From the IMG/VR virus record IMGVR_UViG_3300021478_000003, positions 1 to 62,244 of that record: a stretch of DNA of 62,244 bases; one strand, given 5' to 3'. Position 1 is the first letter of the stretch. Every line of letters begins with the position of its first letter. Below are positions 1 to 62,244 of this stretch, in pieces. The notes under the pieces are model-generated. The model did no database searches. It was not told where the DNA came from and worked only from the letters and a program-made list of their open reading frames with translations. The DNA comes from a virus (lineage: Duplodnaviria; Caudoviricetes). Position numbers and translations under genes: made by a program.

Positions 1-153
1 GCGGCACCGGCAGCCAAGACCGTAGTTGCTAAAACGGCACCAAAGGCAGCGGCCGCCACACCGACCGCCAGCCCTGCTGTCATAGAGGGCGGCGACGTAC
101 CGGCCGGTCTGGCCAGCCTGATGGATAACTGGGGCAGTGACGACCCGGAATAA
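1..153 (+). CDS. C-terminal end of the SSB-like protein begun at 61133
   Basis: Frame continues ...VVAKTAPKAAA...LMDNWGSDDPE* with TAA at 151-153. Acidic tail typical of phage SSBs. Confidence 0.75.
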   Translation, partial: AAPAAKTVVAKTAPKAAAATPTASPAVIEGGDVPAGLASLMDNWGSDDPE

Positions 154-173
154 TCGGGTTATAGTTGCACTGG

Positions 174-200
174 GGGGAGCCGAGCGCTCCCCTCTTTTCC
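174..200 (+). terminator. Probable intrinsic terminator
   Basis: GGGGAGC-cgagc-GCTCCCC followed by TCTTTT, just after the SSB-like stop. Confidence 0.6.
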
Positions 201-219
201 CTCATAACAGGAGTCCATA

Positions 220-567
220 ATGGGCCGCATCATCAACGCCGAAAAAGTAGCACAAATCAAAGCAGCGCGTTTGAGCAATCCCGAACTGCTTGGCCCAGCC
301 CTGGGCGAGCTGGTCATCGAAAGCAACGTGCCAGTGGTCGCCGTGGCCGAGCTGCTTCACGTGGCCGAACCGACGATCTACCGTTGGATGTATGGCGAGA
401 GCGAACCCCGCGACGCCGACAAGGTGCTGAAGTTGAAGCGCCTCCTGGCTCTGCTGCGCAAGGCGCGCAAAGGTAAAGAATTTCCGCTGCTCGGCACCAC
501 CGAAGCACGGGTTGAACTTGTCGTGCAACTCATTGAGAAATACAAGCCTGCGCCTCGCCCTGCGTAA
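220..567 (+). CDS. HTH DNA-binding protein
   Basis: RBS AGGAG; HTH-like segment VVAVAELLHVAEPTIYRWMYG. Confidence 0.7.
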   Translation: MGRIINAEKVAQIKAARLSNPELLGPALGELVIESNVPVVAVAELLHVAEPTIYRWMYGESEPRDADKVLKLKRLLALLRKARKGKEFPLLGTTEARVELVVQLIEKYKPAPRPA

Positions 568-631
568 CACCAGTACCCCTCTCTTAGAATGACCAAGGGA
601 GTTCCATCAGGTCGACCCACGGGGGCATCCA

Positions 632-3595
632 ATGACAGCACAAGAGTTTCTAACGTTACTGCTACCCCAGTCCGGGTACGTGGTAACGGCAACGCCGAAC
701 GCGGGCGGCAAGGGATGGCTCAACACATGCCATTCAAATATACCCTCGGCAGTACAGCACGTCACCGCGCTGACGTATTCAGGGAAGCAAGCGTATTACG
801 CGCTGTCCACCTACAAAGAGAAGAAAGTCTGGGACGACACGTGGAAGAATCCGGCCGGCGAGATCGTCGGCAAGTGGCGCACCCGCACACAGACCAACAC
901 CCTCAACATCAAGTCGTTCTTCCTCGACCTTGATGTTGACCCGGAAGACGACGCGAAGTTCAACTCGAAAGTCGACGCACTGACCGCACTGCGTGAGTTC
1001 TGCACCTTGGTCGGTTTGCCCAAGCCGATGGTCATCGACAGCGGCGGCGGCATTCATGCGTACTGGCCGCTGGCGCAAGAGGTAGCCACGTCGACCTGGC
1101 GTCCAGTGGCTGACATCTTCAAGGCGATCTGTATCCATGAACGCTTCAAGGCTGACCGCAGCCTGACTTCAGACCAGGCCCGCGTGCTACGCTGTCTCGG
1201 TGGCTTCAACTTCAAGCGCGATCATCCTGTGTCGCTCATCACGCTGTCGAACGGTCCGTATGACTTCGACCGCATCGCCGACATCTTGATCGATTACAAG
1301 AACCAGAACAGCATCAATGTCAATGCGACGCACGCCCCGAGCGTAGCGCGTGCAGCGGCCGGACCCGCCATGGATGGTGCGCCGGTAGCGCTGGAAGACA
1401 TGGACAGCAATCTAGGGAGTTACCAGAATGAACCGCTTAACTTTGACCGTATCGCGTTTTCTTGCGAACAACTGGGTGCGCAGATGGCTTGCCGTGGCGC
1501 TGGAGTCGGCGAGCAATTATGGCGCGCCGGTCTCGGCATCGTTAAGTTCTGCGAGAACCCGCGCCTCGCTTATCGGTCGATTTCGGATGGCTACAATGGT
1601 TATGATGAGGCGGCGACTGAGCAGAAGATTGAGAACTGGCGAACCGGCCCTACGGCGTGCTCGCATTTCCATGCAGAGAATCCTCTCACGTGCGAAGCTT
1701 GCCCATCGTGGGAAAAGATTACGTCTCCGGCGCAGCTTGGTCGTCAGGTTAAAGAAGCCGCACCGGCAATCGTATCGATTGTCGACGAGGACGGAGAGGT
1801 TCAAGTCTTTAAAGTACCGCCGCCCCCGGAAAAATACAGCCGTAAGAGAGGTGGCGGCGTAGTCATCGCCACGGAGACAGATAACGGCGATCCGATCTTC
1901 GAGGTGGTCTGCCCCTACGATCTGTTCCCGATTAAAATCCTCCGGCAGAATGGCCACGAGCAGCAGGTCGATGAGCGCAGTATGTGGCGCGTCGACATCC
2001 CGCGTGTCGGTATCGTGGACCTCGACATCTCGCAGCAGATGATCTCCGACACTCGCAAGCTCACGGCGCACCTGATGTCCAAGGGTGTTCACCTCACACA
2101 AGATCAAGGAAAGGCGTCGCAACTTTATATGAGCGCATACCTGCAAATCCTCGCCGCTGCGGCCGACCGCGAGAAGCTGTACGAACGCCTTGGCTGGCAT
2201 GAGAACCATGGCGTCTTCGTGCTTGGCCAACACGTGATACACCGCGACGGGAAGACCAGCCCGCACATCCCGAGCAACGCTATCCGTACCGCGACCAAGG
2301 ACTCCATCACCTCGGCCGGATCGCTCGGCGGCTGGCAGCAGGCCATGAACTTCTACAAGCAGCCAGGCATGGAAGGCCATCGGTTCTTCATCTACGCCGC
2401 CCTCGGCGCGCCGCTGTTCCACATGAACGACACCGGCAACAAGGGCGCGCTGCTGACGGCCAGCGGTCCGTCCGGGCGCGGCAAGACCACGTGCCTCAAG
2501 GCGTGCGCGTCGTTGTGGGGTAAGCCCGAAGGTATGGTCATCAACGGCAACAATGACGGCACAACGATCAACGCGTTGTACAGTATCCTCGGCACCTACT
2601 GCAACCTGCCGCTGTTGTGGGATGACATCACCGAGCGCGAGCCGGACGCCCTGCGGCGCTTCTTGTTGAACGTCTCCCAGGGCACTGGCAAGGTGCGCAT
2701 GACGGCCGCTGCCGAGATCAAGGACAAGGCCGTGGAATGGCAGACCTTGGTACTGGCCACAGCGAATACCGATGACATGAGCCGCATCATGTCGAGCGGT
2801 AAGGACGTGAACCCACATTTGATGCGGCTGGTCGGCGTCGAGTTCGGCGACATCGACGCCAGCCCTGCCGGCAAGGAAAAGGCAGACCGGCTGCTGCGCG
2901 CCCTGAATCAGAACTATGGCCATGTCGGGCCGCTGATGATGAAGGCCGTGGTGCAGAACTACAAGACCATGGTGAGCGGCTACATCAAGAACGTGGCCAA
3001 GGTCGACCGCATGCTCAACTCGAACAACGCGTCGGCCGAGCGCTACTGGTCGGCCGTGGTGGCCGCCGCCTACACCGCAGGCTTGATCGCCAAGGGCATG
3101 GGCATACTGGACTTTCCAGTCGAGGAAGACTTAGCATGGATGGTCGACCACATGGTCCAGCAGCGTGTCCACGTCAACGATAGTTCGTCGTCGGCCAAGG
3201 ACTTGCTGGTTGAGTTCTTGAACGGCCACGTGCGTGACACCTTGACCCTCTCATCGAAGTCCGCGATGAACGTGGACAACGTGGTGCAGCGTCCGACGAA
3301 CGCGCTGTTGATCCGGCATGACATGGATAACAAACTGATCTACGTGGCCCGCAGCGCGATATTGGACCACTGCACTGAGATCAAGACCAGCTTCCGCAAA
3401 ATGGAGCAGGAGCTGGAGCAGCAAGGAATCTTGACCCACAAGAACACACAGAAAGTTCTTGGGGCAGATACGGTGCTGGCAAAGGGGCAAACCCGATGCT
3501 GGCGAATTGACGCAACACGACTCGGCGGCGACCTGGCACTTGTGCCAGACTCTCTACCCGCAAACGTTACAGCCATTGGAGGCGCAACATCATGA
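632..3595 (+). CDS. Primase-helicase (AEP/RepB-type primase, Cys-rich module, DUF927/P-loop helicase)
   Basis: FFLDLDVD, SGGGIHAYW and RVLR primase motifs; GPTAC..F...P..CEACP; Walker A GPSGRGKT and Walker B LLWDD; 987 aa. Confidence 0.85.
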   Translation: MTAQEFLTLLLPQSGYVVTATPNAGGKGWLNTCHSNIPSAVQHVTALTYSGKQAYYALSTYKEKKVWDDTWKNPAGEIVGKWRTRTQTNTLNIKSFFLDLDVDPEDDAKFNSKVDALTALREFCTLVGLPKPMVIDSGGGIHAYWPLAQEVATSTWRPVADIFKAICIHERFKADRSLTSDQARVLRCLGGFNFKRDHPVSLITLSNGPYDFDRIADILIDYKNQNSINVNATHAPSVARAAAGPAMDGAPVALEDMDSNLGSYQNEPLNFDRIAFSCEQLGAQMACRGAGVGEQLWRAGLGIVKFCENPRLAYRSISDGYNGYDEAATEQKIENWRTGPTACSHFHAENPLTCEACPSWEKITSPAQLGRQVKEAAPAIVSIVDEDGEVQVFKVPPPPEKYSRKRGGGVVIATETDNGDPIFEVVCPYDLFPIKILRQNGHEQQVDERSMWRVDIPRVGIVDLDISQQMISDTRKLTAHLMSKGVHLTQDQGKASQLYMSAYLQILAAAADREKLYERLGWHENHGVFVLGQHVIHRDGKTSPHIPSNAIRTATKDSITSAGSLGGWQQAMNFYKQPGMEGHRFFIYAALGAPLFHMNDTGNKGALLTASGPSGRGKTTCLKACASLWGKPEGMVINGNNDGTTINALYSILGTYCNLPLLWDDITEREPDALRRFLLNVSQGTGKVRMTAAAEIKDKAVEWQTLVLATANTDDMSRIMSSGKDVNPHLMRLVGVEFGDIDASPAGKEKADRLLRALNQNYGHVGPLMMKAVVQNYKTMVSGYIKNVAKVDRMLNSNNASAERYWSAVVAAAYTAGLIAKGMGILDFPVEEDLAWMVDHMVQQRVHVNDSSSSAKDLLVEFLNGHVRDTLTLSSKSAMNVDNVVQRPTNALLIRHDMDNKLIYVARSAILDHCTEIKTSFRKMEQELEQQGILTHKNTQKVLGADTVLAKGQTRCWRIDATRLGGDLALVPDSLPANVTAIGGATS

Positions 3596-3861
3596 GTTCC
3601 GACGCACAAGTTTTCCCTGATAAAAACCCGGACCTGCCGCAGGAAGAGCAGGGTATCTACAACAAGTACAAGGTCACTCGTGTCGACGGCAGCGATCTGC
3701 CTGGCGGCCGACACCATGGCCAGCGCTACTTCGTGCTGAACATCGACAACGACTTTCATGCACGCAGGGCGCTCGCCGCCTATGCTGATTCCTGCCGCCA
3801 CACCCACCCGAATCTGTCGGCCGACATCAAGGCGCTGCTGCATCAAATGGGTGCCACATGA
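3592..3861 (+). CDS. Hypothetical phage protein
   Basis: ATGA-coupled to the primase; GIYNKYKVTRVDG..YFVL..D..AR.AL.AYA pattern of a common small phage protein. Confidence 0.7.
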   Translation: MSSDAQVFPDKNPDLPQEEQGIYNKYKVTRVDGSDLPGGRHHGQRYFVLNIDNDFHARRALAAYADSCRHTHPNLSADIKALLHQMGAT

Positions 3862-4025
3862 CAGCCATCGGTTTTGTTTTGTTCGTCCTGTTCCGCTGGG
3901 GTGCGTCGGTAGCCATTGAAGGCGGCTACGACACGCCTGCGTACTACGCAGCGGGTGGTATGTTGGTCGGCGCTGCCGTATGTCTCATCGGCATTGCCAT
4001 AAAGCTTTGGGAGGTGATGCCATGA
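3858..4025 (+). CDS. Small membrane protein (55 aa)
   Basis: ATGA overlaps at both ends; two hydrophobic segments; below the ORF-track cut-off. Confidence 0.55.
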   Translation: MTAIGFVLFVLFRWGASVAIEGGYDTPAYYAAGGMLVGAAVCLIGIAIKLWEVMP

Positions 4026-4513
4026 GCGCAGTCATCAGCGAAGACGGGTTGTACCGATATCTCTTGACACGTGGGCCGGAGCCAACACCCTCCAACACCA
4101 CCGACATCTGGGTGATGCTCAACCCGTCGACGGCCGACGCCGATACGGATGACCCGACCATCCGGCGCGTCGTCAGCTTTGCCGAGAATCGTGGCCATGA
4201 ACGGGTCGTGGTGGCAAACCTGTTCGCCTACCGCGCTACGCGGCCGCACGATCTGCTGATCCACGGCAGGCCAGTCGGTGCCGACAACAAGACTTACCTG
4301 TCCCAGATTGTCGCCGGCAATCGCCATGTGGTTGTGGCCTGGGGCACGTGGGGCGAGCGCGTCGACCCGGACATGGTGAAGTGGTTCTGCGACCTGTGCA
4401 AGCGGGCCGGGACGACGATGTGGTGCCTGGGCACGAACAAGGACGGCTCGCCGAAGCACCCGCTCTATGTGGCTGGCGCACAAGAGTTTGTGGAGTACCA
4501 TCATGGCCGCTAA
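4022..4513 (+). CDS. DUF1643 family protein
   Basis: YRYLL.R, VMLNPSTAD...DDPTIRR, NLFAYRAT.P, VVAWG and PKHPLY motifs. Confidence 0.85.
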   Translation: MSAVISEDGLYRYLLTRGPEPTPSNTTDIWVMLNPSTADADTDDPTIRRVVSFAENRGHERVVVANLFAYRATRPHDLLIHGRPVGADNKTYLSQIVAGNRHVVVAWGTWGERVDPDMVKWFCDLCKRAGTTMWCLGTNKDGSPKHPLYVAGAQEFVEYHHGR

Positions 4514-4934
4514 TGCCATACCTCCACTCCACATCTGTGGCCAGGCTGGCTTTAACCCATTGCACCACGGCAACTGCGCGGCATGCATACTCGAATGGCA
4601 GAAGGAGAATTTGCCGAAGATGGCGACGCGCCGAGGTGATCCATGGAAGGAGGCGGTGATCGACTACTGCGCTATCGCCGGCATTACCTTAACCTCGGAA
4701 GACCCCCGCCGCACCGTCGAGCGCTTGATCCAGTGGCACATCGAAGTAGCGCTGGACCCTTCGGTCAGCAAGGCAGCCCGGAAGCTCCTGAACACGCAAC
4801 CTACGTCTATCTGGCAACGGCTTGGGAAGTTATTCGAGAGGCGTGAGCCGGAGGCGCTGTACTGCGAGCATGGCCAATCGTACTACGACAAGTCCGGCAA
4901 TGAGCGGTGCATAGGCTGTGGCGAGCTGATGTAG
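4503..4934 (+). CDS. Hypothetical protein with Cys/His clusters
   Basis: Last gene of the plus arm; CAAC and CEHG..CIGC. Confidence 0.6.
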   Translation: MAANAIPPLHICGQAGFNPLHHGNCAACILEWQKENLPKMATRRGDPWKEAVIDYCAIAGITLTSEDPRRTVERLIQWHIEVALDPSVSKAARKLLNTQPTSIWQRLGKLFERREPEALYCEHGQSYYDKSGNERCIGCGELM

Positions 4935-4935
4935 A

Positions 4936-4973
4936 TAAAAAGAGGCCCGCGATTCCATCACAGATCGCGGGCC
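4936..4973 (-). terminator. Intrinsic terminator of the late operon at the convergence point
   Basis: 10-bp stem GGCCCGCGAT/ATCGCGGGCC followed on the minus strand by TCTTTTT; lies between convergent genes. Confidence 0.75.
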
Positions 4974-5006
4974 GACTCGGAGACAAACAGCAAGGAGACA
5001 GTTGCA

Positions 5007-5174
5007 CTATAACGGATTTTCCAGTACCGGGATAGTGGCTTGCATCTTTTCGTAAGTGGCCGCCACCTCTTGCTGGAACAAAAGGTACAGCCGGTCCATC
5101 GCGGTGTCGATTGTGATCTGGCCGCTGTTGGCCAATATCTTCAGCTCCTGCAGTTTATCGAATGTCAGTGCCAT
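5007..5174 (-). CDS. Small hypothetical protein
   Basis: MALTFDKLQEL..., with GGAGG upstream. Confidence 0.55.
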   Translation of the reverse strand: MALTFDKLQELKILANSGQITIDTAMDRLYLLFQQEVAATYEKMQATIPVLENPL

Positions 5175-5769
5175 GATTACCCTCCATAAGTTCAATGATC
5201 TGCGCGTCGATCTCGGCGCGTGCAACCTGTAAGCCTAACTCCACCTTGTCCACTTGTGCCTTTACATCAGGATCACCGTAGAACCCGTTTGCCTTTACCC
5301 ACCCTTGCAGGCCGCGAAGCTGTTCTGCCAGCATATCGGCCCGCTTGGTCATGGCATAAAGATGCTCTGTAACTCCGTCAGAAAGCTGGACGGTGCCGGT
5401 GCTGGGAGCATCAGGTCCGCTGGTGCTTGCGGCTTTGGTGCCTGGGGCAGCGGGATGACAGATGCCGTGGGAGTCGCGCAACCCGCCAGCAGACTTGCGC
5501 TGAGCCACAAGAACATCATACTTTTGTTGAAGAGCTGAGAGAGCCGTTTCATGATCTGCCGTCGCCTTTCGTGCTTTAGCCTGGTCTGCAATCACGGTGG
5601 CTTTCACCTGCGCCGCAGCCTCACTCAACGCTTTGATGTTCCCGTTCGCGGTAGCCAGCTTTTCCGCTTGGGTCTTGACCAGTTGGGCGTTGGAACCAAC
5701 ATGGTCGCCTGATACAAAGCCGCCACCGAACACAAGGACGATGGCCAGCAGGATATAGAATGCTTTCAT
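5155..5769 (-). CDS. Rz: i-spanin (Rz-like)
   Basis: N-terminal TM (MKAFYILLAIVLVFGGG) then coiled coil; directly after the endolysin; contains an embedded lipoprotein gene. Confidence 0.8.
   Translation of the reverse strand: MKAFYILLAIVLVFGGGFVSGDHVGSNAQLVKTQAEKLATANGNIKALSEAAAQVKATVIADQAKARKATADHETALSALQQKYDVLVAQRKSAGGLRDSHGICHPAAPGTKAASTSGPDAPSTGTVQLSDGVTEHLYAMTKRADMLAEQLRGLQGWVKANGFYGDPDVKAQVDKVELGLQVARAEIDAQIIELMEGNHGTDIR
5349..5552 (-). CDS. Rz1: o-spanin (Rz1-like lipoprotein) embedded in Rz
   Basis: Signal peptide with lipobox LLAG-C and a Pro-rich mature part; different frame, fully inside Rz. Confidence 0.8.
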   Translation of the reverse strand: MKRLSQLFNKSMMFLWLSASLLAGCATPTASVIPLPQAPKPQAPADLMLPAPAPSSFLTELQSIFMP

Positions 5770-6374
5770 GGTGCTACTCCTTGGCATACAACGGTGCCCC
5801 AAGTGGTATAGAGCGGCTGATGCTTGAACAGTATCCAGCGTGGATACGAACGCGAGTACACGAAGTTCTTGGCCGTCTGGCCAGCGTTGATGTCCTCGGT
5901 GTAGTTGAACCAAATGCCAGGCTCGGCCGACCTGCGCTGCGCCTTTTGAACGAACCCGACGCCGGCATTATATCCCTTCAGCGCCGCCGCCCACCGCTGG
6001 CACGGCGTATCACCCTTCACCCGATCATAAATCCACAGGTCGTAGCGCACCAAGGCGCGGATCGCCCAGCGTGGATTGTACGGATCAGGCTTGCCCAGCT
6101 CAGGGTAACTTCTAGCAACTTGTTGTGCAGTAGCATCCATGAATTGCGCCAGGCCCCGGCCGTTGTCCCACGCCGTCACGCCTGCGCGCCAGCCGGACTC
6201 TTGACGAATCTGGCCAGCCAACATAGGCACAGGCGCACCTAGACCATAAACGGCCTGGGCTTCGCGGACTAGGGTTGAACGGTACTGCAGCGCTGGATCG
6301 GCTGCATGGACGTTGGTGCAGGAATAGAGCGTGGCCAGGATGAGCAGCCACGCCCCTACCATGGCGCGGTGCAT
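5766..6374 (-). CDS. Endolysin, SLT lytic transglycosylase with N-terminal export signal
   Basis: QIRQES (catalytic Glu), GLAQFM, YNAG; hydrophobic N-terminus ending VHA-AD. Confidence 0.88.
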   Translation of the reverse strand: MHRAMVGAWLLILATLYSCTNVHAADPALQYRSTLVREAQAVYGLGAPVPMLAGQIRQESGWRAGVTAWDNGRGLAQFMDATAQQVARSYPELGKPDPYNPRWAIRALVRYDLWIYDRVKGDTPCQRWAAALKGYNAGVGFVQKAQRRSAEPGIWFNYTEDINAGQTAKNFVYSRSYPRWILFKHQPLYTTWGTVVCQGVAP

Positions 6375-6655
6375 TACAGCCCCAGGGCGATAGCCAGCAT
6401 GGCCGAGGCGATGATGATGGCGCGGCGAACGCTTTCAAGCGGGTGGGATGAGACGGTGATCCGGGTGCGGAAGGCGGTGCGGTCGATCCAGTAGCCGACG
6501 AACGCGGCGATGGTGATGTGGCCCAGCTTCATTGCCACGATCTGCACTTCGGCATCGGCACCGTAAGTCTTGAACAAGATCGCAGCCAGGTAAAACGTGA
6601 AAGAGATTGCTACCCATTGCAGCATCCGCAGATGCTCTTTAGTCGTGGCGGTCAT
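6374..6655 (-). CDS. Holin (2/3-TM holin family-like)
   Basis: KL..IT.AAFVGYWIDR..F and RRAIII..AMLAIALG; three hydrophobic segments; just upstream of the endolysin. Confidence 0.8.
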   Translation of the reverse strand: MTATTKEHLRMLQWVAISFTFYLAAILFKTYGADAEVQIVAMKLGHITIAAFVGYWIDRTAFRTRITVSSHPLESVRRAIIIASAMLAIALGL

Positions 6656-6996
6656 TATCGTCCTTTGGCTGGAGTGGCCAGCGCCCGCTCCACGTTGGTC
6701 AACCTGAGATCATGGGCGTCAAGGATGCGCTGGTCCTTGTCCATGTTTTCTTTTAGTAGGTCGTACTTGGTATCCCGCTTTTCATTGAGCGTCTTCTGCT
6801 CGGCAAAACTTCCTAGAAGCGTGTCCAGCTTGGCATTCATCGACGTGGACGTATTGTTGAACTGTACCGCTATCCCAATCATCACCACCATGACGGCACA
6901 GATGGAGCTGATGATCCAAGACAGCGGCAACCGCGTGTCGATGATGCTTGGCTTAGCCTCTTCCTGGCTGGTCATAGGGCGGCGGCGATATGGCAT
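6655..6996 (-). CDS. Membrane-anchored coiled-coil protein (lysis-cassette associated)
   Basis: GGAG before ATG 6996; one TM then a heptad-rich tail. Confidence 0.6.
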   Translation of the reverse strand: MPYRRRPMTSQEEAKPSIIDTRLPLSWIISSICAVMVVMIGIAVQFNNTSTSMNAKLDTLLGSFAEQKTLNEKRDTKYDLLKENMDKDQRILDAHDLRLTNVERALATPAKGR

Positions 6997-7065
6997 ATTT
7001 TTCTCCAAAGTAAGCCCGTAAACTTGCCGTAAGATTAGCATTGTTTCCATACTGTATGCAACTAT

Positions 7066-7800
7066 TTAGTTGCCCATTGCCATCCACGATACTGAGTCTG
7101 TGCCCGTTCCATGGATAGTGAAGCTGCTCCCGTTTGTCTTGACCACTGAGACGGCTGCTGCGGTGCCCGTATCGTCTGTCACGAACACTTGGTAGGTAGT
7201 GGCATCGGTGAACTGTGCGTTACCGGTCAATGTGATTGTCACAGAACCTGTTGTCAGGGCCGCTTCGCCGCGCACCATGTGCACCGATACCGCGTCGATA
7301 GTGCCGTCCGCAGCCATCGTCTGGATCGCACCGTGGCCACTGAATGACGGAGCCGTCACAGGCCCGTTGAGCGCGATGGCGGTCACGGCCGCTGATGTGC
7401 CGGTGATCTGGATCGCATCTATCAGCGCGCCCAGGGCATCATCGGCGAACGATATGTGGAAGTTGTTGCCAGCAAAGTACACGATGCACCGTCGCTGATT
7501 CGCGGTGCCGCTGGCGTTATACAGGTCAAAGACGCACTCGTTGCCGTCACCAAAAATATTCATCGCCACACCTGGCGATTGGAACGTGCCACCATTGAAC
7601 TGGATCGCTCCAGTCATTGTGCCGCCCGTGGTAGGTAATCCGCTCACACCGCCTCCGCTGCCTGGTAATGGATGGTCCGTGGATACAATGATCCACTCGC
7701 CGCTGGGTTCGTCAAAGAATTGATTCGGGATAAGTTGGCCGCTGCTGTTAGTCTGCATCGGTGTAACGTTTGCTATGGTCGGGCCTGGCATGATGCTCAC
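7066..7800 (-). CDS. Tail fibre/spike-like protein
   Basis: LPTTGGTMTGAI fibre motif; beta-rich C-terminus ending VSWMAMGN. Confidence 0.65.
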   Translation of the reverse strand: MSIMPGPTIANVTPMQTNSSGQLIPNQFFDEPSGEWIIVSTDHPLPGSGGGVSGLPTTGGTMTGAIQFNGGTFQSPGVAMNIFGDGNECVFDLYNASGTANQRRCIVYFAGNNFHISFADDALGALIDAIQITGTSAAVTAIALNGPVTAPSFSGHGAIQTMAADGTIDAVSVHMVRGEAALTTGSVTITLTGNAQFTDATTYQVFVTDDTGTAAAVSVVKTNGSSFTIHGTGTDSVSWMAMGN

Positions 7801-9557
7801 CTCGTTGGATAGGAAAGAGACCTAATGGTTCTCGCGTAAGCCACCACGGCTTCTGACCTGAAGTAAATCCTGACCAGCGGTTGATGAATAAAAGGCGCTC
7901 GCGTCGTCGTGCGAACATACACTGGAATCTGGTCTAGGCGCATATGCGATTGCACGTATCCTATACCAGACTGGATGCGAAAACCAGTGATTGGCAGCGT
8001 GACATCTTTACCTGTGGGAATAAGATTTCCATAGAGGAAAGTTGCCAGGTCGCCCGCGAGCGGATTCAAGCGCGTCGACGGCGCGGCGGTGCCGGCAGCC
8101 GAAGCGGCCGATACCCCAACTGCACGTGCAGCAACGCCTGGTCCTACAGCGCCTATCGCCGAAGTGATCGCGGCTCCGGTGAGGGCGAGCGTCAGGCTGT
8201 GCGCCATGCTCCCTGCCGTGCTGGCTGCGGAAACACCTTGTAGGGAATAGGATGGGGAAGGGGTAACGGTGCCCTCGGCTGTAGCGCTCGAATTGCCTGT
8301 AACTGACAACACGTTTGTAGGAAGGAATACGCCCGGAGCCGACACCGCCGAAACACCAGGCAGCACGGCCGAGCGGGAAGGGGCCACGGTACCCACACTG
8401 CCGGTAGCGGCTTGGCCAGCCAAGAGTACTGATGGTGACGGCACGACAGCGCCAGGCGTAGCGGCCGCCGACTGGCCGGTGAGCAGGTAGCCGCCGATCA
8501 TGGTGCCAGCGCTCGACGTGGCGGCCACACCTACTAGACCGAAACCGATGCCGAAGCCCACGGTGCCCGGAGCAGAGGTCAAGGCGTTGCCGGTCAATGC
8601 CAGGGTGAGAGTAGGTGCCACGGTGCCAGCGGCTGATGTGGCCACGACGCCGGAGAGCGGCGGCACCATGTTACCCACGGATGAGGTCATCGAGACGCCC
8701 ACCAGTGGCAGGGTCAAGTCCGGCGACGGCGCGTAGTAGGCCCGCGACGGTGCCTTGAGAACCTGATAGTGGTTATTGTGCAGCGCCAGCACCTCGGTGG
8801 CGTTCAGCACACGGTTGTAGAACGCAGCGCACTCGACAGCGCTGTTCGATGCCGCAGGTGTGTAAGGCACCGCGCCGCCGCCCGAGGTCGCATTGTTCGC
8901 GGTGCCCAGGAACAGAGGGTACGCTGCGTCGGTGATCGATGACACAGTGCCGTTGCGGCCGATGCCGATGCCGATGTTGATCCCGTTGAGATAGCCGACG
9001 ATGTCGGATGAGCTGGCCGGCAGCGTGCCGTCGAACGTGATGCACAGCGAGCAGGGCTGGCCAGGCGGCAGGAAGTTCGGGTAGTTGTATCTCGCGTAGA
9101 GCGGATCACTGCCGCACTTATCGAACGCAGGATAGCCATCGTTTGTCACATAAATCTGCCAGCCTGCGGAGCTGCCACCAAGACCGGAAGACTGGCCGTC
9201 GCTCTTGTCCGCGATACCGCCGACCCACGTTACGCCTGGTGCTTGCCAGAGGTAGAAAAAATACGTGGCGGGGCCGCTGCCAAGATCAAGTGCCTTCACC
9301 CCGGTGCCGAACGATGAGTAGCTGGCAGTCGGACCACCACCGGCATACTTCGCCACTTTGCCACTCGGCGTACCTTGGATGATCGGTGGGGTAGTACCGA
9401 GCGGCGCGCCGATCAGATTGGTCATCAGGTCGATCATGACGCCGCCCACCGGCAGCGCGTAGAACACTAGCCCCCGCGCAAGCGGATTGCCGCCGTCGAT
9501 AGCTGGGATATTCGACGGCTGCTGCGTGAAGCGGCGAGGAACTAGAAGGCGGCCCAT
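7797..9557 (-). CDS. Virion protein with LamG/concanavalin-like domain and ~20-aa beta repeats
   Basis: CITFDG..GYLNG..LFLG..AFYNRVLNATEV LamG-like pattern; repeated L.G..ATS.AG.V.P units. Confidence 0.65.
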   Translation of the reverse strand: MGRLLVPRRFTQQPSNIPAIDGGNPLARGLVFYALPVGGVMIDLMTNLIGAPLGTTPPIIQGTPSGKVAKYAGGGPTASYSSFGTGVKALDLGSGPATYFFYLWQAPGVTWVGGIADKSDGQSSGLGGSSAGWQIYVTNDGYPAFDKCGSDPLYARYNYPNFLPPGQPCSLCITFDGTLPASSSDIVGYLNGINIGIGIGRNGTVSSITDAAYPLFLGTANNATSGGGAVPYTPAASNSAVECAAFYNRVLNATEVLALHNNHYQVLKAPSRAYYAPSPDLTLPLVGVSMTSSVGNMVPPLSGVVATSAAGTVAPTLTLALTGNALTSAPGTVGFGIGFGLVGVAATSSAGTMIGGYLLTGQSAAATPGAVVPSPSVLLAGQAATGSVGTVAPSRSAVLPGVSAVSAPGVFLPTNVLSVTGNSSATAEGTVTPSPSYSLQGVSAASTAGSMAHSLTLALTGAAITSAIGAVGPGVAARAVGVSAASAAGTAAPSTRLNPLAGDLATFLYGNLIPTGKDVTLPITGFRIQSGIGYVQSHMRLDQIPVYVRTTTRAPFIHQPLVRIYFRSEAVVAYARTIRSLSYPTR

Positions 9558-10009
9558 TACGCCACCGTGCTGCTGATCTCACTGGTCCATGCGGTGCCCG
9601 AAGTCAGCGCGACGCCTAGATCGTTTTTCAGCACGATGAAGAACTTGGCCGGGACATAACCCAGCGCCTGCGCGATGCTGAAGGTGGCGATCTCCGTGGT
9701 CGACGCCGTGGTCAGCGGCACCACGCCAAGGAATTTCAGATTCGGCTCGCGGGTCGTGGTCGTGCCGCTGGTCGGGCCGCTGCGGTAGTTCGTGCCATCC
9801 AGTGACTCTTGGATGAAAGCGACTACCTGCTTGTTACCGGCCGGCGTGTTCGTGGTGGCCACGTCGACTTCCACGATCACGTCGATAGGCTGATTGGCCG
9901 TGCAGTCGTAGGCCGTGGTATTCTGCACGTAAGTGCCAGAGGCCAGCGCAGCCAGGCCGGTGTAGGCCAGCGAGGTGCGCGTGCCGACTATCTGTTTGAT
10001 CGTGGCCAT
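9557..10009 (-). CDS. Putative virion structural protein
   Basis: Thr/Ala-rich, beta-type, in the late operon with an RBS. Confidence 0.6.
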   Translation of the reverse strand: MATIKQIVGTRTSLAYTGLAALASGTYVQNTTAYDCTANQPIDVIVEVDVATTNTPAGNKQVVAFIQESLDGTNYRSGPTSGTTTTREPNLKFLGVVPLTTASTTEIATFSIAQALGYVPAKFFIVLKNDLGVALTSGTAWTSEISSTVA

Positions 10010-10018
10010 GACGGCTCC

Positions 10019-10465
10019 TTATGCCAGTTGCACAAGCGCGTTGCCAGCAGTGTTGCCTGGCATCGTGAGCGTGAACGTACCGGCAGTGATTGTTTGTGGC
10101 CCGAAGTTGTGGGATGACACAGCCTTGTTGGCCTGGGTCGAGTTGTAGATCAGCACCGTGTCGAACGCCGAGGCCAGCGTCAGGCCTGCCCACACCAGAC
10201 TACCCGAGGGTGTCCAGCATGCGGTAGAGCCGGACAAGGCCGGTGCCGACGCGTTGGTGACAGCCGCGCCGCCCGCCGTGTAGCCGGTGCCACTGGCTTC
10301 GCCGGTAGCGGAGTAAGCCGCAGTGGCAGCGCCGATGGACTGGTTGATGAGATAGAGGGCAGCCTTGAACGCGTCTGCCGCACGGTAGGCCGCGCTGAAT
10401 GCGTGGTAGCCGTTGAGCAGATCGGTCTTGAAGCTGTTGCAGATTGCAGGTACGTTTGCGGCCAT
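10019..10465 (-). CDS. Putative virion/tail-associated protein
   Basis: FK.ALY....E.SGTGYTAGG pattern typical of phage tail accessory proteins. Confidence 0.65.
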   Translation of the reverse strand: MAANVPAICNSFKTDLLNGYHAFSAAYRAADAFKAALYLINQSIGAATAAYSATGEASGTGYTAGGAAVTNASAPALSGSTACWTPSGSLVWAGLTLASAFDTVLIYNSTQANKAVSSHNFGPQTITAGTFTLTMPGNTAGNALVQLA

Positions 10466-10474
10466 GACGTTCTC

Positions 10475-10684
10475 CTAGAAGTGACCGGCAGCGGACTCGC
10501 TGGGCGGTAGTTTGTGAACCGTTGCGTGGGCGCTGCGGTGGACCATCAGCATCGAATGAGGCAGGTAGTACTCAACCCAGTCGACGCGGGTGTATTCATC
10601 GTCCTGCATGCCCCAGCGCTTGAACAGCAGCGACTCATCCATCTCGCTGCGCTCACCATTTATCTCCACTAATATCATTGCCAT
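10475..10684 (-). CDS. Hypothetical protein
   Basis: Fits the operon spacing. Confidence 0.55.
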   Translation of the reverse strand: MAMILVEINGERSEMDESLLFKRWGMQDDEYTRVDWVEYYLPHSMLMVHRSAHATVHKLPPSESAAGHF

Positions 10685-10692
10685 TGCAGCCC

Positions 10693-11280
10693 CTATTGAA
10701 TCGTCAAAATGCCGTCCATGATCTGGGTCACGATGCCGCTTGTGTCAGTCACGTCGAGCCGGAAGTACGCGGAGTTCCACAGCAGGCCAGCAGTTGCCAG
10801 CAACGGGTTGATCGTCTTGCCGGTGAAGTCGAGCGTGATCCCGCTGCCGCTGGTTAAGGTCAACAACGGCGTGCCGGTAGGCGTCGTCGGATCGTAGAAC
10901 GACATCGTTGCGGTCATGCCCGCTTGCAGGCCGGGGGTGCTGTACACCAGAAAACCACCGGACGCATAGACAGTCGCATTGGCCGAATTGGTATCGACTA
11001 GCGCCACGTTGTTCGCATCGATCACCGAAACCTCATCCCAATCATTACCGGAGGGCGGGTAGCGTGTCGCATTGATCTGCGTCATGCCAAGCGCAGAGAC
11101 CACAGCGGCCTGCCAGCCGTCAGGGATGCCATGATTGTTTGCAGTCACCACGGCCGGCGCGGACTGTGAGATCGCCGAGATCGGTTTGCTGATGAGCACG
11201 TCAGTCCCCCACCGGATCACCGGATGGAACGTAGCGCCGATCCCGACGCAAAAGTTTTGAGTGTTTCCGCAGCAGCTCAT
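10693..11280 (-). CDS. Virion protein with an FCCH-like beta insert
   Basis: ISAISQSAPAVVTANNHG..DG pattern seen in phage tail proteins; RBS AAGGAG. Confidence 0.6.
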   Translation of the reverse strand: MSCCGNTQNFCVGIGATFHPVIRWGTDVLISKPISAISQSAPAVVTANNHGIPDGWQAAVVSALGMTQINATRYPPSGNDWDEVSVIDANNVALVDTNSANATVYASGGFLVYSTPGLQAGMTATMSFYDPTTPTGTPLLTLTSGSGITLDFTGKTINPLLATAGLLWNSAYFRLDVTDTSGIVTQIMDGILTIQ

Positions 11281-11304
11281 GACCTACTCCTTAGTTGACC
11301 GCCA

Positions 11305-14300
11305 TTATGGCATAGCGGCGTTGCTGCCCTTGGCAAATCGCAGCTTCTGATTCTGCACTGCGAACTGTTTGGCGTTCGTCGCCCCCACGCCAGTACCTGA
11401 CATCAGCCCTGACGCCTGCAGCATGATGTGCTGCCGCAGTGTGTTCATCAGCGCGTCGCCAGTGATCGGCTGGTAGGGGTTCTTCTGGTTGTATTCGCGC
11501 ATCTCCTGCATCGCATCCTGCATCGCCTCGGGATCACCCTGCGCCTGCATGATGTGAGTACGGATCACGTTCGAGCGATCAGCCAGGCGCTCCTGATCGG
11601 CCATGCTGTACTCTTGCGCTTCAGCCTGCACAGCTTTGTCCGCTGGCCGCAATCCGACGCTCTGCCATGCGATGTCGCTGTTCGTCACCGGCAGGCCGAT
11701 AGGGTTGCCCTTGCTATCGGTGTAGCCCTTCTGCGACAGCTCCCAGGCTTTGAAGTAACCCTTCAGGCCGGACGGGAGCGCCGCCTCAATCCCCTTCATG
11801 TAGTACCCATCATGAATCTTCACGGCCGCATTGGTCACGTCGATAGCGCCGTTGAGCGCTGGGCCGAGGAGACTCTGCGACAGATCGTCCAGTCGATCCT
11901 TCATCAAGCGGCGGCTGGCGATAAACTCGGAACCTGGCAGCAGATTCTGGAGACCGAACGTCGAGGTGTCCACACCGACAGCGGAGCCGATGCCGTGCGA
12001 CAGCACGTTGCCGATCTCAGGGCCGAACATGTCGGCCAAGCCGTTGCGTGCGCTCTCACGGATGTCGGTCGGGTTATCTTCGTCCGAGGTCAGCATGTTA
12101 TAGACGCCGGCTGCGGCGTTGACGAACGGGAGGCCCATCGCGCCGGAGATCATGGCGGTGGTGGCGAACAGGCCGGCGAACTCTTTCTTCGCTTCCTTGG
12201 AACGCTGCAGACCCTCCGGCGACTGGTCGCGGTTGAACATACCATCGTGCACCGTGCGAGCGATCTGCTGCATCGTCTGCATGGAGTAGTTCATGAACTG
12301 CGTGGCCAGCGGTGTGACTTTGCCGAACACACCGTTCTTGCCGATGTCGCGGGCGGTGTTGTAGGAGTCGAAGTTGTCCATCGCGTTGACGATGGCATTG
12401 CGGGCGTAGTCCACATTCGCTTCGTACCCTTGCTGCGTCACATCCGGGCGGCCCTTTTCAGCAAGCCGGAAAGCAGCCAGGCCGGTAATGAGCCGGTTCG
12501 TCATCTCCGCGTACTGTGCTGTCATCGACGCCACACGGGTCAAGTCCTGCACTTTCTGGCTACCACCGAGGACCATCTTCTGAAGCTGCTGTGCCTGACC
12601 AAGCTTCAGATCACCACTATCGTGCAGGTCTTGGACGAATTGTTCCTCCCGTGGAGTCAAGCCCATGTCCTTGAATTTCATGCTGCCGTTGGCCAGACCG
12701 GCCAAGCCATCGCTGGCCCAGCCTTGCTGAATCGAATTCTTGATGATGTTGAGCGATACGGGCGTGGCACCGAACATCTCTTTCGATGCGTTGGCAAAGC
12801 CATAGCGCGAGCCGAGGATCGGGATGCCACGGTGCCACGGTTGCGCCATGGTGCGGATATAAAATGCGGGTGCGACAGCCAGGTAGAAGCTGTGACCGAG
12901 CGAGTTGATGAGGTTCACCGTCGAATTGTCGACTGGCTGCATGGAGTTGGCGTGCCGCGTGTTGATTTCATCCGCGACGATCTGGCCCTTCTCCTGCATC
13001 TCAGGATTGCCGGCGCGGGACAAGTTATCCATGGCTGCACCGATCTGCTTGAACGCATCCGAGAACGCTGGAGCCGAGTATATGTTCGCGGTATCGTTGA
13101 CGCCGCCACCGGCACGCCGAGCGAAATTTCCTTGGAAGTCACCATCGTAGCCGGGGATACCCATACGCTTGATGGACGACAGCTTAGTCGAAGTCTCAGG
13201 CAGCATTGACAGGAACTTGCGGGTCATCGCTTCCTTCATCAGATCAGCCTGCGGCCCCTGCAAGCCTGGGTTGTTATCAATGCTTTCGTGCAGAGTAGCC
13301 AGCACTGAGCGTAACGCTTCGGAGATGCCGGCGCGGCTCGACAGGTTGCTCTTGTCGGATAAGACCCCGGAAGCGAGCGAGTCCTGCGAGAGTTTGTCAC
13401 CCATCGCAGCGACCATCTTGGCGCGCATGCCCACAGCCTGGTCCATCGTATCGAACCGGAAGAATGCATGGTCTTGGTTCGTATAGTCGCCCAGCACTTT
13501 GTTGGTGCCCGACAGCGCTTTCTCCATCTTCGCCCACGTCGCATCGTCCATGTTCTCGAAGCCCACGTGCAGGAAATAGTTGCCATCACGGCCGGCGCTG
13601 TAGTACGGGTTGCGCACGAGGTTGTCGTAGATGTCGGCTTGCGCTTCGATCTGGGTGCGCAGCGCGTTACCTTCCGGCAGCTTGCCGGCATCGGCGATAG
13701 CTGCACGGATGCGGCCATCTAACGTAGCGCTATGACCGTCGAAGAACATTTTGGTATTCGTGTTGCGTTGGTTCTGCAAATCCTTGTTCATGAAGTCGAG
13801 ACCAGGGACGTGCTGCGCCATGCTGGCGTTCTCATCCGACTGATTGCTCTGCGCGGTAATCAGGTTCTTAATGATCGACGCGGTGTCGATGATGGTAGCC
13901 TGGCGGTGAATTTTCGCCCCGTCCACGATGGCCTGTGCTGCGGCTGGATCGGACCGCGACAACTGTGTGAACTTGCGATAAATGCCATCGATATACGGCT
14001 TGTTCGACGGCGACAGCTCAGGCCGATCCCGTGCGTTATCGTTGAAATTCATCGTCGGATCGAAGCCACCGATAGAGCTGCCGGTGCCGATCTCGGCCAT
14101 CTGTTTATTGAGGGACCGCGCATCCTCGTTCTTCATGCCACGGAACATTTTCTGGAGACGATCGTTAAACAAACCGGCGTTCTCACCCGCACGTAGCGCC
14201 GCCTGGCGCTGGCCGGCGTGGGCATCAATGATACCGTCGACACCCTTGTCGAGTCCGGCCGCCACCATCTCAGGCAGAGCGCGCACGCGGTCGGCCATAT

Positions 14301-17178
14301 ACATCATGGTCTTGGCACCGGATAGCACGCGGAACACGGCTATGTCTAATCCCTTGATGCTGACCTTGTTGCCGATGGTGTCGATAGCCTTGGCGATGCC
14401 GGTAAGCGAATCATCGGTGACATCACCCGCACCCTTCATGGATGAGTTGAACTGGCTGTCGCGCTGAATAGCCGTCTTTTGCGAAGCTATCAAATCCTTG
14501 TAAGTGTCGCTGGAGAAGAACGGGCCTTGCAAGTCCATCGCCTTTTCTAACGCGGTCTTCTGATTCGGCTCCATGCCCAGCAGCTTGCGCACTGCGTCCA
14601 CAGTGCGGCCCCACAAGCTCTTGGTGTCCAAGAACTTTTGGAATTCAGGGTTCGTGTTCAGTTCGGCCAAAAACTCCTTTGGGTCGGTCAAGCCGTATGG
14701 CTTTTCTCCAAAGGTGCGGTCGATGGCAGCGATGCGAATTTTGTTCAGCTCTTTGTAATTCTGCTTGAGCTGCGCTTCCACTTGGTTGCGCGGCTTGTCG
14801 ATCTGCGACGCCGCCACCAGCCGCATAGTCGTCGCGGCATGGGTCAATTCGTGCAGCACCACGTGTTCAGATTCGCCGCCTTCAGCGAAACTGGCTTTGT
14901 CGTTTATGCCGTCATAGAAACCCAGAGTGCCGTGGTTCAATTCGCCTGGCTCGGCCATGCCCATCTTCGTCTTCAGACCATACGACTGAAGCTTGGTAGC
15001 CAAATCGCGCACCCATGGTTCAGAGCCGTTATCGGCCAGGTGCTGAAGCATACTGGAAGCGTCGGCGTTCGGCGCAAGTAACTGCTTGACGATGCCTACA
15101 CTCCGGGCTTCCGAATTGACTGGGGCTTGGTACTCGGACCGGAACGACTTGGTGTAAGGAGTCGCGGTTTGATTGGCGAAATCGGTGATGTCTTTGATGT
15201 AGGCGTCGGCATCATTGCGCGTACCGCTCAACGATTTGTTGAGTGTGGTGCGTAGCCCTTGCGCATCTTCAAAGCGCTCCTGCTCCAGTGGCGTCAGCTC
15301 TTCACCAGCGCGCAGGCGCTCATTGAACGAAGCCACGGTGGCGTCCAGCTTATCGGCGGCGGCCTGCGCGTTCTCACGCACGGATGAGGTAGATGGCACA
15401 GGCTCTGCCGGTGGCTTGGCAGTGTTGGTTTCAGGCGGCACGGTGGCAGTGATATCGGCCGCAGCCTTGACCACCGGTTCAGTTGCGGCGGCCGCAGTAG
15501 CCACATCAGATGCAGCACCTGGGATATCCGAAGCAGGGATCACCGGGGTGGCAGCAGCCACTTGCTGGGCTTCCACTTCTGGCGTTGGAGCCGCCTCGCC
15601 CTTCAGGTTCTGGGCCAGCGTATCGTAGATCGAATATGACAGGGTGCTTTGCTTGGTCGCATCGCGGGCCGTTTCCAGCGCAGCGATCTTCTCGGCCGGT
15701 GTACCTAGCGCGTCGACGGCGGCGACCGTCTTGTTCAACTTAGCCAGGTACTGGCCGCGCAGACCGGATGGGTCGATCTGCGCATCCGACATCTGCTGTT
15801 GCCATGTTGCCTTGAGTGAATTGGCTTCTGGCTCGATAGGCTGGGCACCGTATCCCAACAGCTTGGCGCGAGCGGCGACCTGCTGATCCTCCGGCAAGCC
15901 TGCGATATAGGCGTCAGCCTGGGCGCGAGTACCCAAGGAACCGTCCGGGAACGCAATCAGCGGGTTCGGCTTGTTCTCGATACCCAGCGGCGCTGCCGGC
16001 GCGACGGTCTGATGCTCTGACAAGAGGTTGTCAATTGGCGTAGTCTCGACGCTTTTGAGCGTGTCCACAGGTACTGTGCTGAGACCTGCTTGGAAGCTAT
16101 CCTGCTGTTGAGCCTGGGCTTCCCTGCGTATCTGCTCCATGGCTCCGGCGACGCCTGCTTCCGGGCCGATAGTCGATGGTGCCTCGGTAGGCGTTGTGGC
16201 ATGCATCGCGGTCAATTGATCCTCAATCGACGCCGAGGACGCTTTGCCTTTGTTCAATGTTTGATCCACAACAGCTTGACCGCCAGTTACCGGGGCCGGT
16301 GGTGTTTCAGGTGTACCTGGGTTCGGCAGCGGCTCGCCTGCAGCCATGTCGGCGTTAGCCGAATCGGTCATGCCCTTGAGCGCTTCCTTCTGCGGGTTCG
16401 AGCCAAGCAAGGTGCCTAGGAGCGCACCGGTCACGCCGCTCACAGCAGCATTGGTCCAGTCAAACGGTTGCTGTAGTTCAGGGTGATCGCCCAGCACTGC
16501 GTTCTGCGCGACGCGGCCGGCTTCGCTAGTGGCCACACCTGACGCAGCTCCAGTTGCAGCGCGCAACAGTTTGCCCCCTTGGGCTGCCATCGGCACCGCG
16601 CCTGTTACAGTACCTGTCACAGCCTGCACCAAGCCCGAAGCCCCCGCAGTTTCTGTGTCAACACCTTGACGTACAAGGTTGCCTGCCTGCGCCACACCTG
16701 ATAGCGCAGACGGCGTAGCCATCGCACCCATGCCGGTGATCGCACGGCCCGCGAAGCCTGCAACGGCTGGAGCGTCAAGCGCGCCGCCCGTGGCAATCGC
16801 AGCGACCGCTGCCGGCACCATGCCGCCGACGCCATACGCGACCTTGTTCCCGAACGTATCTTCGCCAGGCTGAAGTGCCTGCTTGTCCGCATAGTTGGCG
16901 AGCGGATCGACGGCGTGTTTGAAATACCAGTCCTGCGCTGAAGTCGTGTCCTGACCAGTGAACGCACTGCGCGCTGCGTCGAGCGCGATGGCCGGAACGC
17001 TACCCACTAGCGCTGCACCTTCACCGAGGCCGGCGACGCCCGCTTTCAGGCCGCTCATAGCCGAACCCACCAGTCCGCGTTTCACTGGTGGGCGGGGCTG
17101 ATCTATCGTCACGGTATTAGGGTCAATCACACCTGTGACGGGTGCATCAGGGATTACTGAGTTTTGGTCGATATCCAT
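11305..17178 (-). CDS. Large internal virion/ejection protein (polyvalent type: zincin HExxH plus PLxRFG-like C-terminal region)
   Basis: 1957 aa; Gly/Ala hydrophobic N-terminus; VVLHELTHAAT at 14839-14853; PYYSAGRDGNY resembles the PLxRFG signature. Confidence 0.72.
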   Translation of the reverse strand: MDIDQNSVIPDAPVTGVIDPNTVTIDQPRPPVKRGLVGSAMSGLKAGVAGLGEGAALVGSVPAIALDAARSAFTGQDTTSAQDWYFKHAVDPLANYADKQALQPGEDTFGNKVAYGVGGMVPAAVAAIATGGALDAPAVAGFAGRAITGMGAMATPSALSGVAQAGNLVRQGVDTETAGASGLVQAVTGTVTGAVPMAAQGGKLLRAATGAASGVATSEAGRVAQNAVLGDHPELQQPFDWTNAAVSGVTGALLGTLLGSNPQKEALKGMTDSANADMAAGEPLPNPGTPETPPAPVTGGQAVVDQTLNKGKASSASIEDQLTAMHATTPTEAPSTIGPEAGVAGAMEQIRREAQAQQQDSFQAGLSTVPVDTLKSVETTPIDNLLSEHQTVAPAAPLGIENKPNPLIAFPDGSLGTRAQADAYIAGLPEDQQVAARAKLLGYGAQPIEPEANSLKATWQQQMSDAQIDPSGLRGQYLAKLNKTVAAVDALGTPAEKIAALETARDATKQSTLSYSIYDTLAQNLKGEAAPTPEVEAQQVAAATPVIPASDIPGAASDVATAAAATEPVVKAAADITATVPPETNTAKPPAEPVPSTSSVRENAQAAADKLDATVASFNERLRAGEELTPLEQERFEDAQGLRTTLNKSLSGTRNDADAYIKDITDFANQTATPYTKSFRSEYQAPVNSEARSVGIVKQLLAPNADASSMLQHLADNGSEPWVRDLATKLQSYGLKTKMGMAEPGELNHGTLGFYDGINDKASFAEGGESEHVVLHELTHAATTMRLVAASQIDKPRNQVEAQLKQNYKELNKIRIAAIDRTFGEKPYGLTDPKEFLAELNTNPEFQKFLDTKSLWGRTVDAVRKLLGMEPNQKTALEKAMDLQGPFFSSDTYKDLIASQKTAIQRDSQFNSSMKGAGDVTDDSLTGIAKAIDTIGNKVSIKGLDIAVFRVLSGAKTMMYMADRVRALPEMVAAGLDKGVDGIIDAHAGQRQAALRAGENAGLFNDRLQKMFRGMKNEDARSLNKQMAEIGTGSSIGGFDPTMNFNDNARDRPELSPSNKPYIDGIYRKFTQLSRSDPAAAQAIVDGAKIHRQATIIDTASIIKNLITAQSNQSDENASMAQHVPGLDFMNKDLQNQRNTNTKMFFDGHSATLDGRIRAAIADAGKLPEGNALRTQIEAQADIYDNLVRNPYYSAGRDGNYFLHVGFENMDDATWAKMEKALSGTNKVLGDYTNQDHAFFRFDTMDQAVGMRAKMVAAMGDKLSQDSLASGVLSDKSNLSSRAGISEALRSVLATLHESIDNNPGLQGPQADLMKEAMTRKFLSMLPETSTKLSSIKRMGIPGYDGDFQGNFARRAGGGVNDTANIYSAPAFSDAFKQIGAAMDNLSRAGNPEMQEKGQIVADEINTRHANSMQPVDNSTVNLINSLGHSFYLAVAPAFYIRTMAQPWHRGIPILGSRYGFANASKEMFGATPVSLNIIKNSIQQGWASDGLAGLANGSMKFKDMGLTPREEQFVQDLHDSGDLKLGQAQQLQKMVLGGSQKVQDLTRVASMTAQYAEMTNRLITGLAAFRLAEKGRPDVTQQGYEANVDYARNAIVNAMDNFDSYNTARDIGKNGVFGKVTPLATQFMNYSMQTMQQIARTVHDGMFNRDQSPEGLQRSKEAKKEFAGLFATTAMISGAMGLPFVNAAAGVYNMLTSDEDNPTDIRESARNGLADMFGPEIGNVLSHGIGSAVGVDTSTFGLQNLLPGSEFIASRRLMKDRLDDLSQSLLGPALNGAIDVTNAAVKIHDGYYMKGIEAALPSGLKGYFKAWELSQKGYTDSKGNPIGLPVTNSDIAWQSVGLRPADKAVQAEAQEYSMADQERLADRSNVIRTHIMQAQGDPEAMQDAMQEMREYNQKNPYQPITGDALMNTLRQHIMLQASGLMSGTGVGATNAKQFAVQNQKLRFAKGSNAAMP

Positions 17179-17181
17179 GTT

Positions 17182-18333
17182 TTAGCTGCCTGCTGGTTGC
17201 CACGATCCGTTCTTGAACACGACTGCTTGGCCGCTAGGCGTTTTGCCAGTCATGCCTTCTTTTGGTTTCGCCGCTTCTTGACGCTGCGCCTCCGCACCTG
17301 ATGGCGTAAAGGAGTAGTGGCCGTTGGCGTCACGCACGCGGTTCTGGAATGTAGGCACCACTATCGGTAGCATGCCGCCAGGAGGTACGATACCGACACC
17401 ACCGGCCTGCACAGGTGTGGCTTCCAGCTGTTCGCGCTGCTGTGCGATCTCGGCAGCGGTGCGCGCCGACGCCTGGTCACTGCCGTACATGCTGGCACCC
17501 GCGCCGATACCCGCGCTAGTGATGCCCGCGATAGACTGGTTGAGCGAGTCAGCACCTTGACCCTGTACACCGCCAAAATTGTTGTTGCCGAGGGCAGCGA
17601 CTAAATGGCCGAGGCGATAACTGTAGTTGTCCGGGTTGCCCTGGCGTGCTGCCTCCATGATGTCGGCTAGGCCGTGCTGACGATAAGCTTCCTGTTGCTG
17701 GAAGCCAGTCGCAATCGCACTGCGTGGGTCCACAAAGCCGTTCGGCAGCCCCGGCGTCGCGCCCCAGCTAGATGTGTTCGGCGCGACCTGGCCACCTCGG
17801 ATCACTTCGATATTATTCGGGAATCCGTTACGTGCAGATAGGCTGGCATCGCCTGGCGTTTCACTGGCTGCCGATGGCGTTGACGCCTGAGCTGCAGATG
17901 CCGCGCCTATAGCGCTACCGTTGTTATTGGCAGCGCGAGTAGGCGTCGTGGTCAACTGCGGTAGCGGGGTGGATGGGCCAAAGGTAGTTGGGTCCACCAT
18001 CTTCAGTTGCTGAAGCTGCGTCGGCGACACTTGGCTCAGGTCCAGATTCGCCGTGGAGTACGGGGAACCGGTTGTGTTCAGCGGTGCAGTCGGTGCCACA
18101 TTCATACCTGTGTTCACGCCGGCCGGTGCCGAGGCAGTAGGTGCCACAGGTGCGTTACCGACACCTGGCAGCGAGATGCCTTGCGCCATCAGTTGATTGG
18201 CTAAAGAGCCGAGCGGACTTGTGGCCACGCCTGCGCCTGGGTTGACGATAGGACGTGTGCCAGTCACGTTCAGTTGGTTCAGTGTAGGCAAGCCCTGAGT
18301 GTTCAAGCCCTGCATCGCGTTGAGATCAGCCAT
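17182..18333 (-). CDS. Putative internal virion (ejection) protein
   Basis: Gly/Ala/Gln/Pro-rich; directly upstream of the giant protein. Confidence 0.6.
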   Translation of the reverse strand: MADLNAMQGLNTQGLPTLNQLNVTGTRPIVNPGAGVATSPLGSLANQLMAQGISLPGVGNAPVAPTASAPAGVNTGMNVAPTAPLNTTGSPYSTANLDLSQVSPTQLQQLKMVDPTTFGPSTPLPQLTTTPTRAANNNGSAIGAASAAQASTPSAASETPGDASLSARNGFPNNIEVIRGGQVAPNTSSWGATPGLPNGFVDPRSAIATGFQQQEAYRQHGLADIMEAARQGNPDNYSYRLGHLVAALGNNNFGGVQGQGADSLNQSIAGITSAGIGAGASMYGSDQASARTAAEIAQQREQLEATPVQAGGVGIVPPGGMLPIVVPTFQNRVRDANGHYSFTPSGAEAQRQEAAKPKEGMTGKTPSGQAVVFKNGSWQPAGS

Positions 18334-18345
18334 GATGTTTGCCTC

Positions 18346-20367
18346 TTACGGATTGTAGTTGTAGTTCATATTGGTGTTAGTGCCCTGCGAAGTCTGCGTC
18401 GAGTTGATCGTACTGTTCGACGTAGCGTTCGTGGTGCTGTTCGATTCGCTAGTGGAACTAGAAGTCACCTGCGAAGCGGAAAGTGAATTGCTGTTCGAGA
18501 AGCCCACGTTGTACGCAGTATGATCGCCGATCTGCGCGGACAGATTGACCGACGACAGAGACGCGGCCGCCAGTTGCGCAGCGACCTGCGCGCCACCTTT
18601 GATCGCTTCGATCAGCAGATTGGTTTCCTGCACCAGCGTCTGTACATTGGCCTTTGCAGCTTCGATCCGCAGATTACCCTCGGCCACTTGTACGTCGACC
18701 TGCGCTTTGAACAGATTGACCTGCGACGCGACGCGGGACGATTCGCCTTGCACCTCAGCCGAATACACCTGGGTGCCGGCTTCCAGTGTCTTGACCACGG
18801 CACCGACGCGTTCGGATTCAGCCTGCACTTCAGTGCGGTACACGTCAGTGCGGACCTTGAATAAGTCGAGCGGCACCTTCTGGCTGATGTCGAGTTCGAT
18901 CTGCTTCTGAGCGACGCCGGCATCGACCATGGCGCGGAATCCATTCACGATGCTGCCGTATGCATCGGCCTGCGTCTTGTAGATGCTAATCTTGGCCACC
19001 TGTGCATTCACTGCAGTTTCGTAGCCTTGGTATTCGGCTGACTTGGCGCGCACGGTTTCGGCATATGCACCCACCTGTGCAGCGAAGCCTTCGATGGTGG
19101 TCTTGTTGACCAGCGCCACCGTGTTGGCAGCGTCGACCTTGGCCTTGAATACATCCACCAAGGTTTGCACACCCAGGAGCTGCGATTTGTAGACCTCGAC
19201 CTGCTGCATGTTCAGCTCGCCGATCAGCTTCTGGCCATCCAGTTGCGCACGATAGATATCCAGCTTGGCCAACTCGGCTTGCAGGGTCGCTTTATAGGCT
19301 TCCACTTCAGCGGCAAATGCCTGTACCTGGGCGGCAAATGCCTGCACCTCTTCGTGGTAGATGTCGATGCCGATCTGCTGCGCGAATTTGGCTGCTTCCA
19401 AAGCGCGAGTGGCGATCTGGCCATTGTAAGTAATGAGACCTTCCTCGACTTTCCACGCTTGGTCGAACGCGAAGCGCCGATTGCTCTGTTCGAGATCAGC
19501 CTGCTTAATCATCACGTCACGGGACAAGTCCGTGTTCGTGGTTTGCGAGTTCTGAAGCGCGTCCGAAATTTCGAGCGACATCGCGCCTGGCGGTTTGCGG
19601 AAGCCACGCTGCGCATAGTTACGGATAGTCTCACGCAGCTTGCGGCCTACGACTGCATTCTCGCGGGTGCGGCCGCGATCCCAGATCGCTTGCTCGACTT
19701 GCGGCGGTAGGCCGGTGTACGTACCGTTGACCCACGTGTCCAGATTGCTGCGCAAGTCCTGCAGCAGATTGGAGGTGTAAGTCTGCTCTTGGAACGCGAA
19801 GATGTACTGCGGCGCGAGTGGCGAGCCAGGGAGGATCGCAGTGAACGTTGGTAGGTTCAGCAGGGGGGCCACAGGTACTTCGATACCCAGCAGGCTAGGC
19901 ACAGCCGGCAGCGGTGTGTCAGGCGCAGCAGGCACAACGACATTCAGCAGCGACGGTGCGAGCGGCGCGGTCTGGGTCAGCGGCACCGGGGCTGGAAAGT
20001 CGAGGTTGACCGGCAGCGGCACGGCGGTGAACTGCGGGGCTGCGCCCACGTCGAGCGGCGCTACCGGGACTAGCGTTGGGTCGGCCGGCACCGGAGGCAG
20101 CGTCATGGCCAGGCCAGGAGGGATTACCGGCACTGGAGGCGGCACGTAGGGGGTCACGACCGCATTAATCGGGGTCAAGTCAACGTTGACAGGCGGGATA
20201 GCCTGAATACGGTTCGCGGCCTGACTAAGCTGGTTAAGGAATGCCTGGGCGTTATTGAAGGCAGAAGACGCATAGCCCTGGGCATTCTGGAAGCCGTCCG
20301 TCACCAGCACAGAAGCCCCTGTGGATTGGGGCGGTGGTGGTAGCGGAAGGCCGGGATCGAGTGCCAT
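18346..20367 (-). CDS. Putative internal virion protein, Pro-rich N-terminus plus long coiled coil
   Basis: 673 aa with Y.A.V.A heptad-like repeats and a Ser/Thr tail. Confidence 0.62.
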   Translation of the reverse strand: MALDPGLPLPPPPQSTGASVLVTDGFQNAQGYASSAFNNAQAFLNQLSQAANRIQAIPPVNVDLTPINAVVTPYVPPPVPVIPPGLAMTLPPVPADPTLVPVAPLDVGAAPQFTAVPLPVNLDFPAPVPLTQTAPLAPSLLNVVVPAAPDTPLPAVPSLLGIEVPVAPLLNLPTFTAILPGSPLAPQYIFAFQEQTYTSNLLQDLRSNLDTWVNGTYTGLPPQVEQAIWDRGRTRENAVVGRKLRETIRNYAQRGFRKPPGAMSLEISDALQNSQTTNTDLSRDVMIKQADLEQSNRRFAFDQAWKVEEGLITYNGQIATRALEAAKFAQQIGIDIYHEEVQAFAAQVQAFAAEVEAYKATLQAELAKLDIYRAQLDGQKLIGELNMQQVEVYKSQLLGVQTLVDVFKAKVDAANTVALVNKTTIEGFAAQVGAYAETVRAKSAEYQGYETAVNAQVAKISIYKTQADAYGSIVNGFRAMVDAGVAQKQIELDISQKVPLDLFKVRTDVYRTEVQAESERVGAVVKTLEAGTQVYSAEVQGESSRVASQVNLFKAQVDVQVAEGNLRIEAAKANVQTLVQETNLLIEAIKGGAQVAAQLAAASLSSVNLSAQIGDHTAYNVGFSNSNSLSASQVTSSSTSESNSTTNATSNSTINSTQTSQGTNTNMNYNYNP

Positions 20368-20396
20368 GGTGGTTCCCCTAGTAATTTTCTAGCACA

Positions 20397-21947
20397 TTAT
20401 AGCGGAGTAATGGGCAATTCTATCTGTTTGCGGTTCATGACAACTTTGCCACTAGTGCCAATGCCTAGCCCCACACCACCTACGGCATCCGGTAGCCCGG
20501 GCGTAGCGGCCTGAAAAGCTGGGAAATATTTGTACAGGGCGTTAAGCCCGTAGCTGAAGGGCACAATCAGCGGTGAACCGTTGGAAATATATAACCCAGA
20601 CGAATCCACCGACTTTACAGGGGTGAACTGAACCCAGGAATTATCGGCGTCGACAATGAAAACCACCGTCTCGTTGTAGTTCGACGGCGCGTCGGCCGAG
20701 GTGAAAAAATGCAGGCGCAGCGTGTAAAAGTATGAGTTTGTCGTGTTGTCGGGGGGTGTGCTGCGCACGTGCTGAGAGGTGTTCGACTCCTGAAAACACA
20801 CACCGCCTGGCGGCATGATCGCACCGATATCATCCATGACCGCGCCGAGGCTCGCATATTTAGTAGCCGGCAGCGACCCATAGTTCTTCGTGGTCCAAGT
20901 CTGGTTGATATTGAAAGCGAAGTAGCCGTCCGGCGTACCGCCGTTGGGGGGCATCGGCTGATTCTGCAAATTCAGTGTGATCGTGTAGGACTGGCTACCG
21001 TGCACCAAGTCTTCCTCGGGAGGGTAGACATTGTGCCCGTCCTGGCCCCAGCTCATAGTGCCATTGAATGGGTACGCGCCATTGGACGGCCCAGCGAGTG
21101 TGAGGCCGTTCGAGATCGACTGGCCATATGCGCCGAAGTCGATGTAGGTGTACTCATAGCTGTGCTTCGGCAGGCCGATTTTTAGTACCGCCGTAACGAC
21201 CTGCGGGACCGGCTCTTTCGTCGTGCCCCTGAATTTGAACTCGGTCATTTTACCGGCCGGCACATTGAAATAAGCAGTAGCAAAATACGGTGGCCCGCTA
21301 TCTGGCAGAGCCGATTGAATCTGGTCAGCGGTGAAGATCAGGATCACAGGTTGATTGGTGCACACCCAATTGGTAGGCTGCTGCTTCTGTGGGAGCTGGC
21401 CGCCGAACTTATTCAACGCGATGAGACCCAACAGCATGATCTGGTCGCTATCGAAACTTGGGTTCTTGAACGTGAAGCTGGAGCCTGACGCAAACTTTAG
21501 ACCGGCTGGGTACGTAGCGTACTGCTTGCCTGCGATTGTCCATGGTAGCGTGCTGGCAAACTGACTTGGGCCGAACGATCCGGGCAGCACATAGAACTCG
21601 GCCGAATTGTTGACGATCTCAGGAATCTCGGGAAGCTCAGGCTCGAACTCAGTAGACTCGTTGATGACATGTGCCTCTTCGCGCACCGCAGGACGCGGGG
21701 TGCTGGCTGCGTTGATGCGTATTGTGTCCTGGCCGTTGGAGGAAGTAACCTGAATAGTCGTGCCATCAGGAAGGTTCACAGTGCGGCTCAGGTGTGTCAC
21801 ACCTCCAAGCTGCATGCGGTTCTTCATTTGGCCAAGAAGAGTGCGTGCAGTGCCGATATAAGGCGACGCGGCCTCGGTAGCGGCGGGGTCGGCACCGTCG
21901 CCTGTTAGCCCCTTGCGGACGACGCCATACTCACGCATCGCCCCCAC
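20397..21947 (-). CDS. Putative tail/receptor-binding protein
   Basis: Short N-terminal module, acidic/Pro linker, then an aromatic-rich beta domain on visibly more AT-rich DNA. Confidence 0.55.
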   Translation of the reverse strand: MGAMREYGVVRKGLTGDGADPAATEAASPYIGTARTLLGQMKNRMQLGGVTHLSRTVNLPDGTTIQVTSSNGQDTIRINAASTPRPAVREEAHVINESTEFEPELPEIPEIVNNSAEFYVLPGSFGPSQFASTLPWTIAGKQYATYPAGLKFASGSSFTFKNPSFDSDQIMLLGLIALNKFGGQLPQKQQPTNWVCTNQPVILIFTADQIQSALPDSGPPYFATAYFNVPAGKMTEFKFRGTTKEPVPQVVTAVLKIGLPKHSYEYTYIDFGAYGQSISNGLTLAGPSNGAYPFNGTMSWGQDGHNVYPPEEDLVHGSQSYTITLNLQNQPMPPNGGTPDGYFAFNINQTWTTKNYGSLPATKYASLGAVMDDIGAIMPPGGVCFQESNTSQHVRSTPPDNTTNSYFYTLRLHFFTSADAPSNYNETVVFIVDADNSWVQFTPVKSVDSSGLYISNGSPLIVPFSYGLNALYKYFPAFQAATPGLPDAVGGVGLGIGTSGKVVMNRKQIELPITPL

Positions 21948-23136
21948 CTATACGGCGGCGCAGAACTGTTGGCTTGACCTCAAGCGCGTTGAGTTCAAAG
22001 TAGGAGCCGTTCTGGTTGCGGACCTCGAATTGCCAGTAGCGTGCAGCCAGACCTTTACCGATCCGCGTGTGGTTGCCATGCAGACCAGCGGCCCCGCTCG
22101 CGGCCAGCATGTAGTCGCGCTGATTGATCTCATCGGTGTACACCCGCAGGACAAGATTGCCATCAGCACGGTATCCCACATAGCAGCGGTCGATACGCTT
22201 GAGATGCGAAGTACTAAGGTCGGACATGCCCATGCGCGCTACCGCGTCGATGTTCACACCGTTATCGGTGCTGCCGGCCAGCGCGAAGATGCCGCTGGAA
22301 CTGGCACCCAGGTATAGGTTATTGAACTTGGCGAAGCTGTTGAAGTTGTAACCTTCGTACTGTGTCAGCGCGAAGTTCTCGGTGTGCATGACGATGGTGT
22401 TGGCGACGGTGTTCTCAGGCGTATGACCAGTCGCTTGCAACAGCATGATCGGCAGCGTGATCTGCGCATACCCGACAGTATTTTGGTAGCCCTGGGCGTT
22501 CACCTGCATGACCGGCAGTATCATCTGCGCGGTGCCGAGGCTACCTGTCGCGCCGGACGCAGCAAGAGCGATCTGACGCAGCGCGATGTTCATCTGGCCG
22601 ACATTACCCACGGTGCCAGAAGCAATCAAGGTCGGTTTAGGCATCACGAAGGCTGCACTACCTTGATAGGCAGTCAGGCCTGACGACACTAGCACGGGTG
22701 CAGGCAGCAGCAGATTTGACGCACCCACGGCACCAGTTATACCCTCGGCGCTCAGCACCATCGCTGGCAGTGTGAACATCGCGGCGCTCTGCCCGTATGC
22801 AGCCATGACAGGCAGTGGCATCACAAACACGCCCACCCCAGCGATGCCGGCCAGGCCTTGTGCAGCTAGAACGGGGGCCGGTAACGTGAAAATGCCTGTC
22901 GAATCGCCGGAGGATATCTGCGGCGACGGCAGGGTAAAAGCTGCCGTACCGGCAAGACCGATACTGCCCTGGGCCGAGAAGGTCGGCACCGGCAGACTGA
23001 ACGCGGCACTGTTGGGGACGCTACCTGCGGAATAGACAAAGCGGGGTAAAACTACCGCAGCACTACCCACACTCGCGGTGTAGCCGGAGGCGGCTAGAAC
23101 CGGAGCTGGGAGTGTGAATGCTGCGGCATTGGTCAT
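21931..23136 (-). CDS. Virion protein with tandem ~21-aa repeats
   Basis: Roughly 12 copies of G.AAFTLPAP.L.A.G, then a globular C-terminus (GKG..ARYWQFEV.N). Confidence 0.65.
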   Translation of the reverse strand: MTNAAAFTLPAPVLAASGYTASVGSAAVVLPRFVYSAGSVPNSAAFSLPVPTFSAQGSIGLAGTAAFTLPSPQISSGDSTGIFTLPAPVLAAQGLAGIAGVGVFVMPLPVMAAYGQSAAMFTLPAMVLSAEGITGAVGASNLLLPAPVLVSSGLTAYQGSAAFVMPKPTLIASGTVGNVGQMNIALRQIALAASGATGSLGTAQMILPVMQVNAQGYQNTVGYAQITLPIMLLQATGHTPENTVANTIVMHTENFALTQYEGYNFNSFAKFNNLYLGASSSGIFALAGSTDNGVNIDAVARMGMSDLSTSHLKRIDRCYVGYRADGNLVLRVYTDEINQRDYMLAASGAAGLHGNHTRIGKGLAARYWQFEVRNQNGSYFELNALEVKPTVLRRRIGGGDA

Positions 23137-23142
23137 CGCGGA

Positions 23143-23916
23143 TTACTGCGGTGGAATGGTCATCGACCAGTTGGACAGCGTAGTGGTCGCGCCGGCTACA
23201 AATGCCACGGAGTTGAAGTTCATCTCCGCACCTGAAGTGGCCACAGCGCCATCGATACGAATGTACTGGCCTGTCGAGTCCAGTGTATCCGGGTCAGTGA
23301 CAGAACCATGGAACCGGCACCAGCCGGCGCTGCCTGTCGCACCGTTCGCGCCGCTCCACACCTGTGTGGCCAGCTTGGACAAGACGCCGGCAATCGACTG
23401 GTCGAACAGCAAGCCGTTGACCGGAGCGACGCCGCCTGCCATGTTGCCAGTGGTTGCAGTCAGAGTGGTTGTGGTAGCAGCTACCGTGAAACCGTTTGGC
23501 AAGGTGCCTTTTCCTGGGAGCGCCAGGATCGTGACCACGGCACCGGAAGCGGTAGCGATATAGTCAGGTTCGGATTTGTAACGGTTGATCTGCGATGCAA
23601 CGTCCAGGGCGGTTTGGTTCAGGGTGCTGTTAAACGGCACAGCGGCACCGAGGATATCGACGCCGTTGACGGTCAAGGTGTTGACCGCGCCGCCTGCGCC
23701 ACCTGTCAGGGTGATATTGCCAGAAGACTGCACCTCGTAGGTCAGCGCTCCGCTGTTATTGGTCAGAATGCAGAGCGGGCTGCCTGTTGCGGCCGCATCA
23801 GCCGTGGCCGGCTGGGTGCCGGAATAGATGGTGATCGAGCCGTTACGCAGGGAGCTATCGATACCGCCCTCTTTGTTGATCGCGTTACGGAAACCCGTTG
23901 AGAAGCGTGCTGTCAT
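23143..23916 (-). CDS. Putative virion structural protein
   Basis: I.IYSGTQPATADAA..G and GSAGW.RF motifs common in phage virion proteins. Confidence 0.65.
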   Translation of the reverse strand: MTARFSTGFRNAINKEGGIDSSLRNGSITIYSGTQPATADAAATGSPLCILTNNSGALTYEVQSSGNITLTGGAGGAVNTLTVNGVDILGAAVPFNSTLNQTALDVASQINRYKSEPDYIATASGAVVTILALPGKGTLPNGFTVAATTTTLTATTGNMAGGVAPVNGLLFDQSIAGVLSKLATQVWSGANGATGSAGWCRFHGSVTDPDTLDSTGQYIRIDGAVATSGAEMNFNSVAFVAGATTTLSNWSMTIPPQ

Positions 23917-23925
23917 GATATTCCC

Positions 23926-25170
23926 CTAGAGGTTTGAATTAGCAATAAAGCGGTTTGGCCCCGGCATAAAGATCGCTGCACCTTGACCGGATGCTGGGAA
24001 CTGAAACTTCGTCCGGGTCAAATTCCTGATTTCCATGTCCGGCATGCCGACGCAAATACCCTGCGTTGTCAGCCACATCGGAAGGGGCCGTGCGCCGGTA
24101 GAGTTGTCCCCGAACAAAGCGCCATCCACGTAGTCTGTTGCCCCAGGGATCGCACCGTATGCCAACTTGTGCACGTACTGAAAATCCTTGGGGTCTGATC
24201 CGACGATAGTACCGCAACTTTCATCGGTGCCGGCGAAGAAACCGCTGTGCTGGCCTTCACCGCCGCGTTCCTTGTCCTCCATCGGGGCCAGCAAGGTGAT
24301 CTGACCTTGCATCGGGATGTTCTCGCGCAAGTCAAACAGCTCGTAGCCGTATTCGATAGAAGGGTAGAGCACGTCGCCCGCGCCGACATACATCCGGCCA
24401 CGATAATACGCCAGAATCTGGCCTGGCGGCGGGGCGCTGAAAAACTGGGTGTTGAGCGGCAGCTCCAGCTCAGTGGTGTCATTGGTGTAGGTGGCTTTCA
24501 CCTGGCTGTTTGGCATGGTCATGGCCAAGAACAAATCACCACCGTTCGGGGTGGTCAGGTATAGCCCCTTGCTGACAACGCCAGGATCAGTAGACATGGG
24601 CATCGTGAAGACCAGGCCGCCCCCGGCAGCCACGCTGATAGCGCCGGCCAGCCCCGCACCGGACTCTTGCCCGTCATCCCGAAAGTATGTGACAACGAAT
24701 TGGTAGATACCGGCCGGAAGGTAGCCCACAGTCGTCGCTACCCCAGGTAGTGGTGGTACTGGCAGCCCCCAGCTCCGCGCCGCGCCGAACTCGAATACGC
24801 CCGACTCCGTGCCATTACTAAAGTAGACCGAGCTATTGACTTCCCAATAGGACATCCGGGCGCTGGGGTTCTGGAGATTGGCCACAGCTACACTGGTCAT
24901 GTCCAGTTTGAGCCACATGAGCTGCGAACCGGTGACGTACAGGCACAGCTTTTCGGTGTCGTCAGCCCAAATGGAGTGCGCGTTGGACGGGATCGCCATG
25001 GTGAACCCTTGGCGGCGCGAGAGGCGGCCAGACTTGTCGATGTCGACATTGACGGCCACGGCCAAGTCGCCCTGCTCGAACCGCTCAGGCGAGACATCGT
25101 TGCGTAGGCCCGTGAACTTCTCGAACGTTACGACATCCTGATCGCGTTGGGTGGCTAGGTTCCCTGGCAT
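23926..25170 (-). CDS. Putative tail nozzle/stabilisation protein
   Basis: F.GL.N..SP....G.L..AVNVDI...G.L.RR.G N-terminus; follows the adaptor gene. Confidence 0.6.
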   Translation of the reverse strand: MPGNLATQRDQDVVTFEKFTGLRNDVSPERFEQGDLAVAVNVDIDKSGRLSRRQGFTMAIPSNAHSIWADDTEKLCLYVTGSQLMWLKLDMTSVAVANLQNPSARMSYWEVNSSVYFSNGTESGVFEFGAARSWGLPVPPLPGVATTVGYLPAGIYQFVVTYFRDDGQESGAGLAGAISVAAGGGLVFTMPMSTDPGVVSKGLYLTTPNGGDLFLAMTMPNSQVKATYTNDTTELELPLNTQFFSAPPPGQILAYYRGRMYVGAGDVLYPSIEYGYELFDLRENIPMQGQITLLAPMEDKERGGEGQHSGFFAGTDESCGTIVGSDPKDFQYVHKLAYGAIPGATDYVDGALFGDNSTGARPLPMWLTTQGICVGMPDMEIRNLTRTKFQFPASGQGAAIFMPGPNRFIANSNL

Positions 25171-25173
25171 GAT

Positions 25174-25932
25174 TTACCTCGTCCAGCGGAAGCCATTCAT
25201 ACCGTATTTGATTTGCTCGCTTGCGAACATCATGCGCTTGCGCTCTTTGACAGCATCCTTGACGGCTTCGTCAAATGCTTTCTTGTGGTCCGCAGCCGAG
25301 GTAGGCGCACCGGCATCGGCGTCAAATGTTGACTGTGCCAGATAGGCGGCCCAGCGCAGTGCGGAGAGCTGGTAGTCCTCGGGGAGCTGCGACTCGACAT
25401 CCAGATGGTCGCGGTCGTAGCAAGTGGTCGGCACTCGGATGACGCGCATCTTGACCGTATTGCCGTTTTCAGTAGCGCTAGGGACTGGGAAGATCGAAAG
25501 CGTCACACGGTTCGAGCCGGCATATACCAGCGTCTCATCGGTGTAGTACGCGATAGGCTTGCCAGGCGGGTACTGGGCCTGTAGCGCGTCGTTCCAATTC
25601 AGGAACTCAGGTGCATTCAATTGATACAGAAGCGAGTGGCCGGCGCGGGGCAAGTCGTAGCTGTCGAGCTGGTAGCGGCTGGAGATCACCGCGATGATCG
25701 ACTTGTCCAGTGGGTAGTTGCTGACGTTGGCTTCAAGCTTAACCAGGGTGATCGCGGAGGTGTCGCCGTCACGCAGAATCATCGACTGGCGGGCAAAGCG
25801 CCGCTCGGCGTCTTTGATGTACATCAGGAGCGTTTCGTCAGTCCACAGAGAGTCGCTATCCCCCGCGATGATGTCAGACCTGTCGCGGAGGATATTGAAG
25901 CGAAGCTCGGTGAGCTGCTGCCCCAGGTTCAT
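25174..25932 (-). CDS. Head-tail adaptor
   Basis: Helical N-terminus (LWTDETLLMYIKDAERRF) and LPEDYQ.....WAAY.A; position after the capsid genes. Confidence 0.65.
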   Translation of the reverse strand: MNLGQQLTELRFNILRDRSDIIAGDSDSLWTDETLLMYIKDAERRFARQSMILRDGDTSAITLVKLEANVSNYPLDKSIIAVISSRYQLDSYDLPRAGHSLLYQLNAPEFLNWNDALQAQYPPGKPIAYYTDETLVYAGSNRVTLSIFPVPSATENGNTVKMRVIRVPTTCYDRDHLDVESQLPEDYQLSALRWAAYLAQSTFDADAGAPTSAADHKKAFDEAVKDAVKERKRMMFASEQIKYGMNGFRWTR

Positions 25933-25935
25933 GGA

Positions 25936-26364
25936 TTACTCCCGAGCGCTGCGGCCGGTACGTTCCTGAACTAGGCGGTAAGGGAAGCGCAGGCGGTCCT
26001 TGTAGCCCACCACGCGGCGGCCCAAGTCCACCATGGGCACCGACATGATCGCGTCATCCAACACGTTCAAGACCGATTCTGGCACTTCCACTTCCATGCC
26101 TGGCTGGATCAGGTAGCCCACGCCGTCGCAGCCCACGAAGACGCCGCCTGGTGGCGCATTCTCGTTGTCTTCCAGCACGATCTTAAAGCGCTTGATCTGG
26201 CTGGCTGTTTTCGCAGCGGCGATGACCGCTTTGGATTCGCCGGGGGTATCGATCACGCCCGACAGTTCGAGGTTGCCCTCGCCTGGCCAGTCTACCGGCA
26301 TCTTGCTGATCGCTTCCTTCGCTGCCGCGATCTTGCTTGTCCGTGGTTTTGCTTTGGTAGCCAT
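25936..26364 (-). CDS. Hypothetical virion-associated protein
   Basis: VFVGCDG..YLI.PG.EVEVP..V..VL pattern often found downstream of N4-gp56-type capsid genes. Confidence 0.6.
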   Translation of the reverse strand: MATKAKPRTSKIAAAKEAISKMPVDWPGEGNLELSGVIDTPGESKAVIAAAKTASQIKRFKIVLEDNENAPPGGVFVGCDGVGYLIQPGMEVEVPESVLNVLDDAIMSVPMVDLGRRVVGYKDRLRFPYRLVQERTGRSARE

Positions 26365-26366
26365 GA

Positions 26367-26648
26367 TTAATCGTCCTCGCTTTTGGCCGCTTGGTTGAAC
26401 GCCGAGGCATACTCATCGTCATCCGAGGGCTTAGGTTTGAGTTTGTCGAGGTGTTCAGTGACGAACGCTACGACTTCCTCTTTGGTTGAAAAGGCATAGC
26501 CCTTCCAAGGGTCTTGCCAAGACGACTTCGGCTTGGCGTTTTCTTCTTGGATTTTTGGGTCCACGATTTCGACTTCGTAGCCGTTCTCCAGTTTCTCGAT
26601 CCGCAGCACGCAGTCATCGCTCATGGCTATTGCTCCTAGTTGGCCCAT
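26367..26648 (-). CDS. Hypothetical protein
   Basis: Acidic small protein; probably starts at MSDD (GGAG upstream). Confidence 0.55.
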   Translation of the reverse strand: MGQLGAIAMSDDCVLRIEKLENGYEVEIVDPKIQEENAKPKSSWQDPWKGYAFSTKEEVVAFVTEHLDKLKPKPSDDDEYASAFNQAAKSEDD

Positions 26649-26658
26649 GGAAGTAACA

Positions 26659-26677
26659 CTGGGGGTCTCCCCCCCAG
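26659..26677 (-). terminator. GC-rich hairpin after the capsid-associated gene
   Basis: CTGGGGG/CCCCCAG stem; weak U-tract, so possibly only an mRNA stabiliser. Confidence 0.4.
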
Positions 26678-26682
26678 CGCTC

Positions 26683-27012
26683 TTAGCCTTCAGCCCGATA
26701 CAGCAGGGTCGAAGACGCAGCCATCATCACCGCCGAAACAGTGAAGCCGCCTGGCACAATAGTGATGCCGTTACCGCCCGTCACCAGGGTACGGGTGCCT
26801 GCCGCCACGGTGTGAACCGAGCTGCCGGCCGCCATGCCTTCGTAGAACTCATCCTTGACCTGAGTGGTCATGTTCTCGAACGCGACGTAACGCGGGGTAA
26901 AACCTGTGTTGAAGGTGAACGCTGCGGCTGCGGTGCCGTCAGTGGTCATGTAGCTCGATTGCGTGTTGACTACGCCATCCGCATTCGAGGTCTTTTGTGT
27001 GAGGATTGTCAT
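26683..27012 (-). CDS. Putative capsid decoration/accessory protein
   Basis: Directly after the MCP; strong RBS; GFTPRYV motif. Confidence 0.55.
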   Translation of the reverse strand: MTILTQKTSNADGVVNTQSSYMTTDGTAAAAFTFNTGFTPRYVAFENMTTQVKDEFYEGMAAGSSVHTVAAGTRTLVTGGNGITIVPGGFTVSAVMMAASSTLLYRAEG

Positions 27013-27072
27013 GATGCGCTCCTGAAATTGATGTCGGTCAGAACTACCCCGGCTAGGCCGGGGGTCAGTTCA

Positions 27073-28110
27073 TTACGCGGTTGCAGCGACTTCCAAACGG
27101 GCCATCCAGGCGTCGTTTAGGATCACGCATGCGGTCATGGCTTTCCAGCCAACAGTGCCACGTTGAGCCAGTGGATCGCCTGGCGCTGGCTTCGGATTGA
27201 CCACCATCGGTACCAGGGAGTCTTTGCCCTTCAGCGGCACAATACCGTAGGAATCGCGGCCGATGTACAGCACTGGGTACACGTCAGCGCTGGTGCCCGA
27301 GGTCGAGCGCATGAGGCCGGCTGCACCACCTGCGTCAGGGAACGGCGCGAAAATGGTCGATTGCAGGTAGCGCACGGTTTCGACCGAACCGATTTCGTTT
27401 TCCCAAGGAGTCACAGTACCGTACTGCTTGGTAGGAACGAAGCCGGTCATGTTGCGGATATCGGTTTCGAGGTCAGGGTGGACCAGGCCGATAAACGCAG
27501 CTTCGATAGGCTCTGTGCGGAAGTCAGGCGTCGACTTGACGATCTGAGTGATCCGCTTGGCGTTCTGGCGGGTAAGGCCGGTAGTGACCTTACGTTGCAG
27601 GGCCTGGGTGATCGGGGTGTTGACGCTGGTGCGAGCACCACCGTTTGCCCAGAACACGTTGAGGCCTGCTTTCAGCACGTTGTACCGGATGGTTTCGATA
27701 GTCTGTGCAGCCGATTCGCCGAGCGATTCAGTCATTTGGTTCAGAACTTGATCTTCGGCAGTATCCAGCACCACATCAGTGATGGTTGCGAAGTCACCGT
27801 ACTGCACAAGCGTTACTGTGTAGTCGGTATTGGTCAAGCTCTTGCCAGTTGGCGTCACGCCTTCAACCAGCGGAGTGATTGCCAGTGGCACACCGAAAGC
27901 ATTTGCTGGATTACCGTCACCAGCCGAGCCAGTGGAACCGACCAAATAGTAGCGTCGGAACTTGGCAACCTTGGTTGCATTGGTAGGGATAGGGTAGGTC
28001 TGGCCGAATTTTTCGAGGACCAGATACGGCATACCCCGTTTCAAGAGCTGCGAGACCGCATAAGCGGCTACGCGAGGCGAGATGTCGCCATATTGGGTAA
28101 CAGCAGTCAT
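27073..28110 (-). CDS. Major capsid protein, N4-gp56 family
   Basis: YGDISPR, EKFGQ..P.P......KFRRY, EGVTP, QYG, E.G.V..VR, DPL.QRG..GWK. Confidence 0.9.
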   Translation of the reverse strand: MTAVTQYGDISPRVAAYAVSQLLKRGMPYLVLEKFGQTYPIPTNATKVAKFRRYYLVGSTGSAGDGNPANAFGVPLAITPLVEGVTPTGKSLTNTDYTVTLVQYGDFATITDVVLDTAEDQVLNQMTESLGESAAQTIETIRYNVLKAGLNVFWANGGARTSVNTPITQALQRKVTTGLTRQNAKRITQIVKSTPDFRTEPIEAAFIGLVHPDLETDIRNMTGFVPTKQYGTVTPWENEIGSVETVRYLQSTIFAPFPDAGGAAGLMRSTSGTSADVYPVLYIGRDSYGIVPLKGKDSLVPMVVNPKPAPGDPLAQRGTVGWKAMTACVILNDAWMARLEVAATA

Positions 28111-28234
28111 GATAAACGCTCCTATTCAGGTGGGACTACACTTGATTTTCACATCAAATTTTGCGGTTTCGCAGTGTAGTCCGTCACCCGCTTGTATAGG
28201 AACGGAACAGTGCTTTTTGGTAAAACGGCGCTTC

Positions 28235-28717
28235 TTAGTTGCACACTATAGCAGAACTTGTGATGATTTTCCCACTAGGTAATTCAAAAGAGATGTAATA
28301 CGTGCCGGCAGCGGCTGTTACGGTGACGCCAAGCAGCCCTGCAGCGCTTGTGATGTACTGGGCCAAATTGCCTGCCTTGGCTTCGTTCCACGCACCGTTT
28401 GTCAGAGTAGCGCCACTGGTAGCGGGGGCGAACGCGGTGCCGGCTGCATTCGAGAAGTATGCGCCGCCAGCCACGGCATGGCCCAAAGAGGCACCCTGGG
28501 CGTCCTTGAACGCGAACTGCACCGCGCAGGTGCCGGTGCCGGGAGTAGTTGCAGTTGTAACTGAGGCTGGCTGGTCGGCCAGTGAACTCAGTTCGGCTGT
28601 CGAAGCGGTGGTGGCGTTAGCCGGGAGGGCATCCACAGCGTCGCAGAGGGCGATAAGACCCAGTTTCTCTTGGATCGTCAGCAAAATGCCCTGCAAAAAG
28701 GTGCGATTGATGGTCAT
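28235..28717 (-). CDS. Putative head-associated protein
   Basis: Between scaffold and MCP; RBS AGGAG. Confidence 0.55.
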   Translation of the reverse strand: MTINRTFLQGILLTIQEKLGLIALCDAVDALPANATTASTAELSSLADQPASVTTATTPGTGTCAVQFAFKDAQGASLGHAVAGGAYFSNAAGTAFAPATSGATLTNGAWNEAKAGNLAQYITSAAGLLGVTVTAAAGTYYISFELPSGKIITSSAIVCN

Positions 28718-28758
28718 GATATTGCTCCTGAAGTTGAGGTGGGTTTAATCCTTAAGCC

Positions 28759-29745
28759 TTAAGCGACCTTGGAATAATCGGCCCAGCCAGCATCAAAATC
28801 ATTGGGGTCAGCCGCAGTCGTCGGTTCGCTACGACCAGATACTACAGGTTTTAGCGCTTTTGCGGCAGCCGCAGCGGCGGCCGACACGGTAGGAGTTGCA
28901 GGCGCGGCAGGAGCTGCGGCAGCTGCGGGAGCTACAGCGCGAGCCGGAGCTGGAGCCGAGGCCGCTGGAGCCACGTAACCTGTCTCTTTTTTGAAGATGC
29001 CGATCATCTCGGCGACTTCCTCGGCGGTGCCGGTATTGGCCACGTCGTGATAGGCTTTCTTCAGGAAGGCAGGCTGTGTTTCCACCCACTCCAGCGTTAA
29101 GTCGCGCACCGTCTCATAGTCCGGCACTAGGCGCACGATGTCATTGTACTGGACCGAATTGTGCGTCACGGCCACGTTGCTTTCGAGCGGCTGCAAGCGG
29201 GCATCGATCTGAGCGAAGATATAGCCCGCCAGATTGACGTACTCCTGCCGGCGCACCAGCGCTTCGCCGCGTGCCATGTCTGGCCATTCCTTGTTGTACG
29301 CATCCAGAATGGCCTTCTCTTCCGCAGTATAGAGCGGAGGCGGCGGTGTCGTGATTTCAGGTGCGGCAGCCGGGGCCGGCACGTTCTTCAGCGCGGCAAC
29401 TTCAGCCTGCAGCGCTTCGATAAGGGCGAATGGATCAGGAGCCGCTGCTGGAGTAGTAACCGGCGCTGTCGTAGATGCCGCAGCAGGATCAGGAGTTGCT
29501 GGTGCTGGGGTAGCATTGGGATCATCCTCGGCCCCGGCTGCTGCAGCAGGAGCAGGTTTAGTCGGATCAGCCTCGACAATCTCACTGGCGGCGTCGGCGG
29601 CAGCAGGCGCGGCAGCGGCAACAGCAGGCTTCGCGTCAGGCGCATGCTCCGGTGGGTTGATCTCACCGAAGGCAGCCGCGAAGTCTTCGTCAGGTGTCAG
29701 CGTTGGGGCAGCAGCCGCTGGAGCTGGTGTGTTTGGCGTAGTCAT
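28759..29745 (-). CDS. Capsid scaffolding protein
   Basis: Ala/Pro/acidic-rich with a helical core and DFDAGW tail; between portal and MCP. Confidence 0.7.
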   Translation of the reverse strand: MTTPNTPAPAAAAPTLTPDEDFAAAFGEINPPEHAPDAKPAVAAAAPAAADAASEIVEADPTKPAPAAAAGAEDDPNATPAPATPDPAAASTTAPVTTPAAAPDPFALIEALQAEVAALKNVPAPAAAPEITTPPPPLYTAEEKAILDAYNKEWPDMARGEALVRRQEYVNLAGYIFAQIDARLQPLESNVAVTHNSVQYNDIVRLVPDYETVRDLTLEWVETQPAFLKKAYHDVANTGTAEEVAEMIGIFKKETGYVAPAASAPAPARAVAPAAAAAPAAPATPTVSAAAAAAAKALKPVVSGRSEPTTAADPNDFDAGWADYSKVA

Positions 29746-29753
29746 GATCGGTT

Positions 29754-29999
29754 TTATACTCCTTGCAATTTAACTGTGTCAAGTACGGTGCCCAAAATGT
29801 CGGCTATGACTTTCGCCTTGGCCTGGGCTGTTGGGAACTCATCCGGTAGGCATTGCCGCAGCACTTGGTCCTGGCGCTGCTGCCACAGGACTAGGAGTTT
29901 GGTTAGGGCCTGCAGCCCCGGTTCCTCCTTGCATGCCTGTATCGTCTGCTGGAGCTGGGCCTCCAGTTCCCGGTTGCGGTTGGTTTTGTGCATTGGCAT
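29754..29999 (-). CDS. Small conserved-type protein downstream of the portal
   Basis: GGAG upstream; helical; overlaps the portal 3' end by 161 nt. Confidence 0.6.
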   Translation of the reverse strand: MPMHKTNRNRELEAQLQQTIQACKEEPGLQALTKLLVLWQQRQDQVLRQCLPDEFPTAQAKAKVIADILGTVLDTVKLQGV

Positions 30000-32112
30000 T
30001 TAGCTGTACTCCGTGTTCAACTGCATTGAGAATGGCGTCGACGGTTTGGCCCTCCGCGTTCGCCTGGTTCTTGGTGGCTTGCGAGATGTTCTTGACGATC
30101 TCCGACAACTGCAGTCGGATTTGAGTCTCGATAGCCTTCTGCTGCTGCGCTTGCTGCGCCTGTTGTTGCTGGGCCTCATTCTGGTCGACGGCATCACAGC
30201 CGGCGTCGTCCATCACGATATCGTCGTCATCCAAATCGCGGGCGCGCAGGCGCTCACGCAGGAAGCTGCGGAACTTGATGTACTTTTTCTCTTCCGGCAG
30301 CAGGGTCTGCGCCAGGTTGTCGAGCTGCGCGCCCAGCACTTCCTTGGCGATCAGTGAAGTCGCGCCACGCGCCACCGGCTGAAAGTCGCCCTGCAGCTCC
30401 GGGTCTTGCGAATAGTGCTCGTTGAAAGTAATGATCGCGGAGATCACCGACTCGGTGAACTGATCGAAGTTGCGCACAGCGTCCTTGAACGGCAACGCAG
30501 CGTCGCCGCGCAACATCGACGCGCCGGAGGCGGTGCGGAACGGCTCGCTCGGGCCACGCTGCATGTCGCCGCCAGTAGCCGCGTTGATGAAGGTCTCCTG
30601 ATCTGCGAAGCCTTGGAACATCTCGACCATCTTCTGCAGCTCAGGCAAGTGCATCGGCAGCTCGACGGTGCGAATCGCAGGGTACTGCATGGTCTGCGGG
30701 CTATCATCTTCACGGTAGAAAATTTTGTCCGGTGTGACAGCGCTGATGTCTTGGTCGATCCGCAGCAGCTCGGTGTTGAACTCGAACACCCGCATGACCG
30801 ACGCGTTGTCCAGCACCATGCGCGTCGCGGCGCACAGCCCCATCTGCGAGTCGCGCACGATGTTCGGCAGGCCGTTACCGAGGATGAAGGACTCATCTTT
30901 TTCAAAAATGAAAAAGTGGTACATCGGCATTTCGCCATCAGTCTTCAGAGTCGTCCAAGGGTCGACCATCGCTTTGATGACGGTATCGCCCATGATCCAG
31001 ACGGTCGCTTTCACATCTTCATTCAGCTTGTCGTCCGGGATATCCAAGCCGGCGTCGGCCAGCTCCTGGCCATGCACGTAGCCTTCCCACACGATAGCCT
31101 CGAACTTGACGCGCTCGGACATGGCGGTGTTGATCTGCACGCCGAGGCCACGCAGCTCAGTCTCGTAAGCTTTGCGCATGTAATTGCCGGTCGGCGACTG
31201 CTTCAAAAACTTGTCGATCTGCGACGCGAAAAAGTCCGGCCGCTGCTTCAGCATGACCAACTGGTGCTTTGACATGATGACGCGCTGGAACTGGCCGTCC
31301 ATCTGGTTGAGGTACTTCGCGCCCATGTCCGGGTAGTACTCCCAGATCGGCACGAACTCGAACCGAGGGCGATACGCGGTGTAGGTGATCGCCTGCATTC
31401 GGCCGTCCGCGCCACGCTTCCACTTGCGCTTCTCCTGCTCTTCGATGTACGGCCCCTTGAGAATGCCGGCACCGTACTGGATGCCCGACATCATGACCTC
31501 GCGGCACAGCGACACGTAGTCGAAGGTCTTCGCGCCGCCCAGCTCCTGCAGTTGATCGGTGACTTCACGCTCCAAGTTCTTGGCACGCACTTTGGCGAAA
31601 TTGCGGATCGCCTGTTCGATCACTTCGTCGCTCGGTGGTGGGGGAGGCGGCGCGGCCGGCATGGATGGCGCGGAGAGGCTGGCGGCCGCTGGCGGCGGGG
31701 GCATCAGCGTATCCAAAACAGTTTGCAAGTCCTGCTCGCTCAGGTTCGGCACCGCCGATGCGTCAATCCCCCAGTTCTTGTCACTTGCTTGGAATAGCAG
31801 GTTCATGAGCCGGGAAAGCATTGACACACACTTCCAGCGGGTAAGCTTTGGGTAGGCCTGCGAGCGGTTGATGTCCATCCGCTGGATGATGTCTTGGTCG
31901 TATATACCAAGGAATTGTCGTGCGTTGCGCGTCCACTTCAGTTCGGCCAGACGGCGATCCCACTCATACTGCTTGAACCGGCCGGCGAGCATGGCCCCCA
32001 GCTTCTGAATGCCCTCGGGCTTGATGACCAGTGGGGCTTGCAGTGTGGTGGTCGTGTCAGGCTGCGTCGCTGACTGGATGGCGGTATTTCGTGCTGGCAG
32101 AGCTGTGGCCAT
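29839..32112 (-). CDS. Portal protein
   Basis: 757 aa directly after TerL; YG.G.LKGP, G.GLP..VRD.Q, TASG.SML and a Gln-rich barrel. Confidence 0.85.
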   Translation of the reverse strand: MATALPARNTAIQSATQPDTTTTLQAPLVIKPEGIQKLGAMLAGRFKQYEWDRRLAELKWTRNARQFLGIYDQDIIQRMDINRSQAYPKLTRWKCVSMLSRLMNLLFQASDKNWGIDASAVPNLSEQDLQTVLDTLMPPPPAAASLSAPSMPAAPPPPPPSDEVIEQAIRNFAKVRAKNLEREVTDQLQELGGAKTFDYVSLCREVMMSGIQYGAGILKGPYIEEQEKRKWKRGADGRMQAITYTAYRPRFEFVPIWEYYPDMGAKYLNQMDGQFQRVIMSKHQLVMLKQRPDFFASQIDKFLKQSPTGNYMRKAYETELRGLGVQINTAMSERVKFEAIVWEGYVHGQELADAGLDIPDDKLNEDVKATVWIMGDTVIKAMVDPWTTLKTDGEMPMYHFFIFEKDESFILGNGLPNIVRDSQMGLCAATRMVLDNASVMRVFEFNTELLRIDQDISAVTPDKIFYREDDSPQTMQYPAIRTVELPMHLPELQKMVEMFQGFADQETFINAATGGDMQRGPSEPFRTASGASMLRGDAALPFKDAVRNFDQFTESVISAIITFNEHYSQDPELQGDFQPVARGATSLIAKEVLGAQLDNLAQTLLPEEKKYIKFRSFLRERLRARDLDDDDIVMDDAGCDAVDQNEAQQQQAQQAQQQKAIETQIRLQLSEIVKNISQATKNQANAEGQTVDAILNAVEHGVQLNANAQNQPQPGTGGPAPADDTGMQGGTGAAGPNQTPSPVAAAPGPSAAAMPTG

Positions 32113-32147
32113 GGCAAACTCCCTGTGATTATTCGCGCCAGTCTACA

Positions 32148-33575
32148 CTATTTCATGTTGTAGTTGGTCGTCCGGCGCTGGGTAGAACGGGGCCGCTCTT
32201 CGCGCCGGCCGGCCTTTTCCTCGCCCTTGCGGAAGTACCGCAGCAGGTAAGTAAAGGCGTCGGCAATGTTACTGTGCAAGTTCTTGGCAGGTGTGTCGCC
32301 CTGCGTTTCGCCGGCTTTGGTCACGGTGTACTTGTAGCCGCCGCCCAATGCCCGGATCAGTTTTATGCAACTGGGATCGATCTGCAGGCTCTCGCCGGCC
32401 ATGGTGCGCGTCATCATGTAGTGCTGGGCCGGTGCCAGCCTCGTTTCGATCTGGTTGTTGCTATCCTCGACAACCACAAAGTGCTTGCGGAGTACTTTCA
32501 TGACCGAGCTGTCCACCGCCTGGGCACGGTTCACCGAGGACGGGTCCGGGATCAAGACCACCTCATAGCTGGGGTACTTGGTGCGCAGCAGGGGCTTCAG
32601 TCGCTCGGAGATCATGCGCTCGGTCGAGAATCCCTCCAGCACGATTTCGTCCAGTATCCGCGCCTGGCCATAGGCATTGTACTGGCCGAGGATGATGCCT
32701 GAGTGCATGCCGGGGTCGTAGCCGATGGCGATAGGCAGGCCGCGCAGCGCGGTGAGCGGCTTCTTGCTGACGTGCAGATCGCGGTCGAACATCGGGAATA
32801 CCGGTTTGCCCGACAGGCTGAAGCCCCAGCACACCTCGATAAACTGCTTGATCCAGTGCTTCGTTTTACCCTTGGCCAAGTTGGTGTAGTACTCGCGCTT
32901 GCCTGGCAGATTGTCGGTGTTCTCGGCGTCGGCCGAAAAGCCTGACGGCTGCACGAAGTACTTCCAGTTCTCCGGTGGCAGCTCGCCCTCGGGCAGCGCG
33001 CCGTGATCTTCCAGCATCGCATACCACCAGTCGGACTCGTTGCCTGGGTTGCTCGCGCCCCACATGCCCCAGTTGGTGGCCCCGCCTTCGATCTCCGGTG
33101 GGTAGCGGCCGCAGCGCGCCGAGAGCGCATCGATAATCGGCCGAGGGAGCTGGATAAATTCATCGACAATGGCGAACGTCACTTCGAGCGACAGCACGCG
33201 GTCGATATCTTCTGGCGTATCAAGCGGCCGGAACATCACCTCGCACTCGACATCGCCGAAGCGCAAAATAAAATTTTTCGGGGTGGCGTGCCACTTGCCG
33301 GCCGTGCCGTCCTTGAACCAGTAGTTGAATGACTTGATCGTCGTGTCGGCGAGCTGCGATGCCGTTGAGCGGACCACCACGCAGCGACTGCGCCGGATGC
33401 CGTCAATGGGGGACCGCTCCTGCAGCCCCGCCATGTGGATCAGCTTCATGAAGATGCCCGTGGTCTTGCCACTACCCACTGGTCCGACGATCCAGTCAGT
33501 GAAGAGTTCACGCGGCTTGTAGTGCTGGATGAACTCGTTGACTGTCGGCGGCGGCGTATAGTGGATAGTGGTCAC
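32148..33575 (-). CDS. terL: Terminase large subunit
   Basis: GPVGSGKTT, IVDE Walker B, SNP coupling motif, nuclease GYDPG, and late HSNIADA. Confidence 0.92.
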   Translation of the reverse strand: MTTIHYTPPPTVNEFIQHYKPRELFTDWIVGPVGSGKTTGIFMKLIHMAGLQERSPIDGIRRSRCVVVRSTASQLADTTIKSFNYWFKDGTAGKWHATPKNFILRFGDVECEVMFRPLDTPEDIDRVLSLEVTFAIVDEFIQLPRPIIDALSARCGRYPPEIEGGATNWGMWGASNPGNESDWWYAMLEDHGALPEGELPPENWKYFVQPSGFSADAENTDNLPGKREYYTNLAKGKTKHWIKQFIEVCWGFSLSGKPVFPMFDRDLHVSKKPLTALRGLPIAIGYDPGMHSGIILGQYNAYGQARILDEIVLEGFSTERMISERLKPLLRTKYPSYEVVLIPDPSSVNRAQAVDSSVMKVLRKHFVVVEDSNNQIETRLAPAQHYMMTRTMAGESLQIDPSCIKLIRALGGGYKYTVTKAGETQGDTPAKNLHSNIADAFTYLLRYFRKGEEKAGRREERPRSTQRRTTNYNMK

Positions 33576-33586
33576 GGAAATTTCCT

Positions 33587-33937
33587 TTAGACTTCGATGC
33601 GGTTCAACAGTACATCAAAATCGCGTATCACCTGCTCCAGCCGGCAGCGCAAATACTGCACGCGGTCAGCCATCGGCACCTTCGGCGCGCACGGCTCACC
33701 ATCTACGCCAGGCATCATCGGTTGCGGCACCGGCTCCAGTTCGTCGGCCGCGATGCCGGTGACGTTATAGAGCCGGTTGAGCAGAGCACGTTTTGCATTG
33801 ATGATGTCGTCGATTGCCCCTTCCAGCATGTTCAGCTCCACGTCGACTTGACCGCCCGTGTTGGAAGTGGAAGCACCGTCGACAGCGCGCTTTTGTGCAA
33901 GATTACCTGTTACTTGAAGTTTGATATTGGTGTTCAT
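33587..33937 (-). CDS. Hypothetical protein
   Basis: GAGG RBS; helical. Confidence 0.6.
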   Translation of the reverse strand: MNTNIKLQVTGNLAQKRAVDGASTSNTGGQVDVELNMLEGAIDDIINAKRALLNRLYNVTGIAADELEPVPQPMMPGVDGEPCAPKVPMADRVQYLRCRLEQVIRDFDVLLNRIEV

Positions 33938-34001
33938 GATTTAGCCTCTTTAGGGTCGGTTGAGTTGTCCGTCACCTTCACAGGCTTGCGGGGCGAAAAA
34001 A

Positions 34002-34148
34002 CTACGCGTGATACTTGCCGTTGTGGTCGTAGTGCCCAGTCATGTTATGGACCTGTCGGCTAACCACATGCTTGGCACGCCGGAACTCACGGTCATCTAG
34101 GTACTTGACCCAACGGATACGTAACCAAAATTTGATTTGTTCCAGCAT
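34002..34148 (-). CDS. Small hypothetical protein
   Basis: GGAGG upstream of MLEQIKFW. Confidence 0.5.
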   Translation of the reverse strand: MLEQIKFWLRIRWVKYLDDREFRRAKHVVSRQVHNMTGHYDHNGKYHA

Positions 34149-34149
34149 G

Positions 34150-34773
34150 TCATCCTCCCAGAATATTCCACTCCGGCCAGCCGTTTGCTTCACGATGATT
34201 GTCGAAGATCGCTTGCATGTCGTCGCGCAAGCCACCGAGCGAATCTGGCATCTCACGTATCACCGACTCGGTATTATGCAGCGTGCGGCGCATATCGCGC
34301 AGCGCTTCATAGTCTGCATCAGCCGCCTGCTTTTTGGCCCACACACTATCCAAGCTCTGCTCAAAAATGGTTTTCTTGGGCGGCAACTTGATCTCGATCT
34401 TCACCGGAATATCGGCCACTTCCTCCAGCTCGCCCAATATCGGGAACCACTTCACGCCCGTGTCGCCTTCCCACACGAAGTGCAGCTTCATCGCGCCTTC
34501 GATCACGCCCACCTCTTCAGGCGTGGCGTCCTTCAGGTGCACGGTATAGAACTTCAGGTGTGGGATGCCTGGGCCAGTCACATAGATTTTGTGCGGCCAG
34601 CCGTACTTGAAATCGGCCCACTCGACTGCAGTGCCTTCGGTTTTCAGCAGTACGGCCAGCGCGCTGGGAGCGACACTGCCGCAATAGGAACAGCGCTCAT
34701 ATCCCTCGCGCATTTGGTAAGTGTGTGGCGCGAACTGCGCCGCTTGCGGGTCTTTATCGTGTGCGATAGTCAT
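34150..34773 (-). CDS. Hypothetical protein (CSYCGS motif)
   Basis: Long ORF in the late orientation between terS and terL. Confidence 0.6.
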   Translation of the reverse strand: MTIAHDKDPQAAQFAPHTYQMREGYERCSYCGSVAPSALAVLLKTEGTAVEWADFKYGWPHKIYVTGPGIPHLKFYTVHLKDATPEEVGVIEGAMKLHFVWEGDTGVKWFPILGELEEVADIPVKIEIKLPPKKTIFEQSLDSVWAKKQAADADYEALRDMRRTLHNTESVIREMPDSLGGLRDDMQAIFDNHREANGWPEWNILGG

Positions 34774-34814
34774 GATGGATTTTCCGAGTAAGGGCGCTGT
34801 CACCGCCCAGGTGG

Positions 34815-34985
34815 TTATTCGTGGATGTTCGCGGCAGTCTTGGTGACGTGCAGCGCGTGCGCCAGGTTCAGCGCGGCCTGGGAGAACTGCATGGCCTCGT
34901 GGGAGGTGGCGCGAGGGTCGGTGGCCTTAGTTACCATGTGGGTGATCGCACCTTCGAGCATTACAGGGGTGTCGGCGGTAGTCAT
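34815..34985 (-). CDS. Small hypothetical protein (56 aa)
   Basis: AGGAG RBS; EAMQFSQAALNLAHA; below the ORF-track cut-off. Confidence 0.6.
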   Translation of the reverse strand: MTTADTPVMLEGAITHMVTKATDPRATSHEAMQFSQAALNLAHALHVTKTAANIHE

Positions 34986-34998
34986 AGGGTTTTAACTC

Positions 34999-35466
34999 CT
35001 AAGTGGGTTGAACGACGGGGGTGAGATTGATCTGGATGTTGAAGCCCGTCCCGGCATTGACATCGGTTGCCTTGGCGTCGAGTCCGGCCCAGCGTACCGT
35101 ACTCTTGATGAGGTCGGCCCGCACGGCGTCGCTGGTGCGCCCGTTCTGGACCATCTGATAAGCGGTGGTGAGGTAGCCCTCGGCCATGAGCCTGGCCTTG
35201 ACCCGGAACGCCATGCCCTCGGTCTTGAGCATCTCCACGGCTTCCTGATATGCCTTCACAAACACCGGATGCTTGATGATCTCCCCAAACTCTTGCTTGG
35301 TAATGCCGTACATCTCGCAGACTTCACGCGGCTTGGCGATCTTGAGCGCAAGGTCCATGGCCAGGAGGGGCGGGAAGCCGAGATCGGCCGGATTACGGGC
35401 GAGGGCGTTCAGCAGCTCGCTGTCGCTGTCGGGGTCGTTCGGGTCGATTATGGTGTTCTTGCTCAT
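34999..35466 (-). CDS. terS: Putative terminase small subunit
   Basis: First late gene; HTH-like EVCEMYGITKQEF, helical core, and C-terminal FNIQINL beta strand. Confidence 0.6.
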   Translation of the reverse strand: MSKNTIIDPNDPDSDSELLNALARNPADLGFPPLLAMDLALKIAKPREVCEMYGITKQEFGEIIKHPVFVKAYQEAVEMLKTEGMAFRVKARLMAEGYLTTAYQMVQNGRTSDAVRADLIKSTVRWAGLDAKATDVNAGTGFNIQINLTPVVQPT

Positions 35467-35474
35467 GCTGGGAT

Positions 35475-35504
35475 AGTATATCAAGGCAATCCGGCTTGCA
35501 ACTA
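35475..35504 (-). promoter_or_regulatory. Candidate late promoter
   Basis: -10 TATACT (35475-35480) with a TAGTTGCA box near the -35 position; TTGCAA spacing is only 15 nt. Confidence 0.45.
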
Positions 35505-35538
35505 AGCCATTTTATGGAAAACTCTACAGGAGAATAGC

Positions 35539-35772
35539 ATGGCCAAGCTCAATGCAGCAGAACGCAAGAAAATCGCTCCGTCGAAATTTGCCGGTCCCAA
35601 CAAGTCCTACCCTGTCGAGGACAAAAGCCACGCTCGCAATGCCAAAGCCCGCGTATCCGAGGAAGCGAACAAGGGTAACGCTTCGCCGGCACTGAAAGCG
35701 AAGGTCGACGCGGCAGCGAACAAGGTGTTGGGTAAAGGCGCAGGCATGGTCAAGAAGCCAGGGAGCAAGTGA
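35539..35772 (+). CDS. Small basic protein (DUF6582-like)
   Basis: MAKLNAAERKKI..SKFA.P...YP..D..HARNA.AR; RBS AGGAG. Confidence 0.7.
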   Translation: MAKLNAAERKKIAPSKFAGPNKSYPVEDKSHARNAKARVSEEANKGNASPALKAKVDAAANKVLGKGAGMVKKPGSK

Positions 35773-36071
35773 TGAGCCGCGCCAAGCTGCTGGCACTGTG
35801 GTTCGTCTGCGCGCTGCTGGTGCCGGTCCTCATGGTGGCCATGTTCTTCCAAGCTCTCGCCGGTTCCGAGACTCGGGCCAAGAGCATGGCCATCGCGCAG
35901 GATGAATGTGGTAACGCTTTGTTCGGTGGTTCGGCCGGCGAGACGATCAGCCAGCGGACCGGGATCGCTTTGGTAGCCGGCAAGCGCTGGGCCAAGATCG
36001 TCGCTCCCTGCATCGACTTCTTTTTCGGGGCTGGGCACTGCTTGAAGAACGTCAACGACGCGCACTACTGA
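35769..36071 (+). CDS. Membrane protein
   Basis: N-terminal TM; D..GNALFGG..GETIS.R.G...HC motif. Confidence 0.7.
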   Translation: MMSRAKLLALWFVCALLVPVLMVAMFFQALAGSETRAKSMAIAQDECGNALFGGSAGETISQRTGIALVAGKRWAKIVAPCIDFFFGAGHCLKNVNDAHY

Positions 36072-36089
36072 AATCCGTAATAGTTACAC

Positions 36090-36115
36090 GGGGGTTTTGA
36101 GACCCCCAATTTTTT
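36090..36115 (+). terminator. Intrinsic terminator
   Basis: GGGGGT-tttgag-ACCCCC followed by AATTTTTT. Confidence 0.65.
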
Positions 36116-36267
36116 GCGCGCTAGAATAGTTGCAATTGCAAGTAATTAGATTTGGGCCTAATCCTCACAGAGCTTTGGGGGAGAATACCGCCCCCTACCC
36201 TCCTTTCGACCCCCTTGGGGGGGTGCCCTCGGCCCGGGAAAAAGAATTCTTTTGGCCCTCCAATACT

Positions 36268-36297
36268 GGACAAGTGGTTGTCAGCAACCACTTGTCC
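36268..36297. promoter_or_regulatory. 28-bp palindrome, copy 1 (perfect 13-bp arms), abutting a -35 box
   Basis: GGACAAGTGGTTG-tcag-CAACCACTTGTCC. Confidence 0.8.
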
Positions 36298-36300
36298 GGC

Positions 36301-36329
36301 TTGACTATACTTGCAATTGCAACTAAGAT
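36301..36329 (+). promoter_or_regulatory. Sigma70-type early promoter
   Basis: TTGACT-N17-TAAGAT; the spacer holds the palindrome TTGCAATTGCAA. Confidence 0.75.
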
Positions 36330-36372
36330 GAAGACTCACACAATCTGTGTGCTACTTGATAGGAGAATTAAC

Positions 36373-37047
36373 ATGAAAGCCACCACATTCAACGCGGTCG
36401 TTGCCCACGCCGCAAGCGCTTTGCCAGTCGTTAGCGCAAGCATCAACAAGCTGACAGACGATGAGCTGCTGGCAGCACTGCAGGACAACCCACAAGCCAC
36501 TGTCGTCTCACCAGATGGCAAGCACGTGGTCAGCGCATGGCAGACCAGTCTGTATGACCTGCTGTTCGCCCAGGCTGACGAACTCAACACCGTGCAAACC
36601 ACGCAGGCCGACAAGCTGGCCGCCTTCCTCAAAGCCCACTATGGCAAGACCGCGCCAACATTCAAGCAGTTCACGGCCGACCGCGCCGCACTCAAAACGC
36701 TGGCACAGTTTCGCGGGTTGGTAGATGACCAGTGGGTGCGCAAGCCTTACAACTTGGCCATCAAGGCCTTGTATGGTGCGCTCCCGGTCGCCATGACAAC
36801 GGCCGCCATCGCTAAGCGTGCCGCACGCGCCGCCGCTCCTAAAACTGTTGCCGCACCAGTGGGCGCACCAGCAGGCGAAGTCGCACCACGCAACAGCTCT
36901 GTAAGCGAGCAGGTAGAACAGATGGTTGCCAAGTTCGGGGTCTTTGAGACCATGCAAGCCATTACAGCCATTCTCAAGGCTGATGCGAAGACCCACACAG
37001 ACGCGATTGCGCTGGAAGCGATTGCCAAGCACTACAAGGCCGCCTAA
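36373..37047 (+). CDS. First early gene, hypothetical (224 aa)
   Basis: AGGAGA RBS; own promoter and terminator; Ala/Lys-rich. Confidence 0.75.
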   Translation: MKATTFNAVVAHAASALPVVSASINKLTDDELLAALQDNPQATVVSPDGKHVVSAWQTSLYDLLFAQADELNTVQTTQADKLAAFLKAHYGKTAPTFKQFTADRAALKTLAQFRGLVDDQWVRKPYNLAIKALYGALPVAMTTAAIAKRAARAAAPKTVAAPVGAPAGEVAPRNSSVSEQVEQMVAKFGVFETMQAITAILKADAKTHTDAIALEAIAKHYKAA

Positions 37048-37052
37048 CGCTT

Positions 37053-37080
37053 GACAGGTGGTTGCTGACAACCAGTTGTC
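37053..37080. promoter_or_regulatory. 28-bp palindrome, copy 2
   Basis: GACAGGTGGTTG-ctga-CAACCAGTTGTC. Confidence 0.8.
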
Positions 37081-37089
37081 GTAAGCCCG

Positions 37090-37126
37090 AAAGCCCTGTC
37101 AAGCGATTGGCAGGGCTTTATTGTTT
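37090..37126 (+). terminator. Intrinsic terminator
   Basis: AAAGCCCTGTCAA/TTGGCAGGGCTTT stem followed by ATTGTTT. Confidence 0.7.
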
Positions 37127-37129
37127 CTA

Positions 37130-37925
37130 TGGCACTAGTAGGATGTGTAACTATGGTGCAATGCCATAAGTGTTTAGTTGCTTTTGAGAATTCTTGCACG
37201 ACCCCCCGGAATAGTAACAGCCCCCCCATGAATAGTAACAATGTTAGTGCCCACTTACTTACAAGTGGTGCAAGAATTATCGGCCGCAAACCCATTGCCT
37301 AAGCCAAACAGGTGTGCTCTGTTACACAAAGTTCAAAAACAACACTTTTAGGTGGTGCAAGTATTTTGGGTATAGTTGCAAGGGCAAACGGGCTGCAAAC
37401 GGCTTGGGATAGCCATATATTCATTCTTTAAAGAGTTTGTATTGTATGGCTGTGCTCGGATAAATCTCACTTTCGCGGTTTCCAGATGATACGACAATAG
37501 ATTTTCAATAACTCTAGTATGTAGGCAGTTGCCCGCAAATCCTCTCACCACTCGACTTTCTTCCGGCCCAGAATAGTTGCATTACCTACATACTAGAGTT
37601 ATTGAAACTGTATAGGTATCTATGTCGGAAACAACGCTTTTTCTGCTTTATTGCTTTTTCTCCTATGAGACCTAGCCACCACCTGCGAGAGCCAACTGTT
37701 TTTTGTGGGGCGTAGGGCTACTGGTGCAACTATTAGCATTGTTACTATTCAGGGGTGGCCTGTAACTATTATTGATGCCATATGCGCAACTCAGTTATCA
37801 CTCTGCCTATGAGTAGCTATTATTCGATCTAAAACTAGCCTTTCCATGGCAAATGATGTAGGATGCCCCTAGGATGTTGGAGGATGTGAAAATGACCTGA
37901 ATACTTACACTGGAATGGAACTATT
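37130..37925. other. AT-richer non-coding region with iterated and inverted repeats; candidate replication origin
   Basis: Perfect 23-bp IR (37503-37525/37585-37607); 11-bp IR (37189-37199/37268-37278); GAATAGTAACA at 37209 and 37230 and inverted at 37740. Confidence 0.5.
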
Positions 37926-38612
37926 ATGAGCAAAATAAACAACCTACAAGGCCAACGATTTTCTAGGATGTTGGCCGTGGCGCGAGCAGATAACGATTCT
38001 GTCGGGCGGGTGCAGTGGCATTGTTTGTGCGACTGCGGCAAAGTGGCAATCGTTCGTGGAGATAACCTGACAAGCGGCCGTACTACAAGCTGCGGCTGCG
38101 GCAAGGGTCCGAAAGCACCTGAAGACAGGCCAGCAGTTATCCCGCAGTACCGCGTGACCATCTACAAGGGCGAGGATGTTTGGGCTAACCACGCATCGCA
38201 CAGCTACTGCTTTGCCCACGTTCGCACGGCGCTAGGCGAACCGGTCCTGACAACTACTTTAGTGCTGCGTCGCCGGTCGTATCCCAAGATACACCCAGGT
38301 ATCGTCCGTGCCATGACCCAGATGCAGCAGGAGGGCATCATCCCCGAGCAGCGCGACTTATCCATCAACGCATGGATGAGGGCTTGCGGCGTGGTGGCCA
38401 ATGAGATGGGCCAAGTCGATGACCATGAGGTCAAAGTGCAGTACTGGCAGATTACAGGGCGCGGGGTCGACCCGGAGATAGCGAGGGCCAAGCGCGCCGC
38501 GCAGCACGAAGTAAAGTATCTGCCAGACCCACGCACGCCGGAGCAGATAGCCGCCGATCAGGCGCTAGTCGAAAAGCTGATAAAGGATTGGGGATTAGGC
38601 GGCGAGGACTAG
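37926..38612 (+). CDS. Protein with an HNH/AP2-endonuclease-type N-terminal Cys module and an unknown C-terminus
   Basis: NLQGQRFSRM..V...WHCLCDCG...VRGDNLTSGRTTSCGC; no HNH catalytic motif seen. Confidence 0.7.
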   Translation: MSKINNLQGQRFSRMLAVARADNDSVGRVQWHCLCDCGKVAIVRGDNLTSGRTTSCGCGKGPKAPEDRPAVIPQYRVTIYKGEDVWANHASHSYCFAHVRTALGEPVLTTTLVLRRRSYPKIHPGIVRAMTQMQQEGIIPEQRDLSINAWMRACGVVANEMGQVDDHEVKVQYWQITGRGVDPEIARAKRAAQHEVKYLPDPRTPEQIAADQALVEKLIKDWGLGGED

Positions 38613-38701
38613 ATCGAATTCGTTGATAGGGGGAAACTGGAGTCCTGGGTGCAGAACACGGGCACCAGCTACCGCTCTCTAACAATTCGACAACGATCTG
38701 C

Positions 38702-38729
38702 GACACTTGGTTGTCCACAACCACTTGTC
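38702..38729. promoter_or_regulatory. 28-bp palindrome, copy 3
   Basis: GACACTTGGTTG-tcca-CAACCACTTGTC, flanked by CGATCTG/CAGATCG. Confidence 0.8.
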
Positions 38730-39007
38730 CAGATCGGCGAGGATGCAGCACAGGCCGCTTGTATGTCGGCTTGAGTGACAACCATCCTTGCGGTGCGGCG
38801 AACGCACCTCACATACACCATGCCGTGGCCGCTGCCGCCTGATCCCGGGCAACGCCTAACCCAGCTCGCGGGGCTTACCCGCTCAAATCGACTAGGCACG
38901 TTGATCGCCCGCGTGATCGGGCAGTAGTCATGACATGGTTGAAGTTCCTTTTTCAAGCGTCTTATATTAGAGGGCGTTTGAATCCGAAACTTCTAAAGGA
39001 GAAACAG

Positions 39008-39775
39008 ATGTACACATTCCGAGTGCGATACCCGACCGGGGAGTACCACGATGTCGAGGCCGACGATGTGGTCTTGGCGCTTAACCAGTTCAATCTGGCC
39101 CAGCGCAGGAATATCACCCGCGTCACTCGTCTAGGCGTAGTGGAGCGGCCGCAGTCCTACCGCGCCACGTTCTGCAATACACCGGACGCAGTGTTTGAAG
39201 CGACCAACTTCAGCGCGGCGTCTAAATACGTGGTGGAATCCTACCGTGATCGGCAATGCACCGGCCTGGCACTGGAACCTGCACAGCCAGCGCCGAGCGG
39301 CTGGGCCAGCGTCGATACATCGTCCGACGATACGACTGTCGTGCAGCCTATCTTCCGCTTCCGCTCGGGCAACGGGATACTCCGGCACTACAAGGCTGAC
39401 ACCGTGGGCGACGCGGCCCAGCGCATGCTGAAGGATCACCCCGGTGTACACGTGGAAGGGGTCGACGCTAACCTGCGTGACGGCAAGGGCTGGCGCGTTC
39501 TCACCCCACACATGGGAAGCTGGGTGCTGCCAGCCCAGACCAGCGCCGAGCAGTTGCAGAAGTTCGGCGAAGCTGTTCAGACCGGCGACGCGGTGGCGTG
39601 CGATCAGTGCGCCGAGCCAGTGAAAACCGAATGCTGTGTCGCTGTCGTCAAGTCATTGCTGGGCGTGGAACTGTACGGACCTTTTAACAGTATGGACGAA
39701 GCCCGCGCTTTCATTGATAAGCTGCCGATGCAGGCAGAAGCACACTACGTCAACACGCCGCCGACCGGCGACTAG
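39008..39775 (+). CDS. Hypothetical early protein with repeated small domains
   Basis: AAGGAG RBS before ATG 39008. Confidence 0.7.
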   Translation: MYTFRVRYPTGEYHDVEADDVVLALNQFNLAQRRNITRVTRLGVVERPQSYRATFCNTPDAVFEATNFSAASKYVVESYRDRQCTGLALEPAQPAPSGWASVDTSSDDTTVVQPIFRFRSGNGILRHYKADTVGDAAQRMLKDHPGVHVEGVDANLRDGKGWRVLTPHMGSWVLPAQTSAEQLQKFGEAVQTGDAVACDQCAEPVKTECCVAVVKSLLGVELYGPFNSMDEARAFIDKLPMQAEAHYVNTPPTGD

Positions 39776-39802
39776 ACATCTGGTCGGTAGCAACCAACTG
39801 TC
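39775..39802. promoter_or_regulatory. 28-bp palindrome, copy 4
   Basis: GACATCTGGTCG-gtag-CAACCAACTGTC; overlaps the upstream TAG. Confidence 0.8.
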
Positions 39803-39854
39803 CAACACATACGCGGTGCTAGAATAGGCCGCGTATCTTTTAAGGAGAACTAAC

Positions 39855-40001
39855 GTGAGTCGCAAACACTTCAAGCTGGTCGCCGAAGCCATAGCAGGCA
39901 TCCGCGATCTGGAAGAACGTAAGCGCATGGCGCAACTGATGGCCGGTGTCTGCCGCCAATGCAATGAACGCTTCATGGATGCATGCGGGGTGGCATCGTG
40001 A
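39855..40001 (+). CDS. Small early protein (48 aa)
   Basis: TAAGGAG RBS, GTG start; MSRKHFKLVAEAI...RF..ACG. Confidence 0.65.
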   Translation: MSRKHFKLVAEAIAGIRDLEERKRMAQLMAGVCRQCNERFMDACGVAS

Positions 40002-40219
40002 GCCGCGTCGAGATTACCATCATAGCCGTGGCGCTGATGATAAGCGCCGTGACTATCGGTGTCATTGGTGGCATTGGCTATATAGTGGACTCGTATAGCT
40101 GCCGCGCCAAGACCCAAGACATTGGGCTTGCGTATCGCTATCAGTATATCGGCGGTTGCCAGATCGAAGTCAAGCGTGGCATCTGGATTCCATTGGCCAA
40201 CTATCGAGTGGTGCCATGA
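39998..40219 (+). CDS. Small membrane protein
   Basis: TM followed by SC...Y.Y..GC.I....WIP..NYR. Confidence 0.65.
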   Translation: MSRVEITIIAVALMISAVTIGVIGGIGYIVDSYSCRAKTQDIGLAYRYQYIGGCQIEVKRGIWIPLANYRVVP

Positions 40220-40283
40220 ACTGGCTCGTGAAGTACTATTGGGCGGTCATTATTATTTGCCTCATCATCGTCGGCTGGCCGGA

Positions 40284-40493
40284 ATGACAGACCTCACCTT
40301 CCACGCACCCATACTCACGCCATTGTGGATCGCGGAGGTGACGGATGAGGACGGCGCAAGGGTCTTGGTGCTCAACTGCCAGGACGACATGGTGTTCGAA
40401 TTACCCGGAGGGATTACTCCGCAGACGCAAATGTGGGCGCGGCATATCGTCACGCTCTTCAACGAAGACTTCACTGGAAGGAAGATGCAATGA
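40284..40493 (+). CDS. Hypothetical protein
   Basis: Translationally coupled to the next ORF. Confidence 0.5.
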   Translation: MTDLTFHAPILTPLWIAEVTDEDGARVLVLNCQDDMVFELPGGITPQTQMWARHIVTLFNEDFTGRKMQ

Positions 40494-40666
40494 CCAATCA
40501 ATCCAACAAACCCCTGTCGCGTAACGACAAGTTGCTGGCCAAGGCAGCCGAGCTGGACGCCGAGGCTGACTCGCTCAACGCCAAGGCCAAGCGGCAGCAG
40601 GATCAGGCGTGCAAGTTGCGTGTCGAGGCCAACAAGATCAGGGACAACTTGAAGGGAGACACCTAG
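40490..40666 (+). CDS. Small coiled-coil protein
   Basis: ATGA coupling; Ala/Lys heptads. Confidence 0.55.
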   Translation: MTNQSNKPLSRNDKLLAKAAELDAEADSLNAKAKRQQDQACKLRVEANKIRDNLKGDT

Positions 40667-40667
40667 C

Positions 40668-40916
40668 ATGCACCCGACTGCCGCAACGCTTGCCTTGTGC
40701 GGGTTCAAGCCCTACCTCAATTACACTGACTGCCGGTATCGCATCAAGCGTGGGCAGAAGAATGGTGAACCCATGCTTACGTTCTCCAATCTACACGGCT
40801 GGCACACCACGCACGGCGCATCGCTGAAGGAATACTCGGAGATAGAGTGGGGAGTCATTGCACCGATCATGGGTGAGATATCCCAGAACGATCTTGACTG
40901 GCTGTTGAATCAATAG
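40668..40916 (+). CDS. LxLxG paralog family member (subfamily A)
   Basis: TLALCGFKPY..RIKRG..EPML.F..W..LKEYSEIEW. Confidence 0.72.
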   Translation: MHPTAATLALCGFKPYLNYTDCRYRIKRGQKNGEPMLTFSNLHGWHTTHGASLKEYSEIEWGVIAPIMGEISQNDLDWLLNQ

Positions 40917-40943
40917 ACACTTGGTTGCTACCGACCACATGTC
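40916..40943. promoter_or_regulatory. 28-bp palindrome, copy 5
   Basis: GACACTTGGTTG-ctac-CGACCACATGTC; overlaps the upstream TAG. Confidence 0.8.
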
Positions 40944-40966
40944 TTTCACTTGTTAGGAGAAGAACC

Positions 40967-41344
40967 ATGTTCACATATGCAGACTTCACATCGCAGCGCT
41001 GCACGGCCGCTCAGTATATCGGGCAGTTCGTCGACGACAACGTGCGCCGCTGCGTCACCAAATACATCTCCATCAAGAAGCTGATGGAGACACCATCGTG
41101 CGACGACATCGATGAGCTGGTGTGGGTAGCGATTGCCACCTGCGTCACGCCATTCGTCGCCGCGCCTATTATCCAGTCCGGCTACCCGCATTGCGACGGC
41201 GAGCTGGTGGTGCAGATAGCCCAGTGTGCCGCGTCCCAGATGCGCAAGGCAGCGCTGCACTTCAGTGGCGACAGCGACGACGCCCGCCTCCAGATACAGG
41301 CGTTCAAGATCATGAAGGAATGCCTTGCTCGGGTGATGCGGTGA
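40967..41344 (+). CDS. Hypothetical protein
   Basis: AGGAGA RBS. Confidence 0.7.
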   Translation: MFTYADFTSQRCTAAQYIGQFVDDNVRRCVTKYISIKKLMETPSCDDIDELVWVAIATCVTPFVAAPIIQSGYPHCDGELVVQIAQCAASQMRKAALHFSGDSDDARLQIQAFKIMKECLARVMR

Positions 41345-41604
41345 GCAGGTGGGAAGAGATTGTCATGATGTGCACGCTGCTAGGCATCAAGCCCTACCTG
41401 CACACCATGGCCACTTACGATAGGCTTCGTCTCAAGCGTGGGCTGCACGACTGCGAGAAAGTTCTCACGTGTATAGGTGGCATCTGGGGTACGGCCAGCA
41501 GCATGCCTCTTCACAATTACGTCCCCATCAGTTGGGGGGAGGCGTGCGTGACGGACCTGCTGCAGTTGGGTGAAGCCGACATTGAATACATGAGGGAGGG
41601 ATAG
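41341..41604 (+). CDS. LxLxG paralog family member (subfamily A)
   Basis: GTGA coupling; CTLLGIKPY..RLKRG..EKVL..W..LHNYVPISW. Confidence 0.7.
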   Translation: MSRWEEIVMMCTLLGIKPYLHTMATYDRLRLKRGLHDCEKVLTCIGGIWGTASSMPLHNYVPISWGEACVTDLLQLGEADIEYMREG

Positions 41605-41606
41605 CC

Positions 41607-41876
41607 ATGATCCGCAGCGAAGAGATGTGGCTCACACTGCGGCTGATGGGCCTGCGCATCTACACGTCACAGGTCAGTTGCCCCACCGTTCAGAGCCTGC
41701 GTATCATGCGAGGCCAACGTGGGTACGAACGCATGCTGCGCTTTGAGGGTGACAAGTGGGTCGTGCGGCGTTCTATCGAGCTGAGTAATTACAAGGAGGT
41801 CGGGCGTCTCGCCATTACAAGAGAGCCGCTGATGATGCTCACCTATGAATTGCTTGACGTATTCAAGGAGGGATAG
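41607..41876 (+). CDS. LxLxG paralog family member (subfamily A)
   Basis: TLRLMGLRIY..RIMRG..ERML.F..W..LSNYKEV. Confidence 0.72.
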   Translation: MIRSEEMWLTLRLMGLRIYTSQVSCPTVQSLRIMRGQRGYERMLRFEGDKWVVRRSIELSNYKEVGRLAITREPLMMLTYELLDVFKEG

Positions 41877-41877
41877 C

Positions 41878-42150
41878 ATGCACCCTATCGCACTGATCCT
41901 TTCGTTGAAGGGATACAGGCTGTATCGGTTCGAGCCAGGTGTAGGTATGAATACCGGTATCGACAAGTTGTTGCGCATCAAGCAGCAGACACGGCCAGGT
42001 GAAGACATGCTGTCATACCATAATCTACAGTGGATGCGTGTAGATAAACTTTCGTTTGAGCTGGAGCACTACAGCGAGCTGCCGTGGGCCTCAATCGACC
42101 AGTCCATCCTTGATTCAATCACGGATGAAATGATAAACGCACTACCCTGA
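41878..42150 (+). CDS. LxLxG paralog family member (subfamily A)
   Basis: ILSLKGYRLY..RIKQ..EDML.Y..W..LEHYSELPW. Confidence 0.72.
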   Translation: MHPIALILSLKGYRLYRFEPGVGMNTGIDKLLRIKQQTRPGEDMLSYHNLQWMRVDKLSFELEHYSELPWASIDQSILDSITDEMINALP

Positions 42151-42176
42151 CATCTGGTTGCGGGCAACCAAGTGTC
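42149..42176. promoter_or_regulatory. 28-bp palindrome, copy 6
   Basis: GACATCTGGTTG-cggg-CAACCAAGTGTC; overlaps the upstream TGA. Confidence 0.8.
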
Positions 42177-42197
42177 TCAACTTGCTAGGAGAACGTC

Positions 42198-42485
42198 ATG
42201 GAACTGAACACCATCAATATCATCAACAAGACCGGCGACGAGCCAGAGCCGAACATGATGCAAGATGTACTCGCCCATTGCCAGGGTCATCTGGTCGGCG
42301 GCTACAAGATCGACATCAATGTCAACCAACGCACGCCTGTCGACGCGCCGCCCCAAGATCGCCCGGGCTGGCTGCAGTTCGAGATCGTTGTGTACTTCAA
42401 CAAGCTGTCGCCTTTGCGCATCACTGCGATGCAGCGGCATCTTGGCGCATCCACTGAATTCCATCCTGATCGTGAGTACGCCTAA
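42198..42485 (+). CDS. Hypothetical protein
   Basis: AGGAGA RBS. Confidence 0.7.
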   Translation: MELNTINIINKTGDEPEPNMMQDVLAHCQGHLVGGYKIDINVNQRTPVDAPPQDRPGWLQFEIVVYFNKLSPLRITAMQRHLGASTEFHPDREYA

Positions 42486-42717
42486 CAAGAGCGATCAGCA
42501 AGAGATCGCGGACTATGTGAACGAGTATCTTGCGAACGACTCGCTCACTTACCAAGCCGATGCCCACGCGGAAGAGTGCCAACGCTGGGCTAAGGCGCTC
42601 GCCCCGCGCTGTACACCGCGTCCTGTCTTGAGGCCCAGTCGCCGGCCGCTGGTAATCAAGACCGTAGTTGCGGCGTGCGTGGTGGCCGTATTATGGGTGA
42701 CGCTGCATTTTTTGTGA
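42472..42717 (+). CDS. Small protein with C-terminal TM
   Basis: GTG start; hydrophobic C-terminus. Confidence 0.5.
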   Translation: MSTPNKSDQQEIADYVNEYLANDSLTYQADAHAEECQRWAKALAPRCTPRPVLRPSRRPLVIKTVVAACVVAVLWVTLHFL

Positions 42718-42744
42718 TGATAGATTTGAACAAGGGAGGCAATC

Positions 42745-43389
42745 ATGCCGCAAACACGTGAGATACAAGTGTACGATTACGACGAACTATCGACCACGGC
42801 CAAGGCTCGTGCGCTCGACTGGTTCAGGGATCGCTATCTCGATGATGACTGGTCCGATGTCATGTTGGACGACGCCACCATGGTACTATCGCACCTCGGT
42901 CTTGAGCCGGTCAGCGGTCGCGGTAAGCTGGGCTTTCAGTTCGCGCTCGGCGAGGCGCTGGTGTTCGATGCTAACTGGGTGGCGCATCAAGTCACGATAC
43001 CCGGCTTAGTAGGGTATATACCTGAAGCCAGCAACAAGCGCGAGGACGATGTGGTGGACATCTCTGCGGTGTGCGTTGAGCTGTCGGCCATCGCGCTCAA
43101 GTTCCCAGAGGGTACAGGGCAGATACGGATCAGCGGGCGTAGCATCATGTCGAAACACATGACGTTTGAATTTGAAACCAACATCGTGGCAGGCGATACG
43201 CTGGAGCACGACGCGGCCGAGCAGCGCATGTCGGAGTTGTGGCAAGACGTGTGCATCTGGGTGCACAAGAAGCTGGAAAGGGAATACGAGTACGTGACGT
43301 CCGAGTCCGAGCTGGAGGGCGGTATCCGTCACCTTGGTATCGAGTGGCACAAGGATGGCAAGATGTTCGCCATACCACCACACGCTTGA
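42745..43389 (+). CDS. Protein resembling the family annotated as 'antitoxin of toxin-antitoxin stability system'
   Basis: VY.YDELS..AKARA.DWFR and LEREYEY.TS.....I......W..DG termini. Confidence 0.6.
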   Translation: MPQTREIQVYDYDELSTTAKARALDWFRDRYLDDDWSDVMLDDATMVLSHLGLEPVSGRGKLGFQFALGEALVFDANWVAHQVTIPGLVGYIPEASNKREDDVVDISAVCVELSAIALKFPEGTGQIRISGRSIMSKHMTFEFETNIVAGDTLEHDAAEQRMSELWQDVCIWVHKKLEREYEYVTSESELEGGIRHLGIEWHKDGKMFAIPPHA

Positions 43390-43459
43390 TCGATTCTTTA
43401 AACCGTTTTAAAGTAGTGACCGCTGCCACTCATTGCAGCTAACTCGATAGGAGAAAATC

Positions 43460-44485
43460 GTGAGCAATTACATCAATAGCAACCTGCTGTATCGTCTGTC
43501 CATCTCGACATGGACGGCACGCAAGAAAGACAAAGATCAGTCGGCCAAGGTGAACACCGAAGCCGGTGCCAGCGAAGGCGCAGCCAATGTCTACAAGCAA
43601 CTGCTGCCCGACTCCAAGGAACTGGACGACGTGCAGAAGTGCGCAACCTCCATCCGCACCTGGGTGTACCATAATACTTCGCCGTGGGATGATGGCGGCT
43701 GGCGTATCGGCCAGTGCTCACGTCACATGGACTTCATGCGTGAGGCTGGCGACAAGATGCGTGAGTACGATGAGCTGGTCGACAAGCTGGTCAACGTCTA
43801 CGCTCAGGCTGTGCAGAATGCCAAGTTCACGCTGGCCGACATGTACAATGAAGACGACTACCCCGGCGTCAACGAAGTACGTGCCAAATACGCGATCAAT
43901 GTCGACGTGAAGTCGCTGCCGAACGTGGAAGACTTCCGTGTGGTCGACGGTATCCCGCAAGAAGAGGTCGACCGCTTGCTCGCTTCGGCCAAGGCAGATG
44001 TCGATGAGCGCGTCAGCGCCGCCATGGAGTCGGCATACTCACGCCTGTTCGACGTGGTATCCAAGATGGCATCGACGTTGACTGCATACGGCGAGAAAGA
44101 TATCAAGAAGTTCAACGATACCTTAACCGGCAACATCTCGGCGCTGATCGCAGTGATGCCGGGGCTGAACATCACCAACGATCCGAAGTTGGCCGCGCTC
44201 GCCGATGAAGCTAAGCGCTTGCTCGACTACGACCTCGGCGATCTGCGCAAGGATGAAGGCGCACGCAAGTGCGCTATCGAAGACGCGACCAAGCTGGTCA
44301 AGAAGTTCGGTCGCGGACATGAGGTTGTCGAACAACCAGTTGTCCTCGCCACCACGTCGCAAGCCGTGGCGTCGCTGAACAAACTGTCGGCCGCGATGAA
44401 GCGCCATGGCGAGAGTGCGCCTAAGTCGCCGGTCTTGACTGACGACGATGCTGACCTGTTGTCGTCCATGTCGGGAGATGACTGA
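43460..44485 (+). CDS. DUF3150-like protein
   Basis: L.IS.W.ARKKD, T.PW.D.G.R, Y...DYP....VR.K, LNITNDP.L; sits upstream of the AAA ATPase. Confidence 0.65.
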   Translation: MSNYINSNLLYRLSISTWTARKKDKDQSAKVNTEAGASEGAANVYKQLLPDSKELDDVQKCATSIRTWVYHNTSPWDDGGWRIGQCSRHMDFMREAGDKMREYDELVDKLVNVYAQAVQNAKFTLADMYNEDDYPGVNEVRAKYAINVDVKSLPNVEDFRVVDGIPQEEVDRLLASAKADVDERVSAAMESAYSRLFDVVSKMASTLTAYGEKDIKKFNDTLTGNISALIAVMPGLNITNDPKLAALADEAKRLLDYDLGDLRKDEGARKCAIEDATKLVKKFGRGHEVVEQPVVLATTSQAVASLNKLSAAMKRHGESAPKSPVLTDDDADLLSSMSGDD

Positions 44486-44715
44486 TGGATGCCCCGCGTC
44501 CAGCACAGGGGCATCCGGGGGAAAGGTTCATCGCCCGCATCTGGTTTTTGGAGCTGTCGGTGGCGATAGCCCAGCTTCACCCGAACAAGTGCGGCGAGGC
44601 AGGGAAGGTCGCGCTGACGCAGAGTAGCCTGTTCATGCCGCGCTCTCGGCACTGACTTAGTTTCAAGACCGTAGTTCAAACTTTCGCACCACCACTCGAT
44701 AGGAGATTTTCAATC

Positions 44716-45846
44716 ATGGCAACACGTCTCAACGATTTACCACAGGTTCTGATCCGCAACTACTTCGCTGGCATCTCGACCTTCATCCACGGCAAGCCTG
44801 CGCTGGGTAAGACCGATACCATCATGGCGTTCGGAGAGAAGATGAAGGCCAAGCTGGGCGAGCGCGGCGAGGACTTCCGGGTGTGGCTGTTCTACGCACC
44901 TACCATGTCGCCGATGGACATCCAAGCGTCGGCCCCGAACTACGAGACCGGCAAGCTGGACCTGTACAACAACGTGGCTCTGCCGAACGCTTACGATGAG
45001 ACCGATGAGGTCAAGTTCAAGGGCGTGATCTTTTTCGGCGAGATGACCAACGCCGATCCGTCGACCATCAAGCTGTTGCAGAAGTACGTGAACCGTGAAG
45101 ACATGAACGGCAAGCTGAAGCTGCCTGACGGCGTGCAGGTAATCGTGGACGGCAACCGGATCGAAGACAAGTCCGGCGTGCAGCAGCAGGGCCGTGCGTT
45201 CATGTCGCGCTTCGAGCATATCGAGGTCTACAGCGAAGCGCAGGACAACATCAACTTCGCGGCGCGCAACGAGTGGCACCCTAACGTCCAGACGTATTTC
45301 AAGGACCATCCGGGCGACATCGACAACTACGACGAAGTGTTCCAGACTTCCGGCTCGGTCAACAAGGTCTCCGGTAAAGCCAACAGCGGCTTGATGGCCG
45401 AGGAAGGCCGCAAGGGTATCTGGGCATCCATGCGTAGCTGGAAGCGCATCAGCGACAAGGAAAAGGTGGCTGACCAACTGAAGTCGCCGATGACCCTGGG
45501 CGAGATGACCGGCAATCTGGGCAGCGGCGTCGGTGCATCGTACATGGCGCATCGCGACTTGATCGGCCGGCTTGCGTCGTTCGATGAAGTCATGGCCAAC
45601 GCGGAACATATCGACCTGCCTACCAAGATCGATGAACAGTACATCTTATCGCTGCTGGTGGCCATGCGTTGCAAGCCGGAGCAGATGGATACCGTGAAGG
45701 CGTTCGGTGTTCGCATGCCGATGGAAATGCAGGCAGTCATGCTGCGCAATCTGGCATGCCGTAAGGGCTTCAACCTGCACCACTCGGCAGCCTACAAGGA
45801 CTGGATATCCAATCCGGAAATCGTGCAGCTTATCAACGGCCGCTAA
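44716..45846 (+). CDS. AAA+ ATPase (MoxR-related)
   Basis: Walker A GKPALGKT, GNR.ED sensor, SRF arginine finger, SMRSW; Walker B reads VIFFGE. Confidence 0.82.
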   Translation: MATRLNDLPQVLIRNYFAGISTFIHGKPALGKTDTIMAFGEKMKAKLGERGEDFRVWLFYAPTMSPMDIQASAPNYETGKLDLYNNVALPNAYDETDEVKFKGVIFFGEMTNADPSTIKLLQKYVNREDMNGKLKLPDGVQVIVDGNRIEDKSGVQQQGRAFMSRFEHIEVYSEAQDNINFAARNEWHPNVQTYFKDHPGDIDNYDEVFQTSGSVNKVSGKANSGLMAEEGRKGIWASMRSWKRISDKEKVADQLKSPMTLGEMTGNLGSGVGASYMAHRDLIGRLASFDEVMANAEHIDLPTKIDEQYILSLLVAMRCKPEQMDTVKAFGVRMPMEMQAVMLRNLACRKGFNLHHSAAYKDWISNPEIVQLINGR

Positions 45847-45855
45847 TCAAACTCG

Positions 45856-45883
45856 GACATCTGGTTGCACCCGACCAGTTGTC
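45856..45883. promoter_or_regulatory. 28-bp palindrome, copy 7
   Basis: GACATCTGGTTG-cacc-CGACCAGTTGTC. Confidence 0.8.
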
Positions 45884-45898
45884 CAACTGGAGAACACC

Positions 45899-46318
45899 AT
45901 GCAAGTAACGAATTGGTTTATCGCGGACCCCGATCATAAGGGGTGGTATCAAGTCCGTAACGATATAGTTAAGGCGCAGCTATACCGTTACTGGGCCGGA
46001 GATGGTACCTGGAGTAACGCGCTAACCGAAAAAGATTTCAAGTCGCTGTCGCCGTCCACTGAAATCATCACGTGCTATCTCAACTACAGAGTCGAGTGGC
46101 GTGGGGTACCCGATGCGCCGCGCCACACGTATGCCTTTGATGTAGACATCACGGGCTCGTTTGAGATTGAAGCGCGTGACATTGACGAAGCGAAAGCAAT
46201 GATCCAAGGATGGCTCACGAACGTTGAAGGTTTCAATACCGGCAAAGGTTTTGAAGTAAGCCTGTACGGCGATACTGATATGGCAGTCCTTGAATCGGTC
46301 GACGGTATCAGGCAGTAG
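45899..46318 (+). CDS. Hypothetical two-domain protein
   Basis: GGAG RBS; P.H.GWY.V...RYW.G..W...WRG module plus an IEA.DI.EA module. Confidence 0.7.
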   Translation: MQVTNWFIADPDHKGWYQVRNDIVKAQLYRYWAGDGTWSNALTEKDFKSLSPSTEIITCYLNYRVEWRGVPDAPRHTYAFDVDITGSFEIEARDIDEAKAMIQGWLTNVEGFNTGKGFEVSLYGDTDMAVLESVDGIRQ

Positions 46319-46320
46319 CC

Positions 46321-46623
46321 ATGCACTCGAACGCCGCGTTCCTCGCGCTCAACGGGTGCATACTTGCTGTGCCCAAGGGAGCGCCGAGGAACTACAGGAT
46401 ATTTTCTCGGCGTGAGACGCGCAACCCGATGATGCTGAGATACGAGGATAACAGCCGCTGGGTTGCGTCACCACTATCTATCAAACAGGGAGAATATAAT
46501 CGCCTCATTAACGGTGAGGTGTACGTCACGCAAGATTGGGATTACATCCCCGACGATGTGATGGATCGCATGAGCGATAAAGCTATTGAAGAATTTCTCG
46601 GCATACCCCGAGGCTGGATATAA
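46321..46623 (+). CDS. LxLxG paralog family member (divergent subfamily A)
   Basis: FLALNGC..YRI..PMMLRY..W..QDWDYIP. Confidence 0.65.
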   Translation: MHSNAAFLALNGCILAVPKGAPRNYRIFSRRETRNPMMLRYEDNSRWVASPLSIKQGEYNRLINGEVYVTQDWDYIPDDVMDRMSDKAIEEFLGIPRGWI

Positions 46624-46640
46624 CTTGCTAGGAGAAAGAG

Positions 46641-47786
46641 ATGAGTAGGAATCAAAACGTAACGACCGCAGCCGCAGTGCGCATGACCATGATGCACCCA
46701 TTCTGGACGGAGCTGTTCTACTCCATGAATATCGTGGAGGTGCATCCCGACGACCCGCTGGCCAAGCGCTTCAAGACACAGGGGACGGATGGCCGCACGA
46801 TCTGGGTGAACGTCGAGTTCTTCAAGAGCATCCCACTGGAGCAGCAGGTCTCCGAGCTGGTGCACGAGATATGCCACAAGGCGTTCCTGCACACCACGCG
46901 GCGCGGCATGCGCAACCCGAGCCTGTGGAATACTGCGTGCGACTACGTGGTCAACGCCATGATGGCCCAGAACAACTTCGTCATGGACGCTACCTGGCTG
47001 CTGGACATGCAGTATCTCGGCTGGTCTGCTGAAAAGGTCTACTCGCATCTGGAGAAGCAGCAGCGCGAGGGGCAAGGTAGCCCCGGCACATCCGACAGCC
47101 GGATGGACATCGAAGAGTTCAAAGGCTCGCCTGAAGAGAAAGAAGTGGCCGAGACGCAGATCAAAATGCTGGTCGACAAAGCCCTCGCCACGGCCAAGCA
47201 CTTCGGCAACGTGCCTGTTGGCATGGAGCAGGCCACGCTCGACATCTACGAGGCTCCACGTGAACCATGGTACAACGCGTTGCACAGATATATGCAGTCG
47301 CTGACCGTGGCCAATTACAACTGGGCCAAGCTGAATAAGCGCACGCTGCGCACGCACGGCCTGTTTGCCCCGCTCAATACCAGCGAGGCGCTGGGTGTGG
47401 TGGCGCTGTTCATCGACACGTCCGGCTCATGCTTCCAGCGGGCGCAGCAGGCCAACTTCGCCGGCCACCTGAACGCGATCCTCGCCGAGTGCAAGCCGCT
47501 GCGGGTGCACGTGTATTACTTCGACACGGCCGTCTACACTGGGCCGGTCGTGGAGGCGGGTGAGATTGACATTGCGCTCACACCACGGGGGGCAGGCGGC
47601 ACGAACTTCATCCCGATCTTTCAGGCGCTGGAGGACGACGATGTGCTGCCGGAGGTGTGCATCATCCTCACCGATCTGGAGGGTAGCTTCCCATCGCAGG
47701 GGCCGGACTATCCTGTGGTGTGGGCGTCGATCTATGAAGGTGAGAACTATGTGGCACCGTTCGGCGAAACCATTTACGTGGAGTAG
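46641..47786 (+). CDS. DUF2201-type metallopeptidase plus vWA domain protein
   Basis: HEICH (HExxH), WN.ACD..VN, MIDAS DTSGS, GGTNF, TD.EG. Confidence 0.88.
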   Translation: MSRNQNVTTAAAVRMTMMHPFWTELFYSMNIVEVHPDDPLAKRFKTQGTDGRTIWVNVEFFKSIPLEQQVSELVHEICHKAFLHTTRRGMRNPSLWNTACDYVVNAMMAQNNFVMDATWLLDMQYLGWSAEKVYSHLEKQQREGQGSPGTSDSRMDIEEFKGSPEEKEVAETQIKMLVDKALATAKHFGNVPVGMEQATLDIYEAPREPWYNALHRYMQSLTVANYNWAKLNKRTLRTHGLFAPLNTSEALGVVALFIDTSGSCFQRAQQANFAGHLNAILAECKPLRVHVYYFDTAVYTGPVVEAGEIDIALTPRGAGGTNFIPIFQALEDDDVLPEVCIILTDLEGSFPSQGPDYPVVWASIYEGENYVAPFGETIYVE

Positions 47787-47788
47787 CC

Positions 47789-48097
47789 ATGGCCACGATC
47801 AAACGCAGCAAGCGTGAAGCGCTGGCCAGGAAGCGCAGGGTCAAGGCTGACCAGCAGATCACCACCATGACGTTGAACGGCTGGCAGCCGGTACGCACCA
47901 GCGCTGAACCCGGGTGTGCGGATGAGGTAGGCATCTACCACCGAGAGCATGGCATTATCGCCCGGACTCGGGGCGGTAGCGTGATCCGGTATCGGCACCG
48001 TAACCCGCCGCGCCACCATGTCACGATCTGGGCCGAGCTGAATGTCTATCGCATCTTCTGGCTGTTCGGCAGGCTGGAAAAGGAGAAGCTACTATGA
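47789..48097 (+). CDS. LxLxG paralog family member (subfamily B, basic N-extension)
   Basis: TMTLNGWQP..GIYHREHG..IWAEL. Confidence 0.62.
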   Translation: MATIKRSKREALARKRRVKADQQITTMTLNGWQPVRTSAEPGCADEVGIYHREHGIIARTRGGSVIRYRHRNPPRHHVTIWAELNVYRIFWLFGRLEKEKLL

Positions 48098-48324
48098 CCC
48101 GCGAAGACTGCATCACCCTGCTGAAGCTGCGCGGCTGGGAGCCGCACACTGGCTTGACCATCGTGTCGCAGATACACGGCAGGATGATCTTCGTCGGCTA
48201 CTCCGGCATGAACTGCCCGACTATCGAGCGGCGATCTGACAAGACGCGCAGCATCGGCTATGACTGGGACGACTTAACCATCAGCATGCTCAACGATTTT
48301 GTTGAAGCTACTGGCAACCTTTAG
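48094..48324 (+). CDS. LxLxG paralog family member (subfamily B)
   Basis: MTREDCITLLKLRGWEP..DWDDL....L..F. Confidence 0.72.
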   Translation: MTREDCITLLKLRGWEPHTGLTIVSQIHGRMIFVGYSGMNCPTIERRSDKTRSIGYDWDDLTISMLNDFVEATGNL

Positions 48325-48332
48325 GAGGCATC

Positions 48333-48644
48333 ATGTTTGCCGAAATACTCCACAAAATTTATGATGAGCTGAAGAAAATCTCAGACCGCACGACGCGTCT
48401 GGAGACACGCTTCGTCCAGCTCGGCGATCACGTAGGTGCGAACCTACGTATCAAACAGTGCGTCACGGTATCGGTCTCATCTATCGGCGTCGCTGTCGAG
48501 ATTGACGCGCTCGACATGTCGCTCTCGCGTATCGTCGCCGAGCTGCATCGGCAGTGCGACGCCGAGCGCCTGCGCAATACAGCCAAGGTGCCGGTCTGGT
48601 TCGACGGCAAGTGCGTGGCCACGTTGAACATGGGTGCCGTATGA
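48333..48644 (+). CDS. Hypothetical protein
   Basis: AGGAGG RBS. Confidence 0.68.
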   Translation: MFAEILHKIYDELKKISDRTTRLETRFVQLGDHVGANLRIKQCVTVSVSSIGVAVEIDALDMSLSRIVAELHRQCDAERLRNTAKVPVWFDGKCVATLNMGAV

Positions 48645-48853
48645 CTCGCGGCGACTGGTATGCCAAGAAATACGGCGGTGGCTGGCGCACCGTGCGCAAG
48701 GTGCTGGGTATGAAGTGCGGCCGCTTCGGCTGCTTCCATGTCACGGTGCCAGGCGATCAGCACTTCGATACGCGGCAAGTAACGGAATGGCCGAAGACGT
48801 TGTGCATCTGCGCCAAGTGCGCCAACGAAGAACTCAAGGAGCCGCCACCATGA
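48641..48853 (+). CDS. Small Cys-rich protein
   Basis: ATGA coupling; C....C and C.CAKC. Confidence 0.55.
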   Translation: MTRGDWYAKKYGGGWRTVRKVLGMKCGRFGCFHVTVPGDQHFDTRQVTEWPKTLCICAKCANEELKEPPP

Positions 48854-49401
48854 CACGCGATGAAATGCAGGCCCACCTGATCGTGCACGGGTGGCGGCCT
48901 GCGGGATACCTGAGCATCATGCATGATCTGCACACACGCCTGTATATCAACGAGCAAGGCGTTGCCGACATTTACCCGACCAGCGTGGATACAAGCTGGA
49001 AGAGATGGAGCGATGTGCCAGAAGATCACTTGATTGCATTCTGCACGGCGCTTGAATATGGGATGCACCTCTTGTTAGTTGACCCGCAAAAGATGCTGTC
49101 GCTTCGCATCGCTGCGATGGCGAAAACATCACGGCTGGCATTGGAGTCTATCCGGTATGAAATGCTAGACGCGCATTGGGCTTCTAAAATAGGTGTGCAC
49201 GACGAACTGAGGTCAGCTCCGCTGGCGAAGTTCTACATGGATGAATGCACCGACTTCAAGGTGTACCCGGACCCACGCCCTGTCAGACCACTTCGCCATG
49301 CAGGAAAGATAGACCACACGAATAAGTTCGGGACGCCTGAAACCTCGATAGCCAAGAAGGTTTCTGGCTTGTGGGGCAAGTTGGCGGCGAGGTTGAAATG
49401 A
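48850..49401 (+). CDS. LxLxG paralog family member fused to a C-terminal extension (subfamily B)
   Basis: MTRDEMQAHLIVHGWRP..SIMH..RWSDV....L..F. Confidence 0.68.
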   Translation: MTRDEMQAHLIVHGWRPAGYLSIMHDLHTRLYINEQGVADIYPTSVDTSWKRWSDVPEDHLIAFCTALEYGMHLLLVDPQKMLSLRIAAMAKTSRLALESIRYEMLDAHWASKIGVHDELRSAPLAKFYMDECTDFKVYPDPRPVRPLRHAGKIDHTNKFGTPETSIAKKVSGLWGKLAARLK

Positions 49402-49661
49402 ACATCGACCAGCTTGTCACTACGCTGATGTTGATGGGGTACAGGGTCGGGGAAGACATGGATATCGGCGGCAATGTCGTAGGCTCGCTGCGCAGCATCG
49501 TGCACATCCCTACCGGTGATACGTACAGGGAAATGGGAGTTACAACCCGCTGGTATTTAAGCGTCGTTAAATCAGCCCGCTATAAGGAAGGAGGGTGGGA
49601 AGCTTTTAGTACATCCGAACTTGAGACTTTCTATAACTACGTTAAGATCGGACCGCCGTGA
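49398..49661 (+). CDS. LxLxG paralog family member (subfamily B)
   Basis: TLMLMGYRVG.D..IVHIPTG.TYR..WY..LETFY. Confidence 0.72.
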   Translation: MNIDQLVTTLMLMGYRVGEDMDIGGNVVGSLRSIVHIPTGDTYREMGVTTRWYLSVVKSARYKEGGWEAFSTSELETFYNYVKIGPP

Positions 49662-49915
49662 TGAACCGTGACGAACTTATCATCACGCTCAAGCTAATGG
49701 GCTACCGCAGAGGGCCGGATATTAATGGATCAAGTTCGTTTTTCACCTGCATTACGCATGCACCTAGTGGCACCATATATAGGCTGTCTTTCTTAAAAGA
49801 TGACACGTGGTACAAGAGTCAACGGCCACCCCAAGGTTTGGACGATAAGCTGGAAGAGATGGATGCGCGGCACCTAGAAAGCTTCTACGCATTTATAACG
49901 CAAGACCGTAGTTGA
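49658..49915 (+). CDS. LxLxG paralog family member (subfamily B)
   Basis: TLKLMGYRRG.D..ITHAPSG.IYR..WY..LESFY. Confidence 0.72.
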   Translation: MMNRDELIITLKLMGYRRGPDINGSSSFFTCITHAPSGTIYRLSFLKDDTWYKSQRPPQGLDDKLEEMDARHLESFYAFITQDRS

Positions 49916-49940
49916 ATTAGTTGCATTTGCAAGTTATACT
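49912..49940 (+). promoter_or_regulatory. Sigma70-type promoter
   Basis: TTGAAT-N17-TATACT; spacer TAGTTGCATTTGCAAGT. Confidence 0.75.
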
Positions 49941-49965
49941 GAAGTTCCATCACAGGAGATTAAAA

Positions 49966-50307
49966 ATGTCTGAACACAAGCAACGCGAAGCAGCCGCCCA
50001 AGCTGCTGGCACACCAACAGCAGTCAAGCCCGTCGACACCAAGAAGATTCTCGACGCACTGCCAGGACTGATCGGCGGCATCGACGGAGCCATCCGTGAC
50101 ATCGCCCAGACCAAAACGCCTGTCGGCTTTGTCCTCATCATCGTGGCTAATGGCCAAGCCATGTACTGCACGAACGGCGATCCTGAGATGGCCAAGAACT
50201 GCATCAAGGAATTGGCCAAGGTGATCGACACGGCAGAGACCAAGCCGGCGTTCGACACCGCACCTGCGGCCGAAGGCGAAGCCGCCCCGGAAACTCCAGC
50301 GGAGTAG
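49966..50307 (+). CDS. Hypothetical protein
   Basis: AGGAG RBS; GFVLII....Y.TN pattern. Confidence 0.7.
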   Translation: MSEHKQREAAAQAAGTPTAVKPVDTKKILDALPGLIGGIDGAIRDIAQTKTPVGFVLIIVANGQAMYCTNGDPEMAKNCIKELAKVIDTAETKPAFDTAPAAEGEAAPETPAE

Positions 50308-50310
50308 ACC

Positions 50311-50664
50311 GTGAAGACAGTGGGCGTCCGGTGCAGCAGGGATAAATGCCGGAAGCGTCGCTGTCTTCCGGTCGACTGGAAAGACTATGAGTTCTCCACC
50401 ACGCCGTACACATGCATCTGCGGCAGCACCAAGTTCGTGGAAGACGCATGGAGAAAGACACGGGGCACGGCGCAGCGATGCGACTGTCTCAACTACAATT
50501 TCCCGCACCGCAAGCATAGCCAGAAGTGCAGGCATCACCCGCTCGCCGAGTGGCACATCGCACGTGACAGGTACGGCGTGCAGGGCGAAGAGTTGCATGA
50601 TATCTGGCTTGAGTGTACGTGGGCAGCCGAGGGAGGGCAATGTAATGAGGCAGTCCCTTTTTGA
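50311..50664 (+). CDS. Cys/His-rich (Zn-binding) protein
   Basis: C....C, C.CG, C.C..Y.FPHR..S..C. Confidence 0.6.
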   Translation: MKTVGVRCSRDKCRKRRCLPVDWKDYEFSTTPYTCICGSTKFVEDAWRKTRGTAQRCDCLNYNFPHRKHSQKCRHHPLAEWHIARDRYGVQGEELHDIWLECTWAAEGGQCNEAVPF

Positions 50665-51001
50665 CGACGGCTTTCATGTTGGCCCTTTATTCATAGTCAC
50701 CACGCGTAAGCCCAAGGTGGTGCGACCGTCAGGTGGCAAGGAAGTGTGGGCCAAATACAAGCGGGCCACTCCACCGTGGGCTGATAGAAACGCGATACGC
50801 AAGGCGTGGGAACTATCAGCACTGGCCACGGCGATGAGTGGCATACAGCACAGCGTCGACCACATCGTGCCGCTGGTGAACCCGATAGTGTGTGGCCTGC
50901 ACGTGGAGTGGAACCTTCGGGTGATCCCACTGGAGGACAACGTAAAGAAAGGAAATGCGACATGGCCGGATATGCCGATGCAACAGCTAGAGCTGTTATA
51001 G
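50645..51001 (+). CDS. HNH endonuclease
   Basis: ATPPWAD..VDHIVPL....VCGLHV.WNL......N..K.N. Confidence 0.82.
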   Translation: MRQSLFDDGFHVGPLFIVTTRKPKVVRPSGGKEVWAKYKRATPPWADRNAIRKAWELSALATAMSGIQHSVDHIVPLVNPIVCGLHVEWNLRVIPLEDNVKKGNATWPDMPMQQLELL

Positions 51002-51615
51002 AAGAGCGCGAGCGCACGGCGCTTATCATCCTGCGCGGCGGCGTGCTGATCCATGACTGGATCAATCGCAACAGGGCGTTCCGTGCGGCCCACATGCGCG
51101 AGTCACTTGGCTTTGCTGCTATCGAAAAAATTGCGATGACCGCCGATACATACGACACCACTGACGAATTCATTTGCCAGGTAGGTGTGTTCAATCAGGA
51201 GATGCAACATGCCGCTGCCAAACTACGGAGCGAAGCCGACCACGGCTTCATGCTCGCTATCCAGCGAGCCTACCCCGGAATTGTCGTCTTCAAGCCAGTG
51301 GCCGAGTGGAAGAATGGAGTCGAGATTAATGGGTTCTTCTATCATGGAGGGGACTGCGGGGATGCCCGACGCCCAGTTGCGCGCACATCTATTGATACAC
51401 GGACAACCGCTCTTGTTGAAGTGGAGGATTATCGACTCACTGCACTCCGAATGCGTGAACAGCAAGATCGGGTGCGGACTGTACTCCGCAAGTTTGAGAG
51501 ACAGATCGTTGACGAAGCCGCAGCGCGTGCATCTCGCACAATTACTAAGAGACCACAATCGGAAGATTACCTTTATGACCCGCGAATGGGAAAGGATAGT
51601 CTCGGATTCTGGTAA
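50962..51615 (+). CDS. Hypothetical protein
   Basis: AAGGA upstream of ATG 50962; long open frame. Confidence 0.55.
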   Translation: MAGYADATARAVIEERERTALIILRGGVLIHDWINRNRAFRAAHMRESLGFAAIEKIAMTADTYDTTDEFICQVGVFNQEMQHAAAKLRSEADHGFMLAIQRAYPGIVVFKPVAEWKNGVEINGFFYHGGDCGDARRPVARTSIDTRTTALVEVEDYRLTALRMREQQDRVRTVLRKFERQIVDEAAARASRTITKRPQSEDYLYDPRMGKDSLGFW

Positions 51616-51876
51616 TAGCTGCGAGTGGTTTAACTGGGGCTCGCGCTTGAGCAATGGCCACGAGTATCATTTCACTATGGTAGTGTACGGCGAAGACACT
51701 GTAATCGTTGAGGGGTAGATAATGCCAGCACTTGAACCCTACGTCTCCGTCCGCTTCTGGGGCATCGTCTGCCAGAAGCCCACGAAGAAACCGAAGTATC
51801 AGTTCCCAATGCCCGACAAATTATTCCGGGGCTGGGTCAATCCAAAGACAGGCATCACGCCGCATCACTTAGGACT

Positions 51877-52089
51877 TTGAAAATGAAACTCTATTGCATA
51901 CGCCGAGCCGAGATTGATGTGGGCTACGATGAAACAGCAGCGATAGTGGTGGCTGCCATGTCACCTAAAGCGGCATGGAGGTTTTTCCCGACCTATAACG
52001 ACCAGTTTCCGCAGACGATCACGTTGATCGGTACAGCTCACAAGTCGCTTAAGGCTGGGATCGTCCTGACTGACTTCCGTGCTGGCTAA
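51877..52089 (+). CDS. Small hypothetical protein
   Basis: YDE....VV.A.....A...IG.A......GIVL.DF.AG pattern. Confidence 0.65.
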   Translation: MKMKLYCIRRAEIDVGYDETAAIVVAAMSPKAAWRFFPTYNDQFPQTITLIGTAHKSLKAGIVLTDFRAG

Positions 52090-52092
52090 TCC

Positions 52093-54066
52093 ATGGACCT
52101 CTACACGATAGACTACGAGACGTTCTATGGCGACGGCTACACGTTGTCAGGGAAAGAGATGACGACCGAGGCGTATGTGCGTGACATCCGTTTCGAGACG
52201 ATCCTGCTGTCTATCAAGCGCAACGCCGAGCCAGCGTACTGGGTGCCGCGTGACAAGGTGGCCGCAGCCTTGCACAAGATCGAACTGCACAAGCATGCGG
52301 TGTGCATGCACCACGCGCACTTCGATGGCTTCATCAGCAACTTCCATTACGATGTCCGGCCGCGTCTCTTCATCGACACCTTGGGCATGGCGCGTGCGGT
52401 GCACGGTGCCACCGGCAAGGGGCATCTGAGTCTCAAGTCGCTGTCCGAGTTCCATGGCCTGCGCCCCAAGGGTGAGGAAGTTCTGAAGGCGCGCAACAAA
52501 CGCTTCTGTCACTTCACACCACGAGAGCTTGCGGAGTACGGCAGTTACTCCTGTCTCGACAGTGACATCACCTATGACTTAGCGCAGATACTGCTGCCTA
52601 ACTTCGACAGGTCCGAGCTGGAGATACACGACCGTATCATCCGCATGTTCACTGAGCCGGTGTTGGAACTCGACATCGACCTAATGAAAGAGTACGTCAA
52701 GACCATCGGTGCTGAGAAGGCGTCGCTGATGCTGCAGGCCGGGGTGCAGCGCGCTGACCTGATGAGTAACGATAAGTTCGCCGAGCAGTTGCGCATGCTG
52801 GGCGTCGACCCTCCAATGAAGATCAGCCCCGCATGGCTGAAGAAGACCATGGAAGAGCAGATCGCTTCACCTCACAAGCGTGACGTGTATGCCTTTGCCA
52901 AATCCGATGCGCCGATGCAGGCGCTGCAGGAGCATCCCGATGAGCGCGTTCAGATACTGATCGAAGCGCGGCTCAAGAACAAGTCGACCATCGCTGAGAA
53001 GAGCGGCTTGCGGATGATTGCCATGGCAGAGCGCGGGGCGGCCTGCATGTACTTCAAGTACTCAGGTGCATCGAATACGCACCGGCTGTCCGGTGCCGAC
53101 TCGATCAACTGGCAGGCACTAAAGCGGATCGACCGCTCGGTCAAGGAGGCGCTATGGATACGCGATGCGGTCATGGCCCCCAAGGATCACGCCGTGGTGG
53201 TGGGTGACTCATCCAATATCGAAGCGCGGATGCTTGACTGGCTGGCTGGCCAGGAAGACATGGTGAACGTCTACCGCAAGTCCGACAAGATCATCGGCTA
53301 TACCCCGGAGGGCAAGCCGATCCCAGGTGGCCCCGACATGTACTGCGTCATGGGCGAGCGCTTGTACTTGCGGCCGATCAACAAGAAGGATGACCCGGAA
53401 GAGCGCCAGTTCGCCAAGGTCATGAAGCTGGGGCTAGGCTTCGGCATGGGGGCAGCAAAGTTCATCCATACAGTACGTGCTCAGGCCAAGGAGAACGGGC
53501 AACCCAAGATCATCAGTGCCGCTACCTCACAACAAGTTGTGGATGTGTACCGGAAGGCCCATCCACAGGTGCAAGTGTTGTGGAAGCGTGGCGAGAGTAT
53601 CCTGAAGGTCATTGCGAACGGCGTAGAGGGGGTAGCGCTCGACCAGCACGGTGTGGTGAAGACTTGCAAGGATGGACTCATCATGCCGAACGGGCTTAAA
53701 ATCCTGTACCCGGACCTGCAGTATAAGAAAGATGCCAACAATGGCTGGAAGGGCGCGTGGACTTATTGGAATGGCAAAGCCCGTGAGCATATCTATGGCC
53801 CGAAAGTAATAGAGAACGTGGTCCAGTGCCTGGCCCGGATCGTGGTGTTTGAACAGTGCCTGCGCACTGCCAAGATCGTGAAGGGTATTGCCCGCTGGGT
53901 AATGTCGGTGCATGATGAGGGCGTTTTTGTAGCGCACGAATTTGAGGCACCGTGGGTTATGCAGGTCTTGATGGAACAAATGCGCATCCCACTGTGGTGG
54001 TGCGAGACATTGCCGCTCAATAGCGAAGGCGGCTTTAACCGGAGATACGGACATGCTAAGAGCTAA
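52093..54066 (+). CDS. DNA polymerase family A with 3'-5' exonuclease
   Basis: IDYET, HAHFD, Y...D exonuclease motifs; motif A DSSNIEAR, motif B RQFAKVMKLGLGFG, motif C VHDE. Confidence 0.92.
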   Translation: MDLYTIDYETFYGDGYTLSGKEMTTEAYVRDIRFETILLSIKRNAEPAYWVPRDKVAAALHKIELHKHAVCMHHAHFDGFISNFHYDVRPRLFIDTLGMARAVHGATGKGHLSLKSLSEFHGLRPKGEEVLKARNKRFCHFTPRELAEYGSYSCLDSDITYDLAQILLPNFDRSELEIHDRIIRMFTEPVLELDIDLMKEYVKTIGAEKASLMLQAGVQRADLMSNDKFAEQLRMLGVDPPMKISPAWLKKTMEEQIASPHKRDVYAFAKSDAPMQALQEHPDERVQILIEARLKNKSTIAEKSGLRMIAMAERGAACMYFKYSGASNTHRLSGADSINWQALKRIDRSVKEALWIRDAVMAPKDHAVVVGDSSNIEARMLDWLAGQEDMVNVYRKSDKIIGYTPEGKPIPGGPDMYCVMGERLYLRPINKKDDPEERQFAKVMKLGLGFGMGAAKFIHTVRAQAKENGQPKIISAATSQQVVDVYRKAHPQVQVLWKRGESILKVIANGVEGVALDQHGVVKTCKDGLIMPNGLKILYPDLQYKKDANNGWKGAWTYWNGKAREHIYGPKVIENVVQCLARIVVFEQCLRTAKIVKGIARWVMSVHDEGVFVAHEFEAPWVMQVLMEQMRIPLWWCETLPLNSEGGFNRRYGHAKS

Positions 54067-54226
54067 CATCGAAGCGCAACAGTTGGCCAGCGAAGGCGAG
54101 CGCTTGTACAGTGAAGTGGTGCAGGATGTGCGCGCCGGTCGCACCGTGCTCACCCAAGAACAAATGCAGGTGTTGAATAACCTGCGCAACCAGATTGCCG
54201 AGTGTAAGAAGCTCGGCATTGTTTGA
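54053..54226 (+). CDS. Small hypothetical protein (57 aa)
   Basis: GGAG RBS; fills the gap after the polymerase. Confidence 0.5.
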   Translation: MLRANIEAQQLASEGERLYSEVVQDVRAGRTVLTQEQMQVLNNLRNQIAECKKLGIV

Positions 54227-54262
54227 CCTAGTGTAGTTCCTTTTTAATCTCAGGAGATTCAA

Positions 54263-54778
54263 ATGAGTGACGATCTGCAATCCCAAGTCGACGCCGATGC
54301 AGCCAAGGTGGCCGGCGACGAAGCAACCCTCGCTACCGACCAGTCCCAACTGGCGCAGGACCAGGCAGCACTGGCACAGCAGCAAGCAGCGGCCGCCCAG
54401 GCAGCTCAAGCACAGCAGCAAGCGGCAGTCGCTCCCGTGGTTGACGCTGCTGTGGTTGACGCTGCTGTGGCAGCTCCAGCCATTCCGATGGTCGACACAT
54501 CGGCAGCGCCTACCATCAGCGCTGAAGTTCAAGGCGCAGCCGTGGTAAATCCAGTGCAGACCATGGGCGACTTGATCGCTGCAGCAGCGGCCGCATCAAA
54601 CCCAGTGACGGCAGTTGAAGGCGCTGTGGCTGCGGCCATCGCACCGACCGTCATGTCCGAAGCCGCGCTGGAAGTGCACAAGGCGCTGGACGACATCGTG
54701 ACGTATGCCGAGCGTTTCGGTGGTCTCATCCACCAAGACTTGGTGCGCCTGGTCGCAGCCGTCAAAGCAAAGCTGTAA
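54263..54778 (+). CDS. Ala/Gln/Asp-rich low-complexity protein
   Basis: AGGAG RBS; heptad repeats DQ..LA. Confidence 0.7.
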   Translation: MSDDLQSQVDADAAKVAGDEATLATDQSQLAQDQAALAQQQAAAAQAAQAQQQAAVAPVVDAAVVDAAVAAPAIPMVDTSAAPTISAEVQGAAVVNPVQTMGDLIAAAAAASNPVTAVEGAVAAAIAPTVMSEAALEVHKALDDIVTYAERFGGLIHQDLVRLVAAVKAKL

Positions 54779-54780
54779 CC

Positions 54781-54993
54781 ATGCAGGTATCCATCCGGTC
54801 GTCTGCGGAGTTATCTGCGCAACTCAGGTCACTTCGCAAGGCGAAGGGATGGAGCCAGGCAGAACTCGGACGCAGGCTAGGTGTCACGCAAGCGCGGATC
54901 GCATATATCGAGGGCGACCCAAGCCGCAAGAACGTGACGTGTGTAATTCAGATGCTGCAATTATTGGACGCACGCATACTGATTTGTTTTTAA
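54781..54993 (+). CDS. XRE/HipB-like HTH protein
   Basis: LRSLRKAKGWSQAELGRRLGVTQARIAYIE. Confidence 0.82.
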   Translation: MQVSIRSSAELSAQLRSLRKAKGWSQAELGRRLGVTQARIAYIEGDPSRKNVTCVIQMLQLLDARILICF

Positions 54994-55004
54994 GGGGCCT
55001 CAAC

Positions 55005-55196
55005 ATGCCATGGTATCTAGTGCACACCAAGCACCCACAACTCAAGTGGAAGATCAACAAGTTTGACAAGGTGACGAAGCAAGCAGAGCTTCAGGGTGGC
55101 ACCAGCGCCCCGTTCACTCGCGACATCTCGGATGAGTCGCTGAAGAAACTCAACTACAAAGTTGTGCAACTTCCCGATGAGACTGTTTCTAATTAG
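55005..55196 (+). CDS. Small hypothetical protein (probable paralog of the next ORF)
   Basis: AAGGGG RBS; MPWYLVHTKHP. Confidence 0.62.
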   Translation: MPWYLVHTKHPQLKWKINKFDKVTKQAELQGGTSAPFTRDISDESLKKLNYKVVQLPDETVSN

Positions 55197-55380
55197 CCCG
55201 ACCAAACCAGACTGGCCTTATGAGATTCTGGAATACGACCAGAAGCACCATAGGGCCAAGCTGCGCAGCAAAGAGATGGTGATGATTGACCCGAACTTCT
55301 ATCCCAAGGAGTTGCAGCGTGACGGGTTCAAGCTCACCCAAGAAGTACCGGAGTGCTTCAAGGAGCCGTACCATGTTTAA
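55177..55380 (+). CDS. Small hypothetical protein
   Basis: MRLFLISPTKP; pattern similar to the previous ORF. Confidence 0.58.
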   Translation: MRLFLISPTKPDWPYEILEYDQKHHRAKLRSKEMVMIDPNFYPKELQRDGFKLTQEVPECFKEPYHV

Positions 55381-55672
55381 AAAATATGCAATAGGCTGGT
55401 GGGCCATGGGTGCGACAGCGCTCTGCCACTATAGCTACTGGACAAGCGGTCCGAACTGGGTGGACTTGTCCATGATGTTCGTCAACCTGCTGTCGCTGTT
55501 TATAGTGTGGCTGATTACGACACCGGCACCCTACGTTATGTTCGTGATCCGCACGGGCATGCCGGACCGCAAGCATCACTATCAATACATGTGGATGGCC
55601 AAGGTGCATGCGTGGATTCTCTTGCGCTCCCACTATCACTTCCACATCTACAAGGATGCCGATCATGCCTAG
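55373..55672 (+). CDS. Membrane protein
   Basis: AAGGAG RBS; two TM segments. Confidence 0.6.
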   Translation: MFKKYAIGWWAMGATALCHYSYWTSGPNWVDLSMMFVNLLSLFIVWLITTPAPYVMFVIRTGMPDRKHHYQYMWMAKVHAWILLRSHYHFHIYKDADHA

Positions 55673-55958
55673 CTCTCCTAACTATAAGCGCGACTACAAG
55701 CAGGAAAAGAAAACGTCCGACGCTCGCGGCGAGAAGCCCAAGCGTGCCGAGCGCGACGCCGCCCGCCGCCTCATGGTCAAGAAGGGCATGGTGACGAAGG
55801 GTGACGGCAAGGATGTGGACCACAAGACGCCGCTCGGTAAAGGCGGCGCGCCGCTGGCCCCAAAGAACCTGCGGGTGGAAACTGCTCACGACAACCGCAG
55901 CTTTCCGCGCAAGCCGGATGGCTCCATGGTCAAGAACGTGCCCAAGAAAAAATCATGA
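55665..55958 (+). CDS. Small HNH endonuclease-like protein
   Basis: RDYK.E, GDGKDVDHK.PL.KGG....NLRV.....NRS. Confidence 0.8.
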   Translation: MPSSPNYKRDYKQEKKTSDARGEKPKRAERDAARRLMVKKGMVTKGDGKDVDHKTPLGKGGAPLAPKNLRVETAHDNRSFPRKPDGSMVKNVPKKKS

Positions 55959-56063
55959 TTCCTTGTGCGCAACGTAAGGAGGAAAGCGAGCGAAATATGC
56001 ATATGCATGTTAGCCCTGGCCTTCCTAAGCACCGTGAACATCACCCTAATGTGAAAGATCAAA

Positions 56064-56759
56064 ATGGCCCGACCACTCCCGTGGAGTCACAGCGCGCTCG
56101 ACAGCTTCACGACTTGCCCTCGGCAGTACGAAGAGGTCAAGGTGCTGCGAAACTTCCAAGACCTGAAAAACCCTAACTCGCTTTGGGGTGACGCCTTCCA
56201 CAAGGCAGCAGAACTATTCATCCGCAACACCATTGACGGCGTGCTGGCGTCGATGCCAGGCGACATGACGAAGTACATACCGTACTTGATGGAGTTCGTG
56301 GATCGCCCGGGCATCACGCAGGTGGAGCGCAAGTACGGCCTGAACATCAAGCTGCAGTCGGTGGATTTCTTCGACAAGGACATCTGGCTGCGCGCTGTGC
56401 TGGACGTGGAGACGCTGCACGGCACAACGGCTTGGGTGGACGACCACAAGACCGGTCTGAAGCGCAAGAAGGATATGCAGCAGCTCATCATATTCGCGCT
56501 ACAAACATTCTATCACCACCCGCAGATCAACACGGTCCATGTGTCGTATCGGTGGGTCAAGCTGGGCGCGATGGATGTCGAGACGTTCTATCGGCACCAG
56601 ATACCTGAGATGTGGGAGACGCTTGTGCCACGGCTGAAGAACTACCAACATGCGTTCCATGTCGGTGTGTTCAACCCAAACCCCTCCGGCCTGTGCATCG
56701 CGCACTGCCCTGTTACCACGTGCGAGTTCTGGGGGGTGGGGAAAGGGAAGCGGCGATGA
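56064..56759 (+). CDS. PD-(D/E)xK exonuclease (RecB/Cas4-like)
   Basis: WSHS.L..F.TCPRQY, G..FH, E, D, DHKTG, QL; C-terminal C..CP..C. Confidence 0.85.
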   Translation: MARPLPWSHSALDSFTTCPRQYEEVKVLRNFQDLKNPNSLWGDAFHKAAELFIRNTIDGVLASMPGDMTKYIPYLMEFVDRPGITQVERKYGLNIKLQSVDFFDKDIWLRAVLDVETLHGTTAWVDDHKTGLKRKKDMQQLIIFALQTFYHHPQINTVHVSYRWVKLGAMDVETFYRHQIPEMWETLVPRLKNYQHAFHVGVFNPNPSGLCIAHCPVTTCEFWGVGKGKRR

Positions 56760-57028
56760 GCATGACACGCGAGGAATGCGAGATACACTTGCGATTGCTA
56801 GGGTGGTATCCAGCGTGCATGACGTCAGCAAATAGCTGCTACCGAAGCTGCTACGGATGGGCGCATAAAGGCCGTGTGGGTCGCGGCATAGATCATCTCG
56901 GGAATCTATTCTATATGGCGATGGGTGCGGCTGAACCTGCTGACGCCACCATAGCGGCGTGCCATATCGACAGGGTTCAGTTCGCCACCATTTATGTTGA
57001 CATCGTTCACCTGGCAGAAGACCTATGA
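56756..57028 (+). CDS. LxLxG paralog family member inserted in the replication module
   Basis: ATGA-coupled at both ends; MTREECEIHLRLLGWYP. Confidence 0.62.
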   Translation: MSMTREECEIHLRLLGWYPACMTSANSCYRSCYGWAHKGRVGRGIDHLGNLFYMAMGAAEPADATIAACHIDRVQFATIYVDIVHLAEDL

Positions 57029-57324
57029 CCACCCCCGAAGGTAAGATGAAGGACAAGATCAAGAAGCTGCTGCATCGCTATAAGGTCTACTTCCACATGC
57101 CAGTGCAGAACGGGATGGGCGCACCGACACTGGACTTCATCTGCTGCCACTGGGGATTCTATATCGGCATTGAAGCCAAGGCTCCGAAGAAAGACCTGAC
57201 GGATCGCCAGTACATAACGAAGGGGGAAATAGAGAACGCGGGCGGGATCGTGCTACGCGTGAGCAGCGACGAAGAACTAGACATACTCGAATGTTATTTA
57301 CAAATCTTGGAGCCATCACCATGA
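57025..57324 (+). CDS. VRR-NUC nuclease (Holliday junction resolvase-like)
   Basis: TPEGK.K, G..GAP..DF, IEAKA, T.RQ, AGG. Confidence 0.85.
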   Translation: MTTPEGKMKDKIKKLLHRYKVYFHMPVQNGMGAPTLDFICCHWGFYIGIEAKAPKKDLTDRQYITKGEIENAGGIVLRVSSDEELDILECYLQILEPSP

Positions 57325-58202
57325 AGCAGGAATATCGATTCAAAGCGTTTCAAGCGGCGACGCTGACCATGCTGGATACCATCAACGATATCGTGGAAGA
57401 CTATGAGAGCCAAGGCTTTCGTCTCACGGTGCGGCAGCTCTACTATCAACTGGTTGCCAAGGACATTATCCCCAACACCTTGCAGGAGTATAAGCGCATC
57501 GCGTCGATCATCAACGATGGCAAGGAAGCGGGCTTGGTGGACTGGGACGCGATTGAAGACCGCACCCGCGACTTCGTGCGGCAGCAGCGCTGGATCAACG
57601 CCAAGCAAATTCTGGAAGCGTCGGTCAGCAGCTACCGCAAGGACTTATGGGTCGAGCAGGAATCACGTGTGTTCGTCATCGTGGAAAAGGAAGCGCTGGT
57701 CGGTGTACTGGAACCTACCTGCCACAAGTATGACGTACCACTACTGGCTGCTCGCGGCTACCCGTCCGGCACTGTGCTGCGTGAGTTCGCTCAATCCGAT
57801 CTGATCCAGTGTATCGAAGACGGCCAAGTGCCGGTTATCCTGCACCTGGGCGACCATGACCCAAGCGGTCTCGATATGACCCGCGATCTGCGTGAGCGCA
57901 TCAGCATGTTCGCCGAGAGCGGGGACGTGGAGCTGCGTCGCATCGCACTGAACATGCACCAGATACAAGCGCTCAAGCCGCCAGAAAATCCGGCCAAGGT
58001 AACGGACTCGCGCTTCACCGATTACGCCAAGCAGTACGGCACAAAGAGCTGGGAATTGGATGCGCTCAGTCCGAGTTTCCTGGCAAACTTGTTGGAGAAC
58101 GAGATCACCCAGTACATCAACTGGACCCCGTGGCGCGCTATCGAAGCAGAAGTTGCAGCGACCAAGGCAAAGATCGTCAAGCTGGCCGCGCAGTTCAAGT
58201 AA
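57321..58202 (+). CDS. TopoVI-A/Spo11-like winged-helix plus Toprim protein
   Basis: LTVRQLYY (candidate catalytic Tyr), IVEKEAL (Toprim Glu), RGYPS, LGDHDPSG (DxD), WELDAL. Confidence 0.78.
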   Translation: MKQEYRFKAFQAATLTMLDTINDIVEDYESQGFRLTVRQLYYQLVAKDIIPNTLQEYKRIASIINDGKEAGLVDWDAIEDRTRDFVRQQRWINAKQILEASVSSYRKDLWVEQESRVFVIVEKEALVGVLEPTCHKYDVPLLAARGYPSGTVLREFAQSDLIQCIEDGQVPVILHLGDHDPSGLDMTRDLRERISMFAESGDVELRRIALNMHQIQALKPPENPAKVTDSRFTDYAKQYGTKSWELDALSPSFLANLLENEITQYINWTPWRAIEAEVAATKAKIVKLAAQFK

Positions 58203-58235
58203 AATACCTGCACCTCCAGACTTCAGGAAAACAAA

Positions 58236-59831
58236 ATGATCGTCCATAAAGCAACGAAGTCTTTGCTGTTGAAACTGAAGCCAGAACTAGTCGCGCAGAT
58301 CAGGGGCATTTTCCCGCAGCACTCCATGGCACTGGACTACCTTGGCCACAACTTGGCGGTCAAGCATGAGCTGCACGTCATCAAGGTGCTGCGCAATATG
58401 GGGATCAAGGCTCCGTCGCCGATCCGCTATTACTATAACTGGCCACGGCCGTCGCGCTTCGCTGAAGTGTTTGACCATCAGTATGCGACGGCCGATTTTC
58501 TGACGATGTACAAGAAGTGCTTCGTGCTGAACGAGATGGGCACCAGCAAGACCGCCTCCATCTTGTGGGCGGCCGACTACCTGATGAAGCTGGGCCTCAT
58601 CAAGCGTGTGCTGATCGTCACCACGATGTCGACCATGACGGACGTGTGGGTCAACGAACTGTTCGACGTGTGTATGCATAGAAGTTGTACGGTGCTACAA
58701 GGTGCGGCAGATCGGCGCAAGGAAAAGCTCGCGCTCAAGTCCGACTTCTACATCATCAACCACGACGCGCTGCGTATCGTCCAAAAGGAAATTCTCGGTC
58801 GCGAAGACATCGACCTCATCATCGTGGACGAAGCGGCCGAGTATCGCAACGCCGACACCGAGCGCTACGCTGTGCTCAAGCGTGTGACAGCCAAGAAAAA
58901 ACTGTGGCTCGCTACCGGTGCACCGTGCCCGAACGCGCCGACCGATGCGTGGGCGCTGGCCCGTCTGGTGGACCCGTCGCGTGTGCCTGCGCACTTCAAC
59001 ACGTTCAAGCGCATGACGATGTATCAGGTGACGCAGTACCGCTGGCTGCCTAAGCCAGGCTCGCACGAGATCGCCTACAACGCGATGCAGCCGGCGATCA
59101 GGTTCAAGAAGTCCGAGTGTCTGAACCTGCCTGCGGTGCTGTACACGAACCGGAGCTGCGACTTATCGCCTGAGCAGAAGGTAGCGTATGCGGCCATGAA
59201 GACGCACCTTGTGGCCGAGGCCGGTAACATCAAGATCACGGCAGTCAACGCGGCCGACAAGATCGGCAAGCTGCGGCAGATTCTGTGCGGCGCGGTCAAG
59301 GACAAGGTGACGGGCGAGTACATCATTATCCCGCATGGCCCACGCCTCAAGGTGTTGATAGAAACGATTCAGCAGTCCAATGCCAAGGTGCTTATCATCG
59401 TGCCGTTCAAGGGTATCCTGCGGGCGCTGGCCGATGAGCTGCAGGCCTGGCACGACTCGAATGGCAAGGGCGGCGACGGCCGGCGTGTCGAGATCGTCAA
59501 CGGCGACATCACCCCCAAGGAGCGCACGCGTATCTTCAGCGAGTTCAAGAACGACGCGTCGCTGACCGAGCTGGTCTGCCACCCTAGGGTCATGGCCCAT
59601 GGCCTGAACTTGATCGAAGCTGACATGGTGATCTTCTACGCGCCGATCCATTCCAATGACCAAGACGCCCAGGTGCGTAATCGCATCGACCGTCCCGGCC
59701 AGACCAAGAGCATGACCATCGCTCGCATCGCGGCGAACGCTATGGAGCGTGCGATCTACGATATCGTGGAGCAGAAGTCGGTGACGCAGGAATCCATCCT
59801 GTCACTTTATAAAAAGGAGTTGCAGCTATGA
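58236..59831 (+). CDS. SNF2-family (SF2) helicase
   Basis: HQ, EMGTSKT, IVDEAA, TGAP, HGLNL, Q...RIDRPGQ. Confidence 0.88.
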   Translation: MIVHKATKSLLLKLKPELVAQIRGIFPQHSMALDYLGHNLAVKHELHVIKVLRNMGIKAPSPIRYYYNWPRPSRFAEVFDHQYATADFLTMYKKCFVLNEMGTSKTASILWAADYLMKLGLIKRVLIVTTMSTMTDVWVNELFDVCMHRSCTVLQGAADRRKEKLALKSDFYIINHDALRIVQKEILGREDIDLIIVDEAAEYRNADTERYAVLKRVTAKKKLWLATGAPCPNAPTDAWALARLVDPSRVPAHFNTFKRMTMYQVTQYRWLPKPGSHEIAYNAMQPAIRFKKSECLNLPAVLYTNRSCDLSPEQKVAYAAMKTHLVAEAGNIKITAVNAADKIGKLRQILCGAVKDKVTGEYIIIPHGPRLKVLIETIQQSNAKVLIIVPFKGILRALADELQAWHDSNGKGGDGRRVEIVNGDITPKERTRIFSEFKNDASLTELVCHPRVMAHGLNLIEADMVIFYAPIHSNDQDAQVRNRIDRPGQTKSMTIARIAANAMERAIYDIVEQKSVTQESILSLYKKELQL

Positions 59832-60025
59832 GTACCGAAGACAAAACAATCGTGATGCCTGCGAACTGTGCTTTCACCCGCGCCGCCGTGATCGACCATC
59901 TCATCACCATCACCTGCGGCGGCATGACCAAGGTGTGCAAGACGCCGGAAGACTGGGACTTGCGCGAGAAGAACATGCGTGAGTTCGCGGAGCTGCTTCT
60001 GGCTGACGGGATGCCACCAGCGTAG
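59828..60025 (+). CDS. Small hypothetical protein
   Basis: AAGGAG RBS; ATGA coupling. Confidence 0.6.
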   Translation: MSTEDKTIVMPANCAFTRAAVIDHLITITCGGMTKVCKTPEDWDLREKNMREFAELLLADGMPPA

Positions 60026-60028
60026 GGC

Positions 60029-60057
60029 TTGCGCCTATTTGCAACTATCCGTATAAT
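60029..60057 (+). promoter_or_regulatory. Sigma70-type promoter
   Basis: TTGCGC-N17-TATAAT; the spacer contains TTGCAACTAT. Confidence 0.75.
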
Positions 60058-60089
60058 ACTTACATGTGTTACTAATCAGGAGTAGTATC

Positions 60090-60539
60090 ATGGCAGCAGT
60101 CGGCAGGAAAGTACTGGAGCAGTACATGGCCAAGGTCAAGATGATGCCGGTCAACGAACAGGTCCGCTTCTACGTGGCCATCCGGGAGCGCAAGGCAGCG
60201 CTGACCAAGGCATACAAGGAAGAGCATTCAGAGTTCGACCAGCTCATGGATTGCGCTGCCGGCCACCTGCTGGCGCATACGATCCAGCAGAAGATCACCG
60301 GCTTCAAGTCGGAGTTCGGCACGGTGTACACGACTGAGGAAGTCAAGCTGTCCATCGCCGATCCGGTCCTCTTCAACGATTTTGTAATTGCGGAGGGCGA
60401 CATCAGTTTCTTGCAAGCCCGTCCTTCGCAGCAAGCGGTGGCCGACTACATGAAGGCCAATGACAATAAGGTGCCGCTCGGCCTCTCGATCTTCCGGGAG
60501 AACGTGGCACGCGTGAGAAAGCCAGGAGAGAAAGAATGA
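60090..60539 (+). CDS. Conserved-type phage replication-module protein
   Basis: Y..IR..K coiled coil, GTVY, F..FV, L..RP, P.G pattern typical upstream of SSB-like genes. Confidence 0.7.
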   Translation: MAAVGRKVLEQYMAKVKMMPVNEQVRFYVAIRERKAALTKAYKEEHSEFDQLMDCAAGHLLAHTIQQKITGFKSEFGTVYTTEEVKLSIADPVLFNDFVIAEGDISFLQARPSQQAVADYMKANDNKVPLGLSIFRENVARVRKPGEKE

Positions 60540-61093
60540 CTGAGAATAACCGAATCATGGTGGACATCGAGACGCTGGGCACTGACCCATTCTGCCCGAT
60601 CTTGTCCATCGGCGCATGCAACTTCGACCCGATGGTGGCCGACACCGAAGACCCAGTGGACCATGACAGCACGTTCTACGTGGCCATCACGCTTGAGTCC
60701 AACTTAGCTGCTGGCCTCAAGCCTAGCGCTGACACCATCAACTGGTGGATGACTGAGACCTCCGATGCGGCGCGCCAGGTGTTCAACGATCCACGCGCCG
60801 TATCGCTGGCCATGGGGCTGGATATGTTCACCGACTGGATCAACAGCCGGCCTGAGCTGATCTACGCGAACCCTCCACGCTTCGACATGGGCATCATCCA
60901 AGCGGCCTACAAGGCGCTGGGCAAGGAGATTCCATGGAGCTGGCGCAAGGAGCGGTGCTATCGCACCATCTGCTACCTGGCACCGGATGTGGTGACACCG
61001 CGCTTGACGGTGCACCATAACGCGCTGGACGATGCCAAGTACCAAGCGTACCATTTGACAGCCGTGTATCGGTCGCTGGGTCTCAAAGAGTAA
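60536..61093 (+). CDS. 3'-5' exonuclease, DEDDh (RNase AS/DUF5051-like)
   Basis: MVDIETLG, ILSIGA, T..WW, FD, HNALDDA.YQA. Confidence 0.85.
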   Translation: MTENNRIMVDIETLGTDPFCPILSIGACNFDPMVADTEDPVDHDSTFYVAITLESNLAAGLKPSADTINWWMTETSDAARQVFNDPRAVSLAMGLDMFTDWINSRPELIYANPPRFDMGIIQAAYKALGKEIPWSWRKERCYRTICYLAPDVVTPRLTVHHNALDDAKYQAYHLTAVYRSLGLKE

Positions 61094-61132
61094 CGTCACC
61101 GCAGTACAACCCTTCTCTCATAGGAAAAGAAA

Positions 61133-62244
61133 ATGCCTAACGAAATCATCCCCTTTAACTCGCTGCCGGTGACGGCCGGTGGCGACGTGGTTGTACCTAA
61201 GCACATCGCCGATGCCTTTGAAGGCGAGAGCAATATCGACGTGCGCGTCAGTATCGACCAGCTCTCTTACCGTGGCAAAGTATGGCGTCGCGTCGTCGGC
61301 GGCGAAGAAACGGTCATGACGAAACTGGACGCCGACAATGAGCGCGTCAACATGCAGTCCGTCAAGGTCGTCGTGCTGGCCCAGAACAAGGCCCGCTCGC
61401 GTTCGTTCTACGCAGGTGCCTACACCCCCGGCGAGAACAAGGCTCCTGACTGCTACTCGGCCGATGGCATCACTCCTGACAAGAGTGTGCAAGAGCCGTG
61501 CGCGGACAAGTGCGCCGAATGCCCGAACGCGGTGAAGGGTTCCAAGATCACCGATAACGGTAAGGGTACAACTGCTTGCTCGGTGTTCAAGCGTCTGGCC
61601 ATCGTGCCAGGTGGCGTCGCCGGTATCTCGAAGCACCCTGTCATGCTGCTGCGCCTGGCCCAAACCTCCGTGTGGGACAAGGACGACGGCGCGAACGTGG
61701 CCGAAGGCTGGTATGCCTGGGACCAGTTCCAAGAGATGCTGAAGGCACGCGGCGCGAACCACAGTGCCCAGGTGGAAACCCACGTTAAGTTTGACAGCGC
61801 CGTGGAGTATCCGAAGCTGCTGTTCTCCACAAAGCGTTGGCTGTCGGAAGACGAAGTGATGGCGGCCAAGGCGCGCATTAAGTCCGACCAAACCGTCATC
61901 GGCAACATCCTGACGGGCGGCGACCGCGACGGCGTGGCAGGCACTGGTGCCACCAAGGCTATCGCAGCGCCGAAGCCGGCCGCTGAAGATGACGGCTTCG
62001 GTCAGGTGGCCAACAAGCCGAGCGCCGCTGCAGCATTGGCCGAAGCTGAAGCCAATGAGGAAGCTGCAGCGCTGGCGGCCACCGCAGCCGACAAGAAAGC
62101 CAAGGCGCAGGCTAGGCTGGTGAAGGCAGCCAAGGATGCTGAGAAGACAGCTGAGACCGCACGGATCGCAGCGGCCGCCGCAGCAGCGCCGATTGACGAC
62201 GATGACGGCGGCTTCGGCGAAGTGGCGGCACCGGCAGCCAAGAC
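61133..62244 (+). CDS. SSB/annealing-like replication protein, 5' part (continues at 21..153)
   Basis: ATG 61133 after AGGAAA, open to the window end. Cys cluster CYSADG..C..C.ECP...GS...AC and an Ala/Asp-rich tail. Missing from the ORF track because it spans the join. Confidence 0.65.
   Translation, partial: MPNEIIPFNSLPVTAGGDVVVPKHIADAFEGESNIDVRVSIDQLSYRGKVWRRVVGGEETVMTKLDADNERVNMQSVKVVVLAQNKARSRSFYAGAYTPGENKAPDCYSADGITPDKSVQEPCADKCAECPNAVKGSKITDNGKGTTACSVFKRLAIVPGGVAGISKHPVMLLRLAQTSVWDKDDGANVAEGWYAWDQFQEMLKARGANHSAQVETHVKFDSAVEYPKLLFSTKRWLSEDEVMAAKARIKSDQTVIGNILTGGDRDGVAGTGATKAIAAPKPAAEDDGFGQVANKPSAAAALAEAEANEEAAALAATAADKKAKAQARLVKAAKDAEKTAETARIAAAAAAAPIDDDDGGFGEVAAPAAK
62225..62244 (+). 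repeat. 20-nt terminal overlap identical to positions 1-20 (GCGGCACCGGCAGCCAAGAC)
   Basis: Exact match between the two ends, lying inside an ORF that reads through the join. Most likely an assembly circularisation overlap. Confidence 0.9.

Follow-up and report, generated by a model that had tools for sequence, protein, structure and literature searches.

The window analysed here, that is, the whole 62,244-nucleotide stretch of viral DNA, carries 11 small ORFs on the plus strand, all within a rightward block of genes beginning at ~37.9 kb. All of the ORFs listed in the preliminary description were found in place and tightly packed, and only two of their starts had to be moved: for A2, ATG 41365, preceded by the SD-like sequence GGGAAGAG, fits better than GTG 41341, and for B5, ATG 49661 fits better and overlaps the B4 stop. 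The ORFs constitute two real families, A with five genes and B with six. Family A consists of A1 (40668..40916, 82 aa), A2 (41365..41604, 79 aa), A3 (41607..41876, 89 aa, with a B-like N-terminus), A4 (41878..42150, 90 aa) and A5 (46321..46623, 100 aa), the last of which is located between an ATPase-like gene (44716-45846) and a DUF2201/VWA gene. Family B consists of B1 (47789..48097, 102 aa, with a basic 24-aa N-terminal tail), B2 (48094..48324, 76 aa), B3 (48850..49401, 183 aa), B4 (49398..49661, 87 aa), B5 (49661..49915, 84 aa) and B6 (56756..57028, 90 aa), which follows a PD-(D/E)XK nuclease gene and precedes the gene at 57025-57324. B3 contained a B domain (residues 1 to ~85) followed by an unmatched C-terminal extension, and the whole protein had no Pfam match. 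By the sum of their coordinates, the family genes take up ~3.2 kb, or 5% of the 62-kb phage genome, a considerable fraction to be devoted to a single small domain that is absent from curated libraries.

SD-like sequences preceded most of the family starts, and the junctions were either TAG-N2-3-ATG or ATGA overlaps; the latter were found at B1/B2, B3/B4, nuclease/B6 and B6/next gene. ATGA and TAG-N-ATG junctions also joined the family genes to their neighbours. The third-position GC content was 0.53-0.81 in the family compared with 0.74-0.82 in core genes. The neighbours were paralogs or core genes, and a scan of 10 neighbouring proteins revealed only DUF2201 and PDDEXK matches. The 11 ORFs are genuine genes that look co-transcribed, and the small single-domain proteins they encode form one superfamily specific to this lineage.

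In leave-one-out HMM searches, each of the 11 held-out members ranked first among the non-training frames (883 stop-to-stop frames of the window). The E-values ranged from 7e-17 to 7e-4 in A (A1, 7e-17; A2, 3.6e-7; A3, 4.4e-10; A4, 3.9e-13; A5, 7e-4) and from 5e-8 to 0.06 in B (B1, 0.061; B2, 1.5e-4; B3, 0.032; B4, 2e-4; B5, 5.2e-8; B6, 0.01). When the HMM was trained exclusively on B-like proteins from elsewhere than the window, B3 (E 8.5e-7), B6, B2 and B1 (E 0.015) were the top four of the 883 frames, and it did not recover B4 and B5, which are 35% identical to each other over 86 aa. A3 came second or third in four of the six B runs. Outside the members, the B profile first matched (E 0.42, profile positions 1-68) a plus-strand frame at 51362..51718 (MPDAQLRAHLLIHGQP...), which has the highest third-position GC between ~51200 and 51720 and may be a twelfth, degenerate B-like member. 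Among 1.84 billion representatives, we found another 39 A clusters, every one of them full-length (80-109 aa). Our searches also yielded 11 additional B-like proteins, none of which was a copy of a query row. The notion that these ORFs are functionless ORFan filler or share a motif by chance would be in keeping with the lack of annotation in every collection searched and with the existence of zero-copy relatives; given the 11/11 leave-one-out result, the further full-length relatives, coding-type third-position GC, SD sites, confident AF2 models and pairs conserved across contigs, we consider it barely credible.

The AF2 models revealed the same layout of helix, four strands and helix in both families. 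In particular, the A1 model (pLDDT 88.3) contained helices at residues 3-10, 61-68 and 73-81, and the B5 model (pLDDT 84.4) contained helices at residues 3-12 and 69-82, with the four strands after the first helix in each case. The predicted domain opens with a helix that closes on h-x-L-x-G-aromatic; this is followed by an antiparallel sheet of four strands and, beginning after a conserved Trp, by one or two helices at the C-terminus. When the A (44 sequences) and B (14 sequences) alignments were compared with hhalign, the two profiles were linked at 79% (score 31.7, E 1.6e-5, 65 columns), while the 62 controls scored 9.3 (reversed B), 7.6 (reversed A) and at most 11.4 (60 column shuffles). 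This full-length link emerged only after relatives had been added to the alignments; with the window sequences alone, the values were 1-7% over the N-terminal 16-22 columns. Additionally, some proteins of related phages, such as that at 62530-62772 of G004, matched both profiles, and nine PDB entries were common to the top-50 lists of the two models (hand count; 48,161 chains). The proposal of one expanded scaffold that arose by duplication was thus borne out by the shared predicted topology and by the profile-profile link.

The Gly residue that follows helix 1, a shared feature noted previously, was invariant in A (G12) and in B (G14). In A, R25, L37, W45 and Y56 were likewise invariant in the five window members; across 44 A sequences, R25, E34, L37 and W45 were conserved at 90% or more. 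Conservation in A was mostly confined to hydrophobic, Gly or aromatic residues, together with R25 and E34, and the indels lay between strands, whereas the Gly was the only invariant residue in B. The conserved residues therefore point to a scaffold rather than an active site, although R25 and E34 could be functional rather than structural. No His column was conserved in A (44 sequences) or in B, and the 'hxHxxxG' motif assigned to subfamily B was found in only part of it. A basic R-I-K-R strand was conserved in A, and the alignments contained no basic patch common to A and B. The pI values of the members ranged from 5.2 to 11.1, the highest being that of B1, and most members were mildly acidic (median pI of 6.0 for the 44 A sequences). 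An acidic DNA mimic was dropped as a candidate because the charge was not uniform across members, and a membrane or exclusion protein was dropped because the GRAVY values were near or below zero.

The small domain, of which the phage carries 11 (perhaps 12) old and highly divergent copies, matched no described family. Pfam gave no match at threshold for the window members or the 44 A sequences; PHROGs gave one marginal match among the 44 A sequences (E 0.0032) and none among the 14 B sequences; and none of these 44 and 14 sequences matched NCBIfam. The best PDB sequence profiles (E 0.025 and 0.032) covered short stretches only. Foldseek searches of the PDB with both models, and of BFVD with model A, revealed no match at E <=0.001; the best BFVD match of model A was an uncharacterised protein (E 0.028). 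In VIA-align, the best match of model A was a partial sheet of superoxide dismutase (Z 5.4), with all other rows at 3.8 or less, and the best Z-score of model B was 4.2. The ESM Atlas feature scores of B5 (0.85) and A1 (0.78) were below the lead bar of 0.9. A phage GenBank collection yielded no match to a megablast query of 40000-57500 or a tblastn query of B4, and a word-indexed protein search with window-only alignments returned self matches only. Our search of the literature on paralogous small early phage proteins found no paper on such a family, nor was one mentioned in the opening parts of the KPP25 abstracts. As evident from these searches, the suggestion of an undescribed family was upheld.

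Beyond the A clusters, the family occurred in related IMG/VR phages and in one region of a Burkholderia anthina chromosome; in the collections searched, it is rare and confined to one lineage. We counted copies in six relatives (G001-G006) whose DUF2201/VWA protein is ~55% identical. Copy number in close relatives was patchy, from 0 to 11 per genome, and the copies always occupied the same slots between core genes: G001, G003 and G006 contained none, G005 contained two B copies, G004 contained seven places, and G002 contained three A and six B copies. The position immediately upstream of the DUF2201/VWA gene was occupied by an A copy in the window (A5), in G002 (L017 4963-5244) and in the B. 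anthina region (L097 ~10315-10566), and B arrays lay immediately downstream of this gene in the window and in G002, G004, G005 and B. anthina. B-like pairs at 23.46-23.80 kb of G002 and 62.27-62.77 kb of G004 were assigned to the B6 slot from their position. By eye, the frame upstream of the G002 pair ends like the nuclease gene. In G001, the core genes that flank the slot directly adjoin. These results showed that the family genes are inserted at fixed positions between early and replication genes that are conserved, and that close relatives can lack all of them.

Such conserved slots, on both sides of the DUF2201/VWA gene and apparently beside the nuclease gene, together with stop/start overlaps that suggest coupled translation, might indicate that the proteins serve the adjoining phage machines, namely the ATPase-like/DUF2201-VWA pair and the PD-(D/E)XK nuclease, as adaptor or specificity subunits. 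However, G001 and G003 retain the core genes without any family copy, and among 80 loci around DUF2201/VWA homologues, 78 had no A match and 76 no B match at E <=0.1, one of the four B matches (L033) being a simple repeat. The wide variation in copy number also argues against a fixed subunit, and we regard this explanation as quite unlikely.

We found that the tree paired A1 with P0013 (support 89/68), A3 with P0018 (96/84) and A4 with P0025 (100/89), all three partners coming from other contigs, and grouped A2, on a long branch, with A3, P0018 and P0026 (97/92). Since the tree partners of A1, A3 and A4 come from outside this genome's contig, the paralogs are old, and a recent burst of duplication within this genome was rejected. 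The earlier view of a repertoire built by duplication therefore holds for the expanded scaffold, with the duplications being old rather than a recent burst. P0013 co-occurred with P0018, and P0012 with P0015, on other contigs, which, together with the tree pairings, suggests that each paralog is kept.

The reading that we favour, as a tentative one, is that these proteins are non-enzymatic binding or inhibitor modules with a putative role in host takeover or anti-defence. They look like dispensable binding modules, and their accessory nature follows from the relatives with zero copies and the adjoining core genes in G001. On this putative scheme, conserved residues would keep the common scaffold folded, variable hairpin loops and surfaces would set specificity, and each old paralog would bind a separate target, a macromolecule of the host (or phage), the job being to take over the host or neutralise its defences in early infection. 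The early timing of the genes was inferred from their position. This candidate role fits the placement of the genes and their patchy copy number. A more specific version, in which one scaffold of a new counter-defence superfamily provides up to at least 11 specificities per genome, each paralog neutralising a different host defence or toxin effector and copy number among sister phages (0-11) tracking the defence arsenal of the host strain, is possible and rather doubtful. That the paralogs are old and have recognisable counterparts elsewhere speaks against a fast arms race. Should the members turn out to be inhibitors, any one of the paralogs might lead to a host target or defence system. With confident predicted structures, old conserved paralogs and fixed insertion slots, the family offers a tractable entry into the unannotated part of phage genomes, for which zero-copy sister phages are natural controls; a cultured Burkholderia strain, moreover, carries one relative in its chromosome.

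We compared the domain with known systems. It resembles the HicA/dsRBD-like fold proposed in the preliminary description in its size of 60-100 aa, N-terminal helix, Gly turn, antiparallel strands and C-terminal helix, but the models of the phage family contained four strands rather than three. HicA toxins carry a catalytic His that is conserved in their second strand. Mimics or decoys of a HicA-like toxin would account for the small size and, by eye, for the N-terminal helix followed by Gly-aromatic and strands, and HicA3 (4p78) was present in both fold lists; its overlays with A (Z 2.9, 54 aligned, rmsd 3.7) and B (Z 2.5, 59 aligned, rmsd 5.9) were nevertheless at noise level. The Pfam HicA_toxin model (PF07927) matched none of the 11 window members at E <=1 and none of the 44 A sequences at E <=0.1. 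With no conserved catalytic His either, the toxin-mimic idea is very improbable, and the proposed HicA/dsRBD fold found no support.

Sm/LSm proteins, in which a helix at the N-terminus likewise precedes a bent antiparallel sheet, filled the top rows for model A (best, 4emh; Z 3.8, 49 aligned, rmsd 2.8); they differ in that the phage models have extra C-terminal helices, and their Z-scores were 3.8 or less with an rmsd often near 6. For B, dsRBDs gave a Foldseek E of 0.3 and Z-scores up to 3.5. The predominance of RNA binders among these weak rows, the basic R-I-K-R strand of A, the basic tail of B1 and the position of all members among replication genes would suit small Sm-like or dsRBD-like nucleic-acid-binding proteins that regulate phage transcripts or replication intermediates. 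However, every Sm and dsRBD Z-score is below 4 and falls within the range stated by the alignment tool to be common for unrelated chains, most members are mildly acidic, A and B share no basic patch, and zero-copy genomes replicate with the same core genes; this alternative is unlikely. RWD/UBC-like domains (kinetochore RWD, E2-like) have the same order of helix, four strands and helix and recurred in the top rows of model B (9s5n, Z 4.2; Csm1, Z 3.4-3.7; bacterial E2-like chains, Z 3.1-3.6), but these rows were all rated below the noise level of the alignment tool, and sequence similarity was absent.

Arrays of diverged small immunity proteins (SUKH, TriTu and others) are found in bacterial polymorphic-toxin loci. 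Their genomic logic is like that of the phage family: small and highly diverged paralogs are arranged in tandem, share one scaffold and would act by binding rather than catalysis, and an ESM Atlas structure row matched a TriTu cluster (PF24689; TM 0.65/0.57, from a low-confidence Atlas model with pLDDT 0.54). In contrast, the genes described here are phage genes with no toxin gene seen alongside and no Pfam match. Small early phage inhibitors offer a further comparison. No match to characterised inhibitors was significant, which counts against an inhibitor role, as the fold rows of T7 Gp1.2 (Z 3.6), SPO1 Acb4 (Z 2.9) and AcrIIA11 (Z 3.0) were all in the noise range, and to our knowledge, none of these three belongs to an expanded paralog family. 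The phage family and these inhibitors are nonetheless alike in being small, encoded among early genes and dispensable.

All 11 small ORFs named in the preliminary description were found in the plus-strand gene block of the window, five in subfamily A (A1-A5, starting at 40668, 41365, 41607, 41878 and 46321) and six in subfamily B (B1-B6, starting at 47789, 48094, 48850, 49398, 49661 and 56756). For A2, the start at 41365 was more likely than that at 41341, and 49661 was the more likely start of B5. These ORFs look like genes: SD-like sites were present ahead of most starts, the junctions with neighbouring genes were TAG-N2-3-ATG or ATGA overlaps, and third-position GC was 0.53-0.81 compared with 0.74-0.82 in the core genes. 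That they are functionless filler is scarcely credible. The window itself, 62,244 bp long, is a complete virus record from IMG/VR with a CheckV completeness of 100%, and its family-A DNA polymerase (52093-54066, plus strand) showed only about 30% identity to the polymerases of the nearest cultured phages, namely Pseudomonas phages Rollin and KPP25 and Rhizobium phage RHph_TM3_14A.

An all-against-all BLASTP comparison of the 11 ORFs linked A1 to A4, B4 with B5, and the N-termini of B2, B3 and B6. As an unbiased check, HMMs built from all members of a subfamily but one were run on the 883 stop-to-stop frames of at least 40 aa in the window. In all 11 runs, the held-out member was the top match among the non-training frames, with E-values between 7e-17 and 7e-4 in the A runs and between 5e-8 and 0.06 in the B runs. 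A3 was placed second or third in four of the six B runs, an early hint of a link between the subfamilies.

An exhaustive hmmsearch of 1.84 billion cluster representatives with the A profile (E <=1e-3) retrieved 44 proteins, five from the window and 39 others, all 80-109 aa long and matched end to end, with the consensus MHPKAAxLALHGF...RIKR...E.ML...W...Y..V.W..IPD..D.L..ELI..F. The ten A clusters that were looked up were metagenomic singletons or pairs with uninformative names, and two contigs each carried two A proteins (P0013 and P0018 on 3.75 kb; P0012 and P0015 on 35 kb). The exhaustive search was used for the A profile only; the word-indexed search with the B alignment gave 14 proteins at E <=0.01, including window B5 (P0001), and two or more of the remaining 13 were the query's own rows (P0051 and P0057), leaving 11 others. 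Among 80 viral loci encoding a homologue of the DUF2201 metallopeptidase/VWA protein (10,506 frames), the A profile matched two and the B profile four at E <=0.1, one of the latter (L033) being a simple repeat; all real matches were in relatives with about 55% identity in the DUF2201/VWA protein, and none was in those with about 30%. Over whole records of the close relatives, no A or B copies were counted in G001 and G003 (both 100% complete; A7, the alignment of 14 B-type sequences, was not used in the G001 B count) or in G006 (67% complete), which is flagged as a provirus in IMG/VR. G005 (100%) had no A and two B copies, G004 (100%) two A and six B copies with one place common to both, and G002 (60%) three A and six B copies; these B counts include some query-alignment rows, and G004 contributed three new matches, G002 two and G005 one.

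The preliminary description had proposed a single scaffold, and the profile and model comparisons bear this out. With window sequences alone, hhalign aligned A and B at 1% over 16 columns, covering only the N-terminal helix-Gly motif, and the 44 A sequences matched window B at 7% over 22 columns. Once B-like proteins from related phages had been added (A7), the match reached 79% (E 1.6e-5, score 31.7) over 65 columns, from the first helix to the last, compared with control scores of 9.3 for reversed B, 7.6 for reversed A and at most 11.4 in 60 column shuffles of B (mean 7.4, sd 1.5). The AlphaFold2 models of A1 (pLDDT 88.3, pTM 0.79; H3-10, E14-18, E23-27, E35-40, E44-49, H61-68, H73-81) and B5 (pLDDT 84.4, pTM 0.74; H3-12, E15-22, E27-33, E38-43, E49-53, H69-82) were confident, with secondary-structure elements in the same order, and a hand count found nine PDB entries common to their independent top-50 lists from 48,161 chains. 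We also found A/B intermediates: the profiles of both subfamilies matched G004 62530-62772 (A, E 9e-4; B, E 1.2e-6), and L017 6383-6676 and L020 7223-7459, judged by eye, join an N-terminus of the B type to the W..(I/V)P C-terminus typical of A. Our conclusion is that the two subfamilies belong to one superfamily, the full-length link resting on the added relatives. Another ORF in G002, L017 6669-7202 (178 aa), contains two tandem B-type domains, the second from an internal Met at 6957; it represents two genes or a duplicate that has been fused.

Members of a third family of small paralogs, C, carry an E..AH..LG motif ahead of strands and end in W.LVI. Four tandem copies were present in G002 (L013 407-1671), and single copies in G001, G003, G006 and the Burkholderia anthina region (L012 6259-6492 in G001; L019 about 2057-2290; L022 869-1141; L097 about 9914-10135 in B. 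anthina). Family C was absent from the window (best match E 0.36) and had no Pfam match. Because its best non-member match was a B-like protein (L017 6269-6676, E 0.099), its sequence may mark a distant third branch.

Across genomes, the A/B copies held the same positions between core genes and were tightly coupled to early and replication genes. A1-A4 lie ahead of the 42745/43460 gene pair; A copies of G002 and B. anthina lie between the 43460 homologue and the ATPase-like gene (44716-45846, plus strand; a reading by eye, with no Pfam match); and A5, like copies in G002 and B. anthina, lies between the latter gene and the DUF2201/VWA gene (46641-47786, plus strand). Directly after the DUF2201/VWA gene are B1 and B2, with counterparts in G002, G004, G005 and B. 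anthina; B3-B5 follow the 48333 gene, and B6 follows the PD-(D/E)XK nuclease gene (56064-56759, plus strand). B-like pairs at G002 23.46-23.80 kb and G004 62.27-62.77 kb are read as the B6 slot from their position and, for G002, the upstream frame end. That the proteins are adaptors of neighbouring phage machines seems improbable. In G001, the core genes flanking the slots directly adjoin each other; thus, the basic lytic programme can do without the family.

Several other elements were observed in the window. At 36000-38000, GC falls to 0.50 compared with 0.55-0.63 in the rest, and two strong terminator-like hairpins (36090-36107 and 37090-37119, plus strand) lie just ahead of the rightward gene block; this stretch is probably a transcription-unit boundary. 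A 22-nt repeat, AACTTGCTAGGAGAA-N4-(A/G)TG, occurs at 42179-42200, 43441-43462 and 46622-46643, directly at the gene starts 42198, 43460 and 46641, and may be a common translation-initiation or promoter-proximal element. A 33-nt repeat (76% identical) at 42144-42176, after the end of A4, and at 45851-45883, after that of the ATPase-like gene, and a 16-nt repeat, CAAGACCGTAGTT.., at three gene ends (42657-42672, 44664-44679 and 49901-49916), may be regulatory or terminator-like. Within 50806-51718, the top third-position-GC frame changes at about 51200 from ORF 50806-51615, which remains open to 51615, to ORF 51185-51718; this could reflect an overlap of genes, a frameshift or an indel from the assembly.

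A scan of 185,579 species genomes revealed one locus, on chromosome 1 of B. anthina LMG 22950 (L097, 2095355-2111609, 61% GC), which shows synteny with the early and replication module of the window and probably represents a prophage from the same lineage. This region contained four A copies and, directly after the DUF2201/VWA gene, at least four B-like frames at E <1e-3. Since this strain gave the only match among 398 scored genomes of the same bacterial family (three more of the sample were left unscored), the phage host is likely to be in or near Burkholderia. An extra ORF at L097 8281-8805, between the A array and the ATPase-like gene and absent at that window position, looks like a homing-endonuclease-type protein from motifs seen by eye.

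In a maximum-likelihood tree of 47 A-family proteins (P0043, identical to a G002 copy, was left out), the window copies were scattered rather than clustered: A3 paired with P0018 (support 96/84), A4 with P0025 (100/89) and A1 with P0013 (89/68), A2 grouped on a long branch with A3, P0018 and P0026 (97/92), and the position of A5 was not resolved. Despite the tree's few columns and many open forks, these sequences clearly point to an old expansion whose individual paralogs have been maintained.

The proteins have a conserved core of hydrophobic, Gly and aromatic residues and variable loops in which insertions and deletions occur; their charge also varies (pI 5.2-11.1), and they share no catalytic-looking residues. 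Together with the dispensability, fixed slots and coupling to early and replication genes, these features tentatively suggest non-enzymatic binding modules, each paralog having its own target, that would serve host takeover or act against host defences. Binding to RNA or DNA appears rather unlikely, and the remaining probability falls to explanations outside those considered here.

Comparison with known families gave no Pfam match at threshold for the 11 window members or the 44 A sequences, one marginal PHROGs match among the 44 A and none among 14 B sequences, no NCBIfam match for either, no meaningful match to PDB sequence profiles, and no Foldseek match to PDB or BFVD at E <=0.001. The best VIA-align Z-scores were 5.4 for the A model (superoxide dismutase, partial sheet) and 4.2 for the B model (RWD-like), with Sm/LSm at <=3.8, dsRBDs at <=3.5 and HicA3 at 2.5-2.9; all were below the 7-8 stated as typical even for unrelated models, and therefore none of them establishes a fold relative. 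Across A and B together, neither His nor any other polar residue was conserved. The earlier idea of HicA mimicry thus finds no support in the data, given the HicA3 scores and the lack of a common His or a Pfam match, and HicA-like decoys are highly improbable. The A/B superfamily is real, had not been annotated before, is restricted to one lineage and has an unusual copy number for a phage of 62 kb. Phages are known to carry arrays of small accessory proteins in variable slots; the A/B scaffold and its expansion are new.
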